This document shows, in pieces, positions 1 to 64,000 of a DNA stretch of 64,000 nucleotides. The notes beneath the pieces were generated by a model. That model searched no databases. It had not been told where the DNA came from and saw nothing but the letters and a program-made list of their open reading frames with translations. How positions within the stretch are numbered: the stretch's first letter is position 1; each line of letters begins with the position of its first letter. The DNA is from Nemertoderma westbladi. Its lineage: Eukaryota > Animalia > Xenacoelomorpha. The stretch lies in contig JAUCBJ010000162.1 in NCBI GenBank assembly GCA_032718475.1, positions 25,557 through 89,556 of the forward strand, read 5' to 3'. The translations under genes were made by a program, and so were the position numbers.

Positions 1-543
1 AACTATTGATTTCCCTCTTCTATTTGGCAAAACGTCGTCGATTTGAACTCTAACATCACTGTCGTTATCTCCATCTTCGACTGCGGAATCGTAACTCATG
101 TCGTCATTGTTGCTATCTTTACTAGGATCATCGCCGTCTTGGATGTTGTCGCCATCAGTTTCTACATCATCGTTGTCTACATCCTCCATTTCCCCCTCCT
201 CTCGGTACTTCTCAGACAACTTCGGGAGCGTTTTCTCCATCTCCTGTAGCAATTCATCGTTGTGTAAATCTAACTGCTGCCATATCTGTTCGATATCAAA
301 TCCCTTGACCATCAACTCTTTCAACGACTTACTCTTGCTGCCACTTGTTACGGATGAATTTAGACTCGAATCTGAATCTATTTGTGACTTTAATACGTCG
401 TACAATGTTTTTGAAATACTAATAAAAACATTCGATCTTGATTGCGATGGAAGTAAGAATTCAGTAATATCCTTTGTAACACCATGGAAAGTATCCCTTA
501 CGGATTGCAAATCTTGTAAATCAATGTCATTATTGTCATTCAT
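1..543 (-). CDS. MPHOSPH10: U3 snoRNP protein MPP10, 5' part (ATG at 543; frame open to the window edge)
   Basis: My translation of the - strand gives MNDNNDIDLQ...ISKTLYDVLK...LKELMVKGFDIEQIWQQLDLHND, then an acidic D/E tract and ...RGKSIV. This matches the Mpp10 N-terminal F-D-x-E-Q-I-W-Q-Q-L motif and the SIV(DD) motif. Absent from the ORF track because there is no stop inside the window. Confidence 0.85.
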   Translation of the reverse strand, partial: MNDNNDIDLQDLQSVRDTFHGVTKDITEFLLPSQSRSNVFISISKTLYDVLKSQIDSDSSLNSSVTSGSKSKSLKELMVKGFDIEQIWQQLDLHNDELLQEMEKTLPKLSEKYREEGEMEDVDNDDVETDGDNIQDGDDPSKDSNNDDMSYDSAVEDGDNDSDVRVQIDDVLPNRRGKSIV

Positions 544-1110
544 GATATGTGCTTAAGTGTAAAATATCCTTGTTTCAATCCAATCACCCAGTCCTCAATA
601 ATAATTATAATATTAATAATAATACAGTCCAATAATAGTGTAGGCAGGCTAGTACTGTAGTACCGGTAACCGGTATGCTATGAATGGATAATATTATATG
701 ATTTTCTTACATCCTAGATTACAAATGTGCAAGTGTGGCCTTGAGCGTTGGCGTCCAAGGACAGAAGGAAAACATCAAAAACTCTAGAAAATTAATGGCC
801 ATATATTACTGTATTACAGAATTAAGATTCAGTGATGAGGAAGTCATGACTTAGGCAGTTAGGGAATATCTGTTGTAACTGGTACTGTTGAGCTGTTGTA
901 TTTGTATTCCCTTCTGCTTCTGTGCTTTCTTCAGCTAGTGCTTGTTACAGTTTAAAATTCCCTCCTTTTTATTCACTGCTAATAAATAAGCAATTGTTAT
1001 TACTTTCCTGTAGTACTGTGTACTACAGTATGTAGAAGATATACTGTAGGTATTAACAATTAATTAATGATAGCGCATTTTCTCTTCTACTTTCACTTTT
1101 TAAATACTCT

Positions 1111-1200
1111 GGGGCGATCCACGAAAGTAAAGCGATCTTAGCATACGAGTACCACTATCTTAACCTCATCTCTGTCTGTTGGTCGGACTGTCTGTCTGAG
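1111..1200 (+). repeat. Dispersed repeat fragment (possible non-autonomous Helitron/DINE-like element)
   Basis: ggggcga..cttagcatacgagtaccactatct followed by GTCT-type repeats. Similar sequence at 15789-15850 (+) and reverse-complemented at about 29505-29542. Confidence 0.4.
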
Positions 1201-1496
1201 GAAGTCAGTCGGTATCGTGTAAATCAAATTAAAATAATGATATATAATTAATAAAATATACGACTATTTATTTACTTTAATACAACTAATAATTTTTACG
1301 GATGAGAATAAATGAAATGCGGAGGAACTAACATTATTACGTATTCTGTACATGAATTAATAACGTATCAATCGAACCCACGAGTTCCGAAGAGTTGTGA
1401 ATTCAACAGATTTAACCACCACACCAGGGTGGTATTTAGAATCCTTTACAGCCATATCGATAAAATTGGGCAACTCCCTATCACTCATGACTCATC

Positions 1497-2282
1497 TGCA
1501 TCTTCAAGGCCAGTGACATATAAGAGGCGTCACAAGAAAGTCACGGGCTGTACACCATGCTCATTCTCTCCATGGAGCTGCCAATTCAGAGGATCGTGCA
1601 TCGACTGGTCCTCTCGGCGAGAGCAATGTCCTGCAAAGCGGAGGTGGATCAGTTACATTGTGGTGATAAGCTCATGGTACTATTGAGACAACTCAAATAC
1701 TGTACAGAGACTTGTTGGAGATGTTTGCTTTATACGTGACACAGTGAAATCGACGTAGCATTCTTGTGAATGTGCCATCCAGAGATTTGGTGTCCTCAGC
1801 AGTTAGAGCCCAGTTGGAACTACTGCTACTATAAATAATCAGACCCTAAGATTCCGATGAATTCTGTGTGACTTTCAAATCCTGGAAAGCCAATTCATTG
1901 CTGTCCATGCCTTCCTCTTTCGTATTCGAAGGTTCTCATCTGACTTCCGGATCCATGATACTAGGTACTGTAGCCATCAACATGCTCAAGCACACCATTC
2001 ATATATATCTTATGCTCCTCATACGATCAGATATTTCCTGGGGACTGTCGAAATCAACTTTCAAAATTTTGGTTTTCTTGGAGTTAACGAAAAGACCAAC
2101 ATTAGAGGCTCTAATGAAGATCTAATGAGATTCTAATGAACTGAGGGGCCGTTGGGCTCCCTCTAGGGATTCTGAGAGTACTCCTACCCTAAGTCGTAAT
2201 CATCAGTAAAATATAGATCATTAAGGTTTTTGGCTGGATTTCCTCTACCAGAGCCAGTAGGAGGTGTTACCATCACCCCCAT
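1497..2282 (-). mobile_element. Degenerate RTE-like LINE fragment (RT C-terminal half)
   Basis: Reverse complement resembles 14330-15095: 2230-2280 matches ggggtgatgataactccacctactggctcc...ggaaatcctgccaa and 1503-1550 matches cagcccatgactttcttgaggcgc...ggccttga. Many indels. Confidence 0.75.
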
Positions 2283-2737
2283 GTTCAATACAATAGGGTG
2301 AACAGAAACTTTCATGGTTTCCGTATATCAGTCACTCAACGAGATCCCTGTTAAGATTTAGTACCGGTACTGTAGCATTTTATTGTATAGCCTTGTGGTA
2401 ATCGAGATCATCGATATTCCATGAAAATATCCGAAGAGTGTCAGATTTCCATTCACAGGAACTGGCATCATCATTCTGGAGCGCTTCTGTTTTTTTCTGC
2501 AATGATCTATGATGATTGGTTGAATGAGCTCCAAACACTCTGGTACTTTAAAGACCTCAGGGTGGGGCGGCGGGCAGGCTCTACTGTACTCCACTGACAC
2601 GATTGGTCTATAATGCTCTTTGCTTCAATTTTAACTTTGACAAAGGATATGTAACACACAAGGATACGCAACACACTGTAGAGATTAATTCCGTTGTATA
2701 TTTGATTTGCTTTACATATTCTTCTTGTTTTTCATAG

Positions 2738-2946
2738 GTTTATTTTGATATGAATTTCAACACAAGAGGTGATTTTCTCGAAGAACACCGGCGTGTGCTG
2801 GATGTGAGAATTCAACCTGTTATTCGAGAGATCACAGACAGCAGGGCAAGGACTCGAGAAGAGTTGGAGGGGCTTTATAGAAAGATAATATCCGCCATAT
2901 TGCTTAGAAGCGGTCTCGGATCTCCTACTGATATTTCTGTGGTCAG
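2738..2946 (+). CDS. CFAP206: CFAP206 internal exon A
   Basis: ttcatag|GTT TAT TTT GAT ATG...AG|gtagg. Encodes VYFDMNFNTRGDFLEEHRRVL...LYRKIISAILLRSGLGSPTDISVVR, close to recalled vertebrate CFAP206 VYFDMNYTNRVEFLEEHHRVL...LYRKIISYVLLRSGLGSPTD. Phase 0 to 2. Confidence 0.9.
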
Positions 2947-3760
2947 GTAGGAATACATTTTCATTAGAAATCACGAATATTTTATATTTCCCTCTAAATT
3001 CGGGTTTATCTCAAGTTCACTTTCAAACATGTCTGTTGAGGTTACCTGCTTGGGGCTTGTTACCAGTCCCAGATAAATATATGAAAGTTATAATTTTAAA
3101 ATAATTTGTACAGCAACATGTGAACGGATTCAATAAAGTGATAGTAACAAGTAATAATTTGGTCAAATAAAAGTGGCGATAACAAATGAATGAATTTGTC
3201 AAGTAAGCTGTTTTGTTAGCAAGTGAATGGGTTAAGTACAGTACGAGTACATTCGTGGAGATAGTTACTTACTGTACGTTGAATATAGCCTACTTATCTT
3301 GCATTTTACTCAATTTTGACTCAGTATTTTTTATTTATTTGAATTTAATAATTTAACAAAAGTTTTAAAATGTGTTATTAATATGTCTGTTTTATTAACC
3401 ACAATAGAATTTATTTCAAATCCAATTATTTTATATATAGGCTTAATTTAAGCTCCATAATCATAATTAATTATAATTATTAATTATATATTTTTTAAGG
3501 TTTTTAAGTTTGATTTCGTCTTTAATCCATACATTTATATAGTCAAGCAATAATAATTAATGGTAACTGAAATCCGGTGCTAGTTAGGCATTATTACTTT
3601 CAGTTTTATAATGAATTGTTAATTTATGTGTTATTCTGTTTGTGCCGGTACAATAAGCTTCTGCTTTATTTATCTTAACAGTAAACGAACTTGCTAAGGC
3701 CCGTTATTTTGCAGCAATACTTAAATCGTTTACTTTCTTTCCAATTATGTGTCATTATAG

Positions 3761-3883
3761 GGAAGCAGCTGCTGCGTTACAAAGTATATTCCCCCAAACA
3801 GAGTTAGGAACGTTTCTTACACTTACAAAAAGGGACAAGGAAAGGCAACTCCAGGAACTTAGTCTTATAGTAACTGGTATTCG
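3761..3883 (+). CDS. CFAP206: CFAP206 internal exon B
   Basis: attatag|G GAA GCA...ATT CG|gtaag. Encodes EAAAALQSIFPQTELGTFLTLTKRDKERQLQELSLIVTGIR. Phase 2 to 2, compatible with both neighbours. Confidence 0.9.
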
Positions 3884-4561
3884 GTAAGTTTATTTCTGTT
3901 GTCATAGTTACTTACTGCTACTGGTATTACATACTTTGTTATAATAGAACATCTGGTCCGCTAAACGGATTCTTATAGATAGGGGTTGTAGACGGTCTCA
4001 CTACCCTGGTGTCGTCGCCTAACCACTCCTAGATCAGTGAGCATGAGTTAGGGAACAGTCCCTGTCGAGGGTTTATTATGAAGGAACGTGGTAAGCGTCT
4101 GAGAAGTTCTGATGAAGTACAGTAATAAATGAACTAATAAATAACACAAATGTAATAGGTACAATAAATACAGTAGTACTGTATCGTATAATGATTACAT
4201 CATCTGGTTTTCGGTAAGTACTGTATATTTCCGTTGTTAGCTTGTCACGTAGTAACTGGCTTTCTGTAAGCTTATTTATGTTGTCATATGTAGTTAATGT
4301 ATTGTAGTTTTGCTGGTTTACTTTGTTATATTGCAACGTGGTATACTCTATGATCATATACTGACTGTAACAGGCAACACATAGCATAGCATTGGCAACA
4401 CCTTGTTCTAGTAATACTGTAAATCCTGTACCGGAAATCAGTAAATTTATTTAAGGTGTCATAGTAACTCATACAGTGTGCGTTTTTAGGTTGTTATGAT
4501 TGCCGATATTTGGTCTTTGTTCTCCATAATACATACAATACAGTCTTTGTCTTTTTCATAG

Positions 4562-4727
4562 ATTGTTTAATAAGGATTGCGGCAAAGGCGGAGAGGGAAT
4601 TGACGATTTACCAGCTATTCTTAATGAAGCCGTTCCTGCAACCAATAACAACATGGACATTGCTATCAATAGCTCACGATCTACGTCTTACAAATATACT
4701 GCTCTTATTAAAGATATCGTCGATAAG
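4562..4727 (+). CDS. CFAP206: CFAP206 internal exon C
   Basis: tttcatag|A TTG TTT AAT...GAT AAG|gttag. Encodes LFNKDCGKGGEGIDDLPAILNEAVPAT..., the hallmark CFAP206 LFNxDCGKGGEGIDDLP motif. Phase 2 to 0. Confidence 0.92.
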
Positions 4728-5400
4728 GTTAGTAGAACACCTAGTCCTCAGTGTAGTACTCAAAGTTGAAACTTAAATTATAAAAAGTCGACGTTACAAT
4801 ACATATTTACTCCATATCCCGGAATATAGTGTCGTTGCTTTCATTATTTACTGTACCTACAACCCTTAAGAGGGTCTATCCGTCGATATTGTTCCAAGAA
4901 GAATTAATCACGATATTTATCGAAGGATAAAGGCCAAGTTTGTGATAAATATACAGAAACAAATAAAAGCAGCATAAAAATGATACACCATCCACTAGCC
5001 GAAATTTATTGTAATGATATTTTCTGTTGATACGGACCACTCCCATATTTTTCTACAAATATTTATCATACAGTATTGTATATTACTTGAAATTTGAAAC
5101 AAAACTGTTCAACACAATGTGAATAAACAGCCGGAGCCATAATTTTAAATTTTGACTATATGTTTTATGTAAGCTTTTTAAAAGTGTCTTTCTGAAATTA
5201 TAGGCCTACCCATCCTATCGCCGGTATTCTCCACATTAGCTGCGATGTAGTCCTATATACTGTATATCATTAGAAAGTTCGGAGATCATTAGTTGCATGG
5301 ATTCTAAATATGTAACAATATCTGAGTTTATGGTTTGGAAACACCTGAGATATTGTTATATATAACCTTTTTTTGGGCACAGCTTTGCAAAGTCGGCAAT

Positions 5401-5470
5401 GACGTCCAGGGGGGATCGAACTGGTGACCTCCGGGGTGGAAGTGTGACGCTCTAACCACTCAGCTAGCGG
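5401..5470 (-). mobile_element. tRNA-derived SINE head / tRNA-like relic
   Basis: The - strand carries an A-box-like tagctgagtgg and a B-box-like gttcgatcc at tRNA spacing, but no proper acceptor stem. Confidence 0.55.
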
Positions 5471-7038
5471 CTGAGGTAAGAGTAGACCTGGAAATACTAT
5501 CTGATACCTTTATTGTATGTCCGCAATTTACGTCCTCGTGGTATCTGTCAATACCATAATCTGCTACCACTGTGCTCCATCCTACTGTACTAGGACGTCT
5601 TTAACCACTCGCTACAATGAAAGGGTAGTGTATATTAACCGTGGGCCATCAAGGCCAATGATAAACTATACACTCTAGCTACTAATTTAGGCAGGACAGT
5701 TACACCCATAGATAAATGCGACAGGTATATATATATTTTATAAAAATGAGAAATGTGCGTCAAAAATGCAAGAATTATTGTTCGCTGGAATCCAATTATT
5801 ATATTTAATAATAATAAATACACAACATTCTTGAACATGTTTTTTATCGCATGATAATGAAATAAGGAAGAAGTTACAGTATAATGCTTATGGTACCCGT
5901 ATCAAACAAATAAATAATGACACCAATTATGAAACCGACAACTGTAAGTACTTAAATGGGAAAGAAATCGAAATGATGCCGTTCGTGGCGTATCCATGGA
6001 ATTTAAGACAACATCTAAAATCGGTGACAACAGTCAGCCACAGTTACGGTCTGCCGTACAGATAGCAGCATACAGTACATCACAGTCTGATAGTACTTTC
6101 TGACTTTAGTAGGCCCTCTACCAAACCAAGTACCGCTACCAGAGTCAGAGAGTACTAGTACTGTACATGACTGCCTGGCTACACAACCAGCTATCAAATG
6201 CCTGCCAAAAACGGCAGTCAATGGGGCAGGAATACCGACCGGTTTGATTAATTGTTAATTAATTAAATTAACAAATTAAAACAAAAGCATGCATAACAAT
6301 TTTATTCCAGCGAATAATGGATTTAAACTAAATGCCAGACAGCCAGAATGCCAAAGTGCCTTTGGGGAACTGAAGGATTCATACTGTCATACGTTAATAC
6401 CAACTACAGTTCTGCCTGTCAGCAGTTCCCCAAAAAGACTCAGGCAAAGTAAAAGGTTTGCAAGTAATTTGAGCAAAATCAATTCACACACTCAAAAGTT
6501 ATTGCAATTATCGTCAGATATTCAGTGTCTGCAAGGCGTAGCACGTACTGACGAAGGTCTGTAGGTTAGGTACCGGTAGGCCTACTCCAGTCAGCCAGTA
6601 CTCAAATTAGATAACGGAACTAATTATGTAGTTAAGCGGCTCTCTACACTTTAGATACCAGATACCGGTACGTGATACCGGTACTGTAACTGTGTAATGT
6701 AATACTAATGCCGGGTCCCCTACGTTATAAATATTCCATATTCGAGAACACTATCTGACTATTCGATTTATGGCTGTCTGAGTGTCCGGCCTGACGCGTA
6801 GGTACAGCCCCTTTTTTTTTAAGGAAGTTTCTAACCTGCGAATGCTAACTGACGACCTGACCTACCTACCGACTAGTGACTAGTAGCAGAGTAGTTATCA
6901 GTTATACAGACTGAGTAATATTTTTACGAATACGGTAGGCTACCGGCTGACCGGTACCTGCACTGATTACAGTACGTGATATTTCGGTGGATATTGTTGA
7001 AGGACCTGACTATAATTAAATTCAATACATCCGTTTCG

Positions 7039-8124
7039 ATGGATCCCGGCTCTGTAGGCCAGGACAGCAGCCCAGCTCGTCCAGGCAGTTCTGGAGAGCG
7101 AATTTCTCTATTGTCAGACACTGGTGATGATTTCGGTCTGGAACTCATCCCGGGCGAGTCGATAAAACGACCTGTTGACACGGGTGTTTCTTATCTATGT
7201 CCGTATTCCAGGCCCAGTCGCCCCATGGCACCGGCCGGGATAAAAGGCACCTTGTTGGTGACCAATTACCGACTGGTCTTTATCGCAAATAACAGCAATG
7301 AGCTTCCAGAAAAGGTGGAGGTCGCCCTAGCCGCTATTCATCGTCTCGATAAGGTCGGGAGTCAGACGACCCGAAGAGAAATATACGGAATCGAGATCTT
7401 CTGTAAAGATATGCGGAATCTGAGGTTCTCCATGAATCAAGAGAATCGTTCCCGTAAGGGCATCTACGATAAACTGCAGTCGCACGCGTTCCAGATGAGT
7501 AACAATCTTCCTTTGTTCGCATTCGAGAACAAGGAGATTAGTAAGGAGGCTGACGTTGGTTGGGAGGTCTACAATGCGGAGCACGAGCTAGCGAGATTGG
7601 GCGTCCCAAACGAGAATTGGAAGTTGTACAGCAACGCGTCGTACCAGCTGTGCGATACCTACCCTGCGTTGCTCGCTGTCCCTCATAAACTGGGCGACGA
7701 CGAATTGCGTCGCGTCGCCGAATTCCGATCCCGTGCGCGGATTCCCGTGCTCTCATGGAAACACCCGAGCACCGAGGCTGTAATTATGCGTTGCGCGCAA
7801 CCATTAGTCGGTTTGGCGGGGCGACGGTGCAAGGAGGATGAGAACTACATTCAGGAGGTGGTCAACCTTAATGCGAACGCCAACAAGGTTTACATCCTCG
7901 ATGCCCGTCCAAACATGAATGCGACCGCTAATAAAACCAAAGGCGGTGGATTCGAAGAGAGTAGCTCTTACGCGAATATTGAGTTATACTTCTTCCATAT
8001 CCACAACATTCATGTGATGAGGGAAAGTTTGCGGAAACTAAAAGACGTTGTGTTTCCCGTCATAGATGATTCCAGGTGGTTGTCCAATATCGAATCTACT
8101 CAGTGGTTGGATCATATCAAACAG
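7039..8124 (+). CDS. MTMR2: Myotubularin-related phosphoinositide 3-phosphatase (MTM1/MTMR1/2 class), exon 1, nested in a CFAP206 intron
   Basis: PH-GRAM (GTLLVTNYRLVF, IFCKDMRNLRF) and myotubularin domain (LCDTYP, FRSRARIPVLSW, DARP, IHNIHVMRESL, WLDHIK). Ends CAG|gtgagt in phase 0. Start taken at the first ATG (7039). Confidence 0.9.
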
Positions 8125-11100
8125 GTGAGTCCAGTCAGTGGTTGGATCATATTAAACAGGTGAGTCCACTCAGGAGTGGTTGGATCATATCTAACAGGTG
8201 AGTCCACTCAGTGGTTGGATCATATCAAACAGGTGTGTCCACTCAGTAGTGGTTGGATCATATCAAACAGGTGAGTCCAGTGGTTAGATCATATCAAACA
8301 GGTGAGTCCAGTCAGTGGTTGGATCATATCAAACAGGTGTGTCCACTCAGTAGTGGTTGGATCATATCAAACAGGTGAGTCCACTCATTAGTGGTTGGAT
8401 CATATCAAACAGGTGAGTCCACTCAGTAGGGGTTGGATCATATCAAACAGGTGAGTCCACTCAGTAGTGGTTGGATCTTATCAAACAGGTGAGTCCACTC
8501 AGTAGTGGTTGGATCATATCAAACAGGTGAGTCCACTCAGTAGTGGTTGGATCATATCAAACAGGTGAGTCCACTCAGTAGTGGTTGGATCATATCAAAC
8601 AGGTGAGTCCAGTGGTTAGAGCATATCAAACAGGTGAGTCCACTCAGTAGTGGTTGGATCATATCAAACAGGTGAGTCCACTCAGTAGTGGTTGGATCAT
8701 ATCAAACAGGTGAGTCCACTCAGTAGTGGTTGGATCATATCAAACAGGTGAGTCCACTCAGTAATGGTTGGATCATATCAAACAGGTGAGTCCAGTGGTT
8801 GGATCATATCAAACAGGTGAGTCCACTCAGTAGTGGTTGGATCATATCAAACAGGTGAGTCCAGTGGTTGGATCATATCAAACAGGTGAGTCCACTCAGT
8901 AGTGGTTGGATCATATCAAACAGGTGAGTCCACTCAGTAGGGGTTGGATCATATCAAACAGGTGAGTCCAGTGGTTGGATCATATCAAACAGGTGAGTCC
9001 AGTCAGTGGTTGGATCATATCAAACAGGTGAGTCCAGTGGTTGGATCATATCAAACAGGTGAGTCCACTCAGTAGTGGTTGGATCATATCAAACAGGTGA
9101 GTCCAGTGGTTGGATCATATCAAACAGGTGAGTCCAGTGGTTGGATCATATCAAACAGGTGAGTCCACTCAGTAGTGGTTGGATCATATCAAACAGGTGA
9201 GTCCAGTGGTTGGATCATATCAAACAGGTGAGTCCAGTCAGTGGTTGGATCATATCAAACAGGTGAGTCCAGTGGTTGGATCATATCAAACAGGTGAGTC
9301 CACTCAGTAGTGGTTGGATCATATCAAACAGGTGAGTCCACTCAGTAGGGGTTGGATCATATCAAACAGGTGAGTCCAGTGGTTGGATCATATCAAACAG
9401 GTGAGTCCAGTGGTTGGATCATATCAAACAGGTGAGTCCACTCAGTAGTGGTTGGATCATATCAAACAGGTGTGTCCACTCAGTAGTGGTTGGATCATAT
9501 CAAACAGGTGAGTCCACTCATTAGTGGTTGGATCATATCAAACAGGTGAGTCCAGTGGTTGGATCATATCAAACAGGTGAGTCCAGTCAGTGGTTGGATC
9601 ACATCAAACAGGTGAGTCCACTCAGTAGGCCTAGTGGTTGGATCATATCAAACAGGTGAGTCCAATGGTTGGATCATATCAAACAGGTGAGTCCACTCAG
9701 TAGTGGTTGGATCATATCAAACAGGTGAGTCCAGTGGTTGGATCATATCAAACAGGTGAGTCCAGTCAGTGGTTGGATCACATCAAACAGGTGAGTCCAG
9801 TGGTTGGATCATATCAAACAGGTGAGTCCACTCAGTAGTGTTTGGATCATATCAAACAGGTGAGTCCACTCAGTAGTGGTTGGATCATATCAAACAGGTG
9901 AGTCCAGTGGTTGGATCATATCAAACAGGTGAGTCCAGTGGTTGGATCATATCAAACAGGTGAGTCCAGTCAGTGGTTGGATCACATCAAACAGGTGAGT
10001 CTAGTGGTTGGATCATATCAAACAGGTGAGTCCACTCAGTAGTGGTTGGATCATATCAAACAGGTGAGTCCAGTGGTTGGATCATATCAAACAGGTGTGT
10101 CCACTCATGAGTGGTTGGATCATATCTAACAGGTGAGTCCACTCAGTGGTTGGATCATATCAAACAGGTGATTCCACTCATTAGTGGTTGGATCATATCA
10201 AACAGGTGAGTCCACTCAGTGGTTGGATCATATCAAACAGGTGAGTCCACTCAGTAGTGGTTGGAGCATATCAAACAGGTGAGTCCACTCAGTAGTGGTT
10301 GGATCATATCAAACAGGTGAGTCCACTCAGTAGTGGTTGGATCATATCAAACAGGTGAGTCCACTCAGTAGTGGTTGGATCTTATCAAACAGGTGAGTCC
10401 ACTCAGTGGTTGGATCATATCAAACAGGTGAGTCCAGTGGTTGGATCATATCAAACAGGTGAGTCCAGTCAGTGGTTGGATCATATCAAACAGGTGAGTC
10501 CAGTGGTTGGATCATATCAAACAGGTGTGTCCACTCAGTAGTGGTTGGATCATATCAAACAGGTGAGTCCAGTGGTTAGATCATATCAAACAGGTGAGTC
10601 CAGTCAGTGGTTGGATCATATCAAACAGGTGTGTCCACTCAGTAGTGGTTGGATCATATCAAACAGGTGAGTCCACTCAGTAGTGGTTGGATCATATCAA
10701 ACAGGTGAGTCCAGTCAGTGGTTGGATCATATCAAACAGGTGTGTCCACTCAGTAGTGGTTGGATCATATCAAACAGGTGAGTCCACTCAGTAGTGGTTG
10801 GATCATATCAAACAGGTGAGTCCACTCAGTAGTGGTTGGATCATATCAAACAGGTGAGTCCACTCAGTAGTGGTTGGATCATATCAAACAGGTGAGTCCA
10901 CTCAGTAGTGGTTGGATCATATCAAACAGGTGAGTCCACTCAGTAGTGGTTGGATCATATCAAACAGGTGAGTCCACTCAGTAGTGGTTGGATCATATCA
11001 AACAGGTGAGTCCACTCAGTAGTGGTTGGATCATATCAAACAGGTGAGTCCACTCAGTGGTTGGATCATATCAAACAGGTGAGTCCACTCAGTCGTGGTT

Positions 11101-12003
11101 GGTTCATATCAAACAGGTGAGTCCACTCAGTAGTGGTTGGATCATATCAAACAGGTGAGTCCACTCAGTAGTGGTTGGATCATATCAAACAGGTGAGTCC
11201 ACTCAGTAGTGGTTGGATCATATCAAACAGGTGAGTCCACTCAGTAGTGGTTGGATCATATCAAACAGGTGAGTCCACTCAGTAGTGGTTGGATCATATC
11301 AAACAGGTGAGTCCACTCAGTAGTGGTTGGATCATATCAAACAGGTGAGTCCACTCAGTAGTGGTTGGATCATATCAAACAGGTGAGTCCAGTCAGTAGT
11401 GGTTGGATCATATCAAACAGGTGAGTCCACTCAGTAGTGGTTGGATCATATAAAACAGGTGAGTCCACTCAGTGGTTGGATCATATCAAACAGGTGAGTC
11501 CACTCAGTAGTGGTTGGATCATATCAAACAGGTGAGTCCACTCAGTAGTGGTTGGATCATATCAAACAGGTGAGTCCACTCAGTAGTGGTTGGATCATAT
11601 CAAACAGGTGAGTCCAGTGGTTGGATCATATCAAACAGGTGAGTCCACTCAGTGGTTGGATCATATCAAACAGGTGAGTCCACTCAGTAGTGGTTGGATC
11701 ATATCAAACAGGTGAGTCCACTCAGTGGTTGGATCATATCAAACAGGTGAGTCCACTCAGTAGTGGTTGGATCATATCAAACAGGTGAGTCCACTCAGTA
11801 GTGGTTGGATCATATCAAACAGGTGAGTCCACTCAGTAGTGGTTGGATCATATCAAACAGGTGAGTCCACTCAGTGGTGGTTGGATCATATCAAACAGGT
11901 GAGTCCACTCAGTAGTGGTTGGATCATATCAAACAGGTGAGTCCACTCAGTAGTGGTTGGATCATATCAAACAGGTGAGTCCAGTAGTTGGATCATATTA
12001 AAC
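8098..12003 (+). repeat. Tandem array of the MTMR2 exon-1 donor junction (31/35/38-bp units, roughly 105-110 copies)
   Basis: Unit agtggttggatcatatcaaacag|gtgagtcc(actc/agtc/actcagt) = end of the exon plus start of the intron. Fills about 96% of the 4015-nt intron. Confidence 0.97.
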
Positions 12004-12139
12004 GAATCTGATATTTGCACCTAATTTAAGATTTAAGTTTTGAGGAAAACTGTATAAGTTTTCTGGTTGACTTCATTTTGTGGGTTTGTAGAGTCGGATG
12101 CCTTCGATATATTTTTATTATCGATATTATGTTTTCCAG

Positions 12140-12883
12140 ATATTATCATCGGCCCTGCGAGTCGCTGAGAGAGTGGAGAGTCTGAAGGAGTCGGTGGTGA
12201 TTCACTGTAGCGACGGTTGGGACCGGACCGCCCAACTTACATCGCTGTCTATGCTACTACTAGACCCCTACTACCGGACTATAAAAGGGTTCCAAGTGCT
12301 TGTCGAGAAGGAATGGCTAAGTTTCGGACACAAATTCTCGCAACGAGTCGGTCATGGGGACCGGAACTACGCTGACGCCGACCGCTCTCCGGTCTTCCTA
12401 CAGTTCATCGACTGTGTCTGGCAACTAACCCAACAGTTCCCGGTCGCCTTCCAGTTCAACGAGCACTTCCTAATAACGATAATGGACCATCTGTACAGCT
12501 GTCGTTTCGGTACCTTCCTGTGTAACGCGGAGCGGGAGCGCGTTACAGAGAAACTCCGAGAGCGATCGCCCTCGCTGTGGTCGTACATCCTCCAGTCCGT
12601 GGACGAGTACACAAACCCGCTGTACGCGGAGTACTCGGTGCAATGCGTGCTGTACCCCGCGGCGACCCTGCGGCGTATAAAGCTGTGGATCGGGTACTAC
12701 GTGCGATGGAACCCGAGCATGCACCCTCAGGAGTCAGTGTTGTCTCAGACAATAGATCTACTGAAGATTAGAGATCAGTTAAAGAAGCAACGGGACGAGT
12801 TGCAACGACAATTCGAACACAAAGAAAAACTTGGGATTATTAAATCGCGAAAGGGAGCCACTTCAACAACCACCGTCATATGA
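12140..12883 (+). CDS. MTMR2: Myotubularin-related protein exon 2 (catalytic loop, coiled coil, PDZ-type tail)
   Basis: ttttccag|ATA TTA... Intact catalytic [35 protein letters not shown], coiled coil and C-terminal TTVI. AATAAA near 12927. Spliced product is 609 aa. Confidence 0.93.
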
Positions 12884-13849
12884 GCGAGTTGCGATAGACG
12901 ATGGTGTCTATCTATTTATTTAGCTTAATAAATATTTACTTTTCGATATCGGGAAGAACAAACCGTATTTCATAAATGTACCTAAATGCTAAAATAGGTA
13001 ATTAATCTTAAAACTGAGTGAGTACTGAGTATGACTGTTCTTGTTCTGCAATAATAATAAATCTAGTCAGACGCAGATTCGTTAGAGACTATTTAGTTTA
13101 GATATATAGTTCTGATACGGATATGTTATTGGAAAACGTCTGTGATTCCATTATGTGGTTCGCCTTTTGTTATTTAGATTTAGTAATTCGCTATGCTTTG
13201 GTTTAATATGGGCTCACATTGTTCTATTTAATTCCGGGAACGGGTCCGTACTAAGAGGCCTAATTATCGATCCACGTTTATCCACGAATGTAGAAGATTA
13301 TGTATATTTCGGTAAATTGTCGTAAAGTTTACGCTAAACATACAGTCCGATACAATAGAGCAAAACGTGGTGGTAAAATAGATCCTAAACGCTAAAAAGG
13401 GAGGAAAACCATAGCTGCGTTGTTTTAATTAATTTCGAGTCGTTATATTATATTTGTATTTGTATTCTGGGCTTTCCCTCCCCATATTTATTTGCTGTTA
13501 ACTTCTCATCCGTAATTATTTGCTTAATAATGCTTTAATTCATTGCACTACATTTGGTGCCAATTTGATTTTTAATTTATTTATAAATTAAATTCTTACC
13601 CAGCCTCAGACTTAAATTTAATTACTTATATACAGTTGGCGTGCAAACCGGATAACCTACAATATGTCGGAAGTGCGGAGCAATACGCGATAATAACCGC
13701 CACTACATTATATTGTATAATTTATCGGAACCTGGAGGTGTGAAATAGCGACGTGGTTGAGACCTTTGTACACTGGGGCATTCAACTGGAGTCCACAGAT
13801 CGGCGGGGGACTTCCGATGGCACAGGATATTAATTACACTCTATGGTTC

Positions 13850-15231
13850 TTTTCGGGGAATTTCATTTATCTCGATTGCTGCAAAGCTATACAATAGAAT
13901 TCTATTAAATCGCATCAGGGATCCCATTGAGAGACTGCTCCGTGGAAATCAGAATGGGTTCCGTAAAGGTCGTGGGACCATGGAGCCCATTTTGGCACTT
14001 AGAAGGATAATTTAAGAATTATCAAAAAAGAAAGACAGGCATCTGGCTGTTATCTTTGTTGACTTCTTCAAGGCCTTTGATTCAGTCTCTCGCTCACGTA
14101 TGTTCAGTATACTTTCGCACTATATGGGATTCCTGATGAAATTATTGCAGCAATCAGATCATCAGTATACGATGGTTCGACAACATTTGTGTCTACTGTT
14201 GACGGTGACACAGAACCATTTGAAGTGTTATGGGAAGTCCTCCAGGGAGACACACTTGCACCATTCTTGTTCATAATTGTGGTTGACTATGTTCTACGCA
14301 TGTCCTTAGATCATCATAATGATGATGGGGTGATGATAACTCCACCTACTGGCTCCAGAAGTCGAGGAAATCCTGCCAAGTACCTAACTGATCTAGACTT
14401 TGCTGATGACTTAGGAGTACTCTCAGAATCACTAGAGGGAGCCCAACGGCTCCTCAGCTTATTAGAACATGCTGCTTCTAGTGTTGGTCTTTTTATTAAC
14501 TCCAGAAAGACCAACATTTTGACAGTTAACTTTGAAAGTCCTCAGCAAGTCTCTGACCGGATGAGCATAATCTCAAAGGATGGTATGCTTGAGCATGTGG
14601 ACGACTTCTGTTACCTGGGATCATGGATCCGGAAGGCAGGTGAGGACCTTTGAATACGTAAGGGAAAGGCATGGACAGCCTTGATTAGGCTTTCCAGGAT
14701 TTGGAAGTCACCGAGAATTAATCGGAAACTTAAGGTCCGATTATTTAGAGCAGCAGTAGTTCCAGTACTCCTCTATGGGAGTCCATGCTGGGCTCTAACT
14801 GCTGAGGACACCAAATCTCTAGATGGCACATTCACAAGAATGCTACGCCGGGTTGATTGTGTCAAGTACAATGCACACATCTCCAACCAGACACTATATA
14901 ACATTGGAGGTGTCTCATTGGTTCCCCCAAGCTTGACATTAGAACAAAATCGCCTCCGCTTTGCAGTACATTGCTTTCGCCGTGAGGACCAGCCAGTGCA
15001 TAATCGTGTACTTTGGCAGCCTCATGGAGTGAATAAGCATGGTGGACAGCCCATGACTTTCTTGAGGCGCATCTTAAAGGACACTGGCCTTGATTATGCG
15101 GATGATCTAGCAAATGTCTTGGGTGATAGGGAGTTGTGGCGGCGCAATTTTATCGACAAGCCGGCACAGCATTCTTAAAAATGCAGCTGCAATGCCGCAT
15201 ACCGATCCTAGTAGTAGTCATAGTAGTAGTA
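13850..15231 (+). mobile_element. 5'-truncated, mutated RTE-clade LINE (RT domain)
   Basis: RT motifs RGIS..AAKLYNRILLNR, NQNGFRKGR, FVDFFKAFDSV, VLQGDTLAPFLF, LDFADD, FCYLGS, PVLLYGS, broken by stops and frameshifts. (TAG)n tail at about 15209-15231. Confidence 0.88.
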
Positions 15232-16385
15232 GCAGGGCGTAAACGCGACAACGTCAAGTATGGAGCTGTAACCTGTACTCATGATTCTCGTTTATTGTTT
15301 TGGTTATAATAACCCTCAACTGTAACATGTCGTTTACACCCTTAGTAGCATTAGATTCCTCAAAATGTAACTTGTTCTGTTGACTTTCGTTGATTGTTTT
15401 GGTTAAAATAACGTGCCACTGTAACTACTACCTTTTTTTGCCAATTTCCCTTAATTGGTGATTTAACATAAAGACGATTAATCACATTAAGATATTAATT
15501 CACCGAGATGGGATTTGTGTCAAGTTCCCCTATGTCTCATTTTATTTATATAATGATTTAATAATTAATTTATTGTATTTATTTTATTTACGTATACGTT
15601 TGTAAGAATACCTCTCTAATAATTAATATGCTATACACACAGTCTCCAATTCATTAAGTTTTAGTAATAATGAATGTAATGAGAGATCAAATAGCAAAAA
15701 GGAGCACATTAACAACTTTTGGATACGATTGCGACTCCACCCGGTCGCATAAATACATGGGACAGATACCAAACAGAATGTTGGATGTGGGGCGAGCTTA
15801 GAATACGGGTACCACTATCTCAATCTGTGTGTCTGTCGATCTGTATATGTAGATCCACGTATATTTAATAGTTAATAAATCCTCGATGAAATCTAACCAA
15901 ACTTAGTACACGTTGTCAAAAGTTGAGAAATTTTCTAAGTAGAATTTACGTGTGGCCTTCGATCCTAAGATAAAAGCAGCCAATTGGTTAATTGCAGTAA
16001 AATACGTGAGATTTTAATCAGGTCAGCTATCATAGATTTTAATTATTTCAAGTGGTATGTGTTAAGAAATCAGTGTTTGATTGATCTAATTAATTGATAT
16101 AATTAGTAATTAACCCCATTGAATTTATGCTTTTCACATACAATGTCGCTGACAGGGTAAATTCTGCCGGTCTGGCCCCTGATGTTGCCGCCTTTAATAA
16201 TATTTCACTATCATTACTAATTACATCGACATTCACATAACAAAAGTTTTAATATTTTTGACAATTTGGCTCGCCTACAATCTTAATTATAAAATACAAA
16301 TTATCTGTCAAGACCTACCACACCTATCATCAATCTCGCATACTGGTACCGTCTGTACCTTTGGGTTGTAACGCAGATTAAAATG

Positions 16386-16495
16386 GGGGTTGAAGGTGAG
16401 TCCCGCTTTATTTGATTGATTGGGGTTGAAGGTGAGTCCCGCTTTATTTGATTGATTGGGGTTGAAGGTTAGTCCCGCTTTATTTGATTGATTGG
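16386..16495. repeat. 36-bp minisatellite, 3 copies
   Basis: ggggttgaaggtgagtcccgctttatttgattgatt x3, just downstream of the MOGAT stop codon. Confidence 0.85.
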
Positions 16496-16639
16496 CGGTT
16501 TTGTTAAATTTCTTAAGTACAGTTTTTGTGATAGAATCGCTCAATTTTAATTTGTATCTCATAACTCAGCCTCGTGCTGCGCGAAGGCCCCACCAACGTG
16601 TATTGACTAACTTCGATTGTATTTTCATTTAATTTTGTA

Positions 16640-17653
16640 TTAAATAATCTGTAAGGGGTGATCCTCAGTCAATCCATAATGCGTTTTATGTTTATGGAAT
16701 AGATCTTCAACGGCTGTGACGTATCTTCTATGAAGCAAATCGATGTCTTCTTTGGAGACAGTAATAAGCTTCTCCACAGGAATAGGGGCTCCCACTACCG
16801 TGTTGATACTGCACCTATAGGGCAGCAGTCCCACAGTGTAGTTAAACACACCCCTCCCGTGGAACAGAGGAGGGCTGAAGCCCATAAACTTTGTGCCGAG
16901 ATTCTGTAGTCGACGCAGCATCGATCCTTCCGGGTTATCCAGTTGCTTGTACATATCGATCTCCCCAAACGATACAATCGGAACTAAAGAAGCTCCGGTC
17001 TTTAACGCCATTTTAATAAAACCCTTTCGCTCTTTCAGAAGAAACTTGTATTTAGTCGGGTTGGCTTCCAACACTTCCGGAGCCCCTCCCACTACGATAA
17101 CGACTGCATTGCCTTTCCCTTTGCGTTCTAGAATGTAACGCACTGAGTCCTTGTGGGCGCTGCATAATCCACCCGTCATAATGTAGTCGCGAAAAAAAGG
17201 GAAGGAGAATTGGCCATCAAGTACGCATAGATGGGGCACGATAGCCGGGAATAGGTCCTCGAAACCCGTAGCCGTGGTACCGAAGTGTATAAAGGCGCCC
17301 GTTGCCATGATACCGTGCGGGTGGTAGCCTATGATGTAGTTGGCGTCTGGGGTTAGTTCGGCGGTCTTTATAAGTCGTGCCGGGAAGTATCGGGCCAACC
17401 AAGTCCACACGATCCAGCTCCGAGGCCAGGCGTTCCGTCTGCCGCCCTGTCTGGGTGTGTGGATGTCGTACAGGTACCAGGCCAGGTAGAGAACAACCAG
17501 GTAGTAGTAGGACGTGAAGAGGAGGTAGATAGCTAAAGCGATCCCTCCAAACCCGAAGAAAAGAAATGTTGTCGAATAAACCAAAGCGCCAACGGTCTCC
17601 AGACGACGATGTAAGGGGATTCGTAAAGGGGCCAATTCTATTCCAATTGGCAT
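16640..17653 (-). CDS. MOGAT2: MOGAT/DGAT2-family acyltransferase, intronless CDS, nested antisense in a CFAP206 intron
   Basis: 337 aa. N-terminal ELAPLRIPLHRRLET, hydrophobic TM segment, YFP, GYHPHG catalytic motif, GGAPE, RKGFIKMAL, LVPIVSFGE, VVGAPI. Paralogue assignment within MOGAT1/2/3-DGAT2 is uncertain. Confidence 0.9.
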   Translation of the reverse strand: MPIGIELAPLRIPLHRRLETVGALVYSTTFLFFGFGGIALAIYLLFTSYYYLVVLYLAWYLYDIHTPRQGGRRNAWPRSWIVWTWLARYFPARLIKTAELTPDANYIIGYHPHGIMATGAFIHFGTTATGFEDLFPAIVPHLCVLDGQFSFPFFRDYIMTGGLCSAHKDSVRYILERKGKGNAVVIVVGGAPEVLEANPTKYKFLLKERKGFIKMALKTGASLVPIVSFGEIDMYKQLDNPEGSMLRRLQNLGTKFMGFSPPLFHGRGVFNYTVGLLPYRCSINTVVGAPIPVEKLITVSKEDIDLLHRRYVTAVEDLFHKHKTHYGLTEDHPLQII

Positions 17654-18931
17654 GGCGATAAATGTTTGGATGGAGACTATATCAACATTATATTACAAAT
17701 ATAGGGCCTACTAATGTGATTGAATATCTATCAATTAATTAACTTTATATTACTTTTATTTTGATCTACTGGAATGGGATTGGTACGCGAACAAAATGTT
17801 TTTGTAGAAACAATATATTAAAGGGGGTAGTGGACGCGGACGGGATGAGGGGGGGGGGGGGGATAGTTTACTCGGTAGCGTCAATTTAAATATGTGTTTT
17901 TAATTTTAATTTAGTCAGCAGTTAGTGAAGTAATTTTGATTTACTACTGGAATCAAATCTGGAACTGGAATTAATAAGGGTGTAATAATTAACCTGTATT
18001 AATAATGATTGATTTAATCTTAATAATGGATTCCAAATAAATTTATTTATTTATTTAATATATATAATTTATTTAAATCATTATGTAAAAACAATAACAA
18101 ATACACCAAATAATGTATATATACAGTACTATATAGGCATTGATTATTCAACATAACATATTGTTATCCCTCATCCCATGGTTTTTTCACCGAATAATTT
18201 TTTCGCAAACCAAACCCTACGGTTTTTACTTTTACAGAATGACAACATAATATCACCTAACAATTATTGAAGTGACATATGTAAAATGTGCTCCAATTAT
18301 TAAATCTACATTATTTATTGGTTTACAAAGCAACTGAGAGATATTATATTAATAAAATGATCTAGGCTATAGGTATTTACGTCTATCTATAATTAGTATT
18401 CTATTTACAATCAAACCCGGATGTTATCTCACAGTCAATAAAGTGAAATCGCTAGTTGTTGTAGTTGTAGTATTAGATAATAATAATACCTGCATTGTGG
18501 CTATTTGACATCTGGATAAGATTATAAGCAAATCACTAAAACTGCCTGCATCACACAATAACCCCCTTTATTAATATTAAATTTTTGCACGATGGGTTAT
18601 TTAGAAGGCCCACCGGATCTTGTGGTAAGTGACAGAACCATAGTCATTGAGAACTCTCATGAGCTATGGAATGATGGGGTCCAGGGTTTTTTGACTGTCT
18701 AGGTCCTAATATGGGCCTACACTCCCTCTCCTGCGGAGAGACTTGGTGTCTGCATGTGTTTACTAGACCACATTGTCCGATTGGTTGCACGAAGACCAAT
18801 GGACCTGTTTGAATTGTGAGCCTATTATTAACCCTACTGTATTCGACATGCGCTTGTACTCTTTTTCATTACAATTATTATTGTTTGTAATTTTGAAAAT
18901 CAAATATTCTGATTCGTTATTATATTTTTAG

Positions 18932-19048
18932 AATAGAGAAGATAATGTACCACCGCTTCAGTTGGTGGTTGATTCCTTGATCAACACTCGCCAATACGAG
19001 GCCTTCCTTGTTCATCTGCAAACAGATGTAATAGAGTGCGCCAGACAG
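18932..19048 (+). CDS. CFAP206: CFAP206 internal exon D
   Basis: tttttag|AAT AGA...AGA CAG|gtgag. Encodes NREDNVPPLQLVVDSLINTRQYEAFLVHLQTDVIECARQ (cf. vertebrate ALYNIRQYEVFLQIILSDII). Phase 0 to 0. Confidence 0.85.
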
Positions 19049-21240
19049 GTGAGTGGACTAATTGACTTCCTTGTTCATCTGCAAACAGATGTAATAGAGT
19101 GCGCCAGACAGGTGAGTGGACTAATTGACTTCCTTGTTCATATGCAAACAGATGTAATAGAGTGCGCCAGACAGGTGAGTGGACCAATTGACTTCCTTGT
19201 TCATCTGCAAACAGATGTAATAGAGTGCGCCAGACAGGTGAGTGGACCAATTGACTTCCTTGTTCATCTGCAAACAGATGTAATAGAGTGCGCCAGGCAG
19301 GTGAGTGGACCAATTGACTTCCTTGTTCATCTGCAAACAGATGTAATAGAGTGCGCCAGACAGGTGAGTGGACCAATTGACTTCCTTGTTCATCTGCAAA
19401 CAGATGTAATAGAGTGCGCCAGACAGGTGAGTGGACCAATTGACTTCCTTGTTCATCTGCAAACAGATGTAATAGAGTGCGCCAGACAGGTGAGTGGACC
19501 AATTGACTTCCTTGTACATATGCAAACAGATGTAATAGAGTGCGCCAGACAGGTGAGTGGACTAATTGACTTCCTTGTTCATATGCAAACAGATGTAATA
19601 GAGTGCGCCAGACAGATGAGTGGACCAATTGTCTTCCTTGTTCATATGCAAACAGATGTAATAGAGTGCGCCAGACAGGTGAGTGGACTAATTGACTTCC
19701 TTGTTCATATGCAAACAGATGTAATAGAGTGCGCCAGACAGATGAGTGGACCAATTGTCTTCCTTGTTCATATGCAAACAGATGTAATAGAGTGCGCCAG
19801 ACAGGTGAGTGGACTAATTGACTTCCTTGTTCATATGCAAACAGATGTAATAGAGTGCGCCAGACAGGTGAGTTGACCAATTGACTTCCTTGTACATATG
19901 CAAACAGATGTAATAGAGTGCGCCAGACAGGTGAGTGGACCAATTGACTTCCTTGTTCATATGCAAACAGATGTAATAGAGTGCGCCAGAAAGGTGAGTG
20001 GAACAATTGACTTCCTTGTACATATGCAAACAGATGTAATAGAGTGCGCCAGACAGGTGAGTGGACTAATTGACTTCCTTGTTCATATGCAAACAGATGT
20101 AATAGAGTGCGCCAGACAGGTGAGTTGACCAATTGACTTCCTTGTACATATGCAAACAGATGTAATAGAGTGCGCCAGACAGGTGAGTTGACCAATTGAC
20201 TTCCTTGTACATATGCAAACAGATGTAATAGAGTGCGCCAGACAGGTGAGTGGACTAATTGACTTCCTTGTTCATATGCAAACAGATGTAATAGAGTGCG
20301 CCAGACAGGTGAGTTGACCAATTGACTTCCTTGTACATATGCAAACAGATGTAATAGAGTGCGCCAGACAGGTGAGTGGACTAATTGACTTCCTTGTTCA
20401 TATGCAAACAGATGTAATAGAGTGCGCCAGACAGGTGAGTTGACCAATTGACTTCCTTGTACATATGCAAACAGATGTAATAGAGTGCGCCAGACAGGTG
20501 AGTGGACCAATTGACTTCCTTGTTCATATGCAAACAGATGTAATAGAGTGCGCCAGAAAGGTGAGTGGAACAATTGACTTCCTTGTACATATGCAAACAG
20601 ATGTAATAGAGTGCGCCAGACAGGTGAGTGGACCAATTGACTTCCTTGTTCATATGCAAACAGATGTAATAGAGTGTGCCAGAAAGGTGAGTGGAACAAT
20701 TGACTTCCTTGTTCATATGCAAACAGATGTAATAGTGCGCCAGACAGGTGAGTGGACCAATTGACTTCCTTGTTCATCTGCAAACATATGTAATAGAGTG
20801 CGCCAGACAGATGAGTGGACCAATTGACTTACTTGTTGTTCATCTGCAAACATATGTAATAGAGTGCGCCAGACATGTGAGTGGACGAATTGACTTCCTT
20901 GTTCATATGCAAACAGATGTAATAGAGTGCGCCAGACAGGTGAGTGGACCAATTGACTTCCTTGTTCATATGCAAACAGATGTAATAGAGTGCGCCAGAC
21001 AGGTGAGTGGACCAATTGACTTCCTTGTTCATCTGCAAACATATGTAATAGAGTGCGCCAGACAGGTGAGTGGACCAATTGACTTCATTGTTCATCTGCA
21101 AACAGATGTAATAGAGTGCGCCAGGCAGGTGAGTGGACCAATTGACTTCCTTGTTCATCTGCAAACATATGTAATAGAGTGCGCGAGACATGTGAGTGGA
21201 CCAATTGACTTCCTTGTACATATGCAAACAGATGTAATAG
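19004..21240 (+). repeat. Tandem array of the CFAP206 exon-D donor junction (63-bp unit, about 35 copies)
   Basis: Unit = last 45 nt of the exon plus the first 18 nt of the intron (gtgagtggac(c/t)aattgac). Confidence 0.97.
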
Positions 21241-21911
21241 TTGGGTGAGAGGACTTACATAAGCCCTTTATGGGTGTACCTATATTTCAATGTTCCGCTT
21301 CCCTTGTACTTATTACATGTCTCTATGTTTGTGAATGCTACAAAATCCAAAATTCTCAGAGTAAATATTAATTCCCCAGCAAGTCAAGGACCCTCAGGTC
21401 AGCGCTTTGAGTCGTTGGAGGCCATGAGTTTAATTTTCGCACTACCTAGTATAGGATCTTAGATTCGGAGATCAGCTAAAAGCTCCGCGTATCAAATGAT
21501 ATTGTCAGTGGTCAGGTCATGGTCTGTCTGACTTAAATAAATTTAAGGATGGTAAAAACCTGAGCTAACGCTAAGGTTATGTTATTCCGGGCAGCAGTAC
21601 AGTATGTGCTGCTGCTGATCTTAGTTTACTTAATGCTGAAGATACAAGATCACTAAGCTTGGTAAGGTGAAGTCATGTCCTTGGTAAAGAATGCAATGAA
21701 ACACGATTGTACGATGTACAACATCGGTAATCACTTTCTCAAAAACCAGTGGAAGTATAATAATATAAAAATAAATAGTTCAATTATTGTAGAGCTAGTT
21801 CAAGACAAAATATATCATTTACAATGATTTACGTTTGAATTGTTGAAAATTGCATATTTATGTTGATAACATAACAAAATATTTTAGCAGTTAACATTGG
21901 GTATTCAGAAA

Positions 21912-23507
21912 TTATAAAGAAATCAAGGAGTTTTCTTCTGGTACGTTGGGGGGCGCTGCTAGTGATCCACTCGGCACCCCGCTGGGGGGCGCTGTTAGTG
22001 ACCCAGTCGGCACCCCGCTGGGGGGCGCTGTTAGTGACCCACTCGGCACCCCGCTGGGGGGCGCTGTTAGTGAACCACTCGGCACCCCGCTGGTGGGCGC
22101 TGTTAGTGACCCACTCGGCACCCCGCTGGTGGGCGCTGTTAGTGACCCACTCGGCACACCGCTGGGGGGCGCTGTTAGTGACCCACTCGGCACCCCGCTG
22201 GGGGGCGCTGTTAGTGACCCACTCGGCACCCCGCTGGGGGGCGCTGTTAGTGAGCCACTCCGCACCCCGCTGGGGGGCGCTGCGAGAGACCCCCTACGAA
22301 CTCCGCTGGGAGGCGCTGCGATATCGCTGAGCAGCAACCCGTTCCCTGCACTGCCGTCGTTGTAGACAACATCATAGGAGGCCCTGTTGTACCTCCAGGA
22401 GACCTTGGATACCTTGGCCGCTATGTAATGCTGACCTCGACGTGCTAGCACATCCTGTCCGAGACGCCAGTCCGGCCGGACAGCCGGTCGGCCACGACCA
22501 CGGGCGCGGTGCGTGCACCGGATGTGCAGCAGTAGTCGAGACTTAGAGTCGGCCACGAAGACGCAGTGCTGGCAGGGGTGCAGGTTGCTAAACAACGAGG
22601 TCCTCACGTACAGCGTGTAGGACGAGTGTAATAGGGAGCGGTGTTCGGACACGCAATGCGAGGTGAGGAGGGGGGCAGTGGAGGCGGAGTAGGGGCACCT
22701 GGGACTGGGGCACGTGTACAGGACGTGGGGTGTTGTGGGTCGCGACTTTCTGGGGTCCAACGGGTGCGGAATAGCAGACACGTTGTGTGACGAGAGTAAA
22801 TGTTCCTCGAAGTCGGGGAAGTTATCCAGTTGATTGCGGCAGAGAACGCATCCGATGGACCACGTGAGGAGGAACGCGTTCCGTTCATACCCGGGGAACG
22901 TCCATGATGAACGGTGGTGTTGCGCGTAGTGGTAGAGAACCTGTTGGACCGTCGCTACCGATTTAGTTATCGCGGAGAACGTACACAAATTGCATCGCAG
23001 ATGGTGACTGCCATCCCCAACGTCGACCACAGTAACGGCATCGTCGATATCGTCAGCGGGGCTCAGGGAGTCTACATCAACCTCGTTGAATGGTTCCTCG
23101 GGCAGCTCTACCTCGGGGTGGTACCTCGCGTAGTGACTACGGACTTCAGCCTTAGCCACATCCATGTGTAGCGAGAATAGCATCGTAAAGGTACATAAAT
23201 GGCAACGGAACATTTGATCTCCGTCAACCTGTATGCAGTCCTGCACCGGGGGTAGAACCTCTCCTGGTAGTGGTTCGTACTGTGTCCCGGTCCTAAGGGA
23301 AGCAACCAAAGGTGCAGTTACGGGAAGGCGAGGGTTATTATATACCACGGGTTTCGAGGGAACGCGGTTTGGCAGTTCTGAGTCAATAAATCTATCCCCC
23401 GCCGCATCCACCAACGTGCTACCTACTTCCGCTAATATAGCCTCCGCTACGGGTACCGTGGGCGTCTGTACAGTTCGGGTTAACTCGCCACTGTCTGTCT
23501 CCATCAT
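21912..23507 (-). CDS. C2H2 zinc-finger protein with Tudor-like module and 12-aa C-terminal repeats
   Basis: 531-aa GC-rich ORF. Five CxxC..H..H fingers (CHLC, CNLC, CVLC, CPSPRC, CQHC), a Tudor-like segment GQDVLARRGQHYIAAKV...YDVVYNDG, and APPSGVPSGSLT about x10. The frame stays open upstream towards a possible acceptor near 23614. Confidence 0.65.
   Translation of the reverse strand: MMETDSGELTRTVQTPTVPVAEAILAEVGSTLVDAAGDRFIDSELPNRVPSKPVVYNNPRLPVTAPLVASLRTGTQYEPLPGEVLPPVQDCIQVDGDQMFRCHLCTFTMLFSLHMDVAKAEVRSHYARYHPEVELPEEPFNEVDVDSLSPADDIDDAVTVVDVGDGSHHLRCNLCTFSAITKSVATVQQVLYHYAQHHRSSWTFPGYERNAFLLTWSIGCVLCRNQLDNFPDFEEHLLSSHNVSAIPHPLDPRKSRPTTPHVLYTCPSPRCPYSASTAPLLTSHCVSEHRSLLHSSYTLYVRTSLFSNLHPCQHCVFVADSKSRLLLHIRCTHRARGRGRPAVRPDWRLGQDVLARRGQHYIAAKVSKVSWRYNRASYDVVYNDGSAGNGLLLSDIAAPPSGVRRGSLAAPPSGVRSGSLTAPPSGVPSGSLTAPPSGVPSGSLTAPPSGVPSGSLTAPTSGVPSGSLTAPTSGVPSGSLTAPPSGVPSGSLTAPPSGVPTGSLTAPPSGVPSGSLAAPPNVPEENSLISL
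21946..22320. repeat. 36-bp coding minisatellite (about 10 copies)
   Basis: gggggcgctgttagtgacccactcggcaccccgctg units within the zinc-finger ORF. Confidence 0.9.
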
Positions 23508-23832
23508 AAGTATTACTGGAACAGTTCGTATCCCAACTATTATGGTAGACTTATAATGACAACTTCCGGTACCGGTAGCAGGGTACAGTTGTACTTGTAC
23601 AGCAGTACTGATACTGTGGAAAACATAAACATAACATCAAACTGTGTGGTGTTTATTCTTTATACAAAGTGAAAGTGCACTGTTATTTCCTGCAGTTTAG
23701 TAGGCCCTACCATGCCTGCCTTCTCTACTCAAATAATTTGAGCAACATGGATTAACATAGTAGAAGTTCAGACCTTTTGAGTTTTTCTGTTTCACTCTTC
23801 GACCCAGCTATTGCATTGCTATGTTGACACTA

Positions 23833-25656
23833 CCCAGTAAAAAATCCGCATGCGTAACGCATTCGTGCCACATGCAGCATTCGTAAAAGGTGCGTGCAAT
23901 GTTATTTAAGATTCGTGAAGCCTTCGTCAATGGTTCGTCAGTCCGAATAATTTAACGAATGCGTATAGTATTCGTATCGCATGTGAGATTTCACTTGTAA
24001 ATATATTCGTGGCTCATCATTCGTGGCGCATGCGATACGAATGCTTCCACTCCACACAAAAAATAATTCGTGGTTCATTCGTTCGTGTCACATGCGATAC
24101 GAATGCTTAGCTTAACCACGCCACGCTTAAAATTATTCGTGGTCCATTCGTGACGCATGCGATACGCATACAAAGCACTCTCAATTAGAGTACCGTACAG
24201 ACTGTAATACTGGCCTATCACCATTCGGCAAATAATCGAACATAGTGTTATTAGTTAGTAGCTCTCCCCCTTTGTTACCAGTCAGCCAGTCCCATGTACT
24301 TTTACTATATATTTATTTAATGGGTTGCCCAGTAATTCTTAACTCCCGTTTATTATTTTGGTTCCCCATTATTTTGGTATGTAAACCTGTTCCCTTTACC
24401 AACATGCTTGATATACTGTAATAATGTAAAGGTTATGTACTGTAGGCTAGGTGAGATAAATAATGACAACATAAAACTACTGTATTAACTTAAGGAACTA
24501 CAGTATGTAGGCATACTTATAGTATGTAGGCACTAGGCACCCCCCACCCGTAGTTTTAGCCCCTGTCATCCTGTACAGTAGTACTCATTTCCCAAAGTTA
24601 TTACAGTAGTTTTATGTTGTCATTATTTATCTCACCTGGCATACAGTACAGTACCAATACATATTATAAAGCATGTGGAATTTTTATTAAATTGTACCTG
24701 TTTATGGTGATATTCTCACGCAGTTTCTTAGGCCTCCAGGTCGAATTTGTTTAATTCGCTATAAAACGCCATTAAAAAGTCTACTGATATACTGTAGCAG
24801 TTAATTACCGGTTACTGCTACAGTAGGCCCTACACTTATTAATGGTAAAAAAATCTTACAGACAAAATACATCAAAGGCATACATTTTATGAGATGCATC
24901 AACATAATTTCAATGTTTTTTTTTACTATATTCTAGAATATTAATTCGCTTTTTTTCGATAATAAGTAATAAAATATATATACTGTATAATAATAATACA
25001 AATATATATAATAATAAAATAATATAATAATAAAATAATATAATAATAAAATATCATAAAAAATAATAAACCATCAATAATAATTAATAAGATTAATTAA
25101 AAGCTTGAAATTAATATTCTAGATAATAAAATCATCAGAACTATAACGATTTACGTCTGAAATTGCGTGCTCTTGAATTATATCTGAACATTTTTTTGGG
25201 GAAATTGAAAATGGCTTTCATATTCGATTCGGAATATCAAGTATATTCAAAAAAATAAAATAAAATGGACACGTTTTAACAGTTGTAAACTGTTAAAACT
25301 ATGTAAACTGTAGCGAAATAATAAAAAAAAATAAAAATCCTGCGGTAAACATTCGTATAACACTCGTAAAACATTCGTAACGCATTCGTATAGCGTGGGA
25401 AACATTCGTATATAACATGCGGGACGCATTCGTATAGTGTGCGGGAAACATTCGTATAAGATTAGGGACGCATTCGTAGAATGTGCGGGATTCGAATAAG
25501 GTTCGTATTACATTCGATATGCGAATAAAGGATGCGTATTTGGTTCGGTTTTCGCATTCGTATCGCATGGTTCATCTATGTAACATTTCAGAATGCGTTA
25601 CGAATGCGTGAAATATGCGCCATCCCATGCGTTACGAATGCGGATTTTTTACTGGG
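23833..25656. mobile_element. Non-autonomous DNA transposon, CMC/EnSpm-like
   Basis: About 30-bp TIR CCCAGTAAAAAATCCGCAT(G/T)CGTAACGCAT, flanked by TA on both sides. Dense subterminal ATTCGT/ACGAAT motifs at both ends. No transposase ORF. Confidence 0.8.
24437..24649. repeat. Inverted repeat (about 55-bp arms) inside the CMC-like element
   Basis: gtactgta..ggtgagataaataatgacaacataaaactactgta at 24437-24491 and its reverse complement at 24595-24649. Confidence 0.75.
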
Positions 25657-26100
25657 TAAGTTAAATAAACTTAATCCATTATTATACTAAATTTAAATTT
25701 AATACAGGTATTTGTTTAAATCCTAAGCTGTAGCCAATGACAATTAGCCACCTGTACCCAACGACCCCACCTTTTCCCATTTTATGCAAATTTAACGATT
25801 TTGAAAGAAATGTGTAATAGATATTGTCTGGTCTCCAATTTTTCCTCTGGGTGAGTCGAAATTTTAATTTTTTTAAAAGATCTCTAGGCCCCAAATCGGG
25901 GCAAATTATATATTTATTAATAGTTAACAATAAACAAGAATAAAGTTTATCACAAGAAACATAGAAAGGTAAGAATATCATAAAGACTGGTTAAGTATCC
26001 TAGAGTCTACAACACGTATATTTTTCATATTCTAGTAGATACCCAATAAAGCAGGTTGATACTGTTTAATAAATATATATTTATGTTCTGCGGATTTCAG

Positions 26101-26332
26101 GTGGAGAAATGGCAGCATCGTCTGGAGGAACGCATGGATCTACTCCAGGCCACTGTACAATCGAAGACGGCTGTTCCAACAGCTCAGGTTTACCCTCAGT
26201 TTATAGATCTCGCACAGGTCTGGGTGGGTCTACAGGAAGAAATGGTAGTTCTTAGTGTACTCAGCAGTATATCCACCAGTCTAGAACAATTCACGAGGAA
26301 TCAAAGGGAAATATTCCCTAATGAGATGCTAG
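26101..26332 (+). CDS. CFAP206: CFAP206 internal exon E
   Basis: atttcag|GTG GAG...CTA G|gttgg. Contains TVQSKTAVPTAQVYPQFIDLAQVWVGLQEE (cf. TIKSKTAVPTSQVFPIFIALSTLWTSLQDE). Phase 0 to 1. Confidence 0.92.
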
Positions 26333-26404
26333 GTTGGTACTGTGTTGCATACAGCTTCGCAAAGTATTCTTTATGAAAGGTATAGATAGTAAAGGACTAA
26401 AGGG

Positions 26405-27356
26405 CAGGGACAGGATACGATACGATACGATACGAAAATACGATACGATACGAACCAATTTATCACGATATGATACGATACGAATGCAATTTAGAGAAAA
26501 TACGATACGATACGAAAAATCTAAGATACGATACGAAATACGAAAATAGTTTCGTATTTTTTTCGTATCGTATTATACCTAAGAATATAACTTTACCTAA
26601 AGATAAAAAAACATAATGGTATATTTGTATCACACTAGAAAATCAAATAAATCTCTTTATAATAGGCATTTTTTTTTATTTAATTGTTCCAGTATGCTTG
26701 TCGCAGCAATAGTGTGTCTACTGGCTATATCATCCATAAGGACGTTATGCAACATGGCAAAATAGTAGGCGTTACCATGTTACTATGCCACTTTATGCAT
26801 ACTGTACTACCGTTATTTATGGAACAATTTTGAATTTGATGTACCAATATTATGGAATAAAGTTAAACTAATACCAGAATAAAACCCTGCTTTATTTCTA
26901 TTATTCTCTCATTATAATGCCTTATCATAACATCATTGCCTTGTAAGCGCGATTAGAGTTATCCTCACAAGTTTTTTTTCAAACTGAAATTAGATTCTAT
27001 TTCTGTGATCTTTTTATCTTTATTCTACAGTTAATTATTACAAATGTGATTAACGATCTTCCTGTCTTACACAGTTTATTACATAATTAAACTGTAAGCT
27101 GTTACGTAATTTATACACCAATTTTGAGGAAAAAATGTAAATAAATAAGTGGTGTGATCTCTGGATGACTGTTAAAAATATTAATATTTACAAAATAATA
27201 AGATACGAAAATACGATACGAAATACGAGCAATATTTATTCGTATTTTACGATACGAAGTCAATTTTTATGATATGATACGAGATTCGATACGAATAAAA
27301 TACTGCGATACGAAATACGAAAATCCGTTTTCGTATCGTATCGTATCCTGTCCCTG
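26405..27356. mobile_element. Non-autonomous hAT-like element (MITE)
   Basis: TIR CAGGGACAGGATACGATACGATACGA at both ends, 8-bp TSD ctaaaggg/gtaaaggg (7/8 match), subterminal (GATAC)n arrays. Confidence 0.85.
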
Positions 27357-28529
27357 GTAAAGGGGAAGCATGATCTTGGACCAAAGCGAAAGAGGCCTCT
27401 TTAAACAATTTTTTTTTTAACTTTTTCCATAATATTACTTAAACACCTGTCCAAAATTCATATTCAAGGGAGATTTCAATTTGCAATTTCTTTTAGGAAC
27501 TTTCCCATTTTCACCTTTATTGTTTTCTCCTGATTTATCCTTCTCCCCTATTTTTAGTAGATGAAGGGGCTTCATTCATTTCTGTAGTGGCTGGTGCATT
27601 ATCAGCATTCGATATATTGTACGGCACTTTTATAGGCCTGTAGATTGAAATTGAAACTTTTATATCAATGATCCTACACCCTAGCAGGCGTAAGTTGTAC
27701 CTGTATCACAACTTTGTTTAATCTCTGAAATTGAATTTAAATGACTAGAATTGTAACAATTCCCTTATCTACAGTATTAAGGGGGGGGGGGGGGGGGGGG
27801 GTGGTGTACTGGCTTGGAAGTCAACATTTTGAAATGCTTACTGCACCAAAGAGCGATTCTGTAGGAAAAAAGTGTAAGATACATTTTGGGTGGATTATAT
27901 TGAATTGTAATATTAAAAAATTACGTTTGACGCCCCTTAGCGGCCAGAGCCAAAATTTACATTTTTGACTTAAAATGCATCTCCTTTTTTATGCTTTATT
28001 TTCAGAAGTTGTATCATTTGTTTGGAATTAGCAAGGTCGATTACGTGAAAAAATTGAGCATAATTTTTGTTTCGTAATTTTAAGGGAAAATACCTATAAA
28101 TAAACTATACGAACACACCGTTGCAAAATTTATGTACGATATCAACTCTGAAACAATAAGACCTTCTTCAACTCTTGGTAAACTTTTCACTAAACAATCT
28201 ACTGTACACAACTACTATACTCGTTCTTCTGCACGTGGCGACTTCACTTTACCCCTTTTTCATCTTAGTTTTTCCTAACGATCCTTGAGTTTTCGAGGTC
28301 CTGTTTTTTGGAACTCGGTACCACTCGCCGTTTGTTTAGAACAATCTAAAAATACATTCTCATCTGCACTTATAAGGTCTTTCATTTCAAATTTATTATA
28401 ATCCTGTCAGCTCGGTCAATAATTAATACCTTACCTTATTTCTATTCTTTCAATGGTTATTGTCTGTTGTGGGGGTTTTCATGGTCGCTGATTTCATTTC
28501 TGAGGTCAGATTACTCTTTTAATGAAATC

Positions 28530-28900
28530 TAGTTAGTCAGTTTGTCTGTCTGTCGGTCTTTCTGACTATCCGACAATCTGTCCGTTAAATAAAGGAAAAG
28601 GGCACCACATCTAGCTAAAAGTTTAGTTATTGGGGTTTTTCTGGGCGCAGAATTCATTTCGAGTGTCAGATTTAAAATTTTATGACTTCCAAGTTGTCTG
28701 TTTGTCTGTCTGTCAGGCTGTCGGTTATATTTTGACGGACAGACTGTCAGGCATACAGACAGAAAATACGAGTATGTTTTCTATCGTTTGGGAGAACAGA
28801 CTGACAGACAGACCGACAGTAAAACGGACAGACAGCCATATCTCGAGAAATAAGACAGATTTGGCTAAACGGTTTTCATATTTGGATTCTAGATAAACAT
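28530..28900. repeat. Probable MITE-like relic with internal inverted GTCT/AGAC repeats
   Basis: tgtctgtctgtc...tctgtccgttaaat versus attttgacggacagactgtc...gacagacagac. Termini not identified. Confidence 0.35.
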
Positions 28901-30115
28901 CTGCTGTAGATGAAATAGAAAAAATGTTGAGAGCCTTCCCTTACTTTATGAGTTTTATGGTTCCTTTTTCCCTTACTTTATGAGTTTTATGGTTCCTTTT
29001 CGCCTTTTTTGCTGAAATAATAAGGTTCCTTTTCACAAAATTTGCCGCTGGGAGGACTGTAACAATCACTTTCTCAAGCTCGAGTTATGTAAGTAAATAC
29101 GCCAAAAACGTTAAAAATTGGTCCGTGATCTCATGAATAAAATAGTTTGTTCATAGCTAAAAGTTTTTCAGCGGTATAAATAGCTAATGTGAGGCCTAAA
29201 ACGTTCCTCTTTAGGCCATGATTGGTGTAGGCCTACAGACAATTCCGACTCATCAAATTTTTATAAAAATATTTATGATTGTTTGTAGGAATTTCCGAGT
29301 CAGAACTGTCCGTGCGGAATTGTCATGATTGTAGTACTTATTGTGTAAATTATGATGAGCCGATCGAGCCGGAATACCGCGCGGAAAATGAACATCGGAA
29401 GTTTCCTATATGTCAACTGAAAAGTCTCCTTCATTTGCCTCGTTGCGTTCGTTCGTTTTTAACCAAACGACAGAAGACGACGACAGACAACTCGTTAATG
29501 GCACCCATATGCTAAGGCTTCGCTTACTTCGTGGCTCGCCCCACAATGCAATACTCCGTCTTCATTCATAAAATTATATTAATTACATTACATTAATACA
29601 TTACAGTAATATAATTTTGAATAGTATTGTTAGTCGTAGTATTGTTCCACGAAGTAGTTGTTAAGCTATATGCACTACAAAGTGATTCCACAGAAAATTA
29701 AATGTAATATTTTATTAAAATTGGTAGATTAGGGTCTGCTGATATTGATGTATCAGACAGTGTTTGTGCTAGGTTGTACATATAAGGGGAGAAACTGGAC
29801 GCAATAAAAATTAATCCCTCTCCAGGGGAAATTCGACGCTAATAACTACTGATTAATCTCAAAAATAAAACTGTAACCTGTTCTATTGTGTTTAGTTTAT
29901 TGTTTTGGTTAAAATAACGTGCCACTACAATCTGCCCCTTTCCCTAAATTGAGAATTTAACATTGAGGCGGGATATTAATTCGCCAAGATGAGATTTGCG
30001 TCCAGCTGTTTTTTATTCAATAAATATTCTCAATGACTGAGTAAATGCAAATTATATAATATACATAACATTATAAAGAAAAAATAAATAATACAGTTGT
30101 TTACTTTTCCTACAG

Positions 30116-30302
30116 ACTCGTATCTGGATGGTGTGGATGTTGTTACAGACGAGGACAGACGTAAATCAACCGACGGTAAACCAATAGACCCCACAATGTA
30201 CCGCGAAACTGAGTGGATATTCCCGGATTCAACTAAAAACTTCGCCAACCTGCAAATGCAGTACAGTGGCTACTGTGGTTGGAGTCTCGTTCAATATGAC
30301 AG
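30116..30302 (+). CDS. CFAP206: CFAP206 internal exon F
   Basis: ttcctacag|AC TCG...GAC AG|gtaaat. Contains EWIFPDSTKNFANLQMQYSGYCGWS (cf. EWLFPETTANFDKLLIQYRGFCAYT). Phase 1 to 2. Confidence 0.92.
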
Positions 30303-30311
30303 GTAAATAAC

Positions 30312-33300
30312 TCAACTATTGGAGGGTTTGTTTATTGTTTAGATTACTAGTTCCTGGCAACCCAACTATTACAGTGTTTGTTTATTGTTTAGATTACTAG
30401 TTCCTGGCAACCCAACTATTAGAGTGTTTGTTTACTGTTTAGATTACTAGTTCGTTGCAACCCAACCATTAGAGTGTTTGTTTACTGTTTAGATTACTAG
30501 TTCCTGGCAACCCAGCTATTAGAGTGTTTGTTTATTGTTTAGATTACTAGTTCCTGGCAACCCTTCTATCGGAGTGTTTGTTTACTGTTTAGATTACTAT
30601 TGGCAACCCAACTATTAGTGTTTGTTTACTGTTTAGATTACTAGTTCCTGGCAACCCAACTATTAGAGTGTTTGTTTATTGTTTAGATTACTAGTTCCTG
30701 GCAAAACAACTATTACAGTGTTTGTTTATTGTTTAGATTACTAGTTCCTGGCAACCCAACTATTAGAGTGTTTGTTTACTGTTTAGATTACTAGTTCGTT
30801 GCAACCCAACTATTAGAGTGTTTGTTTACTGTATAGATTACTAGTTCCTGGCAACCCAACTATTAGAGTGTTTGTTTATTGTTTAGATTACTAGTTCCTG
30901 GCAACCCTTCTATCGGAGTGTTTGTTTACTGTTTAGATTACTAGTTCTTGGCAACCCAATTATTAGTGTTTGTTTACTGTTTAGATTACTAGTTCCTGGC
31001 AACCCAGCTATTAGAGTGTTTGTTTATTGTTCTAGATTACTAGTTCCTGGCAACCCAACTATTAGAGTGTTTGTTTATTGTTTAGATTACTAGTTCCTGG
31101 CAACCCAACTATTAGAGTGTTTGTTTATTGTTTAGATTACTAGTTCGTTGCAACCCAACTATTAGAGTGTTTGTTTACTGTTTAGATTACTAGTTCCTGG
31201 CAACCCAGCTATTAGAGTGTTTGTTTATTGTTTAGATTACTAGTTCCTGGCAACCCAACTATTAGAGTGTTTGTTTATTGTTTAGATTACTAGTTCCTGG
31301 CAACCCAGATATTAGAGTGTTTTTTTATTGTTTAGATTACTAGTTCCTGGCAACCCAACTATTACAGTGTTTGTTTATTGTTTAGATTACTAGTTCCTGG
31401 CAACCCAGCTATTACAGTGTTTGTTTATTGTTTAGATTACTAGTTCCTGGCAACCCAACTATTACAGTGTTTGTTTATTGTTTAGATTACTAGTTCCTGG
31501 CAACCCAACTATTAGAGTGTTTGTTTATTGTTTAGATTACTAGTTCCTGGCAACCCAGCTATTAGAGTGTTTTTTTATTGTTTAGATTACTAGTTCCTGG
31601 CAACCCAGCTATTAGAGTGTTTGTTTATTGTTTAGATTACTAGTTCCTGGCAACCCAACTATTAGAGTGTTTGTTTATTGTTTAGATTACTAGTTCCTGG
31701 CAACCCAGCTATTAGAGTGTTTGTTTATTGTTTAGATTACTAGTTCCTGGCAAAACAACTATTACAGTGTTTGTTTATTGTTTAGATTACTAGTTCCTGG
31801 CAACCCAACTATTAGAGTGTTTGTTTACTGTTTAGATTACTAGTTCGTTGCAACCCAACTATTAGAGTGTTTGTTTACTGTATAGATTACTATTTCCTGG
31901 CAACCCAACTATTAGAGTGTTTGTTTATTGTTTAGATTACTAGTTCCTGGCAAAACAACTATTACAGTGTTTGTTTATTGTTTAGATTACTAGTTCCTGG
32001 CAACCCAACTATTAGAGTGTTTGTTTACTGTTTAGATTACTAGTTCGTTGCAACCCAACTATTAGAGTGTTTGTTTACTGTATAGATTACTAGTTCCTGG
32101 CAACCCAACTATTAGAGTGTTTGTTTATTGTTTAGATTACTAGTTCCTGGCAACCCTTCTATCGGAGTGTTTGTTTACTGTTTAGATTACTAGTTGTTGG
32201 CAACCCAATTATTAGTGTTTGTTTACTGTTTAGATTACTAGTTCCTGGCAACCCAGCTATTAGAGTGTTTGTTTATTGTTCTAGATTACTAGTTCCTGGC
32301 AACCCAACTATTAGAGTGTTTGTTTATTGTTTAGATTACTAGTTCCTGGCAACCCAACTATTAGAGTGTTTGTTTATTGTTTAGATTACTAGTTCGTTGC
32401 AACCCAACTATTAGAGTGTTTGTTTACTGTTTAGATTACTAGTTCCTGGCAACCCAGCTATTAGAGTGTTTGTTTATTGTTTAGATTACTAGTTCCTGGC
32501 AACCCAACTATTAGAGTGTTTGTTTATTGTTTAGATTACTAGTTCCTGGCAACCCAGCTATTAGAGTGTTTTTTTATTGTTTATATTACTAGTTCCTGGC
32601 AACCCAACTATTAGAGTGTTTGTTTATTGTTTAGATTACTAGTTCCTGGCAAAACTACTATTACAGTGTTTGTTTATTGTTTAGATTACTAGTTCCTGGC
32701 AACCCAACTATTAGAGTGTTTGTTTACTGTTTAGATTACTAGTTCGTTGCAACCCAACTATTAGAGTGTTTGTTTACTGTATAGATTACTAGTTCCTGGC
32801 AACCCAACTATTAGAGTGTTTGTTTATTGTTTAGATTACTAGTTCCTGGCAACCCTTCTATCGGAGTGTTTGTTTACTGTTTAGATTACTAGTTCTTGGC
32901 AACCCAATTATTAGTGTTTGTTTACTGTTTAGATTACTAGTTCCTGGCAACCCAGCTATTAGAGTGTTTGTTTATTGTTTAGATTACTAGTTCCTGGCAA
33001 CCCAACTATTAGAGTGTTTGTTTATTGTTTAGATTACTAGTTCCTGGCAACCCAACTATTAGAGTGTTTGTTTATTGTTTAGATTACTAGTTCGTTGCAA
33101 CCCAACTATTAGAGTGTTTGTTTATTGTTTAGATTACTAGTTCCTGGCAACCCAGCTATTAGAGTGTTTTTTTATTGTTTAGATTACTAGTTCCTGGCAA
33201 CCCAACTATTAGAGTGTTTGTTTATTGTTTAGATTACTAGTTCGTTGCAACCCAACTATTACAGTGTTTGTTTATTGTTTAGATTACTAGTTCCTGGCAA

Positions 33301-36300
33301 CCCAACTATTAGAGTGTTTGTTTTCTGTTTAGATTACTAGTTCCTGGCAACCCAACTATTAGAGTGTTTGTTTTCTGTTTAGATTACTAGTTCCTGGCAA
33401 CCCAACTATTAGAGTGTTTGTTTATTGTTTAGATTACTAGTTCGTTGCAACCCAACTATTAGAGTGTTTGTTTACTGTTTAGATTACTAGTTCCTGGCAA
33501 CCCTTCTATCGGAGTGTTTGTTTACTGTTTAGATTACTAGTTGTTGGCAACCCAATTATTAGTGTTTGTTTACTGTTTAGATTACTAGTTCCTGGCAACC
33601 CAGCTATTAGAGTGTTTGTTTATTGTTCTAGATTACTAGTTCCTGGCAACCCAACTATTAGAGTGTTTGTTTATTGTTTAGATTACTAGTTCCTGGCAAC
33701 CCAACTATTAGAGTGTTTGTTTATTGTTTAGATTACTAGTTCGTTGCAACCCAACTATTAGAGTGTTTGTTTACTGTTTAGATTACTAGTTCCTGGCAAC
33801 CCAGCTATTAGAGTGTTTGTTTATTGTTTAGATTACTAGTTCCTGGCAACCCAACTATTAGAGTGTTTGTTTATTGTTTAGATTACTAGTTCCTGGCAAC
33901 CCAGCTATTAGAGTGTTTTTTTATTGTTTATATTACTAGTTCCTGGCAACCCAACTATTAGAGTGTTTGTTTATTGTTTAGATTACTAGTTCCTGGCAAA
34001 ACAACTATTACAGTGTTTGTTTATTGTTTAGATTACTAGTTCCTGGCAACCCAACTATTAGAGTGTTTGTTTACTGTTTAGATTACTAGTTCGTTGCAAC
34101 CCAACTATTAGAGTGTTTGTTTACTGTATAGATTACTAGTTCCTGGCAACCCAACTATTAGAGTGTTTGTTTATTGTTTAGATTACTAGTTCCTGGCAAC
34201 CCTTCTATCGGAGTGTTTGTTTACTGTTTAGATTACTAGTTCTTGGCAACCCAATTATTAGTGTTTGTTTACTGTTTAGATTACTAGTTCCTGGCAACCC
34301 AGCTATTAGAGTGTTTGTTTATTGTTTAGATTACTAGTTCCTGGCAACCCAACTATTAGAGTGTTTGTTTATTGTTTAGATTACTAGTTCCTGGCAACCC
34401 AACTATTAGAGTGTTTGTTTATTGTTTAGATTACTAGTTCGTTGCAACCCAACTATTAGAGTGTTTGTTTATTGTTTAGATTACTAGTTCCTGGCAACCC
34501 AGCTATTAGAGTGTTTTTTTATTGTTTAGATTACTAGTTCCTGGCAACCCAACTATTAGAGTGTTTGTTTATTGTTTAGATTACTAGTTCGTTGCAACCC
34601 AACTATTACAGTGTTTGTTTATTGTTTAGATTACTAGTTCCTGGCAACCCAACTATTAGAGTGTTTGTTTTCTGTTTAGATTACTAGTTCCTGGCAACCC
34701 AACTATTAGAGTGTTTGTTTTCTGTTTAGATTACTAGTTCCTGGCAACCCAACTATTAGAGTGTTTGTTTATTGTTTAGATTACTAGTTCGTTGCAACCC
34801 AACTATTAGAGTGTTTGTTTACTGTTTAGATTACTAGTTCCTGGCAACCCAGCTATTAGAGTGTTTGTTTATTGTTTAGATTACTAGTTCGTTGCAACCC
34901 AACTATTAGAGTGTTTGTTTTCTGTTTAGATTACTAGTTCGTTGCAACCCAACTATTAGAGTGTTTGTTTATTGTTTAGATTACTAGTTCCTGGCAACCC
35001 AACTATTAGAGTGTTTGTTTATTGTTTAGATTACTAGTTCCTGGCAACCCAACTATTAGAGTGTTTGTTTATTGTTTAGATTACTAGTTCGTTGCAACCC
35101 AACTATTAGAGTGTTTGTTTATTGTTTAGATTACTAGTTCCTGGCAACCCAACTATTAGAGTGTTTGTTTATTGTTTAGATTACTAGTTCGTTGCAACCC
35201 AACTATTAGAGTGTTTGTTTTCTGTTTAGATTACTAGTTCGTTGCAACCCAACTATTAGAGTGTTTGTTTTCTGTTTAGATTACTAGTTCGTTGCAACCC
35301 AACTATTAGAGTGTTTGTTTTCTGTTTAGATTACTAGTTCGTTGCAACCCAACTATTAGAGTGTTTGTTTATTGTTTAGATTACTAGTTCGTTGCAACCC
35401 AACTATTAGAGTGTTTGTTTATTGTATAGATTACTAGTTCCTGGCAACCCAACTATTAGAGTGTTTGTTTTCTGTTTAGATTACTAGTTCGTTGCAACCC
35501 AACTATTAGAGTGTTTGTTTATTGTTTAGATTACTAGTTCCTGGCAACCCAACTATTAGAGTGTTTGTTTATTGTTTAGATTACTAGTTCGTTGCAACCC
35601 AACTATTAGAGTGTTTGTTTACTGTTTAGATTATTAGTTCCTGGCAACCCAGCTATTAGAGTGTTTGTTTTCTGTTTAGATTACTAGTTCCTGGCAACCC
35701 AACTATTAGAGTGTTTGTTTATTGTTTAGATTACTAGTTCCTGGCAACCCAACTATTAGAGTGTTTGTTTACTGTTTAGATTACTAGTTCGTTGCAACCC
35801 AACTATTAGAGTGTTTGTTTATTGTTTAGATTACTAGTTCCTTGCAACCCAACTATTAGAGTGTTTGTTTATTGTTTAGATTACTAGTTCCTGGCAACCT
35901 AACTATTACAGTGTTTGTTTATTGTTTAGATTACTAGTTCCTGGCAACCCAACTATTAGAGTGTTTGTTTACTGTTTAGATTACTAGTTCCTGGCAACCC
36001 AACTATTAGAGTGTTTGTTTATTGTTTAGATTACTAGTTCCTGGCAACCCTTCTATCGGAGTGTTTGTTTATTGTTTAGATTACTAGTTCCTGGTGTTTA
36101 GATTACTAGTTCCTGGCAACCCAACTATTAGAGTGTTTGTTTTCTGTAAAGATTACTAGTTCCTGGCAACCGAACTATTAGAGTGTTTGTTTACTGTTTA
36201 GATTACTAGTTCCTGGCAACCCAACTATTAGCGTGTTTGTTTATTGTTTAGATTACTAGTTCCTGGCAACCCAATTATTACAGTGTTTGTTTATTGTTTG

Positions 36301-36618
36301 GTTTACTACAGTAGTTCCTGGCAACCCAACTATTAGAGTGTTTGTTTACTGTTTAGATTACTAGTTCCTGGCAACCCTTCTATCGGAGTGTTTGTTTATT
36401 GTTTAGATTACTAGTTCCTGGCAACCCAACTATTAGAGTGTTTGTTTTCTGTTTAGATTACTAGTTCCTGGCAACCCAACTATTAGAGTGTTTGTTTATT
36501 GTTTAGATTACTAGTTCCTGGCAACCCAACTATTAGAGTGTTTGTTTATTGTTTAGATTAGTAGTTCCTGGCAACCCAAATATTAGAGTGTTTGTTTATT
36601 GTTTAGATTAGTAGTTCC
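30312..36618 (+). repeat. 50-bp tandem array of the CFAP206 exon-G acceptor junction, left arm (about 125 copies)
   Basis: Unit gtgtttgtttattgtttag|ATTACTAGTTCCTGGCAACCC(aactattaga/ttctatcgga). Begins about 10 nt after the exon-F donor. Confidence 0.97.
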
Positions 36619-37159
36619 TGTTAGCTTATTCAATCCCGCCAACACCCCATAAAGTTATAAGCCGATAAGCAATATTGGGAGCCACGAGATTGGGCAATTA
36701 ACCAACTCGTGCCATCCCAATAAGAGTGGGAAGGAAGCACACAATAGAGGGTCAGGGGCCAAACCCCTAACCCAGGGAGAACAAGTGGAGTGAACGGGAA
36801 TACTCCACGGGGCGCCAACAAGGGTATTAACCAATCAGAGGGGGGGAATGGCATCGATTGAGTAGCAGTAAGGCCACCGTGCAATATAACCAATAACCTA
36901 TTAATCAGTGATTCAGTTACCTCAGTGCAGCAGTGCTAGCGTAGGGTACAGTCAATTAGTTTAGTTAGGGGATCACGGGACTTTAGTTACCGTATCCCGC
37001 CTTGTACACATTATATCTATATCTATATCCTATGCCCTATTATTATTATACACCGAACTTCAGAACTCAGTTACTTTATTTCACCCTTATACACGGCGGG
37101 GACGCGTGGACTAAATTACCACATCGGATAAATCGGGATCCCTCCTGGATCCCGTCACA
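36619..37159 (+). repeat. 5' LTR (541 bp)
   Basis: TGTTAG...TCACA. I see only 2 substitutions versus the 3' LTR (acaAg/acaGg; agttaC/agttaT). TATAA near 36885 and TCAGT initiator-like motifs near 36905-36926. Confidence 0.97.
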
Positions 37160-37239
37160 GTAACTAAATCCGAGCTGCCGCCCCAGTTGAACTCTAAGAA
37201 CTACACTGCTAGCTAGCCGAACTCCACCGACAAGACGAG

Positions 37240-39630
37240 ATGAGTGAATCGGGCGAGACACCGACGCGGACCCCGGACGAAGATCAAACGATCCGCGAGG
37301 CCGCGACCAAGCGATACAGGCCCACGACGCCGGAGCCATCGATAACGGGCGAACCGGAAGTTGAGGATGAGGGGGGCCTGGAACCCGAAGTCGAGCCAAG
37401 AGAGAGAGAGAGCGAGATGGAGGGAGAAGGAGATGAGTCGACACGGAACGGAGAACGGCGCGCCGATGTCGCCGGCCAGCTACCGGCCGGGGGCGACGAG
37501 CGGCCCACCGAAACGGCGACGGTGGGGCCGACGGTGCGACGCCGGATGCAAAGAGACAGCGGAGAGATCGGTACCGATGTCGCCGGCCAGCTACAGGCCG
37601 AGGGCGACGGACGGCCCACCGGAACGGCGACGGTGGAGCCGCCGGTACGACGTCGAACCCGGAGGGACGGAGGAGAGGTCGGCGATGAGGACGTCGGGGT
37701 CTCCGAACGACTTCGACGGGCTTACATCGCGACCCGGAGACTACTAGAGAAGGCCAGAAAAGGGAAAACGGTAGACGAGGTGAGACTGAGAAAGCGACTA
37801 GGTGAGTCGGATAGACACTTTAATTATCTTATACGTTTTGGGCAAAGAGAACTAGCCGAAACGAGAGCACGTGAAATTGCCGAGGAACTGTTTAAACTAT
37901 TGGAATGTGGGAGTATGGAACCTAGCATAGCGTCAGTGTACATAGGGCCATACTTGATCGATGCCCGGGGAGTAAAACCAGTGGGTTGGAGGGGACTCGA
38001 AGGGGGCGAATCCGAGGTTAACACCGAGGATTCGGCCTCGTCGGTCGGAGAAAGCTCCGGGAAGTGGGGGAAAGTTAGTAGGTCAGGAAGGCGGGGGAAC
38101 TCCGTCGTAACCGATAAGTCTGTTACATCTTCCGCGAAAGAAAGAGCGGTGAGAAAAATAGGTGCCGCATACCGTCTCAGCATGGCAGAGCAAGGTCACA
38201 GGGAAATGGGGAAACGGCTAGAGGAGGGGAGAGAGCGGTTAGCGAGGGAAGCGGCATTGATTAGAGAAACCGGAGAGAAGGCCGAAAGGGCTTTGAAAAG
38301 CCTAAGGGAGTGTGATGAGATAGAGGAAAGGGAGTGTAGGGAGCGTGAGGCGAGAGAGGAAAGGGAACGCGAGGAGCGTGAGGCGAGAGAGGAAAGGGAA
38401 CGCAAGGAGCGTGAGGCGGAACGCAAGGAGCGTGAGGCGAGAGAGGAAAGGAAACGCGAGGAACGTGAGGCAAGGGAGGAAAGGGAACGCAAGGAGCGTG
38501 AGACGGAACGCAAGGAGTATGAAGCGAGAAGGGAAAAGGAACGCAAGGAGTATGAAGCGAGAAAGGAAAGGGAACGCAAGGAGCGCGAGGCGAGACGAAG
38601 GGAGAGCGCTAGGAGCATAGTAGAGTCGGCCAGTCGGGACACCCAGGAGTGTGAGAAGAGAATGATAGAGGCTGAAAGAGAGAACAAGAAAATAGAGAGA
38701 CTGCAGAGCGAGTTTGCGGGAAGTGAGATTAGACGGGCGCACGAGTTGCAAGTCGTGCAAGCAACGCCGTCTGAAAGCGGGGCCCGCTCGAGTATTTTTG
38801 AGGACCCGGGGGTCATAGATACATTTATTAATGCCCCACTGACAGGCACCGTACGACAGACCCAAAACTGGTGCGACCGTACGGGCGGGGGGGGTAATAA
38901 TAATAATGGTACAGTAGACGTTGTTAATATTGATAATACCGTATGGGACAACACTAATCAAACCTTTATTACAGGGAATGCTTTACATAGTGGTAGTAAT
39001 TTAAATTTAAATCAGAACGCCCCTAGTATTAATGTAGGAAATAATTCTGATATTAATGTAGCTACGCAAAATAATTCAAATAATCAAAATAATAACCCGA
39101 ATTCGAATCTACAAAATAATTTAAATAACGCAATTACGCAAAATAATTCGAATAATTTAAATAATGACCTATGCCCGAATTTACAAAATAATTCAGATAA
39201 CGTGCAGAATAATATAAATAACTTTGTTCCCAACGAACAAAATAATTCCGTTTCCAATATGGGTGTTATTAATGTAAACACGTCGGGCCTACATAACCAG
39301 GGAGCAGAGGGCCTGGTAGGCCACGTAGTTAGTAGACAGGGAGCAGAGGGCCTGGTAGGCCACGTAGTTGGTAGGGAGGGAGTAGAGGGCCTGGTAGGCC
39401 ACGCAATAGCAGAGGGAGAGGCGGGGGTGAATGGACCCGACCGCAGTAGGGTTGATGTGTCGACTAGAGAGGTATATAATAGCGGGGAGAGAGGTAGCGA
39501 GGTTAGACGTAGCGAGTGGGGGGGGGGGCTACGAGGACCCCACAACAGAGAGTTAGCGGCGAGAGGGGGGGGGGGGGGGGGGCAGGGAGTGTCCCACAGC
39601 CGTCAGCGGATAATGCGAGGGCCGAAATAG
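37240..39630 (+). CDS. BEL/Pao gag N-terminal extension (low-complexity, E/R coiled coil, N-rich)
   Basis: 796-aa ORF starting 80 nt after the LTR. Overlaps the next ORF in the -1 frame across G11 (39518-39528) and G18 (39565-39582) runs. Confidence 0.7.
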   Translation: MSESGETPTRTPDEDQTIREAATKRYRPTTPEPSITGEPEVEDEGGLEPEVEPRERESEMEGEGDESTRNGERRADVAGQLPAGGDERPTETATVGPTVRRRMQRDSGEIGTDVAGQLQAEGDGRPTGTATVEPPVRRRTRRDGGEVGDEDVGVSERLRRAYIATRRLLEKARKGKTVDEVRLRKRLGESDRHFNYLIRFGQRELAETRAREIAEELFKLLECGSMEPSIASVYIGPYLIDARGVKPVGWRGLEGGESEVNTEDSASSVGESSGKWGKVSRSGRRGNSVVTDKSVTSSAKERAVRKIGAAYRLSMAEQGHREMGKRLEEGRERLAREAALIRETGEKAERALKSLRECDEIEERECREREAREEREREEREAREERERKEREAERKEREAREERKREEREAREERERKERETERKEYEARREKERKEYEARKERERKEREARRRESARSIVESASRDTQECEKRMIEAERENKKIERLQSEFAGSEIRRAHELQVVQATPSESGARSSIFEDPGVIDTFINAPLTGTVRQTQNWCDRTGGGGNNNNGTVDVVNIDNTVWDNTNQTFITGNALHSGSNLNLNQNAPSINVGNNSDINVATQNNSNNQNNNPNSNLQNNLNNAITQNNSNNLNNDLCPNLQNNSDNVQNNINNFVPNEQNNSVSNMGVINVNTSGLHNQGAEGLVGHVVSRQGAEGLVGHVVGREGVEGLVGHAIAEGEAGVNGPDRSRVDVSTREVYNSGERGSEVRRSEWGGGLRGPHNRELAARGGGGGGQGVSHSRQRIMRGPK

Positions 39631-42600
39631 GTAAACCGCAACGACCGGCGACGGAAAGTAATAGGGGGATCGCGAGTATCCCCAGCGGCGTGCGACCGAG
39701 CAGAGAGAGACAGGTTGACGTCGCGAGAGGGCGGACGAAGCGTCGAGCCCGATCAGAGGAGGGAAGAAGAACAGTGGGGTTTAACCGGGAGGTCGACGAG
39801 AGATCTCGCGAGCGGGAATATTCCACTGATAGGAGACGAAAGGAAGACAGTAGTAGAAGTATCGCCGCAAACGATAGAAGAGCGAGGACGGACAGCGAGC
39901 CGTCGGTAGTCGAGATGAGAACGGAGAGTCAGTGGGGTCGGACTCCGGGAGATTGCCGTCGCCCCGGAGAGATGCGACCCGGTGAGATGCATTACACGCC
40001 GAGAGAGGGGTACACGATGTACCGGTACGAAGATGAGGACAGAAGAGAGGGGGGTCGAAGAGAAGCTTTCCGACGGAATACACCTATTGATCGAGAGTAC
40101 GGTAGCCGCGGGGAGGATTATTCGAGAAGAATAAACTTCGGTCCCGAGAGACACATGCAGACTGTAGGACATACTGTAGGCCTTACTGCACATACCATAG
40201 GCCATACTGAGAGAGGCTATATAGGCGATAGGATAGCGCGGACGACGGAATTAAACCCGGAAGTCGCGGAATACGTACCGGCGAGTAGGCCAGAAGCTGA
40301 TAGGCCTATACTGGTACCAGCACAGCAGTATGACTACAGCATGCAGGGACATAACATATACCCAGGGGAGGGGGGAATTATTGCGGATAAGTGCATGGGC
40401 CCCAACATATTAACATCAACCCCATTACCAAACATACCGGTGGGGGGGGGACAGGGTGACATTCCCCCATCGCAATATCAACAATATACCCCGATGGTAG
40501 CAAGAACAATGAGACCCTTGGACGAAAACAGATCGTGTGACACAGATATATGGAGGGGGCCGCTACCCCCAATGACATACCCAAGCCAGAGAAAGTCAAG
40601 AAATAGGACAGACGGAACGCACCAGACAGGGGAAACTATACAGCACCCGTCGAATCCATTGGAAGCGCAGGCGATAGGGATGGCCACGTTGATCGATGCT
40701 TTGAAAACGAGGATCGAGTTACCACCCGTGGAACCATTCAAGTTCGACGGGAGTAGGCCGGAAGAATATTTACAATTTCGGCGAATGTATAGTAACGAAA
40801 TACTAACAAAAAACTTGACGCAGGCGGAGTGCCTAAAGTATCTACAAGTGTACACGGGAGGCCCAGCATACGATATCGTGAGGCAATACCAAGGAATAGA
40901 GGGCGGCTTCACGACAGCATGGCGGGCACTGGATAGGGAATACGGGCACCCGGCCAAGATCATCAGGCAGACGCTGAGAGGCATAACATCGGGTGGCCTA
41001 CAGGACAACCCCGTTAGCATTAAGACGTTTGCTAACAAAGTTGAAAAGGCGCTAATCGTGCTGAAGACGCTAGACGCGCCGTACGAGCTCAATGCGTCCA
41101 ACAACATCACCACGATAGCGCAGGCACTACCGAACTGGCTGCGCAACAAGTGGAGAAAAATCGCCTTCTCCACTCGAGATAAGAAGGGTGCGGAACCAGG
41201 TTTAGAAGAAATGTCAAACTTCTTAAATTACGAGGCTGAACTAATAACGGACCCAGTCTATAGTGAAGATAGCCTGGGAAAGGGACCAAAGACGGATCAC
41301 TACAGAGCGAAACCAGAGCACAATACATCAAACGCATTGCCGAGACTCAGGCAATCATTGCCATACGCAGCGACGCAGGGGACTGCAAGTCCACAGGCAA
41401 ACGAAGATAAGACAACATCATGGAACAGACAGGGGAACAATAACAACATGAATAAACATAACCCCAGTACGTCCAGTAGGCCAAATCCAGTCAATAAGAA
41501 TAGTAGGGACTTTGGTACGAATATAACTGCGATACGCAATGCATTGTATAAAGAGGGCTACGACCCAAAGAGCAAATGCCAGTTACACGCAAATGCGCTT
41601 CATAAAACCATGAACTGCAGGTACTGGCAGGCGCTACCGAGGCAAGACCAGATAGATTACGCGTCGAGCAATAAGATATGCTCGCGATGTGTGAAGAGTG
41701 GACACAAGGCCAGGGAGTGCCAAGAGAAGCCTGTCAAGTTTGGCCAAAGGAGAGGCCAAACGATGGCAACGAGCACGGTAGGGGCGAAGAAGAGAGGCAC
41801 GGTGTTACTTGGAGTAGTACCGGTGCGAGTGATCGGGGAAGGCAATCGATCAGTAACAACACTAATGCTGGTTGATAGTGGAGCTGCCTTCACATTAGTC
41901 GAGGAATGGGTAGCCGAAGAAATAGGATTGAGAACAAGGCCAAGCAGAATGGCGGTAACAACCATCTCTAGCAAAGATGAGATCCTAGAGATGAGGACAG
42001 GACGGTGCGCAATTGCAGCAGTGGCACCAGGATGCGACTATGGGGCAACCATCGACCCCATCCAAGTAATAGAGTCAATTAACATCAATGCCAGGCGGCC
42101 AACCAACATCGAGGTCGAGCAATACAAATTCCTGGACAACATTGACTTCTCGATCCCAGACGTGGACGTTAGGAAGGTATCCATCATAGTAGGAATGGAC
42201 TGCCCGACGGCCCACGAAAGAATGCAAACGGTCTTCGGCGAAGACAAGCAGAGCGACCCGGTGGCCATATTAACACCATTCGGGTGGACGCTGAGTGGTC
42301 CAATAAAGAGTAAGATACCATTTAGGATGTCGGAGACATCAGGATGCATGTTCGCGGGAACAATGCAGGAAATGGGTGATGAGGGAGCAGAGGAGCAGCT
42401 TAAAAGACTGCTCAGACAAGACTTTGAGGGACTGAAAGAGACCGGGGTCGGGACCTCGGTAGAAGACAAACAGGCTCTACAAAGCGTGGAGGAATCGATG
42501 ACGTGTGATGAGGGGCGGTATACAATAGGAATGGTATGGAAACTACCGAAGATACCGCTACCCGATAATAGGGGGATGGTACTCACGAGACTTCGTAAGC

Positions 42601-45600
42601 TGAAACAAACACTAAAACGGAGCCCCGAGAAGAACGAGTACATTCACAAAACGATTAAGAAGTACGTCGAGAAGGGATGGGCCGTGGAGTTACCGGTCGA
42701 CGAGCCGAACACGGACAGGACATACTACCTGCCACTCCACGTAGCTTTAGACCCAAAGAAAGGTAAACTTAGGATGGTAGTCGATGCATCGGCAAAGACC
42801 GACGGAAAATGCTTAAACGATTACCTGTTGGAAGGCCCAAATATTTACAATTCGGGCATAGAGGTGTTACTTAGATTTTGAAATGGGAAACACGCCTTCA
42901 CGTGTGACATAGAAGGCATGTTCAACCAGGTCCGTGTAACGGAAGAAGATAGTGACAGTCAACGCTTCTTATGGTATAACGGCGAAGAAGAACCGCCGAT
43001 AATACCAGCGTATAAGATGGTAGTACAAAACATGGGGGCCAAGTCGTCCTCATTTACGACGACTATGGCAGTGAGAGACACGGTAAAGGGCAAGGAAGAT
43101 AGATACAGCAGTAGGGCCGTCGATATGATCCGACGCGGCTTCTACGTAGACGACGGTATGGAGTCTGGAGATACGGTTGAGGAGATACTGGAAACAGGGC
43201 GCGAGGTTCGCGACATCCTGAAAGGATCCGGCTTCAACCTGACCAAATTCCAATCCAGTTCAGAAGAATTTATCAAGGCAATAGAGGACAAGAAACCGGA
43301 ATCGACCATGGACAACCCTACAACAGCCAAAGGACAGGACATGGCGAATAAGAGAACACAATCGCAGCAAAAGGCATTGGGAATCGTGTGGGATAGAGGA
43401 ACAGACGAACTGAAGTATCAGCTGAGCCAAGAGGGCGCAGACACCCATACGAAGAGGGGTTATGTATCGTATATAGCAAGGATATACGATCCCCTAGGCC
43501 TAGCATCCCCATTACTAGTCACGGGGAAACAGATACTCAAGAGAGTATATAAATTGAAGGATGAGTGGGACGTAGAGGTACCAGAGGACATCAAGAAACA
43601 GTGGAGCAAATGGACAGGAGACTTGGAAAGGATGGGAACATACAACATGCCGCGAGTGTATTTTCCGGACGGGAACATGACAAGTCTGGACCTACATATG
43701 TTCTCCGACGCGTCGTTAGAGGCATACGGAGCGGCACTCTATTTAGTACAACGAGAGGGGGCTCACAAGCCCAGACTAGCCTTTAGCAAAGCTAAGTCAA
43801 CGCCGCCAGATTCAGCATCTGTTCCCAAGTTAGAATTGACAGCTGCGAGACTAGGAGTTAGAGCCACAGCCTACCTAGTGGATACAATTCCCAACATAGT
43901 GGAGACACACTACTGGACGGATTCCATGGTAGTGCTTGGTTGGCTACACAACGAAAAGACGAGATACCCAATATTCGTCGCGAATAGAGTGGACGAAATA
44001 AGGGCGAGCACAGAACTGGAAAGGTGGCACTACTGCCCAACAGACGAGAACCCAGCGGACTTGCTGTCGAGGGGCGTGGAACGCCACACTTTCTTAAAGA
44101 AGGAAGCATTGTGGCAACATGGGCCACAATCTCTAAGTGATAGGGAGGCCTGGCCGCCGATGAGGAAGGTGGACCCGGGCTCGGAACCAATATCAGAGGG
44201 AGAAGAGGGAGACTCAGAGGGAGAAGAGATATACTCCCAGATGGTGAGGGAGATTAGGGACGTGCAACCAAAGCAAGAACTACGCGATAACCCGACGGAC
44301 AAACTCCTCAGTTACAGTTCTAGTTGGTACAAGACCAAGAAATTAGTGGCGTACTGGAGAGCTTTCGGGAATTTCCTCGCGGGAGTTAATAAGGAGAAGA
44401 AAACCAGGGAAACCATAGATCTGGAAGGAGCGGCCAAGGCAATAATCCGCTATGAACAACGAAAGAACTACGGCGACGAGGTGGAACGCGTCGGCAACCA
44501 ACAGCACCTCCGACGGGACAGCGAGTTGATTACGCTGTTGCCACAATTCAACGACGATGGGATTCTAGTAATGAATTCTAGGGTGGGATATAACAACAGC
44601 ATAGTCGTGCCACCGAAACCCATCATCATTCCCACAGGATCGCCTATAGTCCACCAGATCATATGGGACTCCCACAAATCGATACTGCATGGGGGCACCA
44701 ACCGAACCCTCACAGAGATAAGGAGGACCTATTGGGTCAAACAACTAAGGAAGAAGATTAAAGCGGTAGTGGGGCAGTGCCAGACCTGCCGACGAGCGAA
44801 GAAGGAACGAGCCGTACAGGAGATGGCGCCACTACCGGCGAGTAGGGTAAGACAGCACGACCCGCCATTTACGCATTGCGGTGTGGACATGTTCGGGCCG
44901 ATAAAGATCAAGGTGATGCGACACACGGAGAAACGCTACGGTATTATCTTCGTATGCAACAATACACGGGCGGTAGGGATAGAACTCGCCCAAGATGCAA
45001 CCGCATCAGCATTCATTAACGCCTTAGAAAGGTTTAGGGACCGCAAAGGTGGGACGATCGCAGTGATATACAGCGACAACGGCACCAACTTTGTGGGCGC
45101 AGAGAGTGAGATGGCAGAGGCCTTGGACATCTTAGAAGGAGAAGAAGTCAGGGCGGCCATGAGAAGACGACAAGTAAAGTGGGAGAGAAGGACGCCGTAT
45201 GCACCACATACACTAGGATGCGTCGAGAGACTGGTGGGCAGTTCAAAGCGTCTAATGACGAAGTTAATGAACACCCACATGGTCACTGAAGACGTCTTAC
45301 GGACAGTACTTGCGAAGTGCGAGGGGATCATTAATAGCAGACCGCTATACCCGGAGAATGATGACCCTGAGTCATTAGACGTGCTGACGCCTAGCCATTT
45401 CCTGATGGAAAGGCCAGCGACCATCGATATGCGGGGTGTAGACCCAGATGACATACACTCCCGCCAAAGTTGGAAAGTCGCTAAAGCAATAAGCGCAGAG
45501 TATTGGAGGAGGTGGGTCGAGGAATACCTACCCACGCTCCATAAGCGAAGCAAGTGGAGGAAGCCGAACAGGGAGTTAAGAGAGGGAGATCTCGTAATCG

Positions 45601-45782
45601 TCACGGATGATACTATCATCAACAACCAGTGGCGGTTGGCGAGAGTCGTAGGCACCTACTCCGACGAGGACGGAAGAGTCCGATCGGTAGAAGTGCGGAT
45701 AGGTGGAAAGATAGGTGCGAAAGACAGAAAAACCTACAGGAGAGCAGTAGGTAAATGCTGTCTTCTAGAAGGGGCACCTTAA
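39516..45782 (+). pseudogene. BEL/Pao gag-pol with one in-frame TGA at 42879-42881
   Basis: DUF1759-like FDGSRPEEYLQF, Cys/His knuckles (CSRCVKSGHKAREC), protease LVDSGA, RT YYLPLH..KLRMVVDAS..DIEGMF..FYVDD, Pao RNase H FSDAS..WTDS..NPADLLSRG, integrase HHCC, GVDMFGP, SDNGTNF, ERLVG, C-terminal YWRRWVEEYL/GDLV. ORFs 39516 and 42918 share a frame; LRF* most simply reflects CGA>TGA. Confidence 0.93.
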
Positions 45783-45890
45783 AATGGAGTTAGAGTGGAG
45801 TTTAGTCGTCCAAGCTTTGGACTGAGGGGGGTGGGATTGAGGGCGAGACGCCCTTCCCACACAAATAAAATAAAAATAAAATAAAAACAA

Positions 45891-46541
45891 TAGTTAGTTA
45901 GTTAGTAGGTACGTAGTACCTAGAGTTAGTTAGTTAGTAGGTACGTAGTGCCTAGAGTTAGTTAGTTAGTAGGTACGTAGTGCCTAGAGTTAGTTAGTTA
46001 GTAGGTACGTAGTACCTAGAGTTAGTTAGTTAGTAGGTACGTAGTGCCTAGAGTTAGAGAGTTAGTAGGTACGTAGTACCTAGAGTTAGTTAGTTAGTAG
46101 GTACGTAGTGCCTAGAGTTAGAGTGTTAGTAGGTACGTAGTGCCTAGAGTTAGAGTGTTAGTAGGTACGTAGTACCTAGAGTTAGAGAGTTAGTAGGTAC
46201 GTAGTGCCTAGAGTTAGAGAGTTAGTAGGTACGTAGTGCCTAGAGTTAGAGAGTTAGTAGGTACGTAGTACCTAGAGTTAGAGTTAGAGGGTACGTAGTA
46301 CCGCTAGTTAGAGTTAGAGTTAGAGGGTACGTAGTACCGCTAGTTAGAGTTAGAGTTAGAGGGTACGTAGTATCGATAGTTAGAGTTAGAGTTAGAGGGT
46401 ACGTAGTACCGCTAGTTAGAGTTAGAGTTAGAGGGTACGTAGTACCGATAGTTAGAGTTAGTAGGTACGTAGTACCTAGTTAGAGTTAGAGTTAGTAGGT
46501 ACGTAGTACCGTTAGTTAGAGTTAGAGGGTACGTAGTACCA
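45891..46541 (+). repeat. Internal hairpin tandem array (20 copies, about 29-36 bp) between pol and ORF3
   Basis: Core (ta)ggtac-gta-gtacc(ta) separated by TTAG/TTAGAG spacers. Confidence 0.9.
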
Positions 46542-47043
46542 TTAGTTAGAGAGAGAGAGTGAGAGGTAAAAGGGGTAAATAGGATATAGATATTAGTTAG
46601 TAGTAAGTAGAGTTAATAGCGAGAGGGGGGCATATGAGTACAGCTGGATAAATCGTGCGGCCCCACGACGCATACTGCTGTACTGCATGGGCCCACAGAG
46701 TAGGCCAGAATATGGATCAGAGAATAGAATAAATCCATAGGCAGTAGTAGGTAGTAGGACAGTAGGATCAAAACAAACAAATAAATAGAATAGGGCTAAA
46801 AATCGAAGAATAGTGGCAACACAAGGAAAGTCGTTCTAGAACATAATAAAAGTAACGGACGGAAATTGTAAATTAGGCTGATTTACTAGCTCCGAAATTA
46901 ATTAGGTTAAATTTAGGCTAAAAGGCGCAACTAAGTAGAAAGTAGGCCATTGTCGAACCATACGAAACATCTAAATACTTCACTCATCTGTATTGCGCCT
47001 TGGTAAGGCACCACCCTGCAGGTGAGCGAGTGTAGCGTTCGGA

Positions 47044-49578
47044 ATGGCGAGTAAGCTGATCAGGAAGAGAAAGGCGGAGTCAGGAGGAAAAGAAATACTG
47101 GTGGATTTCACCGAAAGACACCCGGAGGAGAAGACGAGAGGATACTACGAGAAGTTGGAAAGGGGTCACGCGGCACGAGCGCTGCAGGACCACTTCCGGG
47201 AGATGCACGAGCAGCGGCTGGTCGGGACCTACGGAACACCGTCGCTGGACAACGCGATCTTCCAACACTTCCACTACGTGGTGAAAGGAGACGAGGCGAA
47301 GTTCGGGATTCCGAAGTATCCGAGGGAATCGCCGAGGAAGGACTGGAAAAGATTCATAGAGTCCGTCAACCGAGGAGGATATATGATCCTAGATGACGAG
47401 GGAACCGTGGAGGACGAAGCGGGTTCGAGACGAGGAACGGCAGGGTCGGCCAGGACCATACTCTTGCATTTGGCCGCGCCAAATGGGGACATCTTCTTAT
47501 TCGACCTAGGGACGTATGGGAAGAGGGATGGGCCGAAACTAGACCGATTACCGAAAGCGGTACAAGTCTTAGTAAGGGAGAAGTCGACGACGAAGGTGGG
47601 ATCGGCGATTCGCGAGGACGCGGAGAGGATCATCGGTCCGGACGCCACCAACCTCCTGGATATGCAGAAAGTCTTTATGGCTATGACGGCACCGGATGGA
47701 TTGGGGGTGGTCGAGAACACAGGCCAATGCGGGGCGGTGGCGATGGGCCAATTATTGGGGCTCGTATGCCACAAACCGATGGACTGGGGAAAGTTTAGGG
47801 AAGAATACGGAGCAGAACTGGCGAACTCGCTGAAGTGGGGAGCGAGACCGGGAAAGCAGGAGGTATATCAGTTTCGCAGAGGAGCGATAAAGGTATATCA
47901 GAAGCGATATATCCTGCAGGAGGACTGGATGATGATAAGTTTGCTTAACTTATTCATGACCGTAGTTATCGAAAGGGAACCAGGGGCATTTCTGTTATCG
48001 GGATCACCCCTAAGCTACAGGAGAGCCTTTAAGACGGCCTTTGACGGTCTGGTAGACCACCCGGGGCTGAAGGGCGAGTCGGTGTACTACAACAGCCGAC
48101 ATCTGGTAGACGGGGAGACGGATACACCGTATCAGAGATGGGAGCAGCTAGAGGCGGACAGACGAGAAGCAAAGCGACTGGAAGAAGTCGCTAGACGGGA
48201 GAGGATAGAAGCAGAGGAGAGGGAAGAGGAGGCCAGGGCACAGAGTTACGGCTTCGAGGAACAGGCGGGCCTAGACGAACTTCATTGGACTTCGTCAGGG
48301 AGTTCGGGGGAGTCTCTAGGGCGAGAATTGGGATGGACGGTGGGATCGCCGAAACAGTCGACGTCGGGGTTGCAAACGATGCCCATGCCAGCGGGCGCCG
48401 AGGGCGACCAACCGCCAAGGAAGCTAAGGGAGCTAGAGGGATGGAGAGCTACGGGCGAGAGCCAAGGCGGGAAGGGACATAGTGGATCCATCGGGATACC
48501 GGGGTTGGAAACACTACCAGAAGAGGAAGACGGCGACGACGAGTTCGGAGAGATACCGCCCATCGAGAGGATAGGCCACTCGGACACGGACTGGGTTGGC
48601 GGAAGGGTGGTGACAGCCAGTGGGGCGAGGGCCTTCTGGAACAGATCCGGCAAGCGGACCTGGGTGCACGAGGGGCCGGCGATGGATTTCGCGGGGAGCA
48701 CCATCAGGTTGGGCGAGCAACCGGGAACAGCACCACGGATAGTATTCGGGGAGACGATGCCCGAGAGGGGCGGAGAGATCGACGTAAACAGGGAGAGCAA
48801 TGTAGAGAAGTTCGCCTACCAGCGACTCCATAGACCGCGGAGATCGCTTGGGACGAAAGACGAGGTGGGACGGGAGACATTGGTACTCGGCTGCGACTAC
48901 TGTGGGAGACAGACCCATCAGGAAAGCAGCTGCCTATACCGGTTCCAACGGGGAACCTTTTGTCTCTACTGTAGAGAACCAAGTCACAGGATGGGGGCGT
49001 GTCCACGGTTGCATAACCGATGTCCAAAGTGCCACTTTCGGGGACACTACGGACGCGAGTGCGACTGGATGAGCGACGAGGAGAAGTTCACGAGGTTCGA
49101 GGAGTGGGCCGACGTCGGGGCCATGACGCGCCAGCGCATGAAGGCCCAAGAGTTCAAGTGGGGTTTCTTCCTCATAAACCAGGAGACCCACATGGAAATC
49201 ATAAAGCGAAGGTTACCGTTTACCTATCAAGAGGTAGCAACGGCGGCGTCGTTCGCCGGAGTTATGAACACGCAACGGTACCTGGACAGGTGGACACCAG
49301 AGAACCGGAGGGAGTTTAGGGATTTCTTGGCGGAACACGTACCAAAGGCAATGAAAATGATCCTATGGGACGCCACACGAGGGAGACAACCAGGCCATTC
49401 TGAGGGGCCACCGGCGAAGCGGTATCGGGCATTAATAACACCAGCGCCCAAGGAGCCGACGACCGGGATCAGCAAGGAAGTGGCGGCGAAGGTCCGGAAG
49501 CAGAAAGCGGATGATGCCAGAGGAGCGGTGATAACCAAGAAACGGGCCAGGGAAGAGGACGTGAGGAGGAACAGATAA
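47044..49578 (+). CDS. Retrotransposon extra ORF: putative DEDDy (WRN/RNase D-like) 3'-5' exonuclease plus 3 CCHC zinc knuckles
   Basis: Intact 844 aa. ILDDEG (ExoI-like), LLHLAA..IFLFDL, LPKAVQVLVREKSTTKVGSAIREDAERI (ExoII-like), YQKRYILQED (ExoIII-like). Knuckles CDYCGRQTHQESSC, CLYCREPSHRMGAC, CPKCHFRGHYGREC. The ORF is certain; the exonuclease call rests on motif recognition. Confidence 0.7.
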   Translation: MASKLIRKRKAESGGKEILVDFTERHPEEKTRGYYEKLERGHAARALQDHFREMHEQRLVGTYGTPSLDNAIFQHFHYVVKGDEAKFGIPKYPRESPRKDWKRFIESVNRGGYMILDDEGTVEDEAGSRRGTAGSARTILLHLAAPNGDIFLFDLGTYGKRDGPKLDRLPKAVQVLVREKSTTKVGSAIREDAERIIGPDATNLLDMQKVFMAMTAPDGLGVVENTGQCGAVAMGQLLGLVCHKPMDWGKFREEYGAELANSLKWGARPGKQEVYQFRRGAIKVYQKRYILQEDWMMISLLNLFMTVVIEREPGAFLLSGSPLSYRRAFKTAFDGLVDHPGLKGESVYYNSRHLVDGETDTPYQRWEQLEADRREAKRLEEVARRERIEAEEREEEARAQSYGFEEQAGLDELHWTSSGSSGESLGRELGWTVGSPKQSTSGLQTMPMPAGAEGDQPPRKLRELEGWRATGESQGGKGHSGSIGIPGLETLPEEEDGDDEFGEIPPIERIGHSDTDWVGGRVVTASGARAFWNRSGKRTWVHEGPAMDFAGSTIRLGEQPGTAPRIVFGETMPERGGEIDVNRESNVEKFAYQRLHRPRRSLGTKDEVGRETLVLGCDYCGRQTHQESSCLYRFQRGTFCLYCREPSHRMGACPRLHNRCPKCHFRGHYGRECDWMSDEEKFTRFEEWADVGAMTRQRMKAQEFKWGFFLINQETHMEIIKRRLPFTYQEVATAASFAGVMNTQRYLDRWTPENRREFRDFLAEHVPKAMKMILWDATRGRQPGHSEGPPAKRYRALITPAPKEPTTGISKEVAAKVRKQKADDARGAVITKKRAREEDVRRNR

Positions 49579-50285
49579 GTTCCCAGAGACGAGAGAGTGA
49601 GACTGAGACTGGAAAGTGGTGCGCCTGGAAGGCGCCGCATGGAACGTACGAACTATTAAATACAAATTTATTTAATTAATGCAAATAACCATATAAGTGC
49701 AATTCGTATGTACGTACGTAGTAATTAGCAGTAAATACACGATCGGAGTAAGTACTATAGTCATACAACCTTTCTCAATTAGCTACTGGGACTGGGGGAC
49801 AACTGACTATGGCACTATGGACGAGACAACTGACAATTTCACGCTTCTTGAGTGCGACGGCACGAGAGGGGGGGGAGGTTCGTCAGAAGAGATAAAATAG
49901 TCAAAGTGGAGTTGAGGACCGGAGTAAGAGTGCGAAGTGCGGAGAGAGTGCCGATGCAATTCTAGTGTGGGGGGGGGGGAGAATAAGAGGCTGAGTAAGG
50001 GACGAGGAGGTCCGAACGTGAGAGAGTTAGGGTGAGAGTGAAGGTGAGATAGGGCGAAAATGTTGGGGAAACAAAAGTTGCGTGGGAGGTGAGCGCGATC
50101 GGCCCGACATGAGACGCCAGGCACACAGGGTAGCGTTATCATACCCATAGGGGGCGGCCTGGAAAGCCGACCCCGAGAGAAAAGAATTCCACCCCACACC
50201 CGATACTAGATCGGGATCCAGCGGGATTGTAACGCACTTTTTGGTTGATGCTATCTTCTTACCGGGAAGATAGCATGGGGGGGAG

Positions 50286-50826
50286 TGTTAGCTTATTCAA
50301 TCCCGCCAACACCCCATAAAGTTATAAGCCGATAAGCAATATTGGGAGCCACGAGATTGGGCAATTAACCAACTCGTGCCATCCCAATAAGAGTGGGAAG
50401 GAAGCACACAATAGAGGGTCAGGGGCCAAACCCCTAACCCAGGGAGAACAGGTGGAGTGAACGGGAATACTCCACGGGGCGCCAACAAGGGTATTAACCA
50501 ATCAGAGGGGGGGAATGGCATCGATTGAGTAGCAGTAAGGCCACCGTGCAATATAACCAATAACCTATTAATCAGTGATTCAGTTATCTCAGTGCAGCAG
50601 TGCTAGCGTAGGGTACAGTCAATTAGTTTAGTTAGGGGATCACGGGACTTTAGTTACCGTATCCCGCCTTGTACACATTATATCTATATCTATATCCTAT
50701 GCCCTATTATTATTATACACCGAACTTCAGAACTCAGTTACTTTATTTCACCCTTATACACGGCGGGGACGCGTGGACTAAATTACCACATCGGATAAAT
50801 CGGGATCCCTCCTGGATCCCGTCACA
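50286..50826 (+). repeat. 3' LTR (541 bp)
   Basis: Direct repeat of 36619-37159, preceded by the PPT and followed by the TSD GTTCC. Confidence 0.97.
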
Positions 50827-53312
50827 GTTCCTGGCAACCCTTCTATCGGAGTGTTTGTTTATTGTTTAGATTACTAGTTCCTGGCAACCCTTCTATCGGA
50901 GTGTTTGTTTATTGTTTAGATTACTAGTTCCTGGCAACCCTTCTATCGGAGTGTTTGTTTACTGTATAGATTACTAGTTCGTTGCAACCCAACTATTAGA
51001 GTGTTTGTTTACTGTTTAGATTACTAGTTCCTGGCAACCCTTCTATCGGAGTGTTTGTTTATTGTTTAGATTACTAGTTCCTGGCAACCCTTCTATCGGA
51101 GTGTTTGTTTACTGTATAGATTACTAGTTCTTGGCAACCCAACTATTAGAGTGTTTGTTTATTGTTTAGATTACTAGTTCGTTGCAACCCAACTATTAGA
51201 GTGTTTGTTTATTGTTTAGATTACTAGTTCCTGGCAACCCTTCTATCGGAGTGTTTGTTTACTGTTTAGATTACTAGTTCCTGGCAACCCTTCTATCGGA
51301 GTGTTTGTTTATTGTTTAGATTACTAGTTCCTGGCAACCCTTCTATCGGAGTGTTTGTTTACTGTATAGATTACTAGTTCGTTGCAACCCAACTATTAGA
51401 GTGTTTGTTTATTGTTTAGATTACTAGTTCCTGGCAACCCTTCTATCGGAGTGTTTGTTTACTGTTTAGATTACTAGTTCCTGGCAACCCTTCTATCGGA
51501 GTGTTTGTTTATTGTTTAGATTACTAGTTCCTGGCAACCCTTCTATCGGAGTGTTTGTTTACTGTATAGATTACTAGTTCTTGGCAACCCAACTATTAGA
51601 GTGTTTGTTTACTGTTTAGATTACTAGTTCCTGGCAACCCAACTATTACAGTGTTTGTTTATTGTTTAGATTACTAGTTCTTGGCAACCCAACTATTAGA
51701 GTGTTTGTTTACTGTTTAGATTACTAGTTCCTGGCAACCCAACTATTACAGTGTTTGTTTATTGTTTAGATTACTAGTTCCTGGCAACCCAACTATTAGA
51801 GTGTTTGTTTTCTGTATAGATTACTAGTTCTTGGCAACCCAACTATTAGAGTGTTTGTTTTCTGTATAGATTACTAGTTCCTGGCAACCCAACTATTAGA
51901 GTGTTTGTTTACTGTTTAGATTACTAGTTCCTGGCAACCCTTCTATCGGAGTGTTTGTTTATTGTTTAGATTACTAGTTCCTGGCAACCCTTCTATCGGA
52001 GTGTTTGTTTACTGTATAGATTACTAGTTCGTTGCAACCCAACTATTAGAGTGTTTGTTTATTGTTTAGATTACTAGTTCCTGGCAACCCTTCTATCGGA
52101 GTGTTTGTTTACTGTTTAGATTACTAGTTCCTGGCAACCCTTCTATCGGAGTGTTTGTTTATTGTTTAGATTACTAGTTCCTGGCAACCCTTCTATCGGA
52201 GTGTTTGTTTACTGTATAGATTACTAGTTCTTGGCAACCCAACTATTAGAGTGTTTGTTTACTGTTTAGATTACTAGTTCCTGGCAACCCAACTATTACA
52301 GTGTTTGTTTATTGTTTAGATTACTAGTTCTTGGCAACCCAACTATTAGAGTGTTTGTTTATTGTTTAGATTACTAGTTCCTGGCAACCCAACTATTATA
52401 GTGTTTGTTTACTGTTTAGATTACTAGTTCGTTGCAACCCAACTATTAGAGTGTTTTTTTATTGTTTAGATTACTAGTTCTTGGCAACCCAACTATTAGA
52501 GTGTTTGTTTTCTGTTTAGATTACTAGTTCTTGGCAACCCAACTATTAGAGTGTTTGTTTTCTGTTTAGATTACTAGTTCCTGGCAACCCAACTAATAGA
52601 GTGTTTGTTTATTGTTTAGATTACTAGTTCCTGGCAACCCTTCTATCGGAGTGTTTGTTTACTGTTTAGATTACTGGTTCCTGGCAACCCTTCTATCGGA
52701 GTGTTTGTTTATTGTTTAGATTACTAGTTCCTGGCAACCCTTCTATCGGAGTGTTTGTTTACTGTATAGATTACTAGTTCTTGGCAACCCAACTATTAGA
52801 GTGTTTGTTTATTGTTTAGATTACTAGTTCCTGGCAACCCAACTAATAGAGTGTTTGTTTATTGTTTAGATTACTAGTTCCTGGCAACCCTTCTATCGGA
52901 GTGTTTGTTTACTGTTTAGATTACTGGTTCCTGGCAACCCTTCTATCGGAGTGTTTGTTTATTGTTTAGATTACTAGTTCCTGGCAACCCTTCTATCGGA
53001 GTGTTTGTTTACTGTATAGATTACTAGTTCTTGGCAACCCAACTATTAGAGTGTTTGTTTATTGTTTAGATTACTAGTTCCTGGCAACCCTTCTATCGGA
53101 GTGTTTGTTTATTGTTTAGATTACTAGTTCCTGGCAACCCAACTATTAGAGTGTTTGTTTATTGTATAGATTACTAGTTCCTGGCAACCAAACTATTAGA
53201 GTGTTTGTTTACTCTTTAGATTACTAGTTCCTGGCAACCCAACTATTAGAGTGTTTGTTTATTGTTTAGATTACTAGTTCCTGGCAACCCTTCTATCGGA
53301 GTGTTTGTTTAC
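50827..53312 (+). repeat. 50-bp acceptor-junction array, right arm (about 50 copies), ending in the real exon
   Basis: Same unit as 30312-36618. The last copy runs into unique coding sequence at about 53313. Confidence 0.97.
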
Positions 53313-53399
53313 CGCTCACGGTATTACTCATTCAGTTCAAAGGAAGCAGCTGGGGAATTTTGTAAAGACCCTGAAGGATTTATTGCGATGATAGGAGAG
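53270..53399 (+). CDS. CFAP206: CFAP206 internal exon G (hidden between two arrays)
   Basis: tgtttag|A TTA CTA GTT CCT GGC AAC CCT TCT ATC GGA...GGA GAG|gttag. Encodes LLVPGNPSIGVFVYRSRYYSFSSKEAAGEFCKDPEGFIAMIGE (cf. LLLPGNPAIGILKYKEKYYTFNSKDAAYSFAENPE). Phase 2 matches exon F. Confidence 0.92.
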
Positions 53400-56300
53400 G
53401 TTAGTTATGTTATGTGAGGTTAGTTATGTTAGGAGAGGTTAGTTATGTTAGGAGAGGTTAGTTATGTTATGTGAGGTTAGTTATGTTAGGAGAGGTCAGT
53501 TCTGATACATAGGAGAGGTTAGTTATGTTAGGTGAGGTTAGTTCTGATACATAGGAGAGGTTAGTTATGTAAGGTGAGGTTAGTTCTGATACATAGGAGA
53601 GGTTAGTTATGTTAGGTGTGGTTAGTTCTGATACATAGGAGAGGTTAGTTATGTTAGGTGAGGTTAGTTCTGATACATAGGAGAGGTTAGTTATGTTAGG
53701 TGTGGTTAGTTCTGATACGTAGGAGAGGTTAGTTATGTAAGGTGAGGTTAGTTCTGATACATAGGAGAGGTTAGTTATGTTAGGTGAGGTTAGTTCTGAT
53801 ACATAGGAGAGGTTATTTATGTTAGGTGAGGTTAGTTCTGATACATAGGAGAGGTTAGTTATGTTAGGTGAGGTTAGTTCTGATACATAGGAGAGGTTAG
53901 TTATGTTAGGTGAGGTTAGTTCTGATACATAGGAGAGGTTAGTTATGTAAGGTGAGGTTAGTTCTGATACATAGGAGAGGTTAGTTATGTTAGGTGTGGT
54001 TAGTTCTGATACATAGGAGAGGTTAGTTATGTTAGGTGAGGTTAGTTCTGATACATAGGAGAGGTTAGTTATGTTAGGTGTGGTTAGTTCGGATACATAG
54101 GAGAGGTTAGTTATGTTAGGTGAGGTTAGTTCTGATACATAAGAGAGGTTAGTTATGTTAGGTGTGGTTAGTTCTGATACATAGGAGAGGTTAGTTATGT
54201 TAGGTGAGGTTAGTTCTGATATATAGGAGAGGTTAGTTATGTTAGGTGAGGTTGGTTCTGATACGTAGGAGAGGTTAGTTATGTTAGGAGAATTTAGTTA
54301 TGTAAGGTGAGGTTAGTTCTGATACATAGGAGAGGTTAGTTATGTTAGGTGAGGTCAGTTCTGATACATAGGAGAGGTTAGTTATGTTAGGTGAGGTTAG
54401 TTCTGATACATAGGAGAGGTTAGTTATGTTAGGTGAGGTTAGTTCTGATACATAGGAGAGGTTAGTTATGTTAGGTGAGGTTAGTTCTGATACATATGAG
54501 AGGTTAGTTATGTTAGGTGAGGTTAGTTCTGATACATAGGAGAGGTTAGTTATGTTAGGTGAGGTTAGTTCTGATACATAGGAGAGGTTAGTTATGTTAG
54601 GTGGGGTTAGTTCTGATACATAGGAGAGGTTAGTTATGTTAGGTGAGGTTAGTTCTGATACATAGGAGAGGTTAGTTATGTTAGGTGAAGTTAGTTCTGA
54701 TACATATGAGAGGTTAGTTATGTTAGGTGAGGTTAGTTCTGATACATAGGATAGGTTAGTTATGTTAGGTGAGGTTAGTTCTGATACATAGGAGAGGTTA
54801 GTTATGTTAGGTGAGGTTAGTTCTGATACATATGAGAGGTTAGTTATGTTAGGTGAGGTTAGTTCTGATACATAGGAGAGGTTAGTTATGTTAGGTGAGG
54901 TTAGTTCTGATACATATGAGAGGTTAGTTATGTTAGGTGAGGTTAGTTATGTTAGGTGAGGTTAGTTCTGATACATAGGAGAGGTTAGTTATGTTAGGTG
55001 AGGTTAGTTCTGATACATAGGAGAGGTTAGTTATGTTAGGTGAGGTTAGTTCTGATACATAGGAGAGGTTAGTTATGTTAGGTGAGGTTAGTTCTGATAC
55101 ATAGGAGAGATTAGTTATGTTAGGTGAGGTTAGTTCTGATACATAGGAGAGGTTAGTTATGTTAGGTGAGGTTAGTTCTGATACATAGGAGAGGTTAGTT
55201 ATGTTAAGTGAGGTTAGTTCTGATACATATGAGAGGTTAGTTATGTTAGGTGAGGTTAGTTCTGATACATAGGAGAGGTTAGTTATGTTAGGTGAGGTGA
55301 GGTTAGTTCTGATACATAGGAGAGGTTAGTTATGTTAGGTGAGGTTAGTTCTGATACATAGGAGAGGTTAGTTATGTTAGGTGAGGTTAGTTCTGATACA
55401 TAGGAGAGGTTAGTTATGTTAGGTGAGGTTAGTTCTGATACATAGGAGAGGTTAGTTATGTTAGGTGAGGTTAGTTATGTAAGGTGAGGTTAGTTCTGAT
55501 ACATAGGAGAGGTTAGTTATGTTAGGTGGGGTTAGTTCTGATACATAGGAGAGGTTAGTTATGTTAGGTGAGGTTAGTTCTGATACATATGAGAGGTTAG
55601 TTATGTTAGGTGAGTTTAGTTATGTAAGGTGAGGTTAGTTCTGATACATAGGAAAGGTTAGTTATGTTAGGTGAGGTCAGTTCTGATACATAGGAGAGGT
55701 TAGTTATGTTAGGTGAGGTCAGTTCTGATACATAGGAGAGGTTAGTTATGTTAGGTGAGGTTAGTTCTGATACATAGGAGAGGTTAGTTATGTTAGGTGT
55801 GGTTAGTTCTGATACATAGGAGAGGTTAGTTATGTTAGGTGAGGTCAGTTCTGATACATAGGAGAGGTTAGTTATGTTAGGTGAGGTTAGTTCTGATACA
55901 TAGGAGAGGTTAGTTATGTTAGGTGAGGTTAGTTCTGATACATAGGAGAGGTTAGTTATGTTAGGTGAGTTTAGTTATGTAAGGTGAGGTTAGTTCTGAT
56001 ACATAGGAAAGGTTAGTTATGTTAGGTGAGGTCAGTTCTGATACATAGGAGAGGTTAGTTATGTTAGGTGAGGTTAGTTCTGATACATAGGAGAGGTTAG
56101 TTATGTTAGGTGAGTTTAGTTATGTAAGGTGAGGTTAGTTCTGATACATAGGAAAGGTTAGTTATGTTAGGTGAGGTCAGTTCTGATACATAGGAGAGGT
56201 TAGTTATGTTAGGTGAGGTTAGTTCTGATATATAGGAGAGGTTAGTTATGTTAGGTGAGGTTAGTTATGTAAGGTGAGGTTAGTTCTGATACATAGGAGA

Positions 56301-59300
56301 GGTTAGTTATGTTAGGTGAGTTTAGTTATGTAAGGTGAGGTTAGTTCTGATACATAGGAGAGGTTAGTTATGTTAGGTGAGGTTAGTTCTGATACATAGG
56401 AGAGGTTAGTTATGTTAGGTGAGGTTAGTTCTGATACATAGGAGAGGTTAGTTATGTTAGGTGAGGTTAGTTATGTAAGGTGAGGTTAGTTCTGATACAT
56501 AGGAGAGGTTAGTTATGTTAGGTGAGTTTAGTTATGTAAGGTGAGGTTAGTTCTGATACATAGGAAAGGTTAGTTATGTTAGGTGAGGTTAGTTCTGATA
56601 CATATGAGAGGTTAGTTATGTTAGGTGAGTTTAGTTATGTAAGGTGAGGTTAGTTCTGATACATAGGAGAGGTTAGTTATGTTAGGTGAGGTTAGTTCTG
56701 ATACATAGGAGAGGTTAGTTATGTTAGGTGAGGTTAGTTCTGATACATAGGAGAGGTTAGTTATGTTAGGTGAGTTAGTTCTAATACATAGGAGAGATTA
56801 GTTATGTTAGGTGAGGTTAGTTCTGATACATAGGAGAGGTTAGTTATGTTAGGTGAGGTTAGTTCTGATACATAGGAGAGGTTAGTTATGTTAGGTGAGG
56901 TTAGTTCTGATACATAGGAGAGGTTAGTTATGTTAGGTGAGGTTAGTTATGTAGGTGAGGTTAGTTCTGATACATAGGAGAGGTTAGTTATGTTAGGTGA
57001 GTTTAGTTATGTAAGGTGAGGTTAGTTCTGATACATAGGAAAGGTTAGTTATGTTAGGTGAGGTTAGTTCTGATACATATGAGAGGTTAGTTATGTTAGG
57101 TGAGTTTAGTTATGTAAGGTGAGGTTAGTTCTGATACATAGGAGAGGTTAGTTATGTTAGGTGAGGTTAGTTCTGATACATAGGAGAGGTTAGTTATGTT
57201 AGGTGAGGTTAGTTCTGATACATAGGAGAGGTTAGTTATGTTAGGTGAGGTTAGTTCTAATACATAGGAGAGGTTAGTTATGTTAGGTGAGGTTAGTTCT
57301 GATACATAGGAGAGGTTAGTTATGTTAGGTGAGGTTAGTTCTGATACATAGGAGAGGTTAGTTATGTTAGGTGAGTTAGTTCTAATACATAGGAGAGGTT
57401 AGTTATGTTAGGTGAGGTTAGTTCTGATACATAGGAGAGGTTAGTTATGTTAGGTGAGGTTAGTTATGTAAGGTGAGGTTAGTTCTGATACATAGGAGAG
57501 GTTAGTTATGTTAGGTGAGGTTAGTTCTGATACATAGGAGAGGTTAGTTATGTTAGGTGGGGTTAGTTCTGATACATAGGAGAGGTTAGTTATGTTAGGT
57601 GGGGTTAGTTCTGATACATAGGAGAGGTTAGTTATGTTAGGTGAGGTTAGTTCTGATACATATGAGAGGTTAGTTATGTTAGGTGAGTTTAGTTATGTAA
57701 GGTGAGGTTAGTTCTGATACATAGGAAAGGTTAGTTATGTTAGGTGAGGTCAGTTCTGATACATAGGAGAGGTTAGTTATGTTAGGTGAGGTTAGTTCTG
57801 ATACATAGGAGAGGTTAGTTATGTTAGGTGAGGTTAGTTCTGATACATAGGAGAGGTTAGTTATGTTAGGTGTGGTTAGTTCTGATACATAGGAGAGGTT
57901 AGTTATGTTAGGTGAGGTCAGTTCTGATACATAGGAGAGGTTAGTTATGTTAGGTGAGGTTAGTTCTGATACATAGGAGAGGTTAGTTATGTTAGGTGAG
58001 GTTAGTTCTGATACATAGGAGAGGTTAGTTATGTTAGGTGAGGTTAGTTCTGATACATAGGAGAGGTTAGTTATGTAAGGTGAGGTTAGTTCTGATACAT
58101 AGGAGAGGTTAGTTATGTTAGGTGAGGTTAGTTCTGATACATAGGAGAGGTTAGTTATGTTAGGTGAGGTCAGTTCTGATACATAGGAGAGGTTAGTTAT
58201 GTTAGGTGAGGTTAGTTCTGATACATAGGAGAGGTTAGTTATGTTAGGTGAGGTTAGTTCTGATACATAGGAGAGGTTAGTTATGTTAGGTGAGGTTAGT
58301 TCTGATACATAGGAGAGGTTAGTTATGTTAGGTGAGGTTAGTTCTGATACATAGGAGAGGTTAGTTATGTTAGGTGAGGTTAGTTCTGATACATAGGAGA
58401 GGTTAGTTATGTTAGGTGAGGTTAGTTCTGATACATAGGAGAGGTTAGTTATGTTAGGTGAGGTTAGTTCTGATACATAGGAGAGGTTAGTTATGTTAGG
58501 TGAGGTTAGTTCTGATACATAGGAGAGGTTAGTTATGTTAGGTGAGGTTAGTTCTGATACATAGGAGAGGTTAGTTATGTTAGGTGAGGTTAGTTCTAAT
58601 ACATAGGAGAGGTTAGTTATGTAAGGTGAGGTTAGTTCTGATACATAGGAGAGGTTAGTTATGTTAGGTGAGGTTAGTTCTGATACATAGGAGAGGTTAG
58701 TTATGTTAGGTGAGGTTAGTTCTGATACATAGGAGAGGTTAGTTATGTTAGGTGAAGTTAGTTCTAATACATAGGAGAGGTTAGTTATGTAAGGTGAGGT
58801 TAGTTCTCATACATAGGAGAGGTTAGTTATGTTAGGTGAGGTGAGGTTAGTTCTGATACATAGGAGAGGTTAGTTATGTTAGGTGTGGTTAGTTCTGATA
58901 CATAGGAGAGGTTAGTTATGTTAGGTGAGGTTAGTTCTGATACATAGGAGAGGTTAGTTATGTTAGGTGAGGTTAGTTCTGATATATAGGAGAGGTTAGT
59001 TATGTTAGGTGAGGTTAGTTCTGATACATAGGAGAGGTTAGTTATGTTAGGTGAGGTTAGTTCTGATACATAGGAGAGGTTAGTTATGTTAGGTGAAGTT
59101 AGTTCTAATACATAGGAGAGGTTAGTTATGTAAGGTGAGGTTAGTTCTGATACATAGGAGAGGTTAGTTATGTTAGGTGTGGTTAGTTCTGATACTTAGG
59201 AGAGGTTAGTTATGTTAGGTGAGGTTAGTTCTGATACATAGGAGAGGTTAGTTATGTTAGGTGAAGTTAGTTCTAATACATAGGAGAGGTTAGTTATGTA

Positions 59301-60657
59301 AGGTGAGGTTAGTTCTGATACATAGGAGAGGTTAGTTATGTTAGGTGAGGTTAGTTCTGATACATAGGAGAGGTTAGTTATGTTAGGTGAGGTTAGTTCT
59401 GATACATAGGAGAGGTTAGTTATGTTAGGTGAAGTTAGTTCTATTCTAATACATAGGAGAGGTTAGTTATGTAAGGTGAGGTTAGTTCTGATACATAGGA
59501 GAGGTTAGTTATGTTAGGTGTGGTTAGTTCTAATACATAGGAGAGGTTAGTTATGTTAGGTGAGGTTAGTTCTGATACATATGAGAGGTTAGTTATGTTA
59601 GGTGTGGTTAGTTCTGATACATAGGAGAGGTTAGTTATGTTAGGTGAGGTTAGTTCTGATATATAGGAGAGGTTAGTTATGTTAGGTGAAGTTGGTTCTG
59701 ATACGTAGGAGAGGTTAGTTATGTTAGGAGAGTTTAGTTATGTAAGGTGAGGTTAGTTCTGATACATAGGAGAGGTTAGTTATGTTAGGTGAGGTCAGTT
59801 CTGATACATAGGAGAGGTTAGTTATGTTAGGTGAGGTTAGTTCTGATACATAGGAGAGGTTAGTTATGTTAGGTGAGGTTAGTTCTGATACATAGGAGAG
59901 GTTAGTTATGTTAGGTGAAGTTAGTTCTAATACATAGGAGAGGTTAGTTATGTAAGGTGAGGTTAGTTCTGATACATAGGAGAGGTTAGTTATGTTAGGT
60001 GAGGTTAGTTCTGATACATAGGAGAGGTTAGTTATGTTAGGTGAGGTTAGTTCTGATACATAGGAGAGGTTAGTTATGTAAGGTGAGGTTAGTTCTGATA
60101 CATAGGAGAGGTTAGTTATGTTAGGTGAGGTTAGTTCTGATACATAGGAGAGGTTAGTTATGTTAGGTGTGGTTAGTTCTGATACATAGGAGAGGTTAGT
60201 TATGTTAGGTGAGGTTAGTTCTGATATATAGGAGAGGTTAGTTATGTTAGGTGAGGTTAGTTCTGATACATAGGAGAGGTTAGTTATGTTAGGTGAGGTT
60301 AGTTCTGATACATAGGAGAGGTTAGTTATGTTAGGTGAAGTTAGTTCTAATACATAGGAGAGGTTAGTTATGTAAGGTGAGGTTAGTTCTGATACATAGG
60401 AGAGGTTAGTTATGTTAGGTGAGGTTAGTTCTGATACATAGGAGAGGTTAGTTATGTTAGGTGTGGTTAGTTCTGATACATAGGAGAGGTTAGTTATGTT
60501 AGGTGAGGTTAGTTCTGATATATAGGAGAGGTTAGTTATGTTAGGTGAGGTTAGTTCTGATATATAGGAGAGGTTAGTTATGTTAGGTGAGGTTAGTTCT
60601 GATATATAGGAGAGGTTAGTTATGTTAGGTGAGGTTAGTTCTGATACGTAGGAGAGG
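53391..60657 (+). repeat. Tandem array of the CFAP206 exon-G donor junction (42-bp unit = 19+23, roughly 170 copies)
   Basis: Unit ataggagag|gttagttatgttaggtgaggttagttctgatac. Its first 9 nt are the exon end. Confidence 0.96.
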
Positions 60658-60820
60658 TAGGGACGCAAACTATTTTACTCAACGCATGAATGATTAGTAT
60701 AGAACATTAAACTTTTTTTTTTCATTACAAACTTTATAAAGGAAGATTTTCCTTTATATATTTTCTATCCATAACTTTATATATTATATAATAGTACCGC
60801 TCGTTAACAGTATTTCATCA

Positions 60821-63800
60821 ATGTGTTCTAATCCGAATTTAACCATTATATCCTACAATTCGACCGGTTTTGGGTTGGATAAGATTGATTTGATTGATTC
60901 TCTTGTAAATAGTGCAGATATTGTTTGCTTACAGGAACATTTTCTTTTGGAGTCATGTTGTAATATTAAGCTAAAGCAGTTTTTTCCTGATTGCCATTTC
61001 AGCGCAGTACCAGCCACTTACTTAAATGGTGTGGGCAATAGTAGAGGTAGGCCCAGTGGGGGATTGTGTATTATATGGAAGAAATCAATTATTAAATACG
61101 TATCCGTGGTTACAAACGGTTCTAGTAATTCTAGGCTGCAGGCGATTGAACTAAAAATTAAATTTCCTCAGTCTGAGTCTAGTTTATTGTTGTTAAACTC
61201 GTATTTCCCGGTGGATGAGCGTTTATCTACTTTGGCATCTGATGAGTTACCTTTGTTACTAAATAGTATTGAGTCACTTATTTCTAATTCTAGCTGTGCA
61301 AATGTACTGCTTGGTGGTGATTTAAATTGTGATTTTAGTCGGAACAACATTCATGTAAATCTAATTAGAGAGTTTATTGAATCTAAATTGTTTAACGTGC
61401 TGTGGGATATACAACCGATCGATTATACATATATGTCTCATGCCAATGGTGTTGTTTATAAATCTACGTTAGACCATTTTATTCTTAGCGACCGGTTGTC
61501 TCAGGGAAATTTTGAATCAGATGTAATTCATTTGGGTAATAACCTTTCAGGGCATTCTCCTATTTATTTTAAAATACCTATTAGTGCATTGGACTTGACT
61601 GTGCAAAACACATCGAAGCCAATTCGATTTAATTTTGGTAGAGCTTCTGATGAGCAACGGTCTCAATTTAGTAATGATTTAAATTTATTGTTAGAAAACT
61701 GCAATTTACCGTATGGAATAGTAAATTGTACTGATATTAATTGTAGTTTACCTGAACATCGTATGGGTTTAGAAAAATTCGCTTTGGATATATTGGACGC
61801 GGTTGACTCAGCAGCACACTGCCTCCCTAAGTCAGGGGGTCCGGAAAGTGAGACCCCAATAAGAACTGAAATTATCCCTGGATGGAATAGTCAAGTTAAG
61901 CCCTTTAAAGATGAAGCCATATTTTGGCACTCAGTGTGGTGTGCTGCGGGGAGACCAAATTCCTCACAAAGTAACCTATTTTTCATGAGACAGAGTAGCC
62001 GGGCTCAATATAAATATGCAGTACGACGTGTTAAACGTAATATTGATACATTGAAAAGAGATAGGCTATTAAATGCGTCCCTTTCTGGTAATATAAATAT
62101 TTTTGATGAGATTAGAAAATTACGAGGTTCATCTGTCGTGCAAAGTACTTCAATCGAAGGTTTAACGGATTCACAGGAAATTGCTAATAAATTTGCTGAT
62201 ATTTATAAAGTATTATATAACCAAGAGCCTAATTCAGGTAGTGTCAATGATATAAATAGTAAATTAAATGAGTGTATAGCAAATTTTAATATTGATAGTT
62301 TTGAGCCAGTTACCATGGAAACCATACACACTGCTTTGCAGCATTTAAAGAGTGGTAAAAGTGACGTTATATATGGATTTGATTCAGGCTGTTTGATTTA
62401 TGGCGGACCTGCATTAGAAACATTAATAGCAAAACTGTTCAATGCTTTTCTGGTACACGGTGTTATTTCGAAATGTTTATTGTCAATATCCATGGTACCT
62501 ATTGCGAAAAACAATTTAGGAGATATTACAGCTATTACTAATTATAGGGCCATCGCAATAGCGTCATTGTTACTTAAAGTATTTGAGTGGGTGCTGCTGA
62601 TATCTGAGGGAGAAAAACTGGATTTAGACCACTTGCAGTTTGGTTTCCGTGAGAAATCGAGCACAGTAATGTGCTCGTGGACAGCAACGGAGGTCATTAA
62701 TTACTATATGCGAAAGTCAACACCAGTCTATGGTTGCTTGTTGGACTTCACCAAAGCTTTTGATTTGGTTGAATGGAGAAAGCTTTTCCTTGAGCTGATC
62801 AAAAAAGGTTTTTCTCCCTTATATCTTAGGTGTTTGTTGTTTATTTATAGAACACAAATGTGTGCAGTGAGATGGAATAACGTTTTGTCATTTGATTTTT
62901 CTATTACTAATGGAGTTAGGCAAGGGTCGGTTATTTCACCGGTCCTGTTCTGTGTTGTTTTAAATGTGCTGATTTCACGGCTCAGACAGGCAAAAATAGG
63001 TTGTTATATTGGTGCTCAGTTTTATGGTTGTCCGTCCTTTGCGGACGATATGTTTCTATTGTGCCCGTCCGTAATTGGCCTACAATACATGATTAATATT
63101 TGCAAAGATTTTTGTAAAGAGTATAAATTACAGATTAGTACTGATATTGATCCGAAAAAAAGTAAAACTAAATGTATCCCGTTCCAGAACACATGGAAGC
63201 CGCCTAGTGTGAATATTTCAGTAAATAACGTTACACTACCATGGGTTGAGAAAGGGCTACATTTAGGAATTCTGCTTAATTTTACGTGTAGTGTCAATAT
63301 AGATATACATAATATATAGAGAGGTGCATTTATAGGAAAATTGGCAAATTTAAGGCAGGAATTTTCATTCGCTCACCCGCGGTGCTTGTCTAACATTCAA
63401 CGTATTTATGCGACAAGTTTTTATGGAAGCCCAGTTTGGGATTTGGCTTCTGATGAATGCCGTAGAATATACACCGCTTGGAATACGAATGTGCGCTACA
63501 TTTATCATCTGCCGTATAACAGCCATAGGTTCATAGTAGAAGATATTGTTAATTTTCCACACCCTAAGGTTATGCTCAGTAAACGTTTAGTTAAATTTGC
63601 AACTAGTGTTTTGACTTCTGATAAATTGTGTATAAGATTTCTGGCAAATTTAGTATTTTATGATTGTAGATGTAGAAGTGGTGCGAACTTGCGTAACATA
63701 GGGAATGAGTGTGGTATAAATGATCTACGTAAAATATCAGTAGGTGACCTTTCTAATTTACGATATGTGCCTTCTCCACCTGATAGTTACTGGCGAGTTA

Positions 63801-63904
63801 AATTGTGTACAGAAATTATTGATTGCTATTTCGATGAGACTACAGTACCAGATTTCTCATCTGAAGAACTAATTGAAATTTTGAAATATGTATCCTCGTT
63901 CTAG
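60821..63904 (+). mobile_element. Non-LTR retrotransposon ORF2 (APE endonuclease + RT) with one in-frame TAG at 63317-63319; clade unresolved
   Basis: Endonuclease motifs SYNSTG, CLQEH, GRPSGG, GDLN, LDHF, SGHSP. RT motifs NYRAIA, QFGFR, LDFTKAFD, GVRQG, FADD, HLG. ORFs 60821 and 63341 are in the same frame. No ORF1 visible upstream. Confidence 0.9.
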
Positions 63905-64000
63905 ATATTTTCTAGTGTCTCAATACTTATTTGTGTTTTTCCTTGTTTTTTTTTTGTGCTACTTACATATTAGTTAATTACTTAAATTTACTTTACATTA

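What the first reader, a model, noticed from the sequence alone, without database searches (positions are those of the whole stretch)
8098..60657. Four independent satellites, each amplified from a real exon-intron junction
Seen: the four largest tandem arrays have different units (31-38, 63, 50, 42 bp), yet each unit is a copy of the functional splice junction it abuts. Three are donors (8124, 19048, 53399) and one is an acceptor (53270), in two different genes. In every case the array extends into the intron and the copy contiguous with unique exon sequence gives the homologue-like protein. Together they make up about 22 kb of the window. Inference: either a junction-biased amplification mechanism (for example splicing/R-loop-coupled slippage or rolling-circle reinsertion) or selective tolerance of such duplications drives intron gigantism here, and the spliceosome must ignore hundreds of near-identical decoy sites. 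Tandem duplication of AG|GT as a route to intron gain is a known model, but I do not know a described case at this scale and density.
Basis: partly seen in the sequence, partly recalled or inferred. Interest (0 to 1): 0.88.

Follow-up and report, generated by a model that had tools for sequence, protein, structure and literature searches.

The report
Four giant splice-junction "mirage" repeats
In two nested animal genes, four exon edges with their splice signals have each been copied 36 to about 345 times into the neighbouring intron, and the one RNA data set checked shows, directly or by length, only the exon-side copy in use; this is a large, dense case of a repeat type already named "mirage" in lancelets, likely tolerated clutter.

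Summary
Four unrelated arrays (22,219 bp) each repeat the splice junction they abut: a myotubularin (MTMR2-like) donor at 8124, and CFAP206 donors at 19048 and 53399 and its acceptor at 53270. They hold 562 exact decoy sites.

Short-read depth at two arrays is about 90-150 times single copy, so these are not assembly errors. Copies lose residues conserved in homologues, so the exon is the source.

The kind is known: lancelet "mirages" and human F7, CBS, IFI6 (6-16), LMNB2 and PDGF minisatellites. This scan has noted it before on other DNA, including clustered cases and larger ones.

Notable here: the scale; one exon flanked by arrays on both sides; a 23-kb intron made only of about 7 unique bases, array and one retrotransposon; and 11 in-frame, stop-free decoy donors apparently skipped. 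Junction overlap beats chance in this window (P about 1e-4 to 1e-6, post hoc). No genome was available, so lineage-wide bias and its cause are untested. No intron gain occurred.

The parts
7039..8124 (+). Myotubularin (MTMR2-like) first coding exon, nested on the same strand in a CFAP206 intron; ends at the donor copied in array A
   Evidence: Pfam GRAM and Myotub-related; 50-55% identity to MTMR2 hits; RNA-type contig leaves the window at 8124
8098..11997 (+). Array A: 109 units of 31/35/38 bp (about 27 exon + 8 intron bases); 99 exact CAG|GTGAGT decoy donors
   Evidence: depth at 8136 is about 88 and 108 times the flank in runs X2 and X4
12140..12883 (+). Myotubularin second coding exon; joined directly to 8124 in the RNA-type contig
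   Evidence: loose end behind 8124 equals the start of this exon; Pfam profile positions continue 216 to 217
2738..4727 (+). CFAP206 exons 2738-2946, 3761-3883 and 4562-4727 (no arrays)
   Evidence: GT..AG joints seen in run X1
18932..19048 (+). CFAP206 exon ending at the donor copied in array B
   Evidence: contig-length arithmetic
19003..21262 (+). Array B: 36 units of 63 bp (46 exon + 17 intron bases); 26 exact decoy donors, 11 of them in frame and before the first stop
26101..26332 (+). CFAP206 exon (no array)
30116..30302 (+). CFAP206 exon; the intron after it (30303-53269, 22,967 bp) is about 7 unique bases, array C and one LTR element
30309..36618 (+). Array C, left part: about 127 units of 50 bp (8 intron + 42 exon bases); 114 decoy acceptors; 8 of 124 units are exon-type
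36619..50826 (+). BEL/Pao LTR retrotransposon inserted inside array C; 541-bp LTRs differing at 2 positions; 5-bp target duplication
   Evidence: Pfam DUF1759, Peptidase_A17, DUF5641, integrase
50827..53311 (+). Array C, right part: about 49 units ending in the real acceptor and exon start; 37 decoy acceptors; 24 of 50 units are exon-type, the exon included
   Evidence: depth about 149 times the flank in run X4
53270..53399 (+). 130-bp CFAP206 exon flanked by array C on its acceptor side and array D on its donor side
   Evidence: RNA-type contig covers 53298-53400 and continues into sequence that is not on the laid stretch; Pfam FAP206
53391..60658 (+). Array D: 345 subunits of 19 and 23 bp, mostly alternating as a 42-bp dimer; 286 exact GAG|GTTAGT decoy donors
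   Evidence: depth about 1500 against 32 in run X2, nothing laid in X4

Best explanation
These are four independent 'mirage' minisatellites: each is a short stretch across an exon edge copied in tandem into the intron, likely begun by a local duplication and grown by unequal exchange, and likely tolerated because splicing picks the exon-side copy. Shown: the unit spans a used junction; the exon is the source; the copies drift freely; blocks of several units were duplicated recently; and the main RNA contigs use the exon-side site (two junctions directly, two by length). Inferred: (1) birth by slippage or microhomology-mediated break repair; (2) growth by unequal crossover or gene conversion, with the exon copy re-seeding its neighbours; (3) site choice by first-come donor scanning, as shown for human F7, and by exon definition for the acceptor; (4) removal of any leak by nonsense-mediated decay in three of the four arrays. 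The clustering at junctions is most simply explained if duplications start preferentially in or beside exons, and only those that stay in frame or spill into an intron survive. That step is untested.
For: Direction: the exon keeps a Gly found in 115 of 115 covering homologues, while 137 of 167 array C copies change it to Arg. Distinct substitutions in array C run 18 non-synonymous to 5 synonymous on the left and 11 to 3 on the right, as expected without selection.

Polarity: in array B the mean difference from the exon rises 0.5, 1.4, 1.6, 2.0 by quarter. Exon-type units are 23 of 49 on the exon side of the LTR element against 8 of 124 on the far side (Fisher P 4e-9). The far-end copies of A, B and C are degenerate.

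Block growth: exact repeats of 847 bp at offset 1347 (C left), 463 at 650 (C right), 298 at 567 (B), 288 at 339 (A) and 297 at 475 (D).

Splicing: in run X1 the myotubularin contig (depth 1081) goes from 8124 to 12140. The CFAP206 contig of 1422 nt equals 859+117+232+187+27 and so ends at 53296; the next contig starts at 53298; run X2 shows a variant base at 53297. The second contig leaves at 53399/53400.

No decoy donor of A (0 of 99) or D (0 of 286) is in frame before the first stop, and all 6 exon-nearest decoy acceptors tested give a stop.

The only other array of 10 or more copies and a unit of 30 bp or more outside the transposon lies in frame inside an open reading frame (36 bp x 10).

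Published kind: PMC3087553, PMC3902484 and PMC1557585.
Against: The explanation does not itself account for four such arrays at 16 coding junctions while about 16.7 kb of other non-exonic sequence holds only three small arrays. The exon-biased birth step was added for that and is untested; GC content does not supply it, since units C and D are 34-38% GC. Array A shows no gradient of divergence. Run X1 holds a 68-nt contig of array A at depth 295, 27% of the mRNA contig's depth; it could be unspliced RNA summed over many copies, or use of later donors. RNA support is one run, listed as 'DNA?', and contigs drop rare forms. The 19048 and 53270 results rest on length arithmetic. Array B was not checked with reads.
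Confidence: 0.68

Rival explanations
1. A splicing- or transcription-coupled mutation process (R-loops or breaks at exon-intron edges, possibly RNA-templated repair) seeds and expands arrays specifically at splice junctions throughout this lineage, and is a main driver of intron growth.
For: All four large non-coding arrays outside transposons sit on used junctions (P 1e-4 to 1e-6 in the window). In three of four, the intron share of the unit is only 8-17 bases, little more than the splice signal. Unchecked notes of this scan report similar clusters in other invertebrate windows.
Against: One window, chosen after the fact from a very large scan. The other 14 junction positions tested (12 coding, 2 from the non-canonical 5' joint) show no trace of duplication: scores 11-18, against a random median of 14 and a 90th percentile of 19. 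Nothing in the sequence requires an RNA step. Transposons add about 19 kb against 22 kb of arrays.
Confidence: 0.2
2. The arrays are kept by selection: extra U1 sites or recursive-splicing points help to process very long introns, or tune expression through unproductive splicing.
For: Hundreds of intact donors; units A, B and D carry AG|GT; array A sequence is present in the RNA-type run. In the 30303-53269 intron the array is now nearly the whole intron body, so at least one or two units would be needed as spacer and acceptor context.
Against: Pyrimidine content before the AG|GT of the units is 0.37-0.47, against 0.58-0.79 at the 8 true acceptors, so they are poor recursive sites. Copies drift without visible constraint. 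A transposon sits in the middle of one array. The arrays create much of the length they would be helping with.
Confidence: 0.07
3. Chance: ordinary intronic minisatellites in a repeat-rich genome that happen to overlap junctions in this one window.
For: The window was picked from about 250,000; with so many draws, a P of 8.5e-5 can be met.
Against: The stricter test (four largest of four) gives 1.6e-6 to 4e-6. Lancelet genes show repeated cases (PMC3087553, PMC3902484).
Confidence: 0.04
4. Assembly artefact: long-read stutter inflated the arrays.
For: Runs X2 and X4 may be the source of the window; arrays B and D were not, or only partly, checked with reads.
Against: Depth about 88, 108 and 149 times the single-copy flank (the tool warns that depth is no copy number). 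Structured variant blocks. An LTR element with a target duplication inside array C.
Confidence: 0.01

Closest known systems
Amphioxus 'mirage' minisatellites (globins BflGb6 and BflGb9, Adh3, troponin C, PGBD5). PMC3087553 and PMC3902484: passages read. The original Adh3 paper (PMC117041) is not held and was seen only as cited.
   Same: [quoted passage not shown]
   Different: The passages give 2-7 copies, units of 10-160 bp; here 36 to about 345 copies and 2-9 kb per array. Copy numbers for Adh3 were not visible to me. The host here is a long-branched animal that does not group with Branchiostoma. One intron here consists almost wholly of array and a transposon.
Human junction-spanning minisatellites: F7 intron 7 (37 bp), CBS intron 13, interferon-inducible 6-16, lamin B2, PDGF intron 4. 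PMC1557585 (Borensztajn et al. 2006): abstract and passages read.
   Same: The first unit holds the real donor; identical pseudo-donors follow; the most upstream site is used (F7, lamin B2, PDGF), by 5'-to-3' scanning in F7.
   Different: 5-25 copies, one array per gene, donors only in the cases listed. In CBS and 6-16 the next two pseudo-sites are also used, which is not excluded here for array A.
Intron gain by tandem duplication of an AG|GT site (Rogers model), as cited in PMC3087553 and PMC2812944 (passages read)
   Same: Units A, B and D contain AG|GT, so the raw material is present.
   Different: No intron here has both ends supplied by repeat copies; the acceptors at 12139 and 26100 and the donor at 30303 lie in unique sequence.

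Membership tests
Mirage / junction-spanning minisatellite | Tandem unit spans a real exon-intron boundary | tested here: met
   4 of 4 arrays
Mirage / junction-spanning minisatellite | Extra copies lie in the intron and the main mRNA is spliced normally | tested here: met
   One RNA-type run; direct for 8124 and 53399, by length for 19048 and 53270; minor forms cannot be seen in contigs
Mirage / junction-spanning minisatellite | Concerted evolution of inner copies, end copies left out | tested here: met
   Exact multi-unit blocks in all arrays and degenerate far-end copies in A, B and C
Mirage / junction-spanning minisatellite | Length instability between haplotypes or cells | tested here: inconclusive
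   Depth ratios at array A differ between two runs (about 88 and 108), but contig depth is not a copy number
Intron gain by AG|GT tandem duplication | New intron whose donor and acceptor both come from copies of one unit | tested here: not met
   Partner sites 12139, 26100 and 30303 are in unique sequence; the partner acceptor of 53399 was not located
Recursive splicing ratchet points | AG|GT preceded by a pyrimidine tract | tested here: not met
   0.37-0.47 pyrimidines at 6 AG|GT sites tested against 0.58-0.79 at 8 true acceptors
Recursive splicing ratchet points | Sawtooth nascent-RNA coverage or ratchet junction reads | not testable with these tools
   Only assembled contigs were offered
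Dispersed satellite DNA family | Same unit at many unlinked places | tested here: inconclusive
   Each unit is confined to its own locus within the window; depth ratios near the assembled copy number argue against many other loci for A and C; no genome held

The most novel reading that the evidence does not exclude
This animal lineage has a genome-wide process that amplifies its own splice junctions into multi-kilobase arrays, to the point of replacing whole intron bodies with exon-derived copies, so that intron size and even the acceptor context come from the exon. It would be a natural, gene-by-gene test of how a spliceosome picks one site among hundreds of identical ones, including arrays where nonsense-mediated decay could not hide errors.
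Probability: 0.22. Interest if true: 0.75.

Novelty: new member of a known kind. Interest (0 to 1): 0.42.

Why it matters
The repeat type is known but little studied. In my searches of the held library I found no genome-wide test of whether arrays favour splice junctions. This window adds three useful cases. (1) Array B has 11 in-frame, stop-free decoy donors, so apparent use of the first donor points to splice-site choice, not decay of wrong products. (2) One 130-bp exon is picked out between 151 decoy acceptors and 286 decoy donors. (3) In one 23-kb intron the original body is gone and the sequence before the acceptor is itself a copy of the exon. If a whole-genome count confirmed the excess, it would point to a mutation bias at exon edges as a route to intron growth. 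On present evidence it is a large example of tolerated repeat clutter.

Tried and rejected
Whole-genome test: no genome is held; place look-ups in earlier notes returned nothing, nor did a look-up with an interspersed repeat of this window.

RNA: no RNA holder listed. Run X1 was treated as RNA only because its contigs are spliced and have zero depth in most intron bins. Run X8 laid nothing.

Host lineage: unresolved. CFAP206 joins three rows including an acoel at 88% support, on a long branch, in a quick tree of 64 rows (63 of the 120 homologues, chosen by me). Best myotubularin hits are only 50-55% identical. A word search of one xenacoelomorph genome paper (PMC11521371, passages) found 0 occurrences of 'tandem' or 'satellite'; this says nothing about this organism.

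Possible fifth case: the 36 bp x 3.2 array at 16386-16500 has a donor-like motif after an ATG, but no partner exon was found among 67 plus-strand open stretches scanned (67 of 92 listed; one hit, below its curated cut-off). Not counted.

Old duplications at the other junctions: none at 14 of 14 tested.

Frame rule: rejected, as two unit lengths are multiples of three and two are not. GC-richness as cause: rejected for C and D. Intron gain and ratchet points: see the membership tests.

The Adh3 mirage paper could not be read. I did not open supplements; those of PMC3087553 and PMC3902484 hold the mirage alignments and may bear on the copy-number comparison. PMC7615360 (passages) supports microhomology-mediated duplication and an insertion bias in repeats at human meiotic breaks; it is background only and was not tested here.
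Full report
What is in the window. This is animal DNA; no whole genome is held. A CFAP206 gene runs on the plus strand with seven exons between 2738 and 53399. The joined model has 388 residues, no stop, and 60-65% identity to the top 60 of 120 homologues printed. Inside its third visible intron lies a myotubularin (MTMR2-like) gene on the same strand, coding 7039-8124 and 12140-12883. The host is unresolved: a quick tree puts it on a long branch beside three rows including an acoel, at 88% support.

The observation. TRF finds the four arrays; they total 22,219 bp. Array A has 109 units of 31-38 bp, B 36 of 63 bp, C about 176 of 50 bp in two parts, and D 345 subunits of 19 and 23 bp that alternate as a 42-mer. 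Exact decoy sites number 99, 26, 286 and 151. No 14-mer of any unit occurs outside its own array; five of six unit pairs score at shuffle level, and A versus B is reached by 3 of 300 shuffles. Array C is split by a 14.2-kb BEL/Pao element with 541-bp LTRs that differ at 2 positions and a 5-bp target duplication, so the array predates a recent insertion.

Are the junctions used? The run search listed eight runs, none on record as RNA. Run X1 nevertheless behaves as RNA: its contigs skip two GT..AG introns and have zero depth in most intron bins. Its myotubularin contig (depth 1081) leaves the window at 8124 and continues with the first bases of the exon at 12140. Its CFAP206 contig is 1422 nt long, of which 859 are accounted for at 4727. 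The remaining 563 equal the next three exons plus 27 bases, ending at 53296. The next contig begins at 53298, and run X2 shows a variant base at 53297, which explains the break. This fits use of the first donor at 19048 and the last acceptor at 53270, by arithmetic and not by a seen joint. The second contig leaves at 53399/53400 into new sequence. Against a clean picture: X1 also holds a 68-nt contig of array A at depth 295, 27% of the mRNA depth. Unspliced RNA summed over many copies would explain it, but so would use of later donors. This is one run, and contigs drop rare forms.

Are the arrays real? In runs X2 and X4, depth at array A is about 88 and 108 times the single-copy flank (assembly: 109 units). 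At array C it is about 149 times in X4 (assembly: 151 exact acceptor copies). The tool warns that depth is no copy number and that these runs may be the window's source.

Direction and growth. The exon is the source. It keeps a glycine present in 115 of 115 covering homologues, while 137 of 167 array C copies change it to arginine, and distinct changes are mostly non-synonymous. Copies nearest the exon resemble it most in B (0.5 to 2.0 differences by quarter) and in C (exon-type units 23 of 49 on the exon side of the insertion, 8 of 124 beyond it); A shows no gradient. Exact blocks of 288-847 bp recur at offsets of several units in all arrays, and the far-end copies of A, B and C are degenerate. 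This is the usual signature of unequal exchange or gene conversion (established knowledge; also described for mirages in PMC3087553).

Why it is tolerated. No decoy donor of A (0 of 99) or D (0 of 286) is in frame before a stop, and all 6 exon-nearest decoy acceptors tested give a stop, so decay could clear errors there (inference). Array B differs: 11 of 26 decoys are in frame and stop-free, yet the contig length fits the first donor. That favours choice at the splicing step, as shown for human F7 by 5'-to-3' scanning (PMC1557585, abstract and passages). The units are poor recursive sites, and no new intron was formed.

An unusual consequence. The 22,967-bp intron from 30303 to 53269 is about 7 unique bases, then array C, the LTR element and array C again. 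Its first partial copy is already exon-like. The original intron body appears lost, and the sequence before the working acceptor is an exon-derived copy. I did not see this stated in the passages I read.

Chance. With arrays and transposons removed, 23,102 bp remain. Random units of these sizes span one of 18 junctions with P 0.02-0.06; four of four gives 1.6e-6 to 4e-6, and at least 4 of 7 arrays gives 8.5e-5. The test is post hoc and the scan is very large. The other 14 junction positions tested show no old duplication. The only other array of 10 or more copies with a unit of 30 bp or more outside the transposon is in frame inside an open reading frame. This suggests that duplications begin in or beside exons and survive only if in frame or pointing into an intron. 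That idea is untested.

What is known. Earlier notes of this scan gave the lead 'mirage', which I checked in print. [quoted passage not shown] PMC3902484 adds PGBD5 and troponin C (passages). PMC1557585 lists five human cases with 5-25 copies. PMC2812944 found 27 intron modifications by repeats at exon-intron boundaries in human duplications (passages). The Adh3 paper is not held, and I opened no supplements. Searches returned no genome-wide test of junction enrichment. Unchecked notes of this scan report the same kind in urchins, annelids, sharks and a clam, one with about 377 copies, several windows with clusters, and one genome sample with no excess over chance.

Verdict. It is a new, large and dense member of a known kind. 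The open question, whether a bias puts arrays on junctions genome-wide and why, cannot be settled from this window. Interest 0.42.

Noticed in passing
window 6844-12883 inside 4728-18931: The myotubularin gene, with its own intron and about 100 decoy donors, is nested on the same strand inside a CFAP206 intron; both give spliced contigs in run X1.
   Followed up: partly
window 16386-16500: 36 bp x 3.2 array with a donor-like motif just after an ATG on the plus strand; on the minus strand the unit holds an AATAAA about 150 bases past the stop of the acyltransferase gene. Could be a fifth, small case or a repeated poly(A) signal. No partner exon found.
   Followed up: partly
window 16646-17655, minus strand: Intronless diacylglycerol acyltransferase (Pfam DAGAT) nested antisense in the same CFAP206 intron.
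   Followed up: partly
window 21915-23636, minus strand: Long open frame with a weak zinc-finger match below the curated cut-off and an in-frame 12-residue repeat x 10 (21947-22318), nested antisense in a CFAP206 intron.
   Followed up: partly
window 36619-50826: Young BEL/Pao element with an extra 805-residue frame before gag-pol and an 850-residue frame after it; neither matched Pfam, and the second matched no solved structure. Between pol and that frame lies a 32-bp array (45892-46540) with an AG|GT donor-like motif.
   Followed up: partly
window 6072-6129 and 6844: The myotubularin contig of run X1 joins 6129 to 6844 with GT..AT ends, and lacks 8 bases at 6882 as does run X2: a non-canonical 5' intron or a structural allele.
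   Followed up: no
window 53297: Synonymous variant in the doubly flanked exon (run X2), at a position where most array copies also differ from the exon.
   Followed up: partly
window 13700-15200 and 60740-63901: Two LINE-like reverse-transcriptase elements inside CFAP206 introns; the second matched Pfam RVT_1 and an endonuclease, the first is broken by stops and was identified by eye only.
   Followed up: no
window 23840-25660 and 26400-27360: Two probable short inverted-repeat elements (by eye), with small internal repeats.
   Followed up: no
window 1-545, minus strand: Start of an Mpp10 gene, apparently also inside the span of CFAP206, whose first 84 residues lie upstream of the first exon found here.
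   Followed up: no

Follow-up and report, generated by a model that had tools for sequence, protein, structure and literature searches.

Tandem repeats that cross intron/exon boundaries have been described in lancelets as "mirage" minisatellites, in Adh3, the globins BflGb6 and BflGb9, troponin C, and PGBD5; both 5' and 3' boundaries are affected, many splice signals are intact, and the mRNA is reported to be normal (PMC3087553, PMC3902484). Two human loci also carry repeated splice junctions. In F7 IVS7, the first monomer of a 37-bp VNTR spans the exon/intron junction and only the exon-adjacent one of 5-9 identical sites is used, while the pseudo-sites work once the true site is lost (PMC1557585). 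In CBS c.844ins68, the junction between intron 7 and exon 8 is duplicated, preference goes to the distal copy, and the upstream piece of exon leaves with the intron (PMC2630376). In early experiments with duplicated globin sites, the proximal copy was used, with one study to the contrary (as reported in PMC1557585).

This study concerns intron F-G of CFAP206 in a 64,000-nt stretch of Nemertoderma westbladi DNA (the whole stretch analysed; hereafter, the window). Like the lancelet mirages, its array consists of tandem boundary-spanning copies, and BflGb6 likewise has an acceptor array, but copy number is about 175 here versus 3-6 in BflGb6, i.e., about 30 times larger. Unlike in the lancelet cases, the body of the host intron is gone, exon G lies between an acceptor and a donor array, and an LTR element sits inside. 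Mirages as described occur in lancelets and the present host is not a lancelet, which is a difference of range and not of structure. CBS c.844ins68 differs from the host array in having two copies only, which are distinguished by a linked point change (PMC2630376). The F7 IVS7 VNTR is the direct analogue of the donor arrays in the window; on the donor side "first made, first used" suffices, whereas in the host acceptor array the right site is made last, and 5'-to-3' scanning therefore cannot explain its choice. A literature search, outside which most subscription journals lay, returned no report of acceptor arrays of such size, and the available text on earthworm intron repeats (PMC12783039) describes no junction-spanning units. 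The repeat type is already known (PMC3087553), a point absent from the preliminary description, and the surprise lies in its scale and anatomy.

Composition of the CFAP206 locus and intron F-G

Three forward-strand exons are relevant here, namely, exon E (26101..26332; Pfam FAP206 positions 80-155), whose end matches the loose end preceding exon F in a transcript-like contig (of run X4), exon F (30116..30302; 187 nt, phase 2 end; FAP206 positions 158-209), which is covered exactly by contigs of the runs X4 and X5, and exon G (53270..53399; 130 nt; FAP206 positions 211-252), which was placed by alignment to 120 homologues. Host CFAP206 is 64% identical to that of Branchiostoma (247/387). A quick tree (55 of 121 rows) contained no supported group, and none with Branchiostoma, the host sequence forming an unresolved long branch.

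Intron F-G (30303..53269, forward strand) measures 22,967 nt, from the donor GT at 30303 to the last acceptor AG at 53268-53269. As the preliminary description had proposed, it consists of a 50-nt acceptor unit and an LTR element with almost no unique sequence: a 6-nt donor, 8,759 nt (38%) of array and 14,208 nt (62%) of LTR element. The 5' splice site (30303..30308), which takes part in the GT..AG joint of the contig, holds the sole non-repeat bases at the 5' end, fewer than the roughly ten assumed earlier, since 31 of the next 34 bases match the unit. These 34 bases (30309..30342) form a truncated and diverged first unit, which starts near exon position +17 and ends in the first decoy AG; an acceptor 40 nt into the intron had been noted earlier, and AG|ATTA is indeed found there, with an exon-like base at 30343. 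The left array (30343..36618) contains 124 AG|ATTA decoys and higher-order blocks, and the right array (50827..53269) contains 48 decoys and the true acceptor, so that 49 of the 173 sites lie to the right of the LTR element.

Each 50-nt unit comprises exon G +1..+43 plus intron -7..-1 and hence spans the boundary of its host gene, as a mirage does. With a fuzzy anchor, 175 unit starts were located, and 172 of the 174 upstream ones carry a decoy AG|ATTA, which agrees with the earlier estimate of about 175 decoys and indicates that the splice signal was kept in many units. TRF gave a period of 50 with 126.0 and 49.7 copies; the exact copy number is that assembled in the window. The units fall into 49 sequence classes with an average identity of 95.6%, and repeated higher-order blocks, side-specific variants and the diverged 5' edge unit point to concerted turnover. 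Exon-type units make up 22 of 48 on the right and 8 of 126 on the left (Fisher p 9e-9, with units that are not independent). In three runs of two samples (X1, X2, X3), DNA-like contigs extend from exon F through the donor and the 40 nt to the first acceptor (30060-30351/30353, with 0-2 differences), and the same runs contain deep contigs of the 50-nt unit; the array edge and the high copy number are therefore not assembly artefacts. Human CBS c.844ins68 keeps a long unique intron. The non-transposon part of intron F-G derives from exon G except for 13 nt, and the array-free introns of CFAP206 measure 678-14,204 nt.

The LTR element (36619..50826; 14,208 nt) lies on the host-gene strand. Its 5-nt target-site duplication sits inside one unit, and the element was therefore inserted after the unit existed; its LTRs (36619..37159 and 50286..50826; 541 nt each) differ at 2 positions, which argues for a recent insertion. 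It resembles BEL/Pao retrotransposons in its DUF1759 gag region, aspartyl protease, Peptidase_A17 (the Pao peptidase), integrase downstream of the RT, DUF5641, paired LTRs and short target-site duplication, and differs from typical members in its unusual length (14.2 kb) and in two extra long ORFs, which have no Pfam match. An Atlas look-up of its third ORF gave no result, and pol is broken by an in-frame stop at 42879-42881.

Downstream, a donor array with a 42-nt unit (53391..60658, forward strand) opens the next intron and contains 287 copies of the true donor 9-mer, the true one included, so that exon G is flanked by arrays on both sides, which the preliminary description had not noticed. 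Including that of intron F-G, the window has four arrays whose starts coincide with splice junctions. In the nested myotubularin intron, 136 unique nt remain beyond its array.

Probable choice of the last acceptor

The runs X4 and X5 are taken to be RNA from the exon-only cover of their contigs. The X4 contig joins exon E, exon F and 21 letters of exon G across a GT..AG joint; skipping of exon G, named in the preliminary description as a possible counter-finding, is thus not what this contig displays. Its last 6 letters do not align to the first copy, and it would be compatible with 29 of the 173 acceptors (the true one and 28 look-alike decoys), to the exclusion of the first copy and the three nearest decoys. 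X4 stems from another sample, in which the LTR element may be absent and the copy number may differ. X5 has the same extent, both contigs ending 27 nt into exon G.

Translation continues into the conserved FAP206 domain only from the acceptor at 53270. From each of the 172 decoys it meets a stop within 52 codons, in 154 cases after 19 residues (...DY*), in keeping with the earlier proposal that upstream copies are non-productive and that the last copy alone restores the protein sequence. The local sequence does not separate the two kinds of site: in 21 of the 172 decoys, identity with the true site extends over at least 20 nt on the upstream and 42 nt on the downstream side, and in five over at least 50 and 42 nt, respectively, and the deciding information must therefore lie beyond +43. 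The unit has no consensus branch point at the usual distance, its only yTnAy match being at -9. Masking of decoys by RNA structure was rejected, as the pyrimidine tract was more open than that of the true site in 144 of 172 decoys and the AG in 37 of 172.

Beyond +43, exon G has 87 unique nt, which are 57% purine with 5 GAR triplets, versus 37% and 1 GAR in the 43 repeated nt. With a simple pattern, only four of the 173 acceptors have a donor-like site within 300 nt, namely, the true acceptor and the three decoys closest to it, which would give exons of 180, 230 and 280 nt. It is considered probable that the intron is a giant mirage-type minisatellite with a later BEL/Pao insertion and that the spliceosome picks the last copy by exon definition, which the preliminary description had suggested alongside NMD, because no other copy is followed by the remainder of exon G and a donor close by. 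Enhancers in the unique 87 nt and U1 at the exon G donor would recruit U2AF to the nearest upstream AG. Decoys, which carry no donor, would not be definable as exons. The unit contains no consensus donor, and the arrays contain one weak donor-like match in 8.7 kb. Exon definition alone would still admit the three nearest decoys, so that a nearest-site rule is needed as well. Residual errors could be cleared by NMD, given the early stops of all decoys. The acceptor array itself is likely to be near-neutral. Precedents for such a choice are the normally spliced lancelet mirages and the preferred distal copy in CBS c.844ins68. A point against it is that the decoys at distances of 40, 90 and 140 nt from the upstream donor ought to be well placed for intron definition and are the earliest to be transcribed. 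The early globin experiments, with their use of the proximal copy, weigh in the same direction.

An unlikely reading holds that the choice is leaky, i.e., that decoys are used at a real rate, that their products are destroyed by NMD, and that the array thereby lowers or tunes CFAP206 output. The universal early stops would fit, as would the earlier transcription of decoys, several of which are identical to the true site, and the break of both RNA-like contigs at 27 nt into exon G, which is a branch in the read graph. However, a random pick among 173 sites would by arithmetic make less than 1% of the transcripts of this conserved ciliary gene productive, the lancelet mirages show no aberrant RT-PCR products, and no decoy-type X4 contig was found among the records aligned (1 record), though contigs lose rare forms.

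Origin and removal of the intron

The array is proposed to have arisen in steps. Two 10-nt stretches that are nearly the same (intron -17..-8 and exon +34..+43) may have given rise to the 50-nt unit by slippage or unequal exchange, and unequal crossing-over would then have multiplied it; a deletion reaching to within 6 nt of the donor would have taken the old intron body, so that the branch point and pyrimidine tract would now lie in repeat sequence. The LTR element entered one unit afterwards, in recent times. The two stretches differ at one base of 10, which upholds the earlier remark that the pyrimidine tract matches an exon segment; this match could be the result of the duplication and not its seed. 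Conversion of the exon's F-V codons by the array was also considered and was rejected as unremarkable, as 61 of 388 residues reach the same rarity and 12 pairs of rare neighbours exist.

The preliminary description had instead envisaged that a very short ancestral intron grew several hundred-fold. This is not supported: the 40-nt first segment is a repeat relic (31/34), and one retrotransposon accounts for the greater part of the length. As the first segment is repeat-derived, the ancestral body is lost and its original length is unreadable. A variant in which an ancestral intron of about 40 nt was inflated without loss, its middle becoming unit-like through later array conversion, is distinctly unlikely. 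It would account for a donor that stands just 40 nt from an acceptor and for a segment more diverged from the unit than the average unit is; yet this segment aligns to exon G from +17 onward and is therefore exon-derived, the array-free introns of the gene are at least 678 nt long, and the myotubularin intron keeps its 136 unique nt. For the sister-taxon intron, 0 records matched in runs of two other organisms (X6, X7), and a metagenome search with exon F gave no relative among 276 pattern matches.

Birth of a new intron by tandem duplication of exon sequence (Rogers-type gain) is very unlikely. The near-complete derivation from exon G would agree with it, and intron breakpoints in the gene models of 120 homologues lie near reference residues 385, 418-420 and 441 with none at 431, the position of intron F-G, which is indirect and weak evidence. 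Several other CFAP206 introns also lack matching breakpoints, and the odd position is therefore no pointer to such a gain. Moreover, AG is all that the last 7 nt of the unit have in common with the exon F end, and the unit lacks the donor hexamer, unlike in an AG|GT proto-splice duplication. Piecewise excision via internal donors, by recursive or nested splicing, is highly improbable: the LTR element, in sense orientation, does hold five donor-like sites, including an AG|GT at 47022, but the arrays have just the one weak match and no ratchet point, the unit junction being AG|AT, so that decoy splicing regenerates no donor. That assembly error created the array, or the bulk of its length, is hardly credible, for while it has long identical higher-order blocks and no aligned record spans it whole, three DNA-like runs from two samples bridge its edge, three X3 unit contigs at one offset sum to ~137x the unique-flank depth (1846+2379+176 vs 32.2; depth being no copy number), and the 49 sequence classes and the LTR insertion with its target-site duplication speak against it.

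A broader proposal, which is speculative and considered unlikely, is that a process in this lineage targets splice junctions (e.g., through breaks at spliceosome-associated R-loops that are mended by rolling-circle copying) and can swap an intron as a whole for copies of its own boundary, with the spliceosome obeying a strict nearest-pair rule across the exon; exon G would then be recognised as the innermost among 173 acceptors and no fewer than 287 identical donors, and branch point and pyrimidine tract would come from formerly coding sequence.

Implications for splice-site choice and intron growth

The donor arrays are explicable by first-come use, but the acceptor array is not, as the true acceptor is made after 172 rivals, five of which are identical to it over at least 92 nt. 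The CFAP206 locus is thus a natural test, in a non-model animal, of exon definition versus intron definition versus co-transcriptional first-come choice, and it appears to show an intron working despite the loss of its own body. Should splice junctions be the seeds of arrays of this kind genome-wide, introns would have a way of becoming gigantic that does not depend on transposon load.

Anatomy of the F-G intron

In the window, CFAP206 has seven exons (from A, 2738-2946, to G, 53270-53399) that together encode 388 residues in one open frame, and exons C-G match successive parts of the Pfam FAP206 profile (F, profile positions 158-209; G, 211-252). The closest homologues are animal CFAP206 proteins (approximately 65% identity; 64% for lancelet CFAP206), and in a tree the protein sits on a long branch that falls into no supported group. 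Judged by sequence, the host organism is an animal other than a lancelet. Among the boundaries compared (n=7), matching breakpoints in homologue gene models were seen for D/E and perhaps for B/C; intron positions may have been reshaped in this lineage.

The F-G intron runs from the GT at 30303 to the AG at 53269 (22,967 nt) and consists of four parts, namely, I) a 6-nt donor; II) a 34-nt truncated unit; III) two arrays of a 50-nt unit; and IV) a 14,208-nt LTR element. The preliminary description of an intron made of repeats and an LTR element thus holds, but the approximately 10 non-repeat bases it placed after the donor shrink to the donor itself, as the next 34 nt match the unit at 31 positions. 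Each unit comprises exon G positions +1 to +43 followed by the last 7 intron bases, and the intron contains 173 AG|ATTA sites, including the true acceptor. Counting the first segment, the arrays span 8,759 nt, and their units show 95.6% mean identity to the commonest form, with recurring higher-order blocks and exon-type units that are more frequent to the right of the LTR insertion (22/48) than to the left (8/126).

The array is real. Contigs from DNA-like runs of two samples reach from exon F across the donor to the first acceptor, and all three such runs also contain short unit contigs at high depth. At one offset, these reach ~137x the flank depth in run X3 (8 of 32 records listed) and ~45x in run X1 (8 of 17 records listed), a depth that does not translate into copy number.

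The LTR element (36619-50826) is assigned to BEL/Pao from its domains. Its 5-nt target duplication falls within one unit, and a comparison of the two LTRs shows 2 differences in 541 sites, so the insertion was recent and later than the array. Two additional long ORFs (47026-49578 and 37213-39630) lack a Pfam match; the former carries CCHC-like motifs and a stretch that, by eye, we take to be exonuclease-like, with an AG|GT upstream at 47022. The element lies in sense orientation and holds eight AATAAA motifs and five donor-like sites, which could lead to truncation or mis-splicing of the host transcript.

Probable selection of the last acceptor

As had been noted for a standard upstream copy, splicing to any of the 172 decoys (the AG|ATTA acceptors preceding the true one) leads to a premature stop within 52 codons, in 154 cases after 19 residues. 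Local sequence does not mark the true acceptor, since identity to it extends across at least 20 nt on the upstream and 42 nt on the downstream side in 21 decoys, and across at least 50 and 42 nt, respectively, in five; RNA folding of decoys and true site did not single it out. What is unique to it lies downstream, namely, 87 purine-richer bases and the donor at 53400, and a donor-like site occurs within 300 nt of only 4/173 acceptors. Because the unit lacks AG|GT, the array is unlikely to be removed by stepwise ratchet splicing. Selection of the last copy would instead combine exon definition with a nearest-site rule, and NMD, which follows distance rules, may act as a back-up against decoy products. 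In 1986, Reed and Maniatis reportedly found the choice between duplicated splice sites to be decided by flanking exon sequence.

A spliced-type contig that enters exon G argues against skipping of this exon, an outcome considered in the preliminary description. Contigs from X4 and X5, two runs taken as RNA-like from their exon-only cover, cover exon F exactly, without flanking unique intron, and both extend 27 letters further. In the X4 contig (1,422 nt), the end of exon E precedes exon F, which is followed by a GT..AG joint and then by 21 letters matching the start of exon G. Its joint was assigned to the first copy because this was the sole copy in the stretch compared; the last 6 letters do not align there, so letter +22 probably differs from that of the first copy. 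With this deduced letter, and with X4 being another sample, 29 of the 173 acceptors are compatible with the contig, the true one among them, and the acceptors excluded would comprise the first copy as well as the three nearest decoys. The common end of both contigs at +27 may stem from array-type RNA causing a branch in the graph, or from a variant at +28.

In published cases, CBS 844ins68 favours the distal copy (PMC2630376), the F7 minisatellite uses the exon-adjacent donor exclusively (PMC1557585), and older results on duplicated sites favour proximal copies (PMC1557585).

Neighbouring arrays and nested elements

Three further arrays start at splice junctions: a 38-nt array at the myotubularin donor (100 motif copies), a 63-nt array at the end of CFAP206 exon D and its donor (19003-21240; ~35 units, 27 motif copies), and a 42-nt array at the exon G donor (53391-60658; ~174 units, in which the true donor 9-mer occurs 287 times). 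The last contains many other donor-like sites besides. With an acceptor array before it and a donor array after it, exon G thus has hundreds of sites on its two sides and is bounded by the innermost pair.

The two-exon myotubularin gene (6967-12883, forward) is nested on the same strand in the CFAP206 C-D intron, and its own intron (8125-12139) consists of ~108 units of the 38-nt donor array plus 136 unique bases. An intronless diacylglycerol acyltransferase (DAGAT) gene (16640-17692, reverse) is antisense-nested in the C-D intron, and an intronless 574-codon frame (21912-23636, reverse), weakly matching a zinc finger and carrying a 36-nt coding repeat, is nested in the D-E intron. A 36-nt unit with a strong donor motif immediately downstream of a possible ATG is present three times at 16386-16500 and may represent a small repeat of the splice junction of an unrecognised exon. 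The 42-nt exon G donor array is followed directly by a non-LTR retrotransposon (60740-63904, forward) with endonuclease and reverse transcriptase, its frame broken near 63319. A short high-copy dispersed repeat immediately 5' of exon F (29900-30005) is deeply covered in the RNA-like runs as well.

Origin of the intron and relation to lancelet repeats

Plain tandem duplication would have kept the old intron body, placed after the donor and ahead of the first copy. This body is absent, and we infer its loss by deletion or replacement. The "very short ancestral intron" proposed earlier is therefore not borne out, the ancestral length being unreadable. Other array-bearing introns of the window retain unique sequence, e.g., the 136 nt of the nested myotubularin intron. 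Intron positions -17 to -8 and exon positions +34 to +43 are nearly identical over 10 nt, and such microhomology plausibly seeded the 50-nt period; the likeness could instead be a product of duplication. The edge segment retains the codon of a glycine invariant in 115/115 homologues, which the standard unit has lost. Relative to the exon, the standard unit also carries two synonymous differences and one conservative one. These three sites are suggestive of an older exon state that the standard unit may preserve.

The unit and donor sequences do not show what an intron gained by duplication should show. Homologue gene-model breakpoints, a weak test, gave no sign of the F-G intron position elsewhere, and no sister-taxon DNA was found in runs of two other organisms or in a metagenome scan with exon F. 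In lancelets, tandem copies across an intron/exon boundary are known as "mirage" minisatellites (PMC3087553), with which PMC3902484 agrees. The array itself would be near-neutral, and it is a giant variant of this known repeat type.

Follow-up and report, generated by a model that had tools for sequence, protein, structure and literature searches.

A DEDDy-fold, zinc-knuckle ORF3 in BEL/Pao retrotransposons: a selected gene family with catalytic-looking and non-catalytic branches

Juno and Vesta, LTR retrotransposons of bdelloid rotifers, are gypsy-like. An ORF3 of the DEDDy type is described for both of them and for Athena/Terminon in the relevant passages of PMC5408684, and is cited again in passages of PMC5718144 and PMC6338049. 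Such rotifer accessory nucleases have been known since 2017; neither a function nor selection on them has been demonstrated. In T. brucei RNase D (TbRND, PDB 7c42/7c45), RNA binding comes from the knuckles, and these also increase cleavage, as stated in an excerpt of PMC7797062, and in Egalitarian the same nuclease fold binds stem-loop RNA with its catalytic residues dispensable (excerpt of PMC13186709); by the title of PDB entry 9rw6, Egalitarian binds a retrotransposon localisation signal. The ICTV profile of the Belpaoviridae (PMC8742986) lists gag, pol and an env-like gene, a length of 4.2-10 kb and tRNA priming. The term 'exonuclease' does not occur in the main text of a BEL/Pao survey (PMC3118150), and the literature searched, which took in few subscription journals and Repbase entries, yielded no BEL/Pao element described with a nuclease-knuckle ORF3.

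The window analysed here is a 64,000-nucleotide stretch of Nemertoderma westbladi DNA (GCA_032718475.1 JAUCBJ010000162.1:25557-89556) containing a BEL/Pao-type LTR retrotransposon with such an ORF3. Like the Juno/Vesta ORF3, it is a non-envelope frame 3' of pol in an LTR element, with an RNase D-like DEDDy fold in which one acidic position is changed to Glu. The rotifer protein, however, is a stand-alone nuclease with a DEED set, whereas the BEL/Pao ORF3 is fused to knuckles and an extension, its acidic set being DEDD, DEDE or lost. Further, the BEL/Pao family has a conserved non-catalytic clade, unlike the rotifer ORF3 as described, and is under strong purifying selection, while the passages of PMC5408684 on rotifer ORF3 report no significant departure from neutrality. 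TbRND likewise joins a DEDDy exonuclease to tandem CCHC knuckles, but it is a kinetoplastid cellular gene with four knuckles after a 28-aa linker, compared with three after ~265 aa in ORF3, and since our nuclease-only profile did not match it significantly (E=0.9), the shared architecture is probably convergent. EXD2, WRN-exo, MUT-7/Nibbler, EXD1 and Egalitarian have the same fold and motif order, with EXD2 the best sequence match; unlike these 10-19% identical proteins, ORF3 is element-encoded and has other flanking domains. The element resembles the Belpaoviridae in its LTRs, gag, PR-RT-RH-IN order, Pao peptidase A17 and polypurine tract and departs from their profile in its 14.2-kb length, its nuclease-knuckle ORF3 and its lack of a TGG primer site. 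Belpaoviridae would thereby gain a new kind of third gene together with a knuckle-plus-helix domain that has no name, and the family offers a natural experiment, with dozens of intact, selected versions in catalytic-looking (DEDD), altered (DEDE) or non-catalytic form, every one of them linked to its own element.

Element structure and the ORF3 protein

The element (14,208 bp, plus strand) is flanked by the target-site duplication GTTCC, whose left copy (36614-36618) falls within a 50-bp satellite array and whose right copy lies at 50827-50831. Its 541-bp LTRs (36619-37159, reading TG...CA, and 50286-50826) are within the BEL/Pao range of 0.2-1.2 kb, and with two differences between them the element is young. 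ORF1 (37240-39630), a 796-aa N-terminal gag-region frame without a Pfam match, overlaps across a long G run with the frame at 39513-42881, which encodes gag (DUF1759 and one clear knuckle), protease and the start of RT and terminates in an in-frame stop (42879-42881). The remainder of pol (42882-45782) carries RT (YVDD), RNase H/Peptidase_A17, integrase and DUF5641, giving the Pfam order DUF1759, protease, RVT_1, Peptidase_A17 (E=2e-40), Integrase_H2C2, rve and DUF5641. Peptidase_A17 was present in all of the best 120 listed pol relatives, whose identity to the window pol reaches 35%. ORF3 (844 aa) extends from its ATG at 47044 to a stop at 49578, after the pol stop (45782) and before the G-rich polypurine tract (50275-50285) and the 3' LTR (50286). 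In this copy gag and pol are interrupted, by the in-frame stop and by the division of the gag region into two frames, and ORF3 is open. The LTRs, domain order and pol relatives, as well as the open frame and its coordinates, agree with the original prediction of a BEL/Pao element carrying an intact 844-aa ORF between pol and the 3' LTR.

Between pol and ORF3 there is an internal tandem array of ~20 copies of a 32-bp unit (45892-46540) that includes TTAG motifs. Relatives do not share this array; short tandem repeats of any kind were found in 2 of 36 of their pol-to-nuclease intervals, and the array was rejected as a family-wide binding site. The element as a whole sits in the 50-bp satellite array (30313-36620 and 50826-53311), and a 42-bp G-rich array lies downstream (53391-60658).

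No TGG of a tRNA-type primer site directly follows the 5' LTR of the window element. Instead, the nine bases at this position (37160-37168) are complementary to LTR-internal positions 36982-36990, a match reached in 9 of 5000 shuffles and 8 of 2000 slid controls, and the duplex is present in both the predicted and the centroid folds of 36910-37200; the overall folding energy of the LTR-leader is ordinary (z -0.99 and -0.22). This arrangement resembles the self-priming of Tf1/Sushi, for which the passages concerned in PMC6317226 and PMC3601003 report no BEL/Pao case; priming by a tRNA at an internal site is an alternative for the window element. The ORF3-bearing relatives L013 and L023 have ordinary TGG primer sites. 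A splice acceptor had also been proposed before ORF3, as the sign of a putative spliced subgenomic RNA, and the candidate AG is present at 47020-47021, with 22 nt and no other ATG between it and the ORF3 start codon; it is nonetheless weak, since pyrimidines make up 8 of the 16 upstream bases and the junction CAG/GTGAG matches the donor consensus as well. No GTRAG donor occurs within 37160-37400. Rotifer-element ORF3s are described as separate, spliced units in the relevant part of PMC5408684.

The ORF3 protein consists of a DEDDy exonuclease-fold domain (aa 59-351; 47218-48096), a charged helix, a disordered linker, three CCHC zinc knuckles (aa 617-673; 48892-49062) and a conserved helical extension (49063-49236). 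The knuckles, which start at aa 617, 640 and 660, have the C-x2-C-x4-H-x4-C spacing of retroviral nucleocapsids; the coiled coil that had been proposed before them is modelled as one E/R-rich single helix (aa 362-401; 48127-48246), separated from them by the ~200 disordered residues of aa 403-605. The extension conserves F685, A689, G692, T695, R698, G707 and Y728 and has no Pfam or PDB match by profile. A profile search of the PDB with the knuckle module returned no significant chain, and the hits of the fold search were filled by the nuclease domain. In the relative P0001 the knuckle-plus-extension module occurs twice, at aa ~302 and ~497. The peak 19-residue hydropathy of ORF3 (1.3) belongs to the ExoIII helix of the model, which contains no membrane-type helix; hence ORF3 lacks a transmembrane or signal segment, as expected of a non-envelope protein.

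Assignment of the nuclease domain depended on profiles and on structure. Pfam yielded no family for the whole window ORF3 or its N-terminal parts, a single-sequence PDB search gave no match, word-index searches found no homologue whether the query was the protein or alignment A1 (32 rows), and single-sequence structure prediction was of low confidence (pLDDT 32). An exhaustive HMMER search reached 73 proteins, most of them via the knuckles, with the N-terminal part alone matching 11 of the 73 at E<1e-3; ten hits that were looked up are ENA or Logan proteins without a name. With an iterated profile, whose E-values are circular, the nuclease domain was recognised in 33 of the 41 hits at least 400 aa long, and DNA_pol_A_exo1 fell just below the Pfam cut-off in 2 of these 41. 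The family profile matched EXD2 (E=2.6e-9 at full length, 9.5e-13 with the domain only) and Egalitarian (E=1.3e-6). AlphaFold2, given a 32-row alignment, produced two confident regions, the nuclease domain, with a core pLDDT mostly of 72-95, and the knuckle module. The top nine Foldseek matches of the model were all DEDDy domains (E=1.3e-4), and VIA-align gave Z=13.7 for Nibbler (rmsd 3.5 A over 204 residues), 12.8 for WRN, 12.6 for RNase D and 11.8 for EXD1; Nibbler, Pol I exo, diDNase, WRN, Rrp6 and RNase D are tied within ~1 Z, and identity to the structural relatives is 12-19%. Together, the profile match to EXD2 and the structural match to Nibbler bear out the predicted DnaQ/DEDDy fold.

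All motifs quoted in that prediction were located in the protein: LDDEG at aa 116, LLHLAA at 140, FLFDL at 151, KVG at 184, IREDAERI at 189, LLDMQ at 204, LGLVCHKP at 238 and QKRYILQED at 286. The ExoI and ExoII residues are present, D117-x-E119 (codons at 47392 and 47398) and D192 (47617) being aligned to D-C-E and GVGCSED of EXD2. ExoIII had been considered atypically spaced, but Y289-x3-E293 (47908 and 47920) aligns with Y-AAR-D of EXD2, so that the oddity is a Glu at the Asp position. In this alignment the spacing of the acidic motifs is canonical, with a DEDE set that may be active or weakened.

Selection, co-divergence and catalytic branches

The ORF3 region is highly repeated in host DNA runs (8344 pieces in X1 and 4855 in X3). 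Of the best-supported 40 of 582 differences, 36 fall within ORF3, 29 of them synonymous (23-33% expected). In the nuclease core, 35 of the best-supported 40 of 68 substitutions are synonymous (33.5% expected, p=2e-12), those shown all lie outside the catalytic codons, and every indel stayed below 8%; the two substitution lists overlap and hold the best-supported rows only. Among the best 12 of 42 indels, ORF3 contains a single one, which preserves the frame. Decayed copies exist as well, as internal deletions seen at low depth show. The synonymous excess is the mark of strong purifying selection on ORF3 in the host copies.

A scan of metagenomes with a degenerate knuckle pattern returned at least 120 loci, 80 of them with flanks, 67 of these 80 coming from eight assembly records whose accession prefixes are alike and the pol-linked L010 and L079 from other records. 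The nuclease domain lay upstream on the same strand in 56 of the 80. A BEL/Pao-like pol directly preceded it at 28 of 30 loci with at least 2.5 kb upstream, and at 27 of 28 with 3.5 kb, and Pao domains were confirmed in all three loci tested. Such a knuckle-based search favours the knuckle appearing as the constant part. In two BEL/Pao loci with pol, a knuckle-bearing ORF3 has no detectable nuclease domain, whose place is taken by another N-terminal region of no assigned family (L047:3341-6529, L059:6880-9648), so that the knuckle module is what stays constant. In viral contigs the pattern had no match, and L071 is a chance hit. ORF3 remnants in L012 and L022 have no pol within ~9 kb upstream, and L022 has diverged flanking direct repeats, which suggests a deleted, non-autonomous copy.

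When nuclease and integrase trees were compared for 32 loci and the window, all nine supported nuclease splits were recovered in the integrase tree and 16 of 20 supported integrase splits in the nuclease tree, with no supported conflict. The corresponding Mantel rho was 0.86, a value as high occurring in 0 of 2000 permutations. Nuclease and knuckles share one open frame in 28 of the 32 loci, and ORF3 is kept across elements whose integrases are <40% identical. Judged by these sequence comparisons, ORF3 is a selected, element-borne gene family; its presence in other members without decay, as originally predicted, is reflected in the synonymous excess and in dN/dS values of 0.04-0.47. In a pol tree made up wholly of BEL/Pao polyproteins, 30 of them others that may or may not come with an ORF3, the window pol fell outside the clade of ORF3 loci, and forcing it into that clade was rejected (p-AU 0.017, with a long branch and a simple model). 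Similarity to the window had guided the choice of the comparison set, and P0098 joined the group once the tree had been seen. This placement would fit at least one transfer of ORF3 between lineages, or its presence in the ancestor followed by losses.

Among the 32 elements the acidic set is DEDD in 14, DEED in one, DEDS in one and lost in 16, and 15 of these 16 form one clade in both trees. Alignment A1 includes ten DEDD rows and six DEDE rows, the window among the latter; the last ExoIII residue is D in 14 and E in 11 of its 32 rows. Pairwise dN/dS of the nuclease domain was 0.09-0.47 in six DEDD pairs and 0.04-0.47 in seven non-catalytic pairs, where the pairs overlap in membership and dS approaches saturation. 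Cumulatively, these data suggest that ORF3 catalysis is dispensable at the family level, and the catalytic alteration that had been anticipated from ExoIII spacing stands on the loss of residues in half of the elements and not on spacing.

Possible functions of ORF3

Because 16 of 32 elements have lost the catalytic residues yet show purifying selection, the function shared by the family, which survives loss of catalysis, is most likely RNA binding and not cutting; conservation of all four acidic residues in 14 of 32 argues that catalysis matters in that branch. We tentatively favour, as a leading but by no means secure reading, an ORF3 that works by binding the RNA of its own element and is not chiefly a cutter. 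The knuckle module would grip single-stranded RNA, as in the trypanosome RNase D, and the nuclease fold would engage an RNA 3' end or stem-loop, as in Egalitarian. Motifs of the form P-x0-2-K[KR]x[KR], present in 37 of 66 ORF3 proteins at 0.91 per 1000 aa (0.20 in shuffles, maximum 0.42, a ~4x excess; 0.10 in pol), would serve as import signals carrying ORF3 into the nucleus, although such basic stretches of a disordered linker may contact RNA instead. There, ORF3 would shield genomic RNA from host decay or silencing and then pass it on to export and packaging, and branches with intact acidic residues would also trim RNA 3' ends. The cis-acting part of this proposal is argued from co-divergence, a pattern expected of any gene that is linked and maintained, and the place of the window pol outside the clade of the other ORF3-bearing elements speaks against the proposal. 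A wider reading, which we hold to be possible but doubtful, is that an old BEL/Pao group owns an RNA-binding nuclease or pseudonuclease which recognises nuclear element RNA and shields it from small-RNA and exosome defences, a counter-silencing protein exchanged between lineages and repeatedly converted from enzyme to binder.

The same fold could be turned against the host in trans, ORF3 degrading, over-trimming or sequestering piRNAs/siRNAs or acting as a decoy of Nibbler/MUT-7 and EXD1, so that silencing is lowered. The best structural matches are indeed Nibbler EXO domains, EXD1 matches too, a dead nuclease could still serve as a decoy, host DNA runs contain very many pieces of the family, and inactive DEDD derivatives act in piRNA biogenesis according to a passage of PMC5408684. 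However, the Nibbler score is tied with those of five other DEDDy proteins and EXD2 is nearest by sequence, low dN/dS and tree congruence do not suggest an arms race, and elements without ORF3 would presumably also profit from a suppressor that acts in trans. We consider this counter-defence unlikely. For ORF3 proteins of this kind, RNA handling and counter-defence are testable against each other with single expressed proteins.

Less probable still is a role inside the particle, in which ORF3 would trim primer or cDNA ends or proofread RT and the knuckles would form a second nucleocapsid-like chaperone. Their spacing, the single clear knuckle of gag, the length of the element and the self-complementary primer site, at which a 3' end would need making, would all suit such an enzyme, but L013 and L023 carry ORF3 with TGG primer sites, and the catalytic residues are missing from half of the sampled elements, in which the domain is conserved. 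An entry function, or a recently captured host gene with no function, as the env position and the internal deletions in some host copies might imply, conflicts with the evidence for selection and co-divergence, which largely refutes it, and is most improbable for a protein with no transmembrane or signal segment, 12-19% identity to its structural relatives and retention across highly diverged integrases.

Other features of the window

Apart from the element and its surrounding arrays, the window contains a 574-aa ORF (21912-23636, minus strand) with several C2H2-like fingers and a 36-bp repeat tail, which has no Pfam match at 1e-3, and a non-LTR retrotransposon RT fragment (14081-15178, plus strand; RVT_1) with an in-frame stop, beside which lies DNA with an inverted partner at 1492-2186. 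A single-frame ORF on the minus strand (16640-17692) encodes a DGAT2/MOGAT-type acyltransferase (DAGAT, E=3e-116). On the plus strand, a myotubularin-related phosphatase gene (6967-12883) has GRAM and Myotub-related domains, and a 38-bp tandem array of ~108 copies lies between its two long exons.
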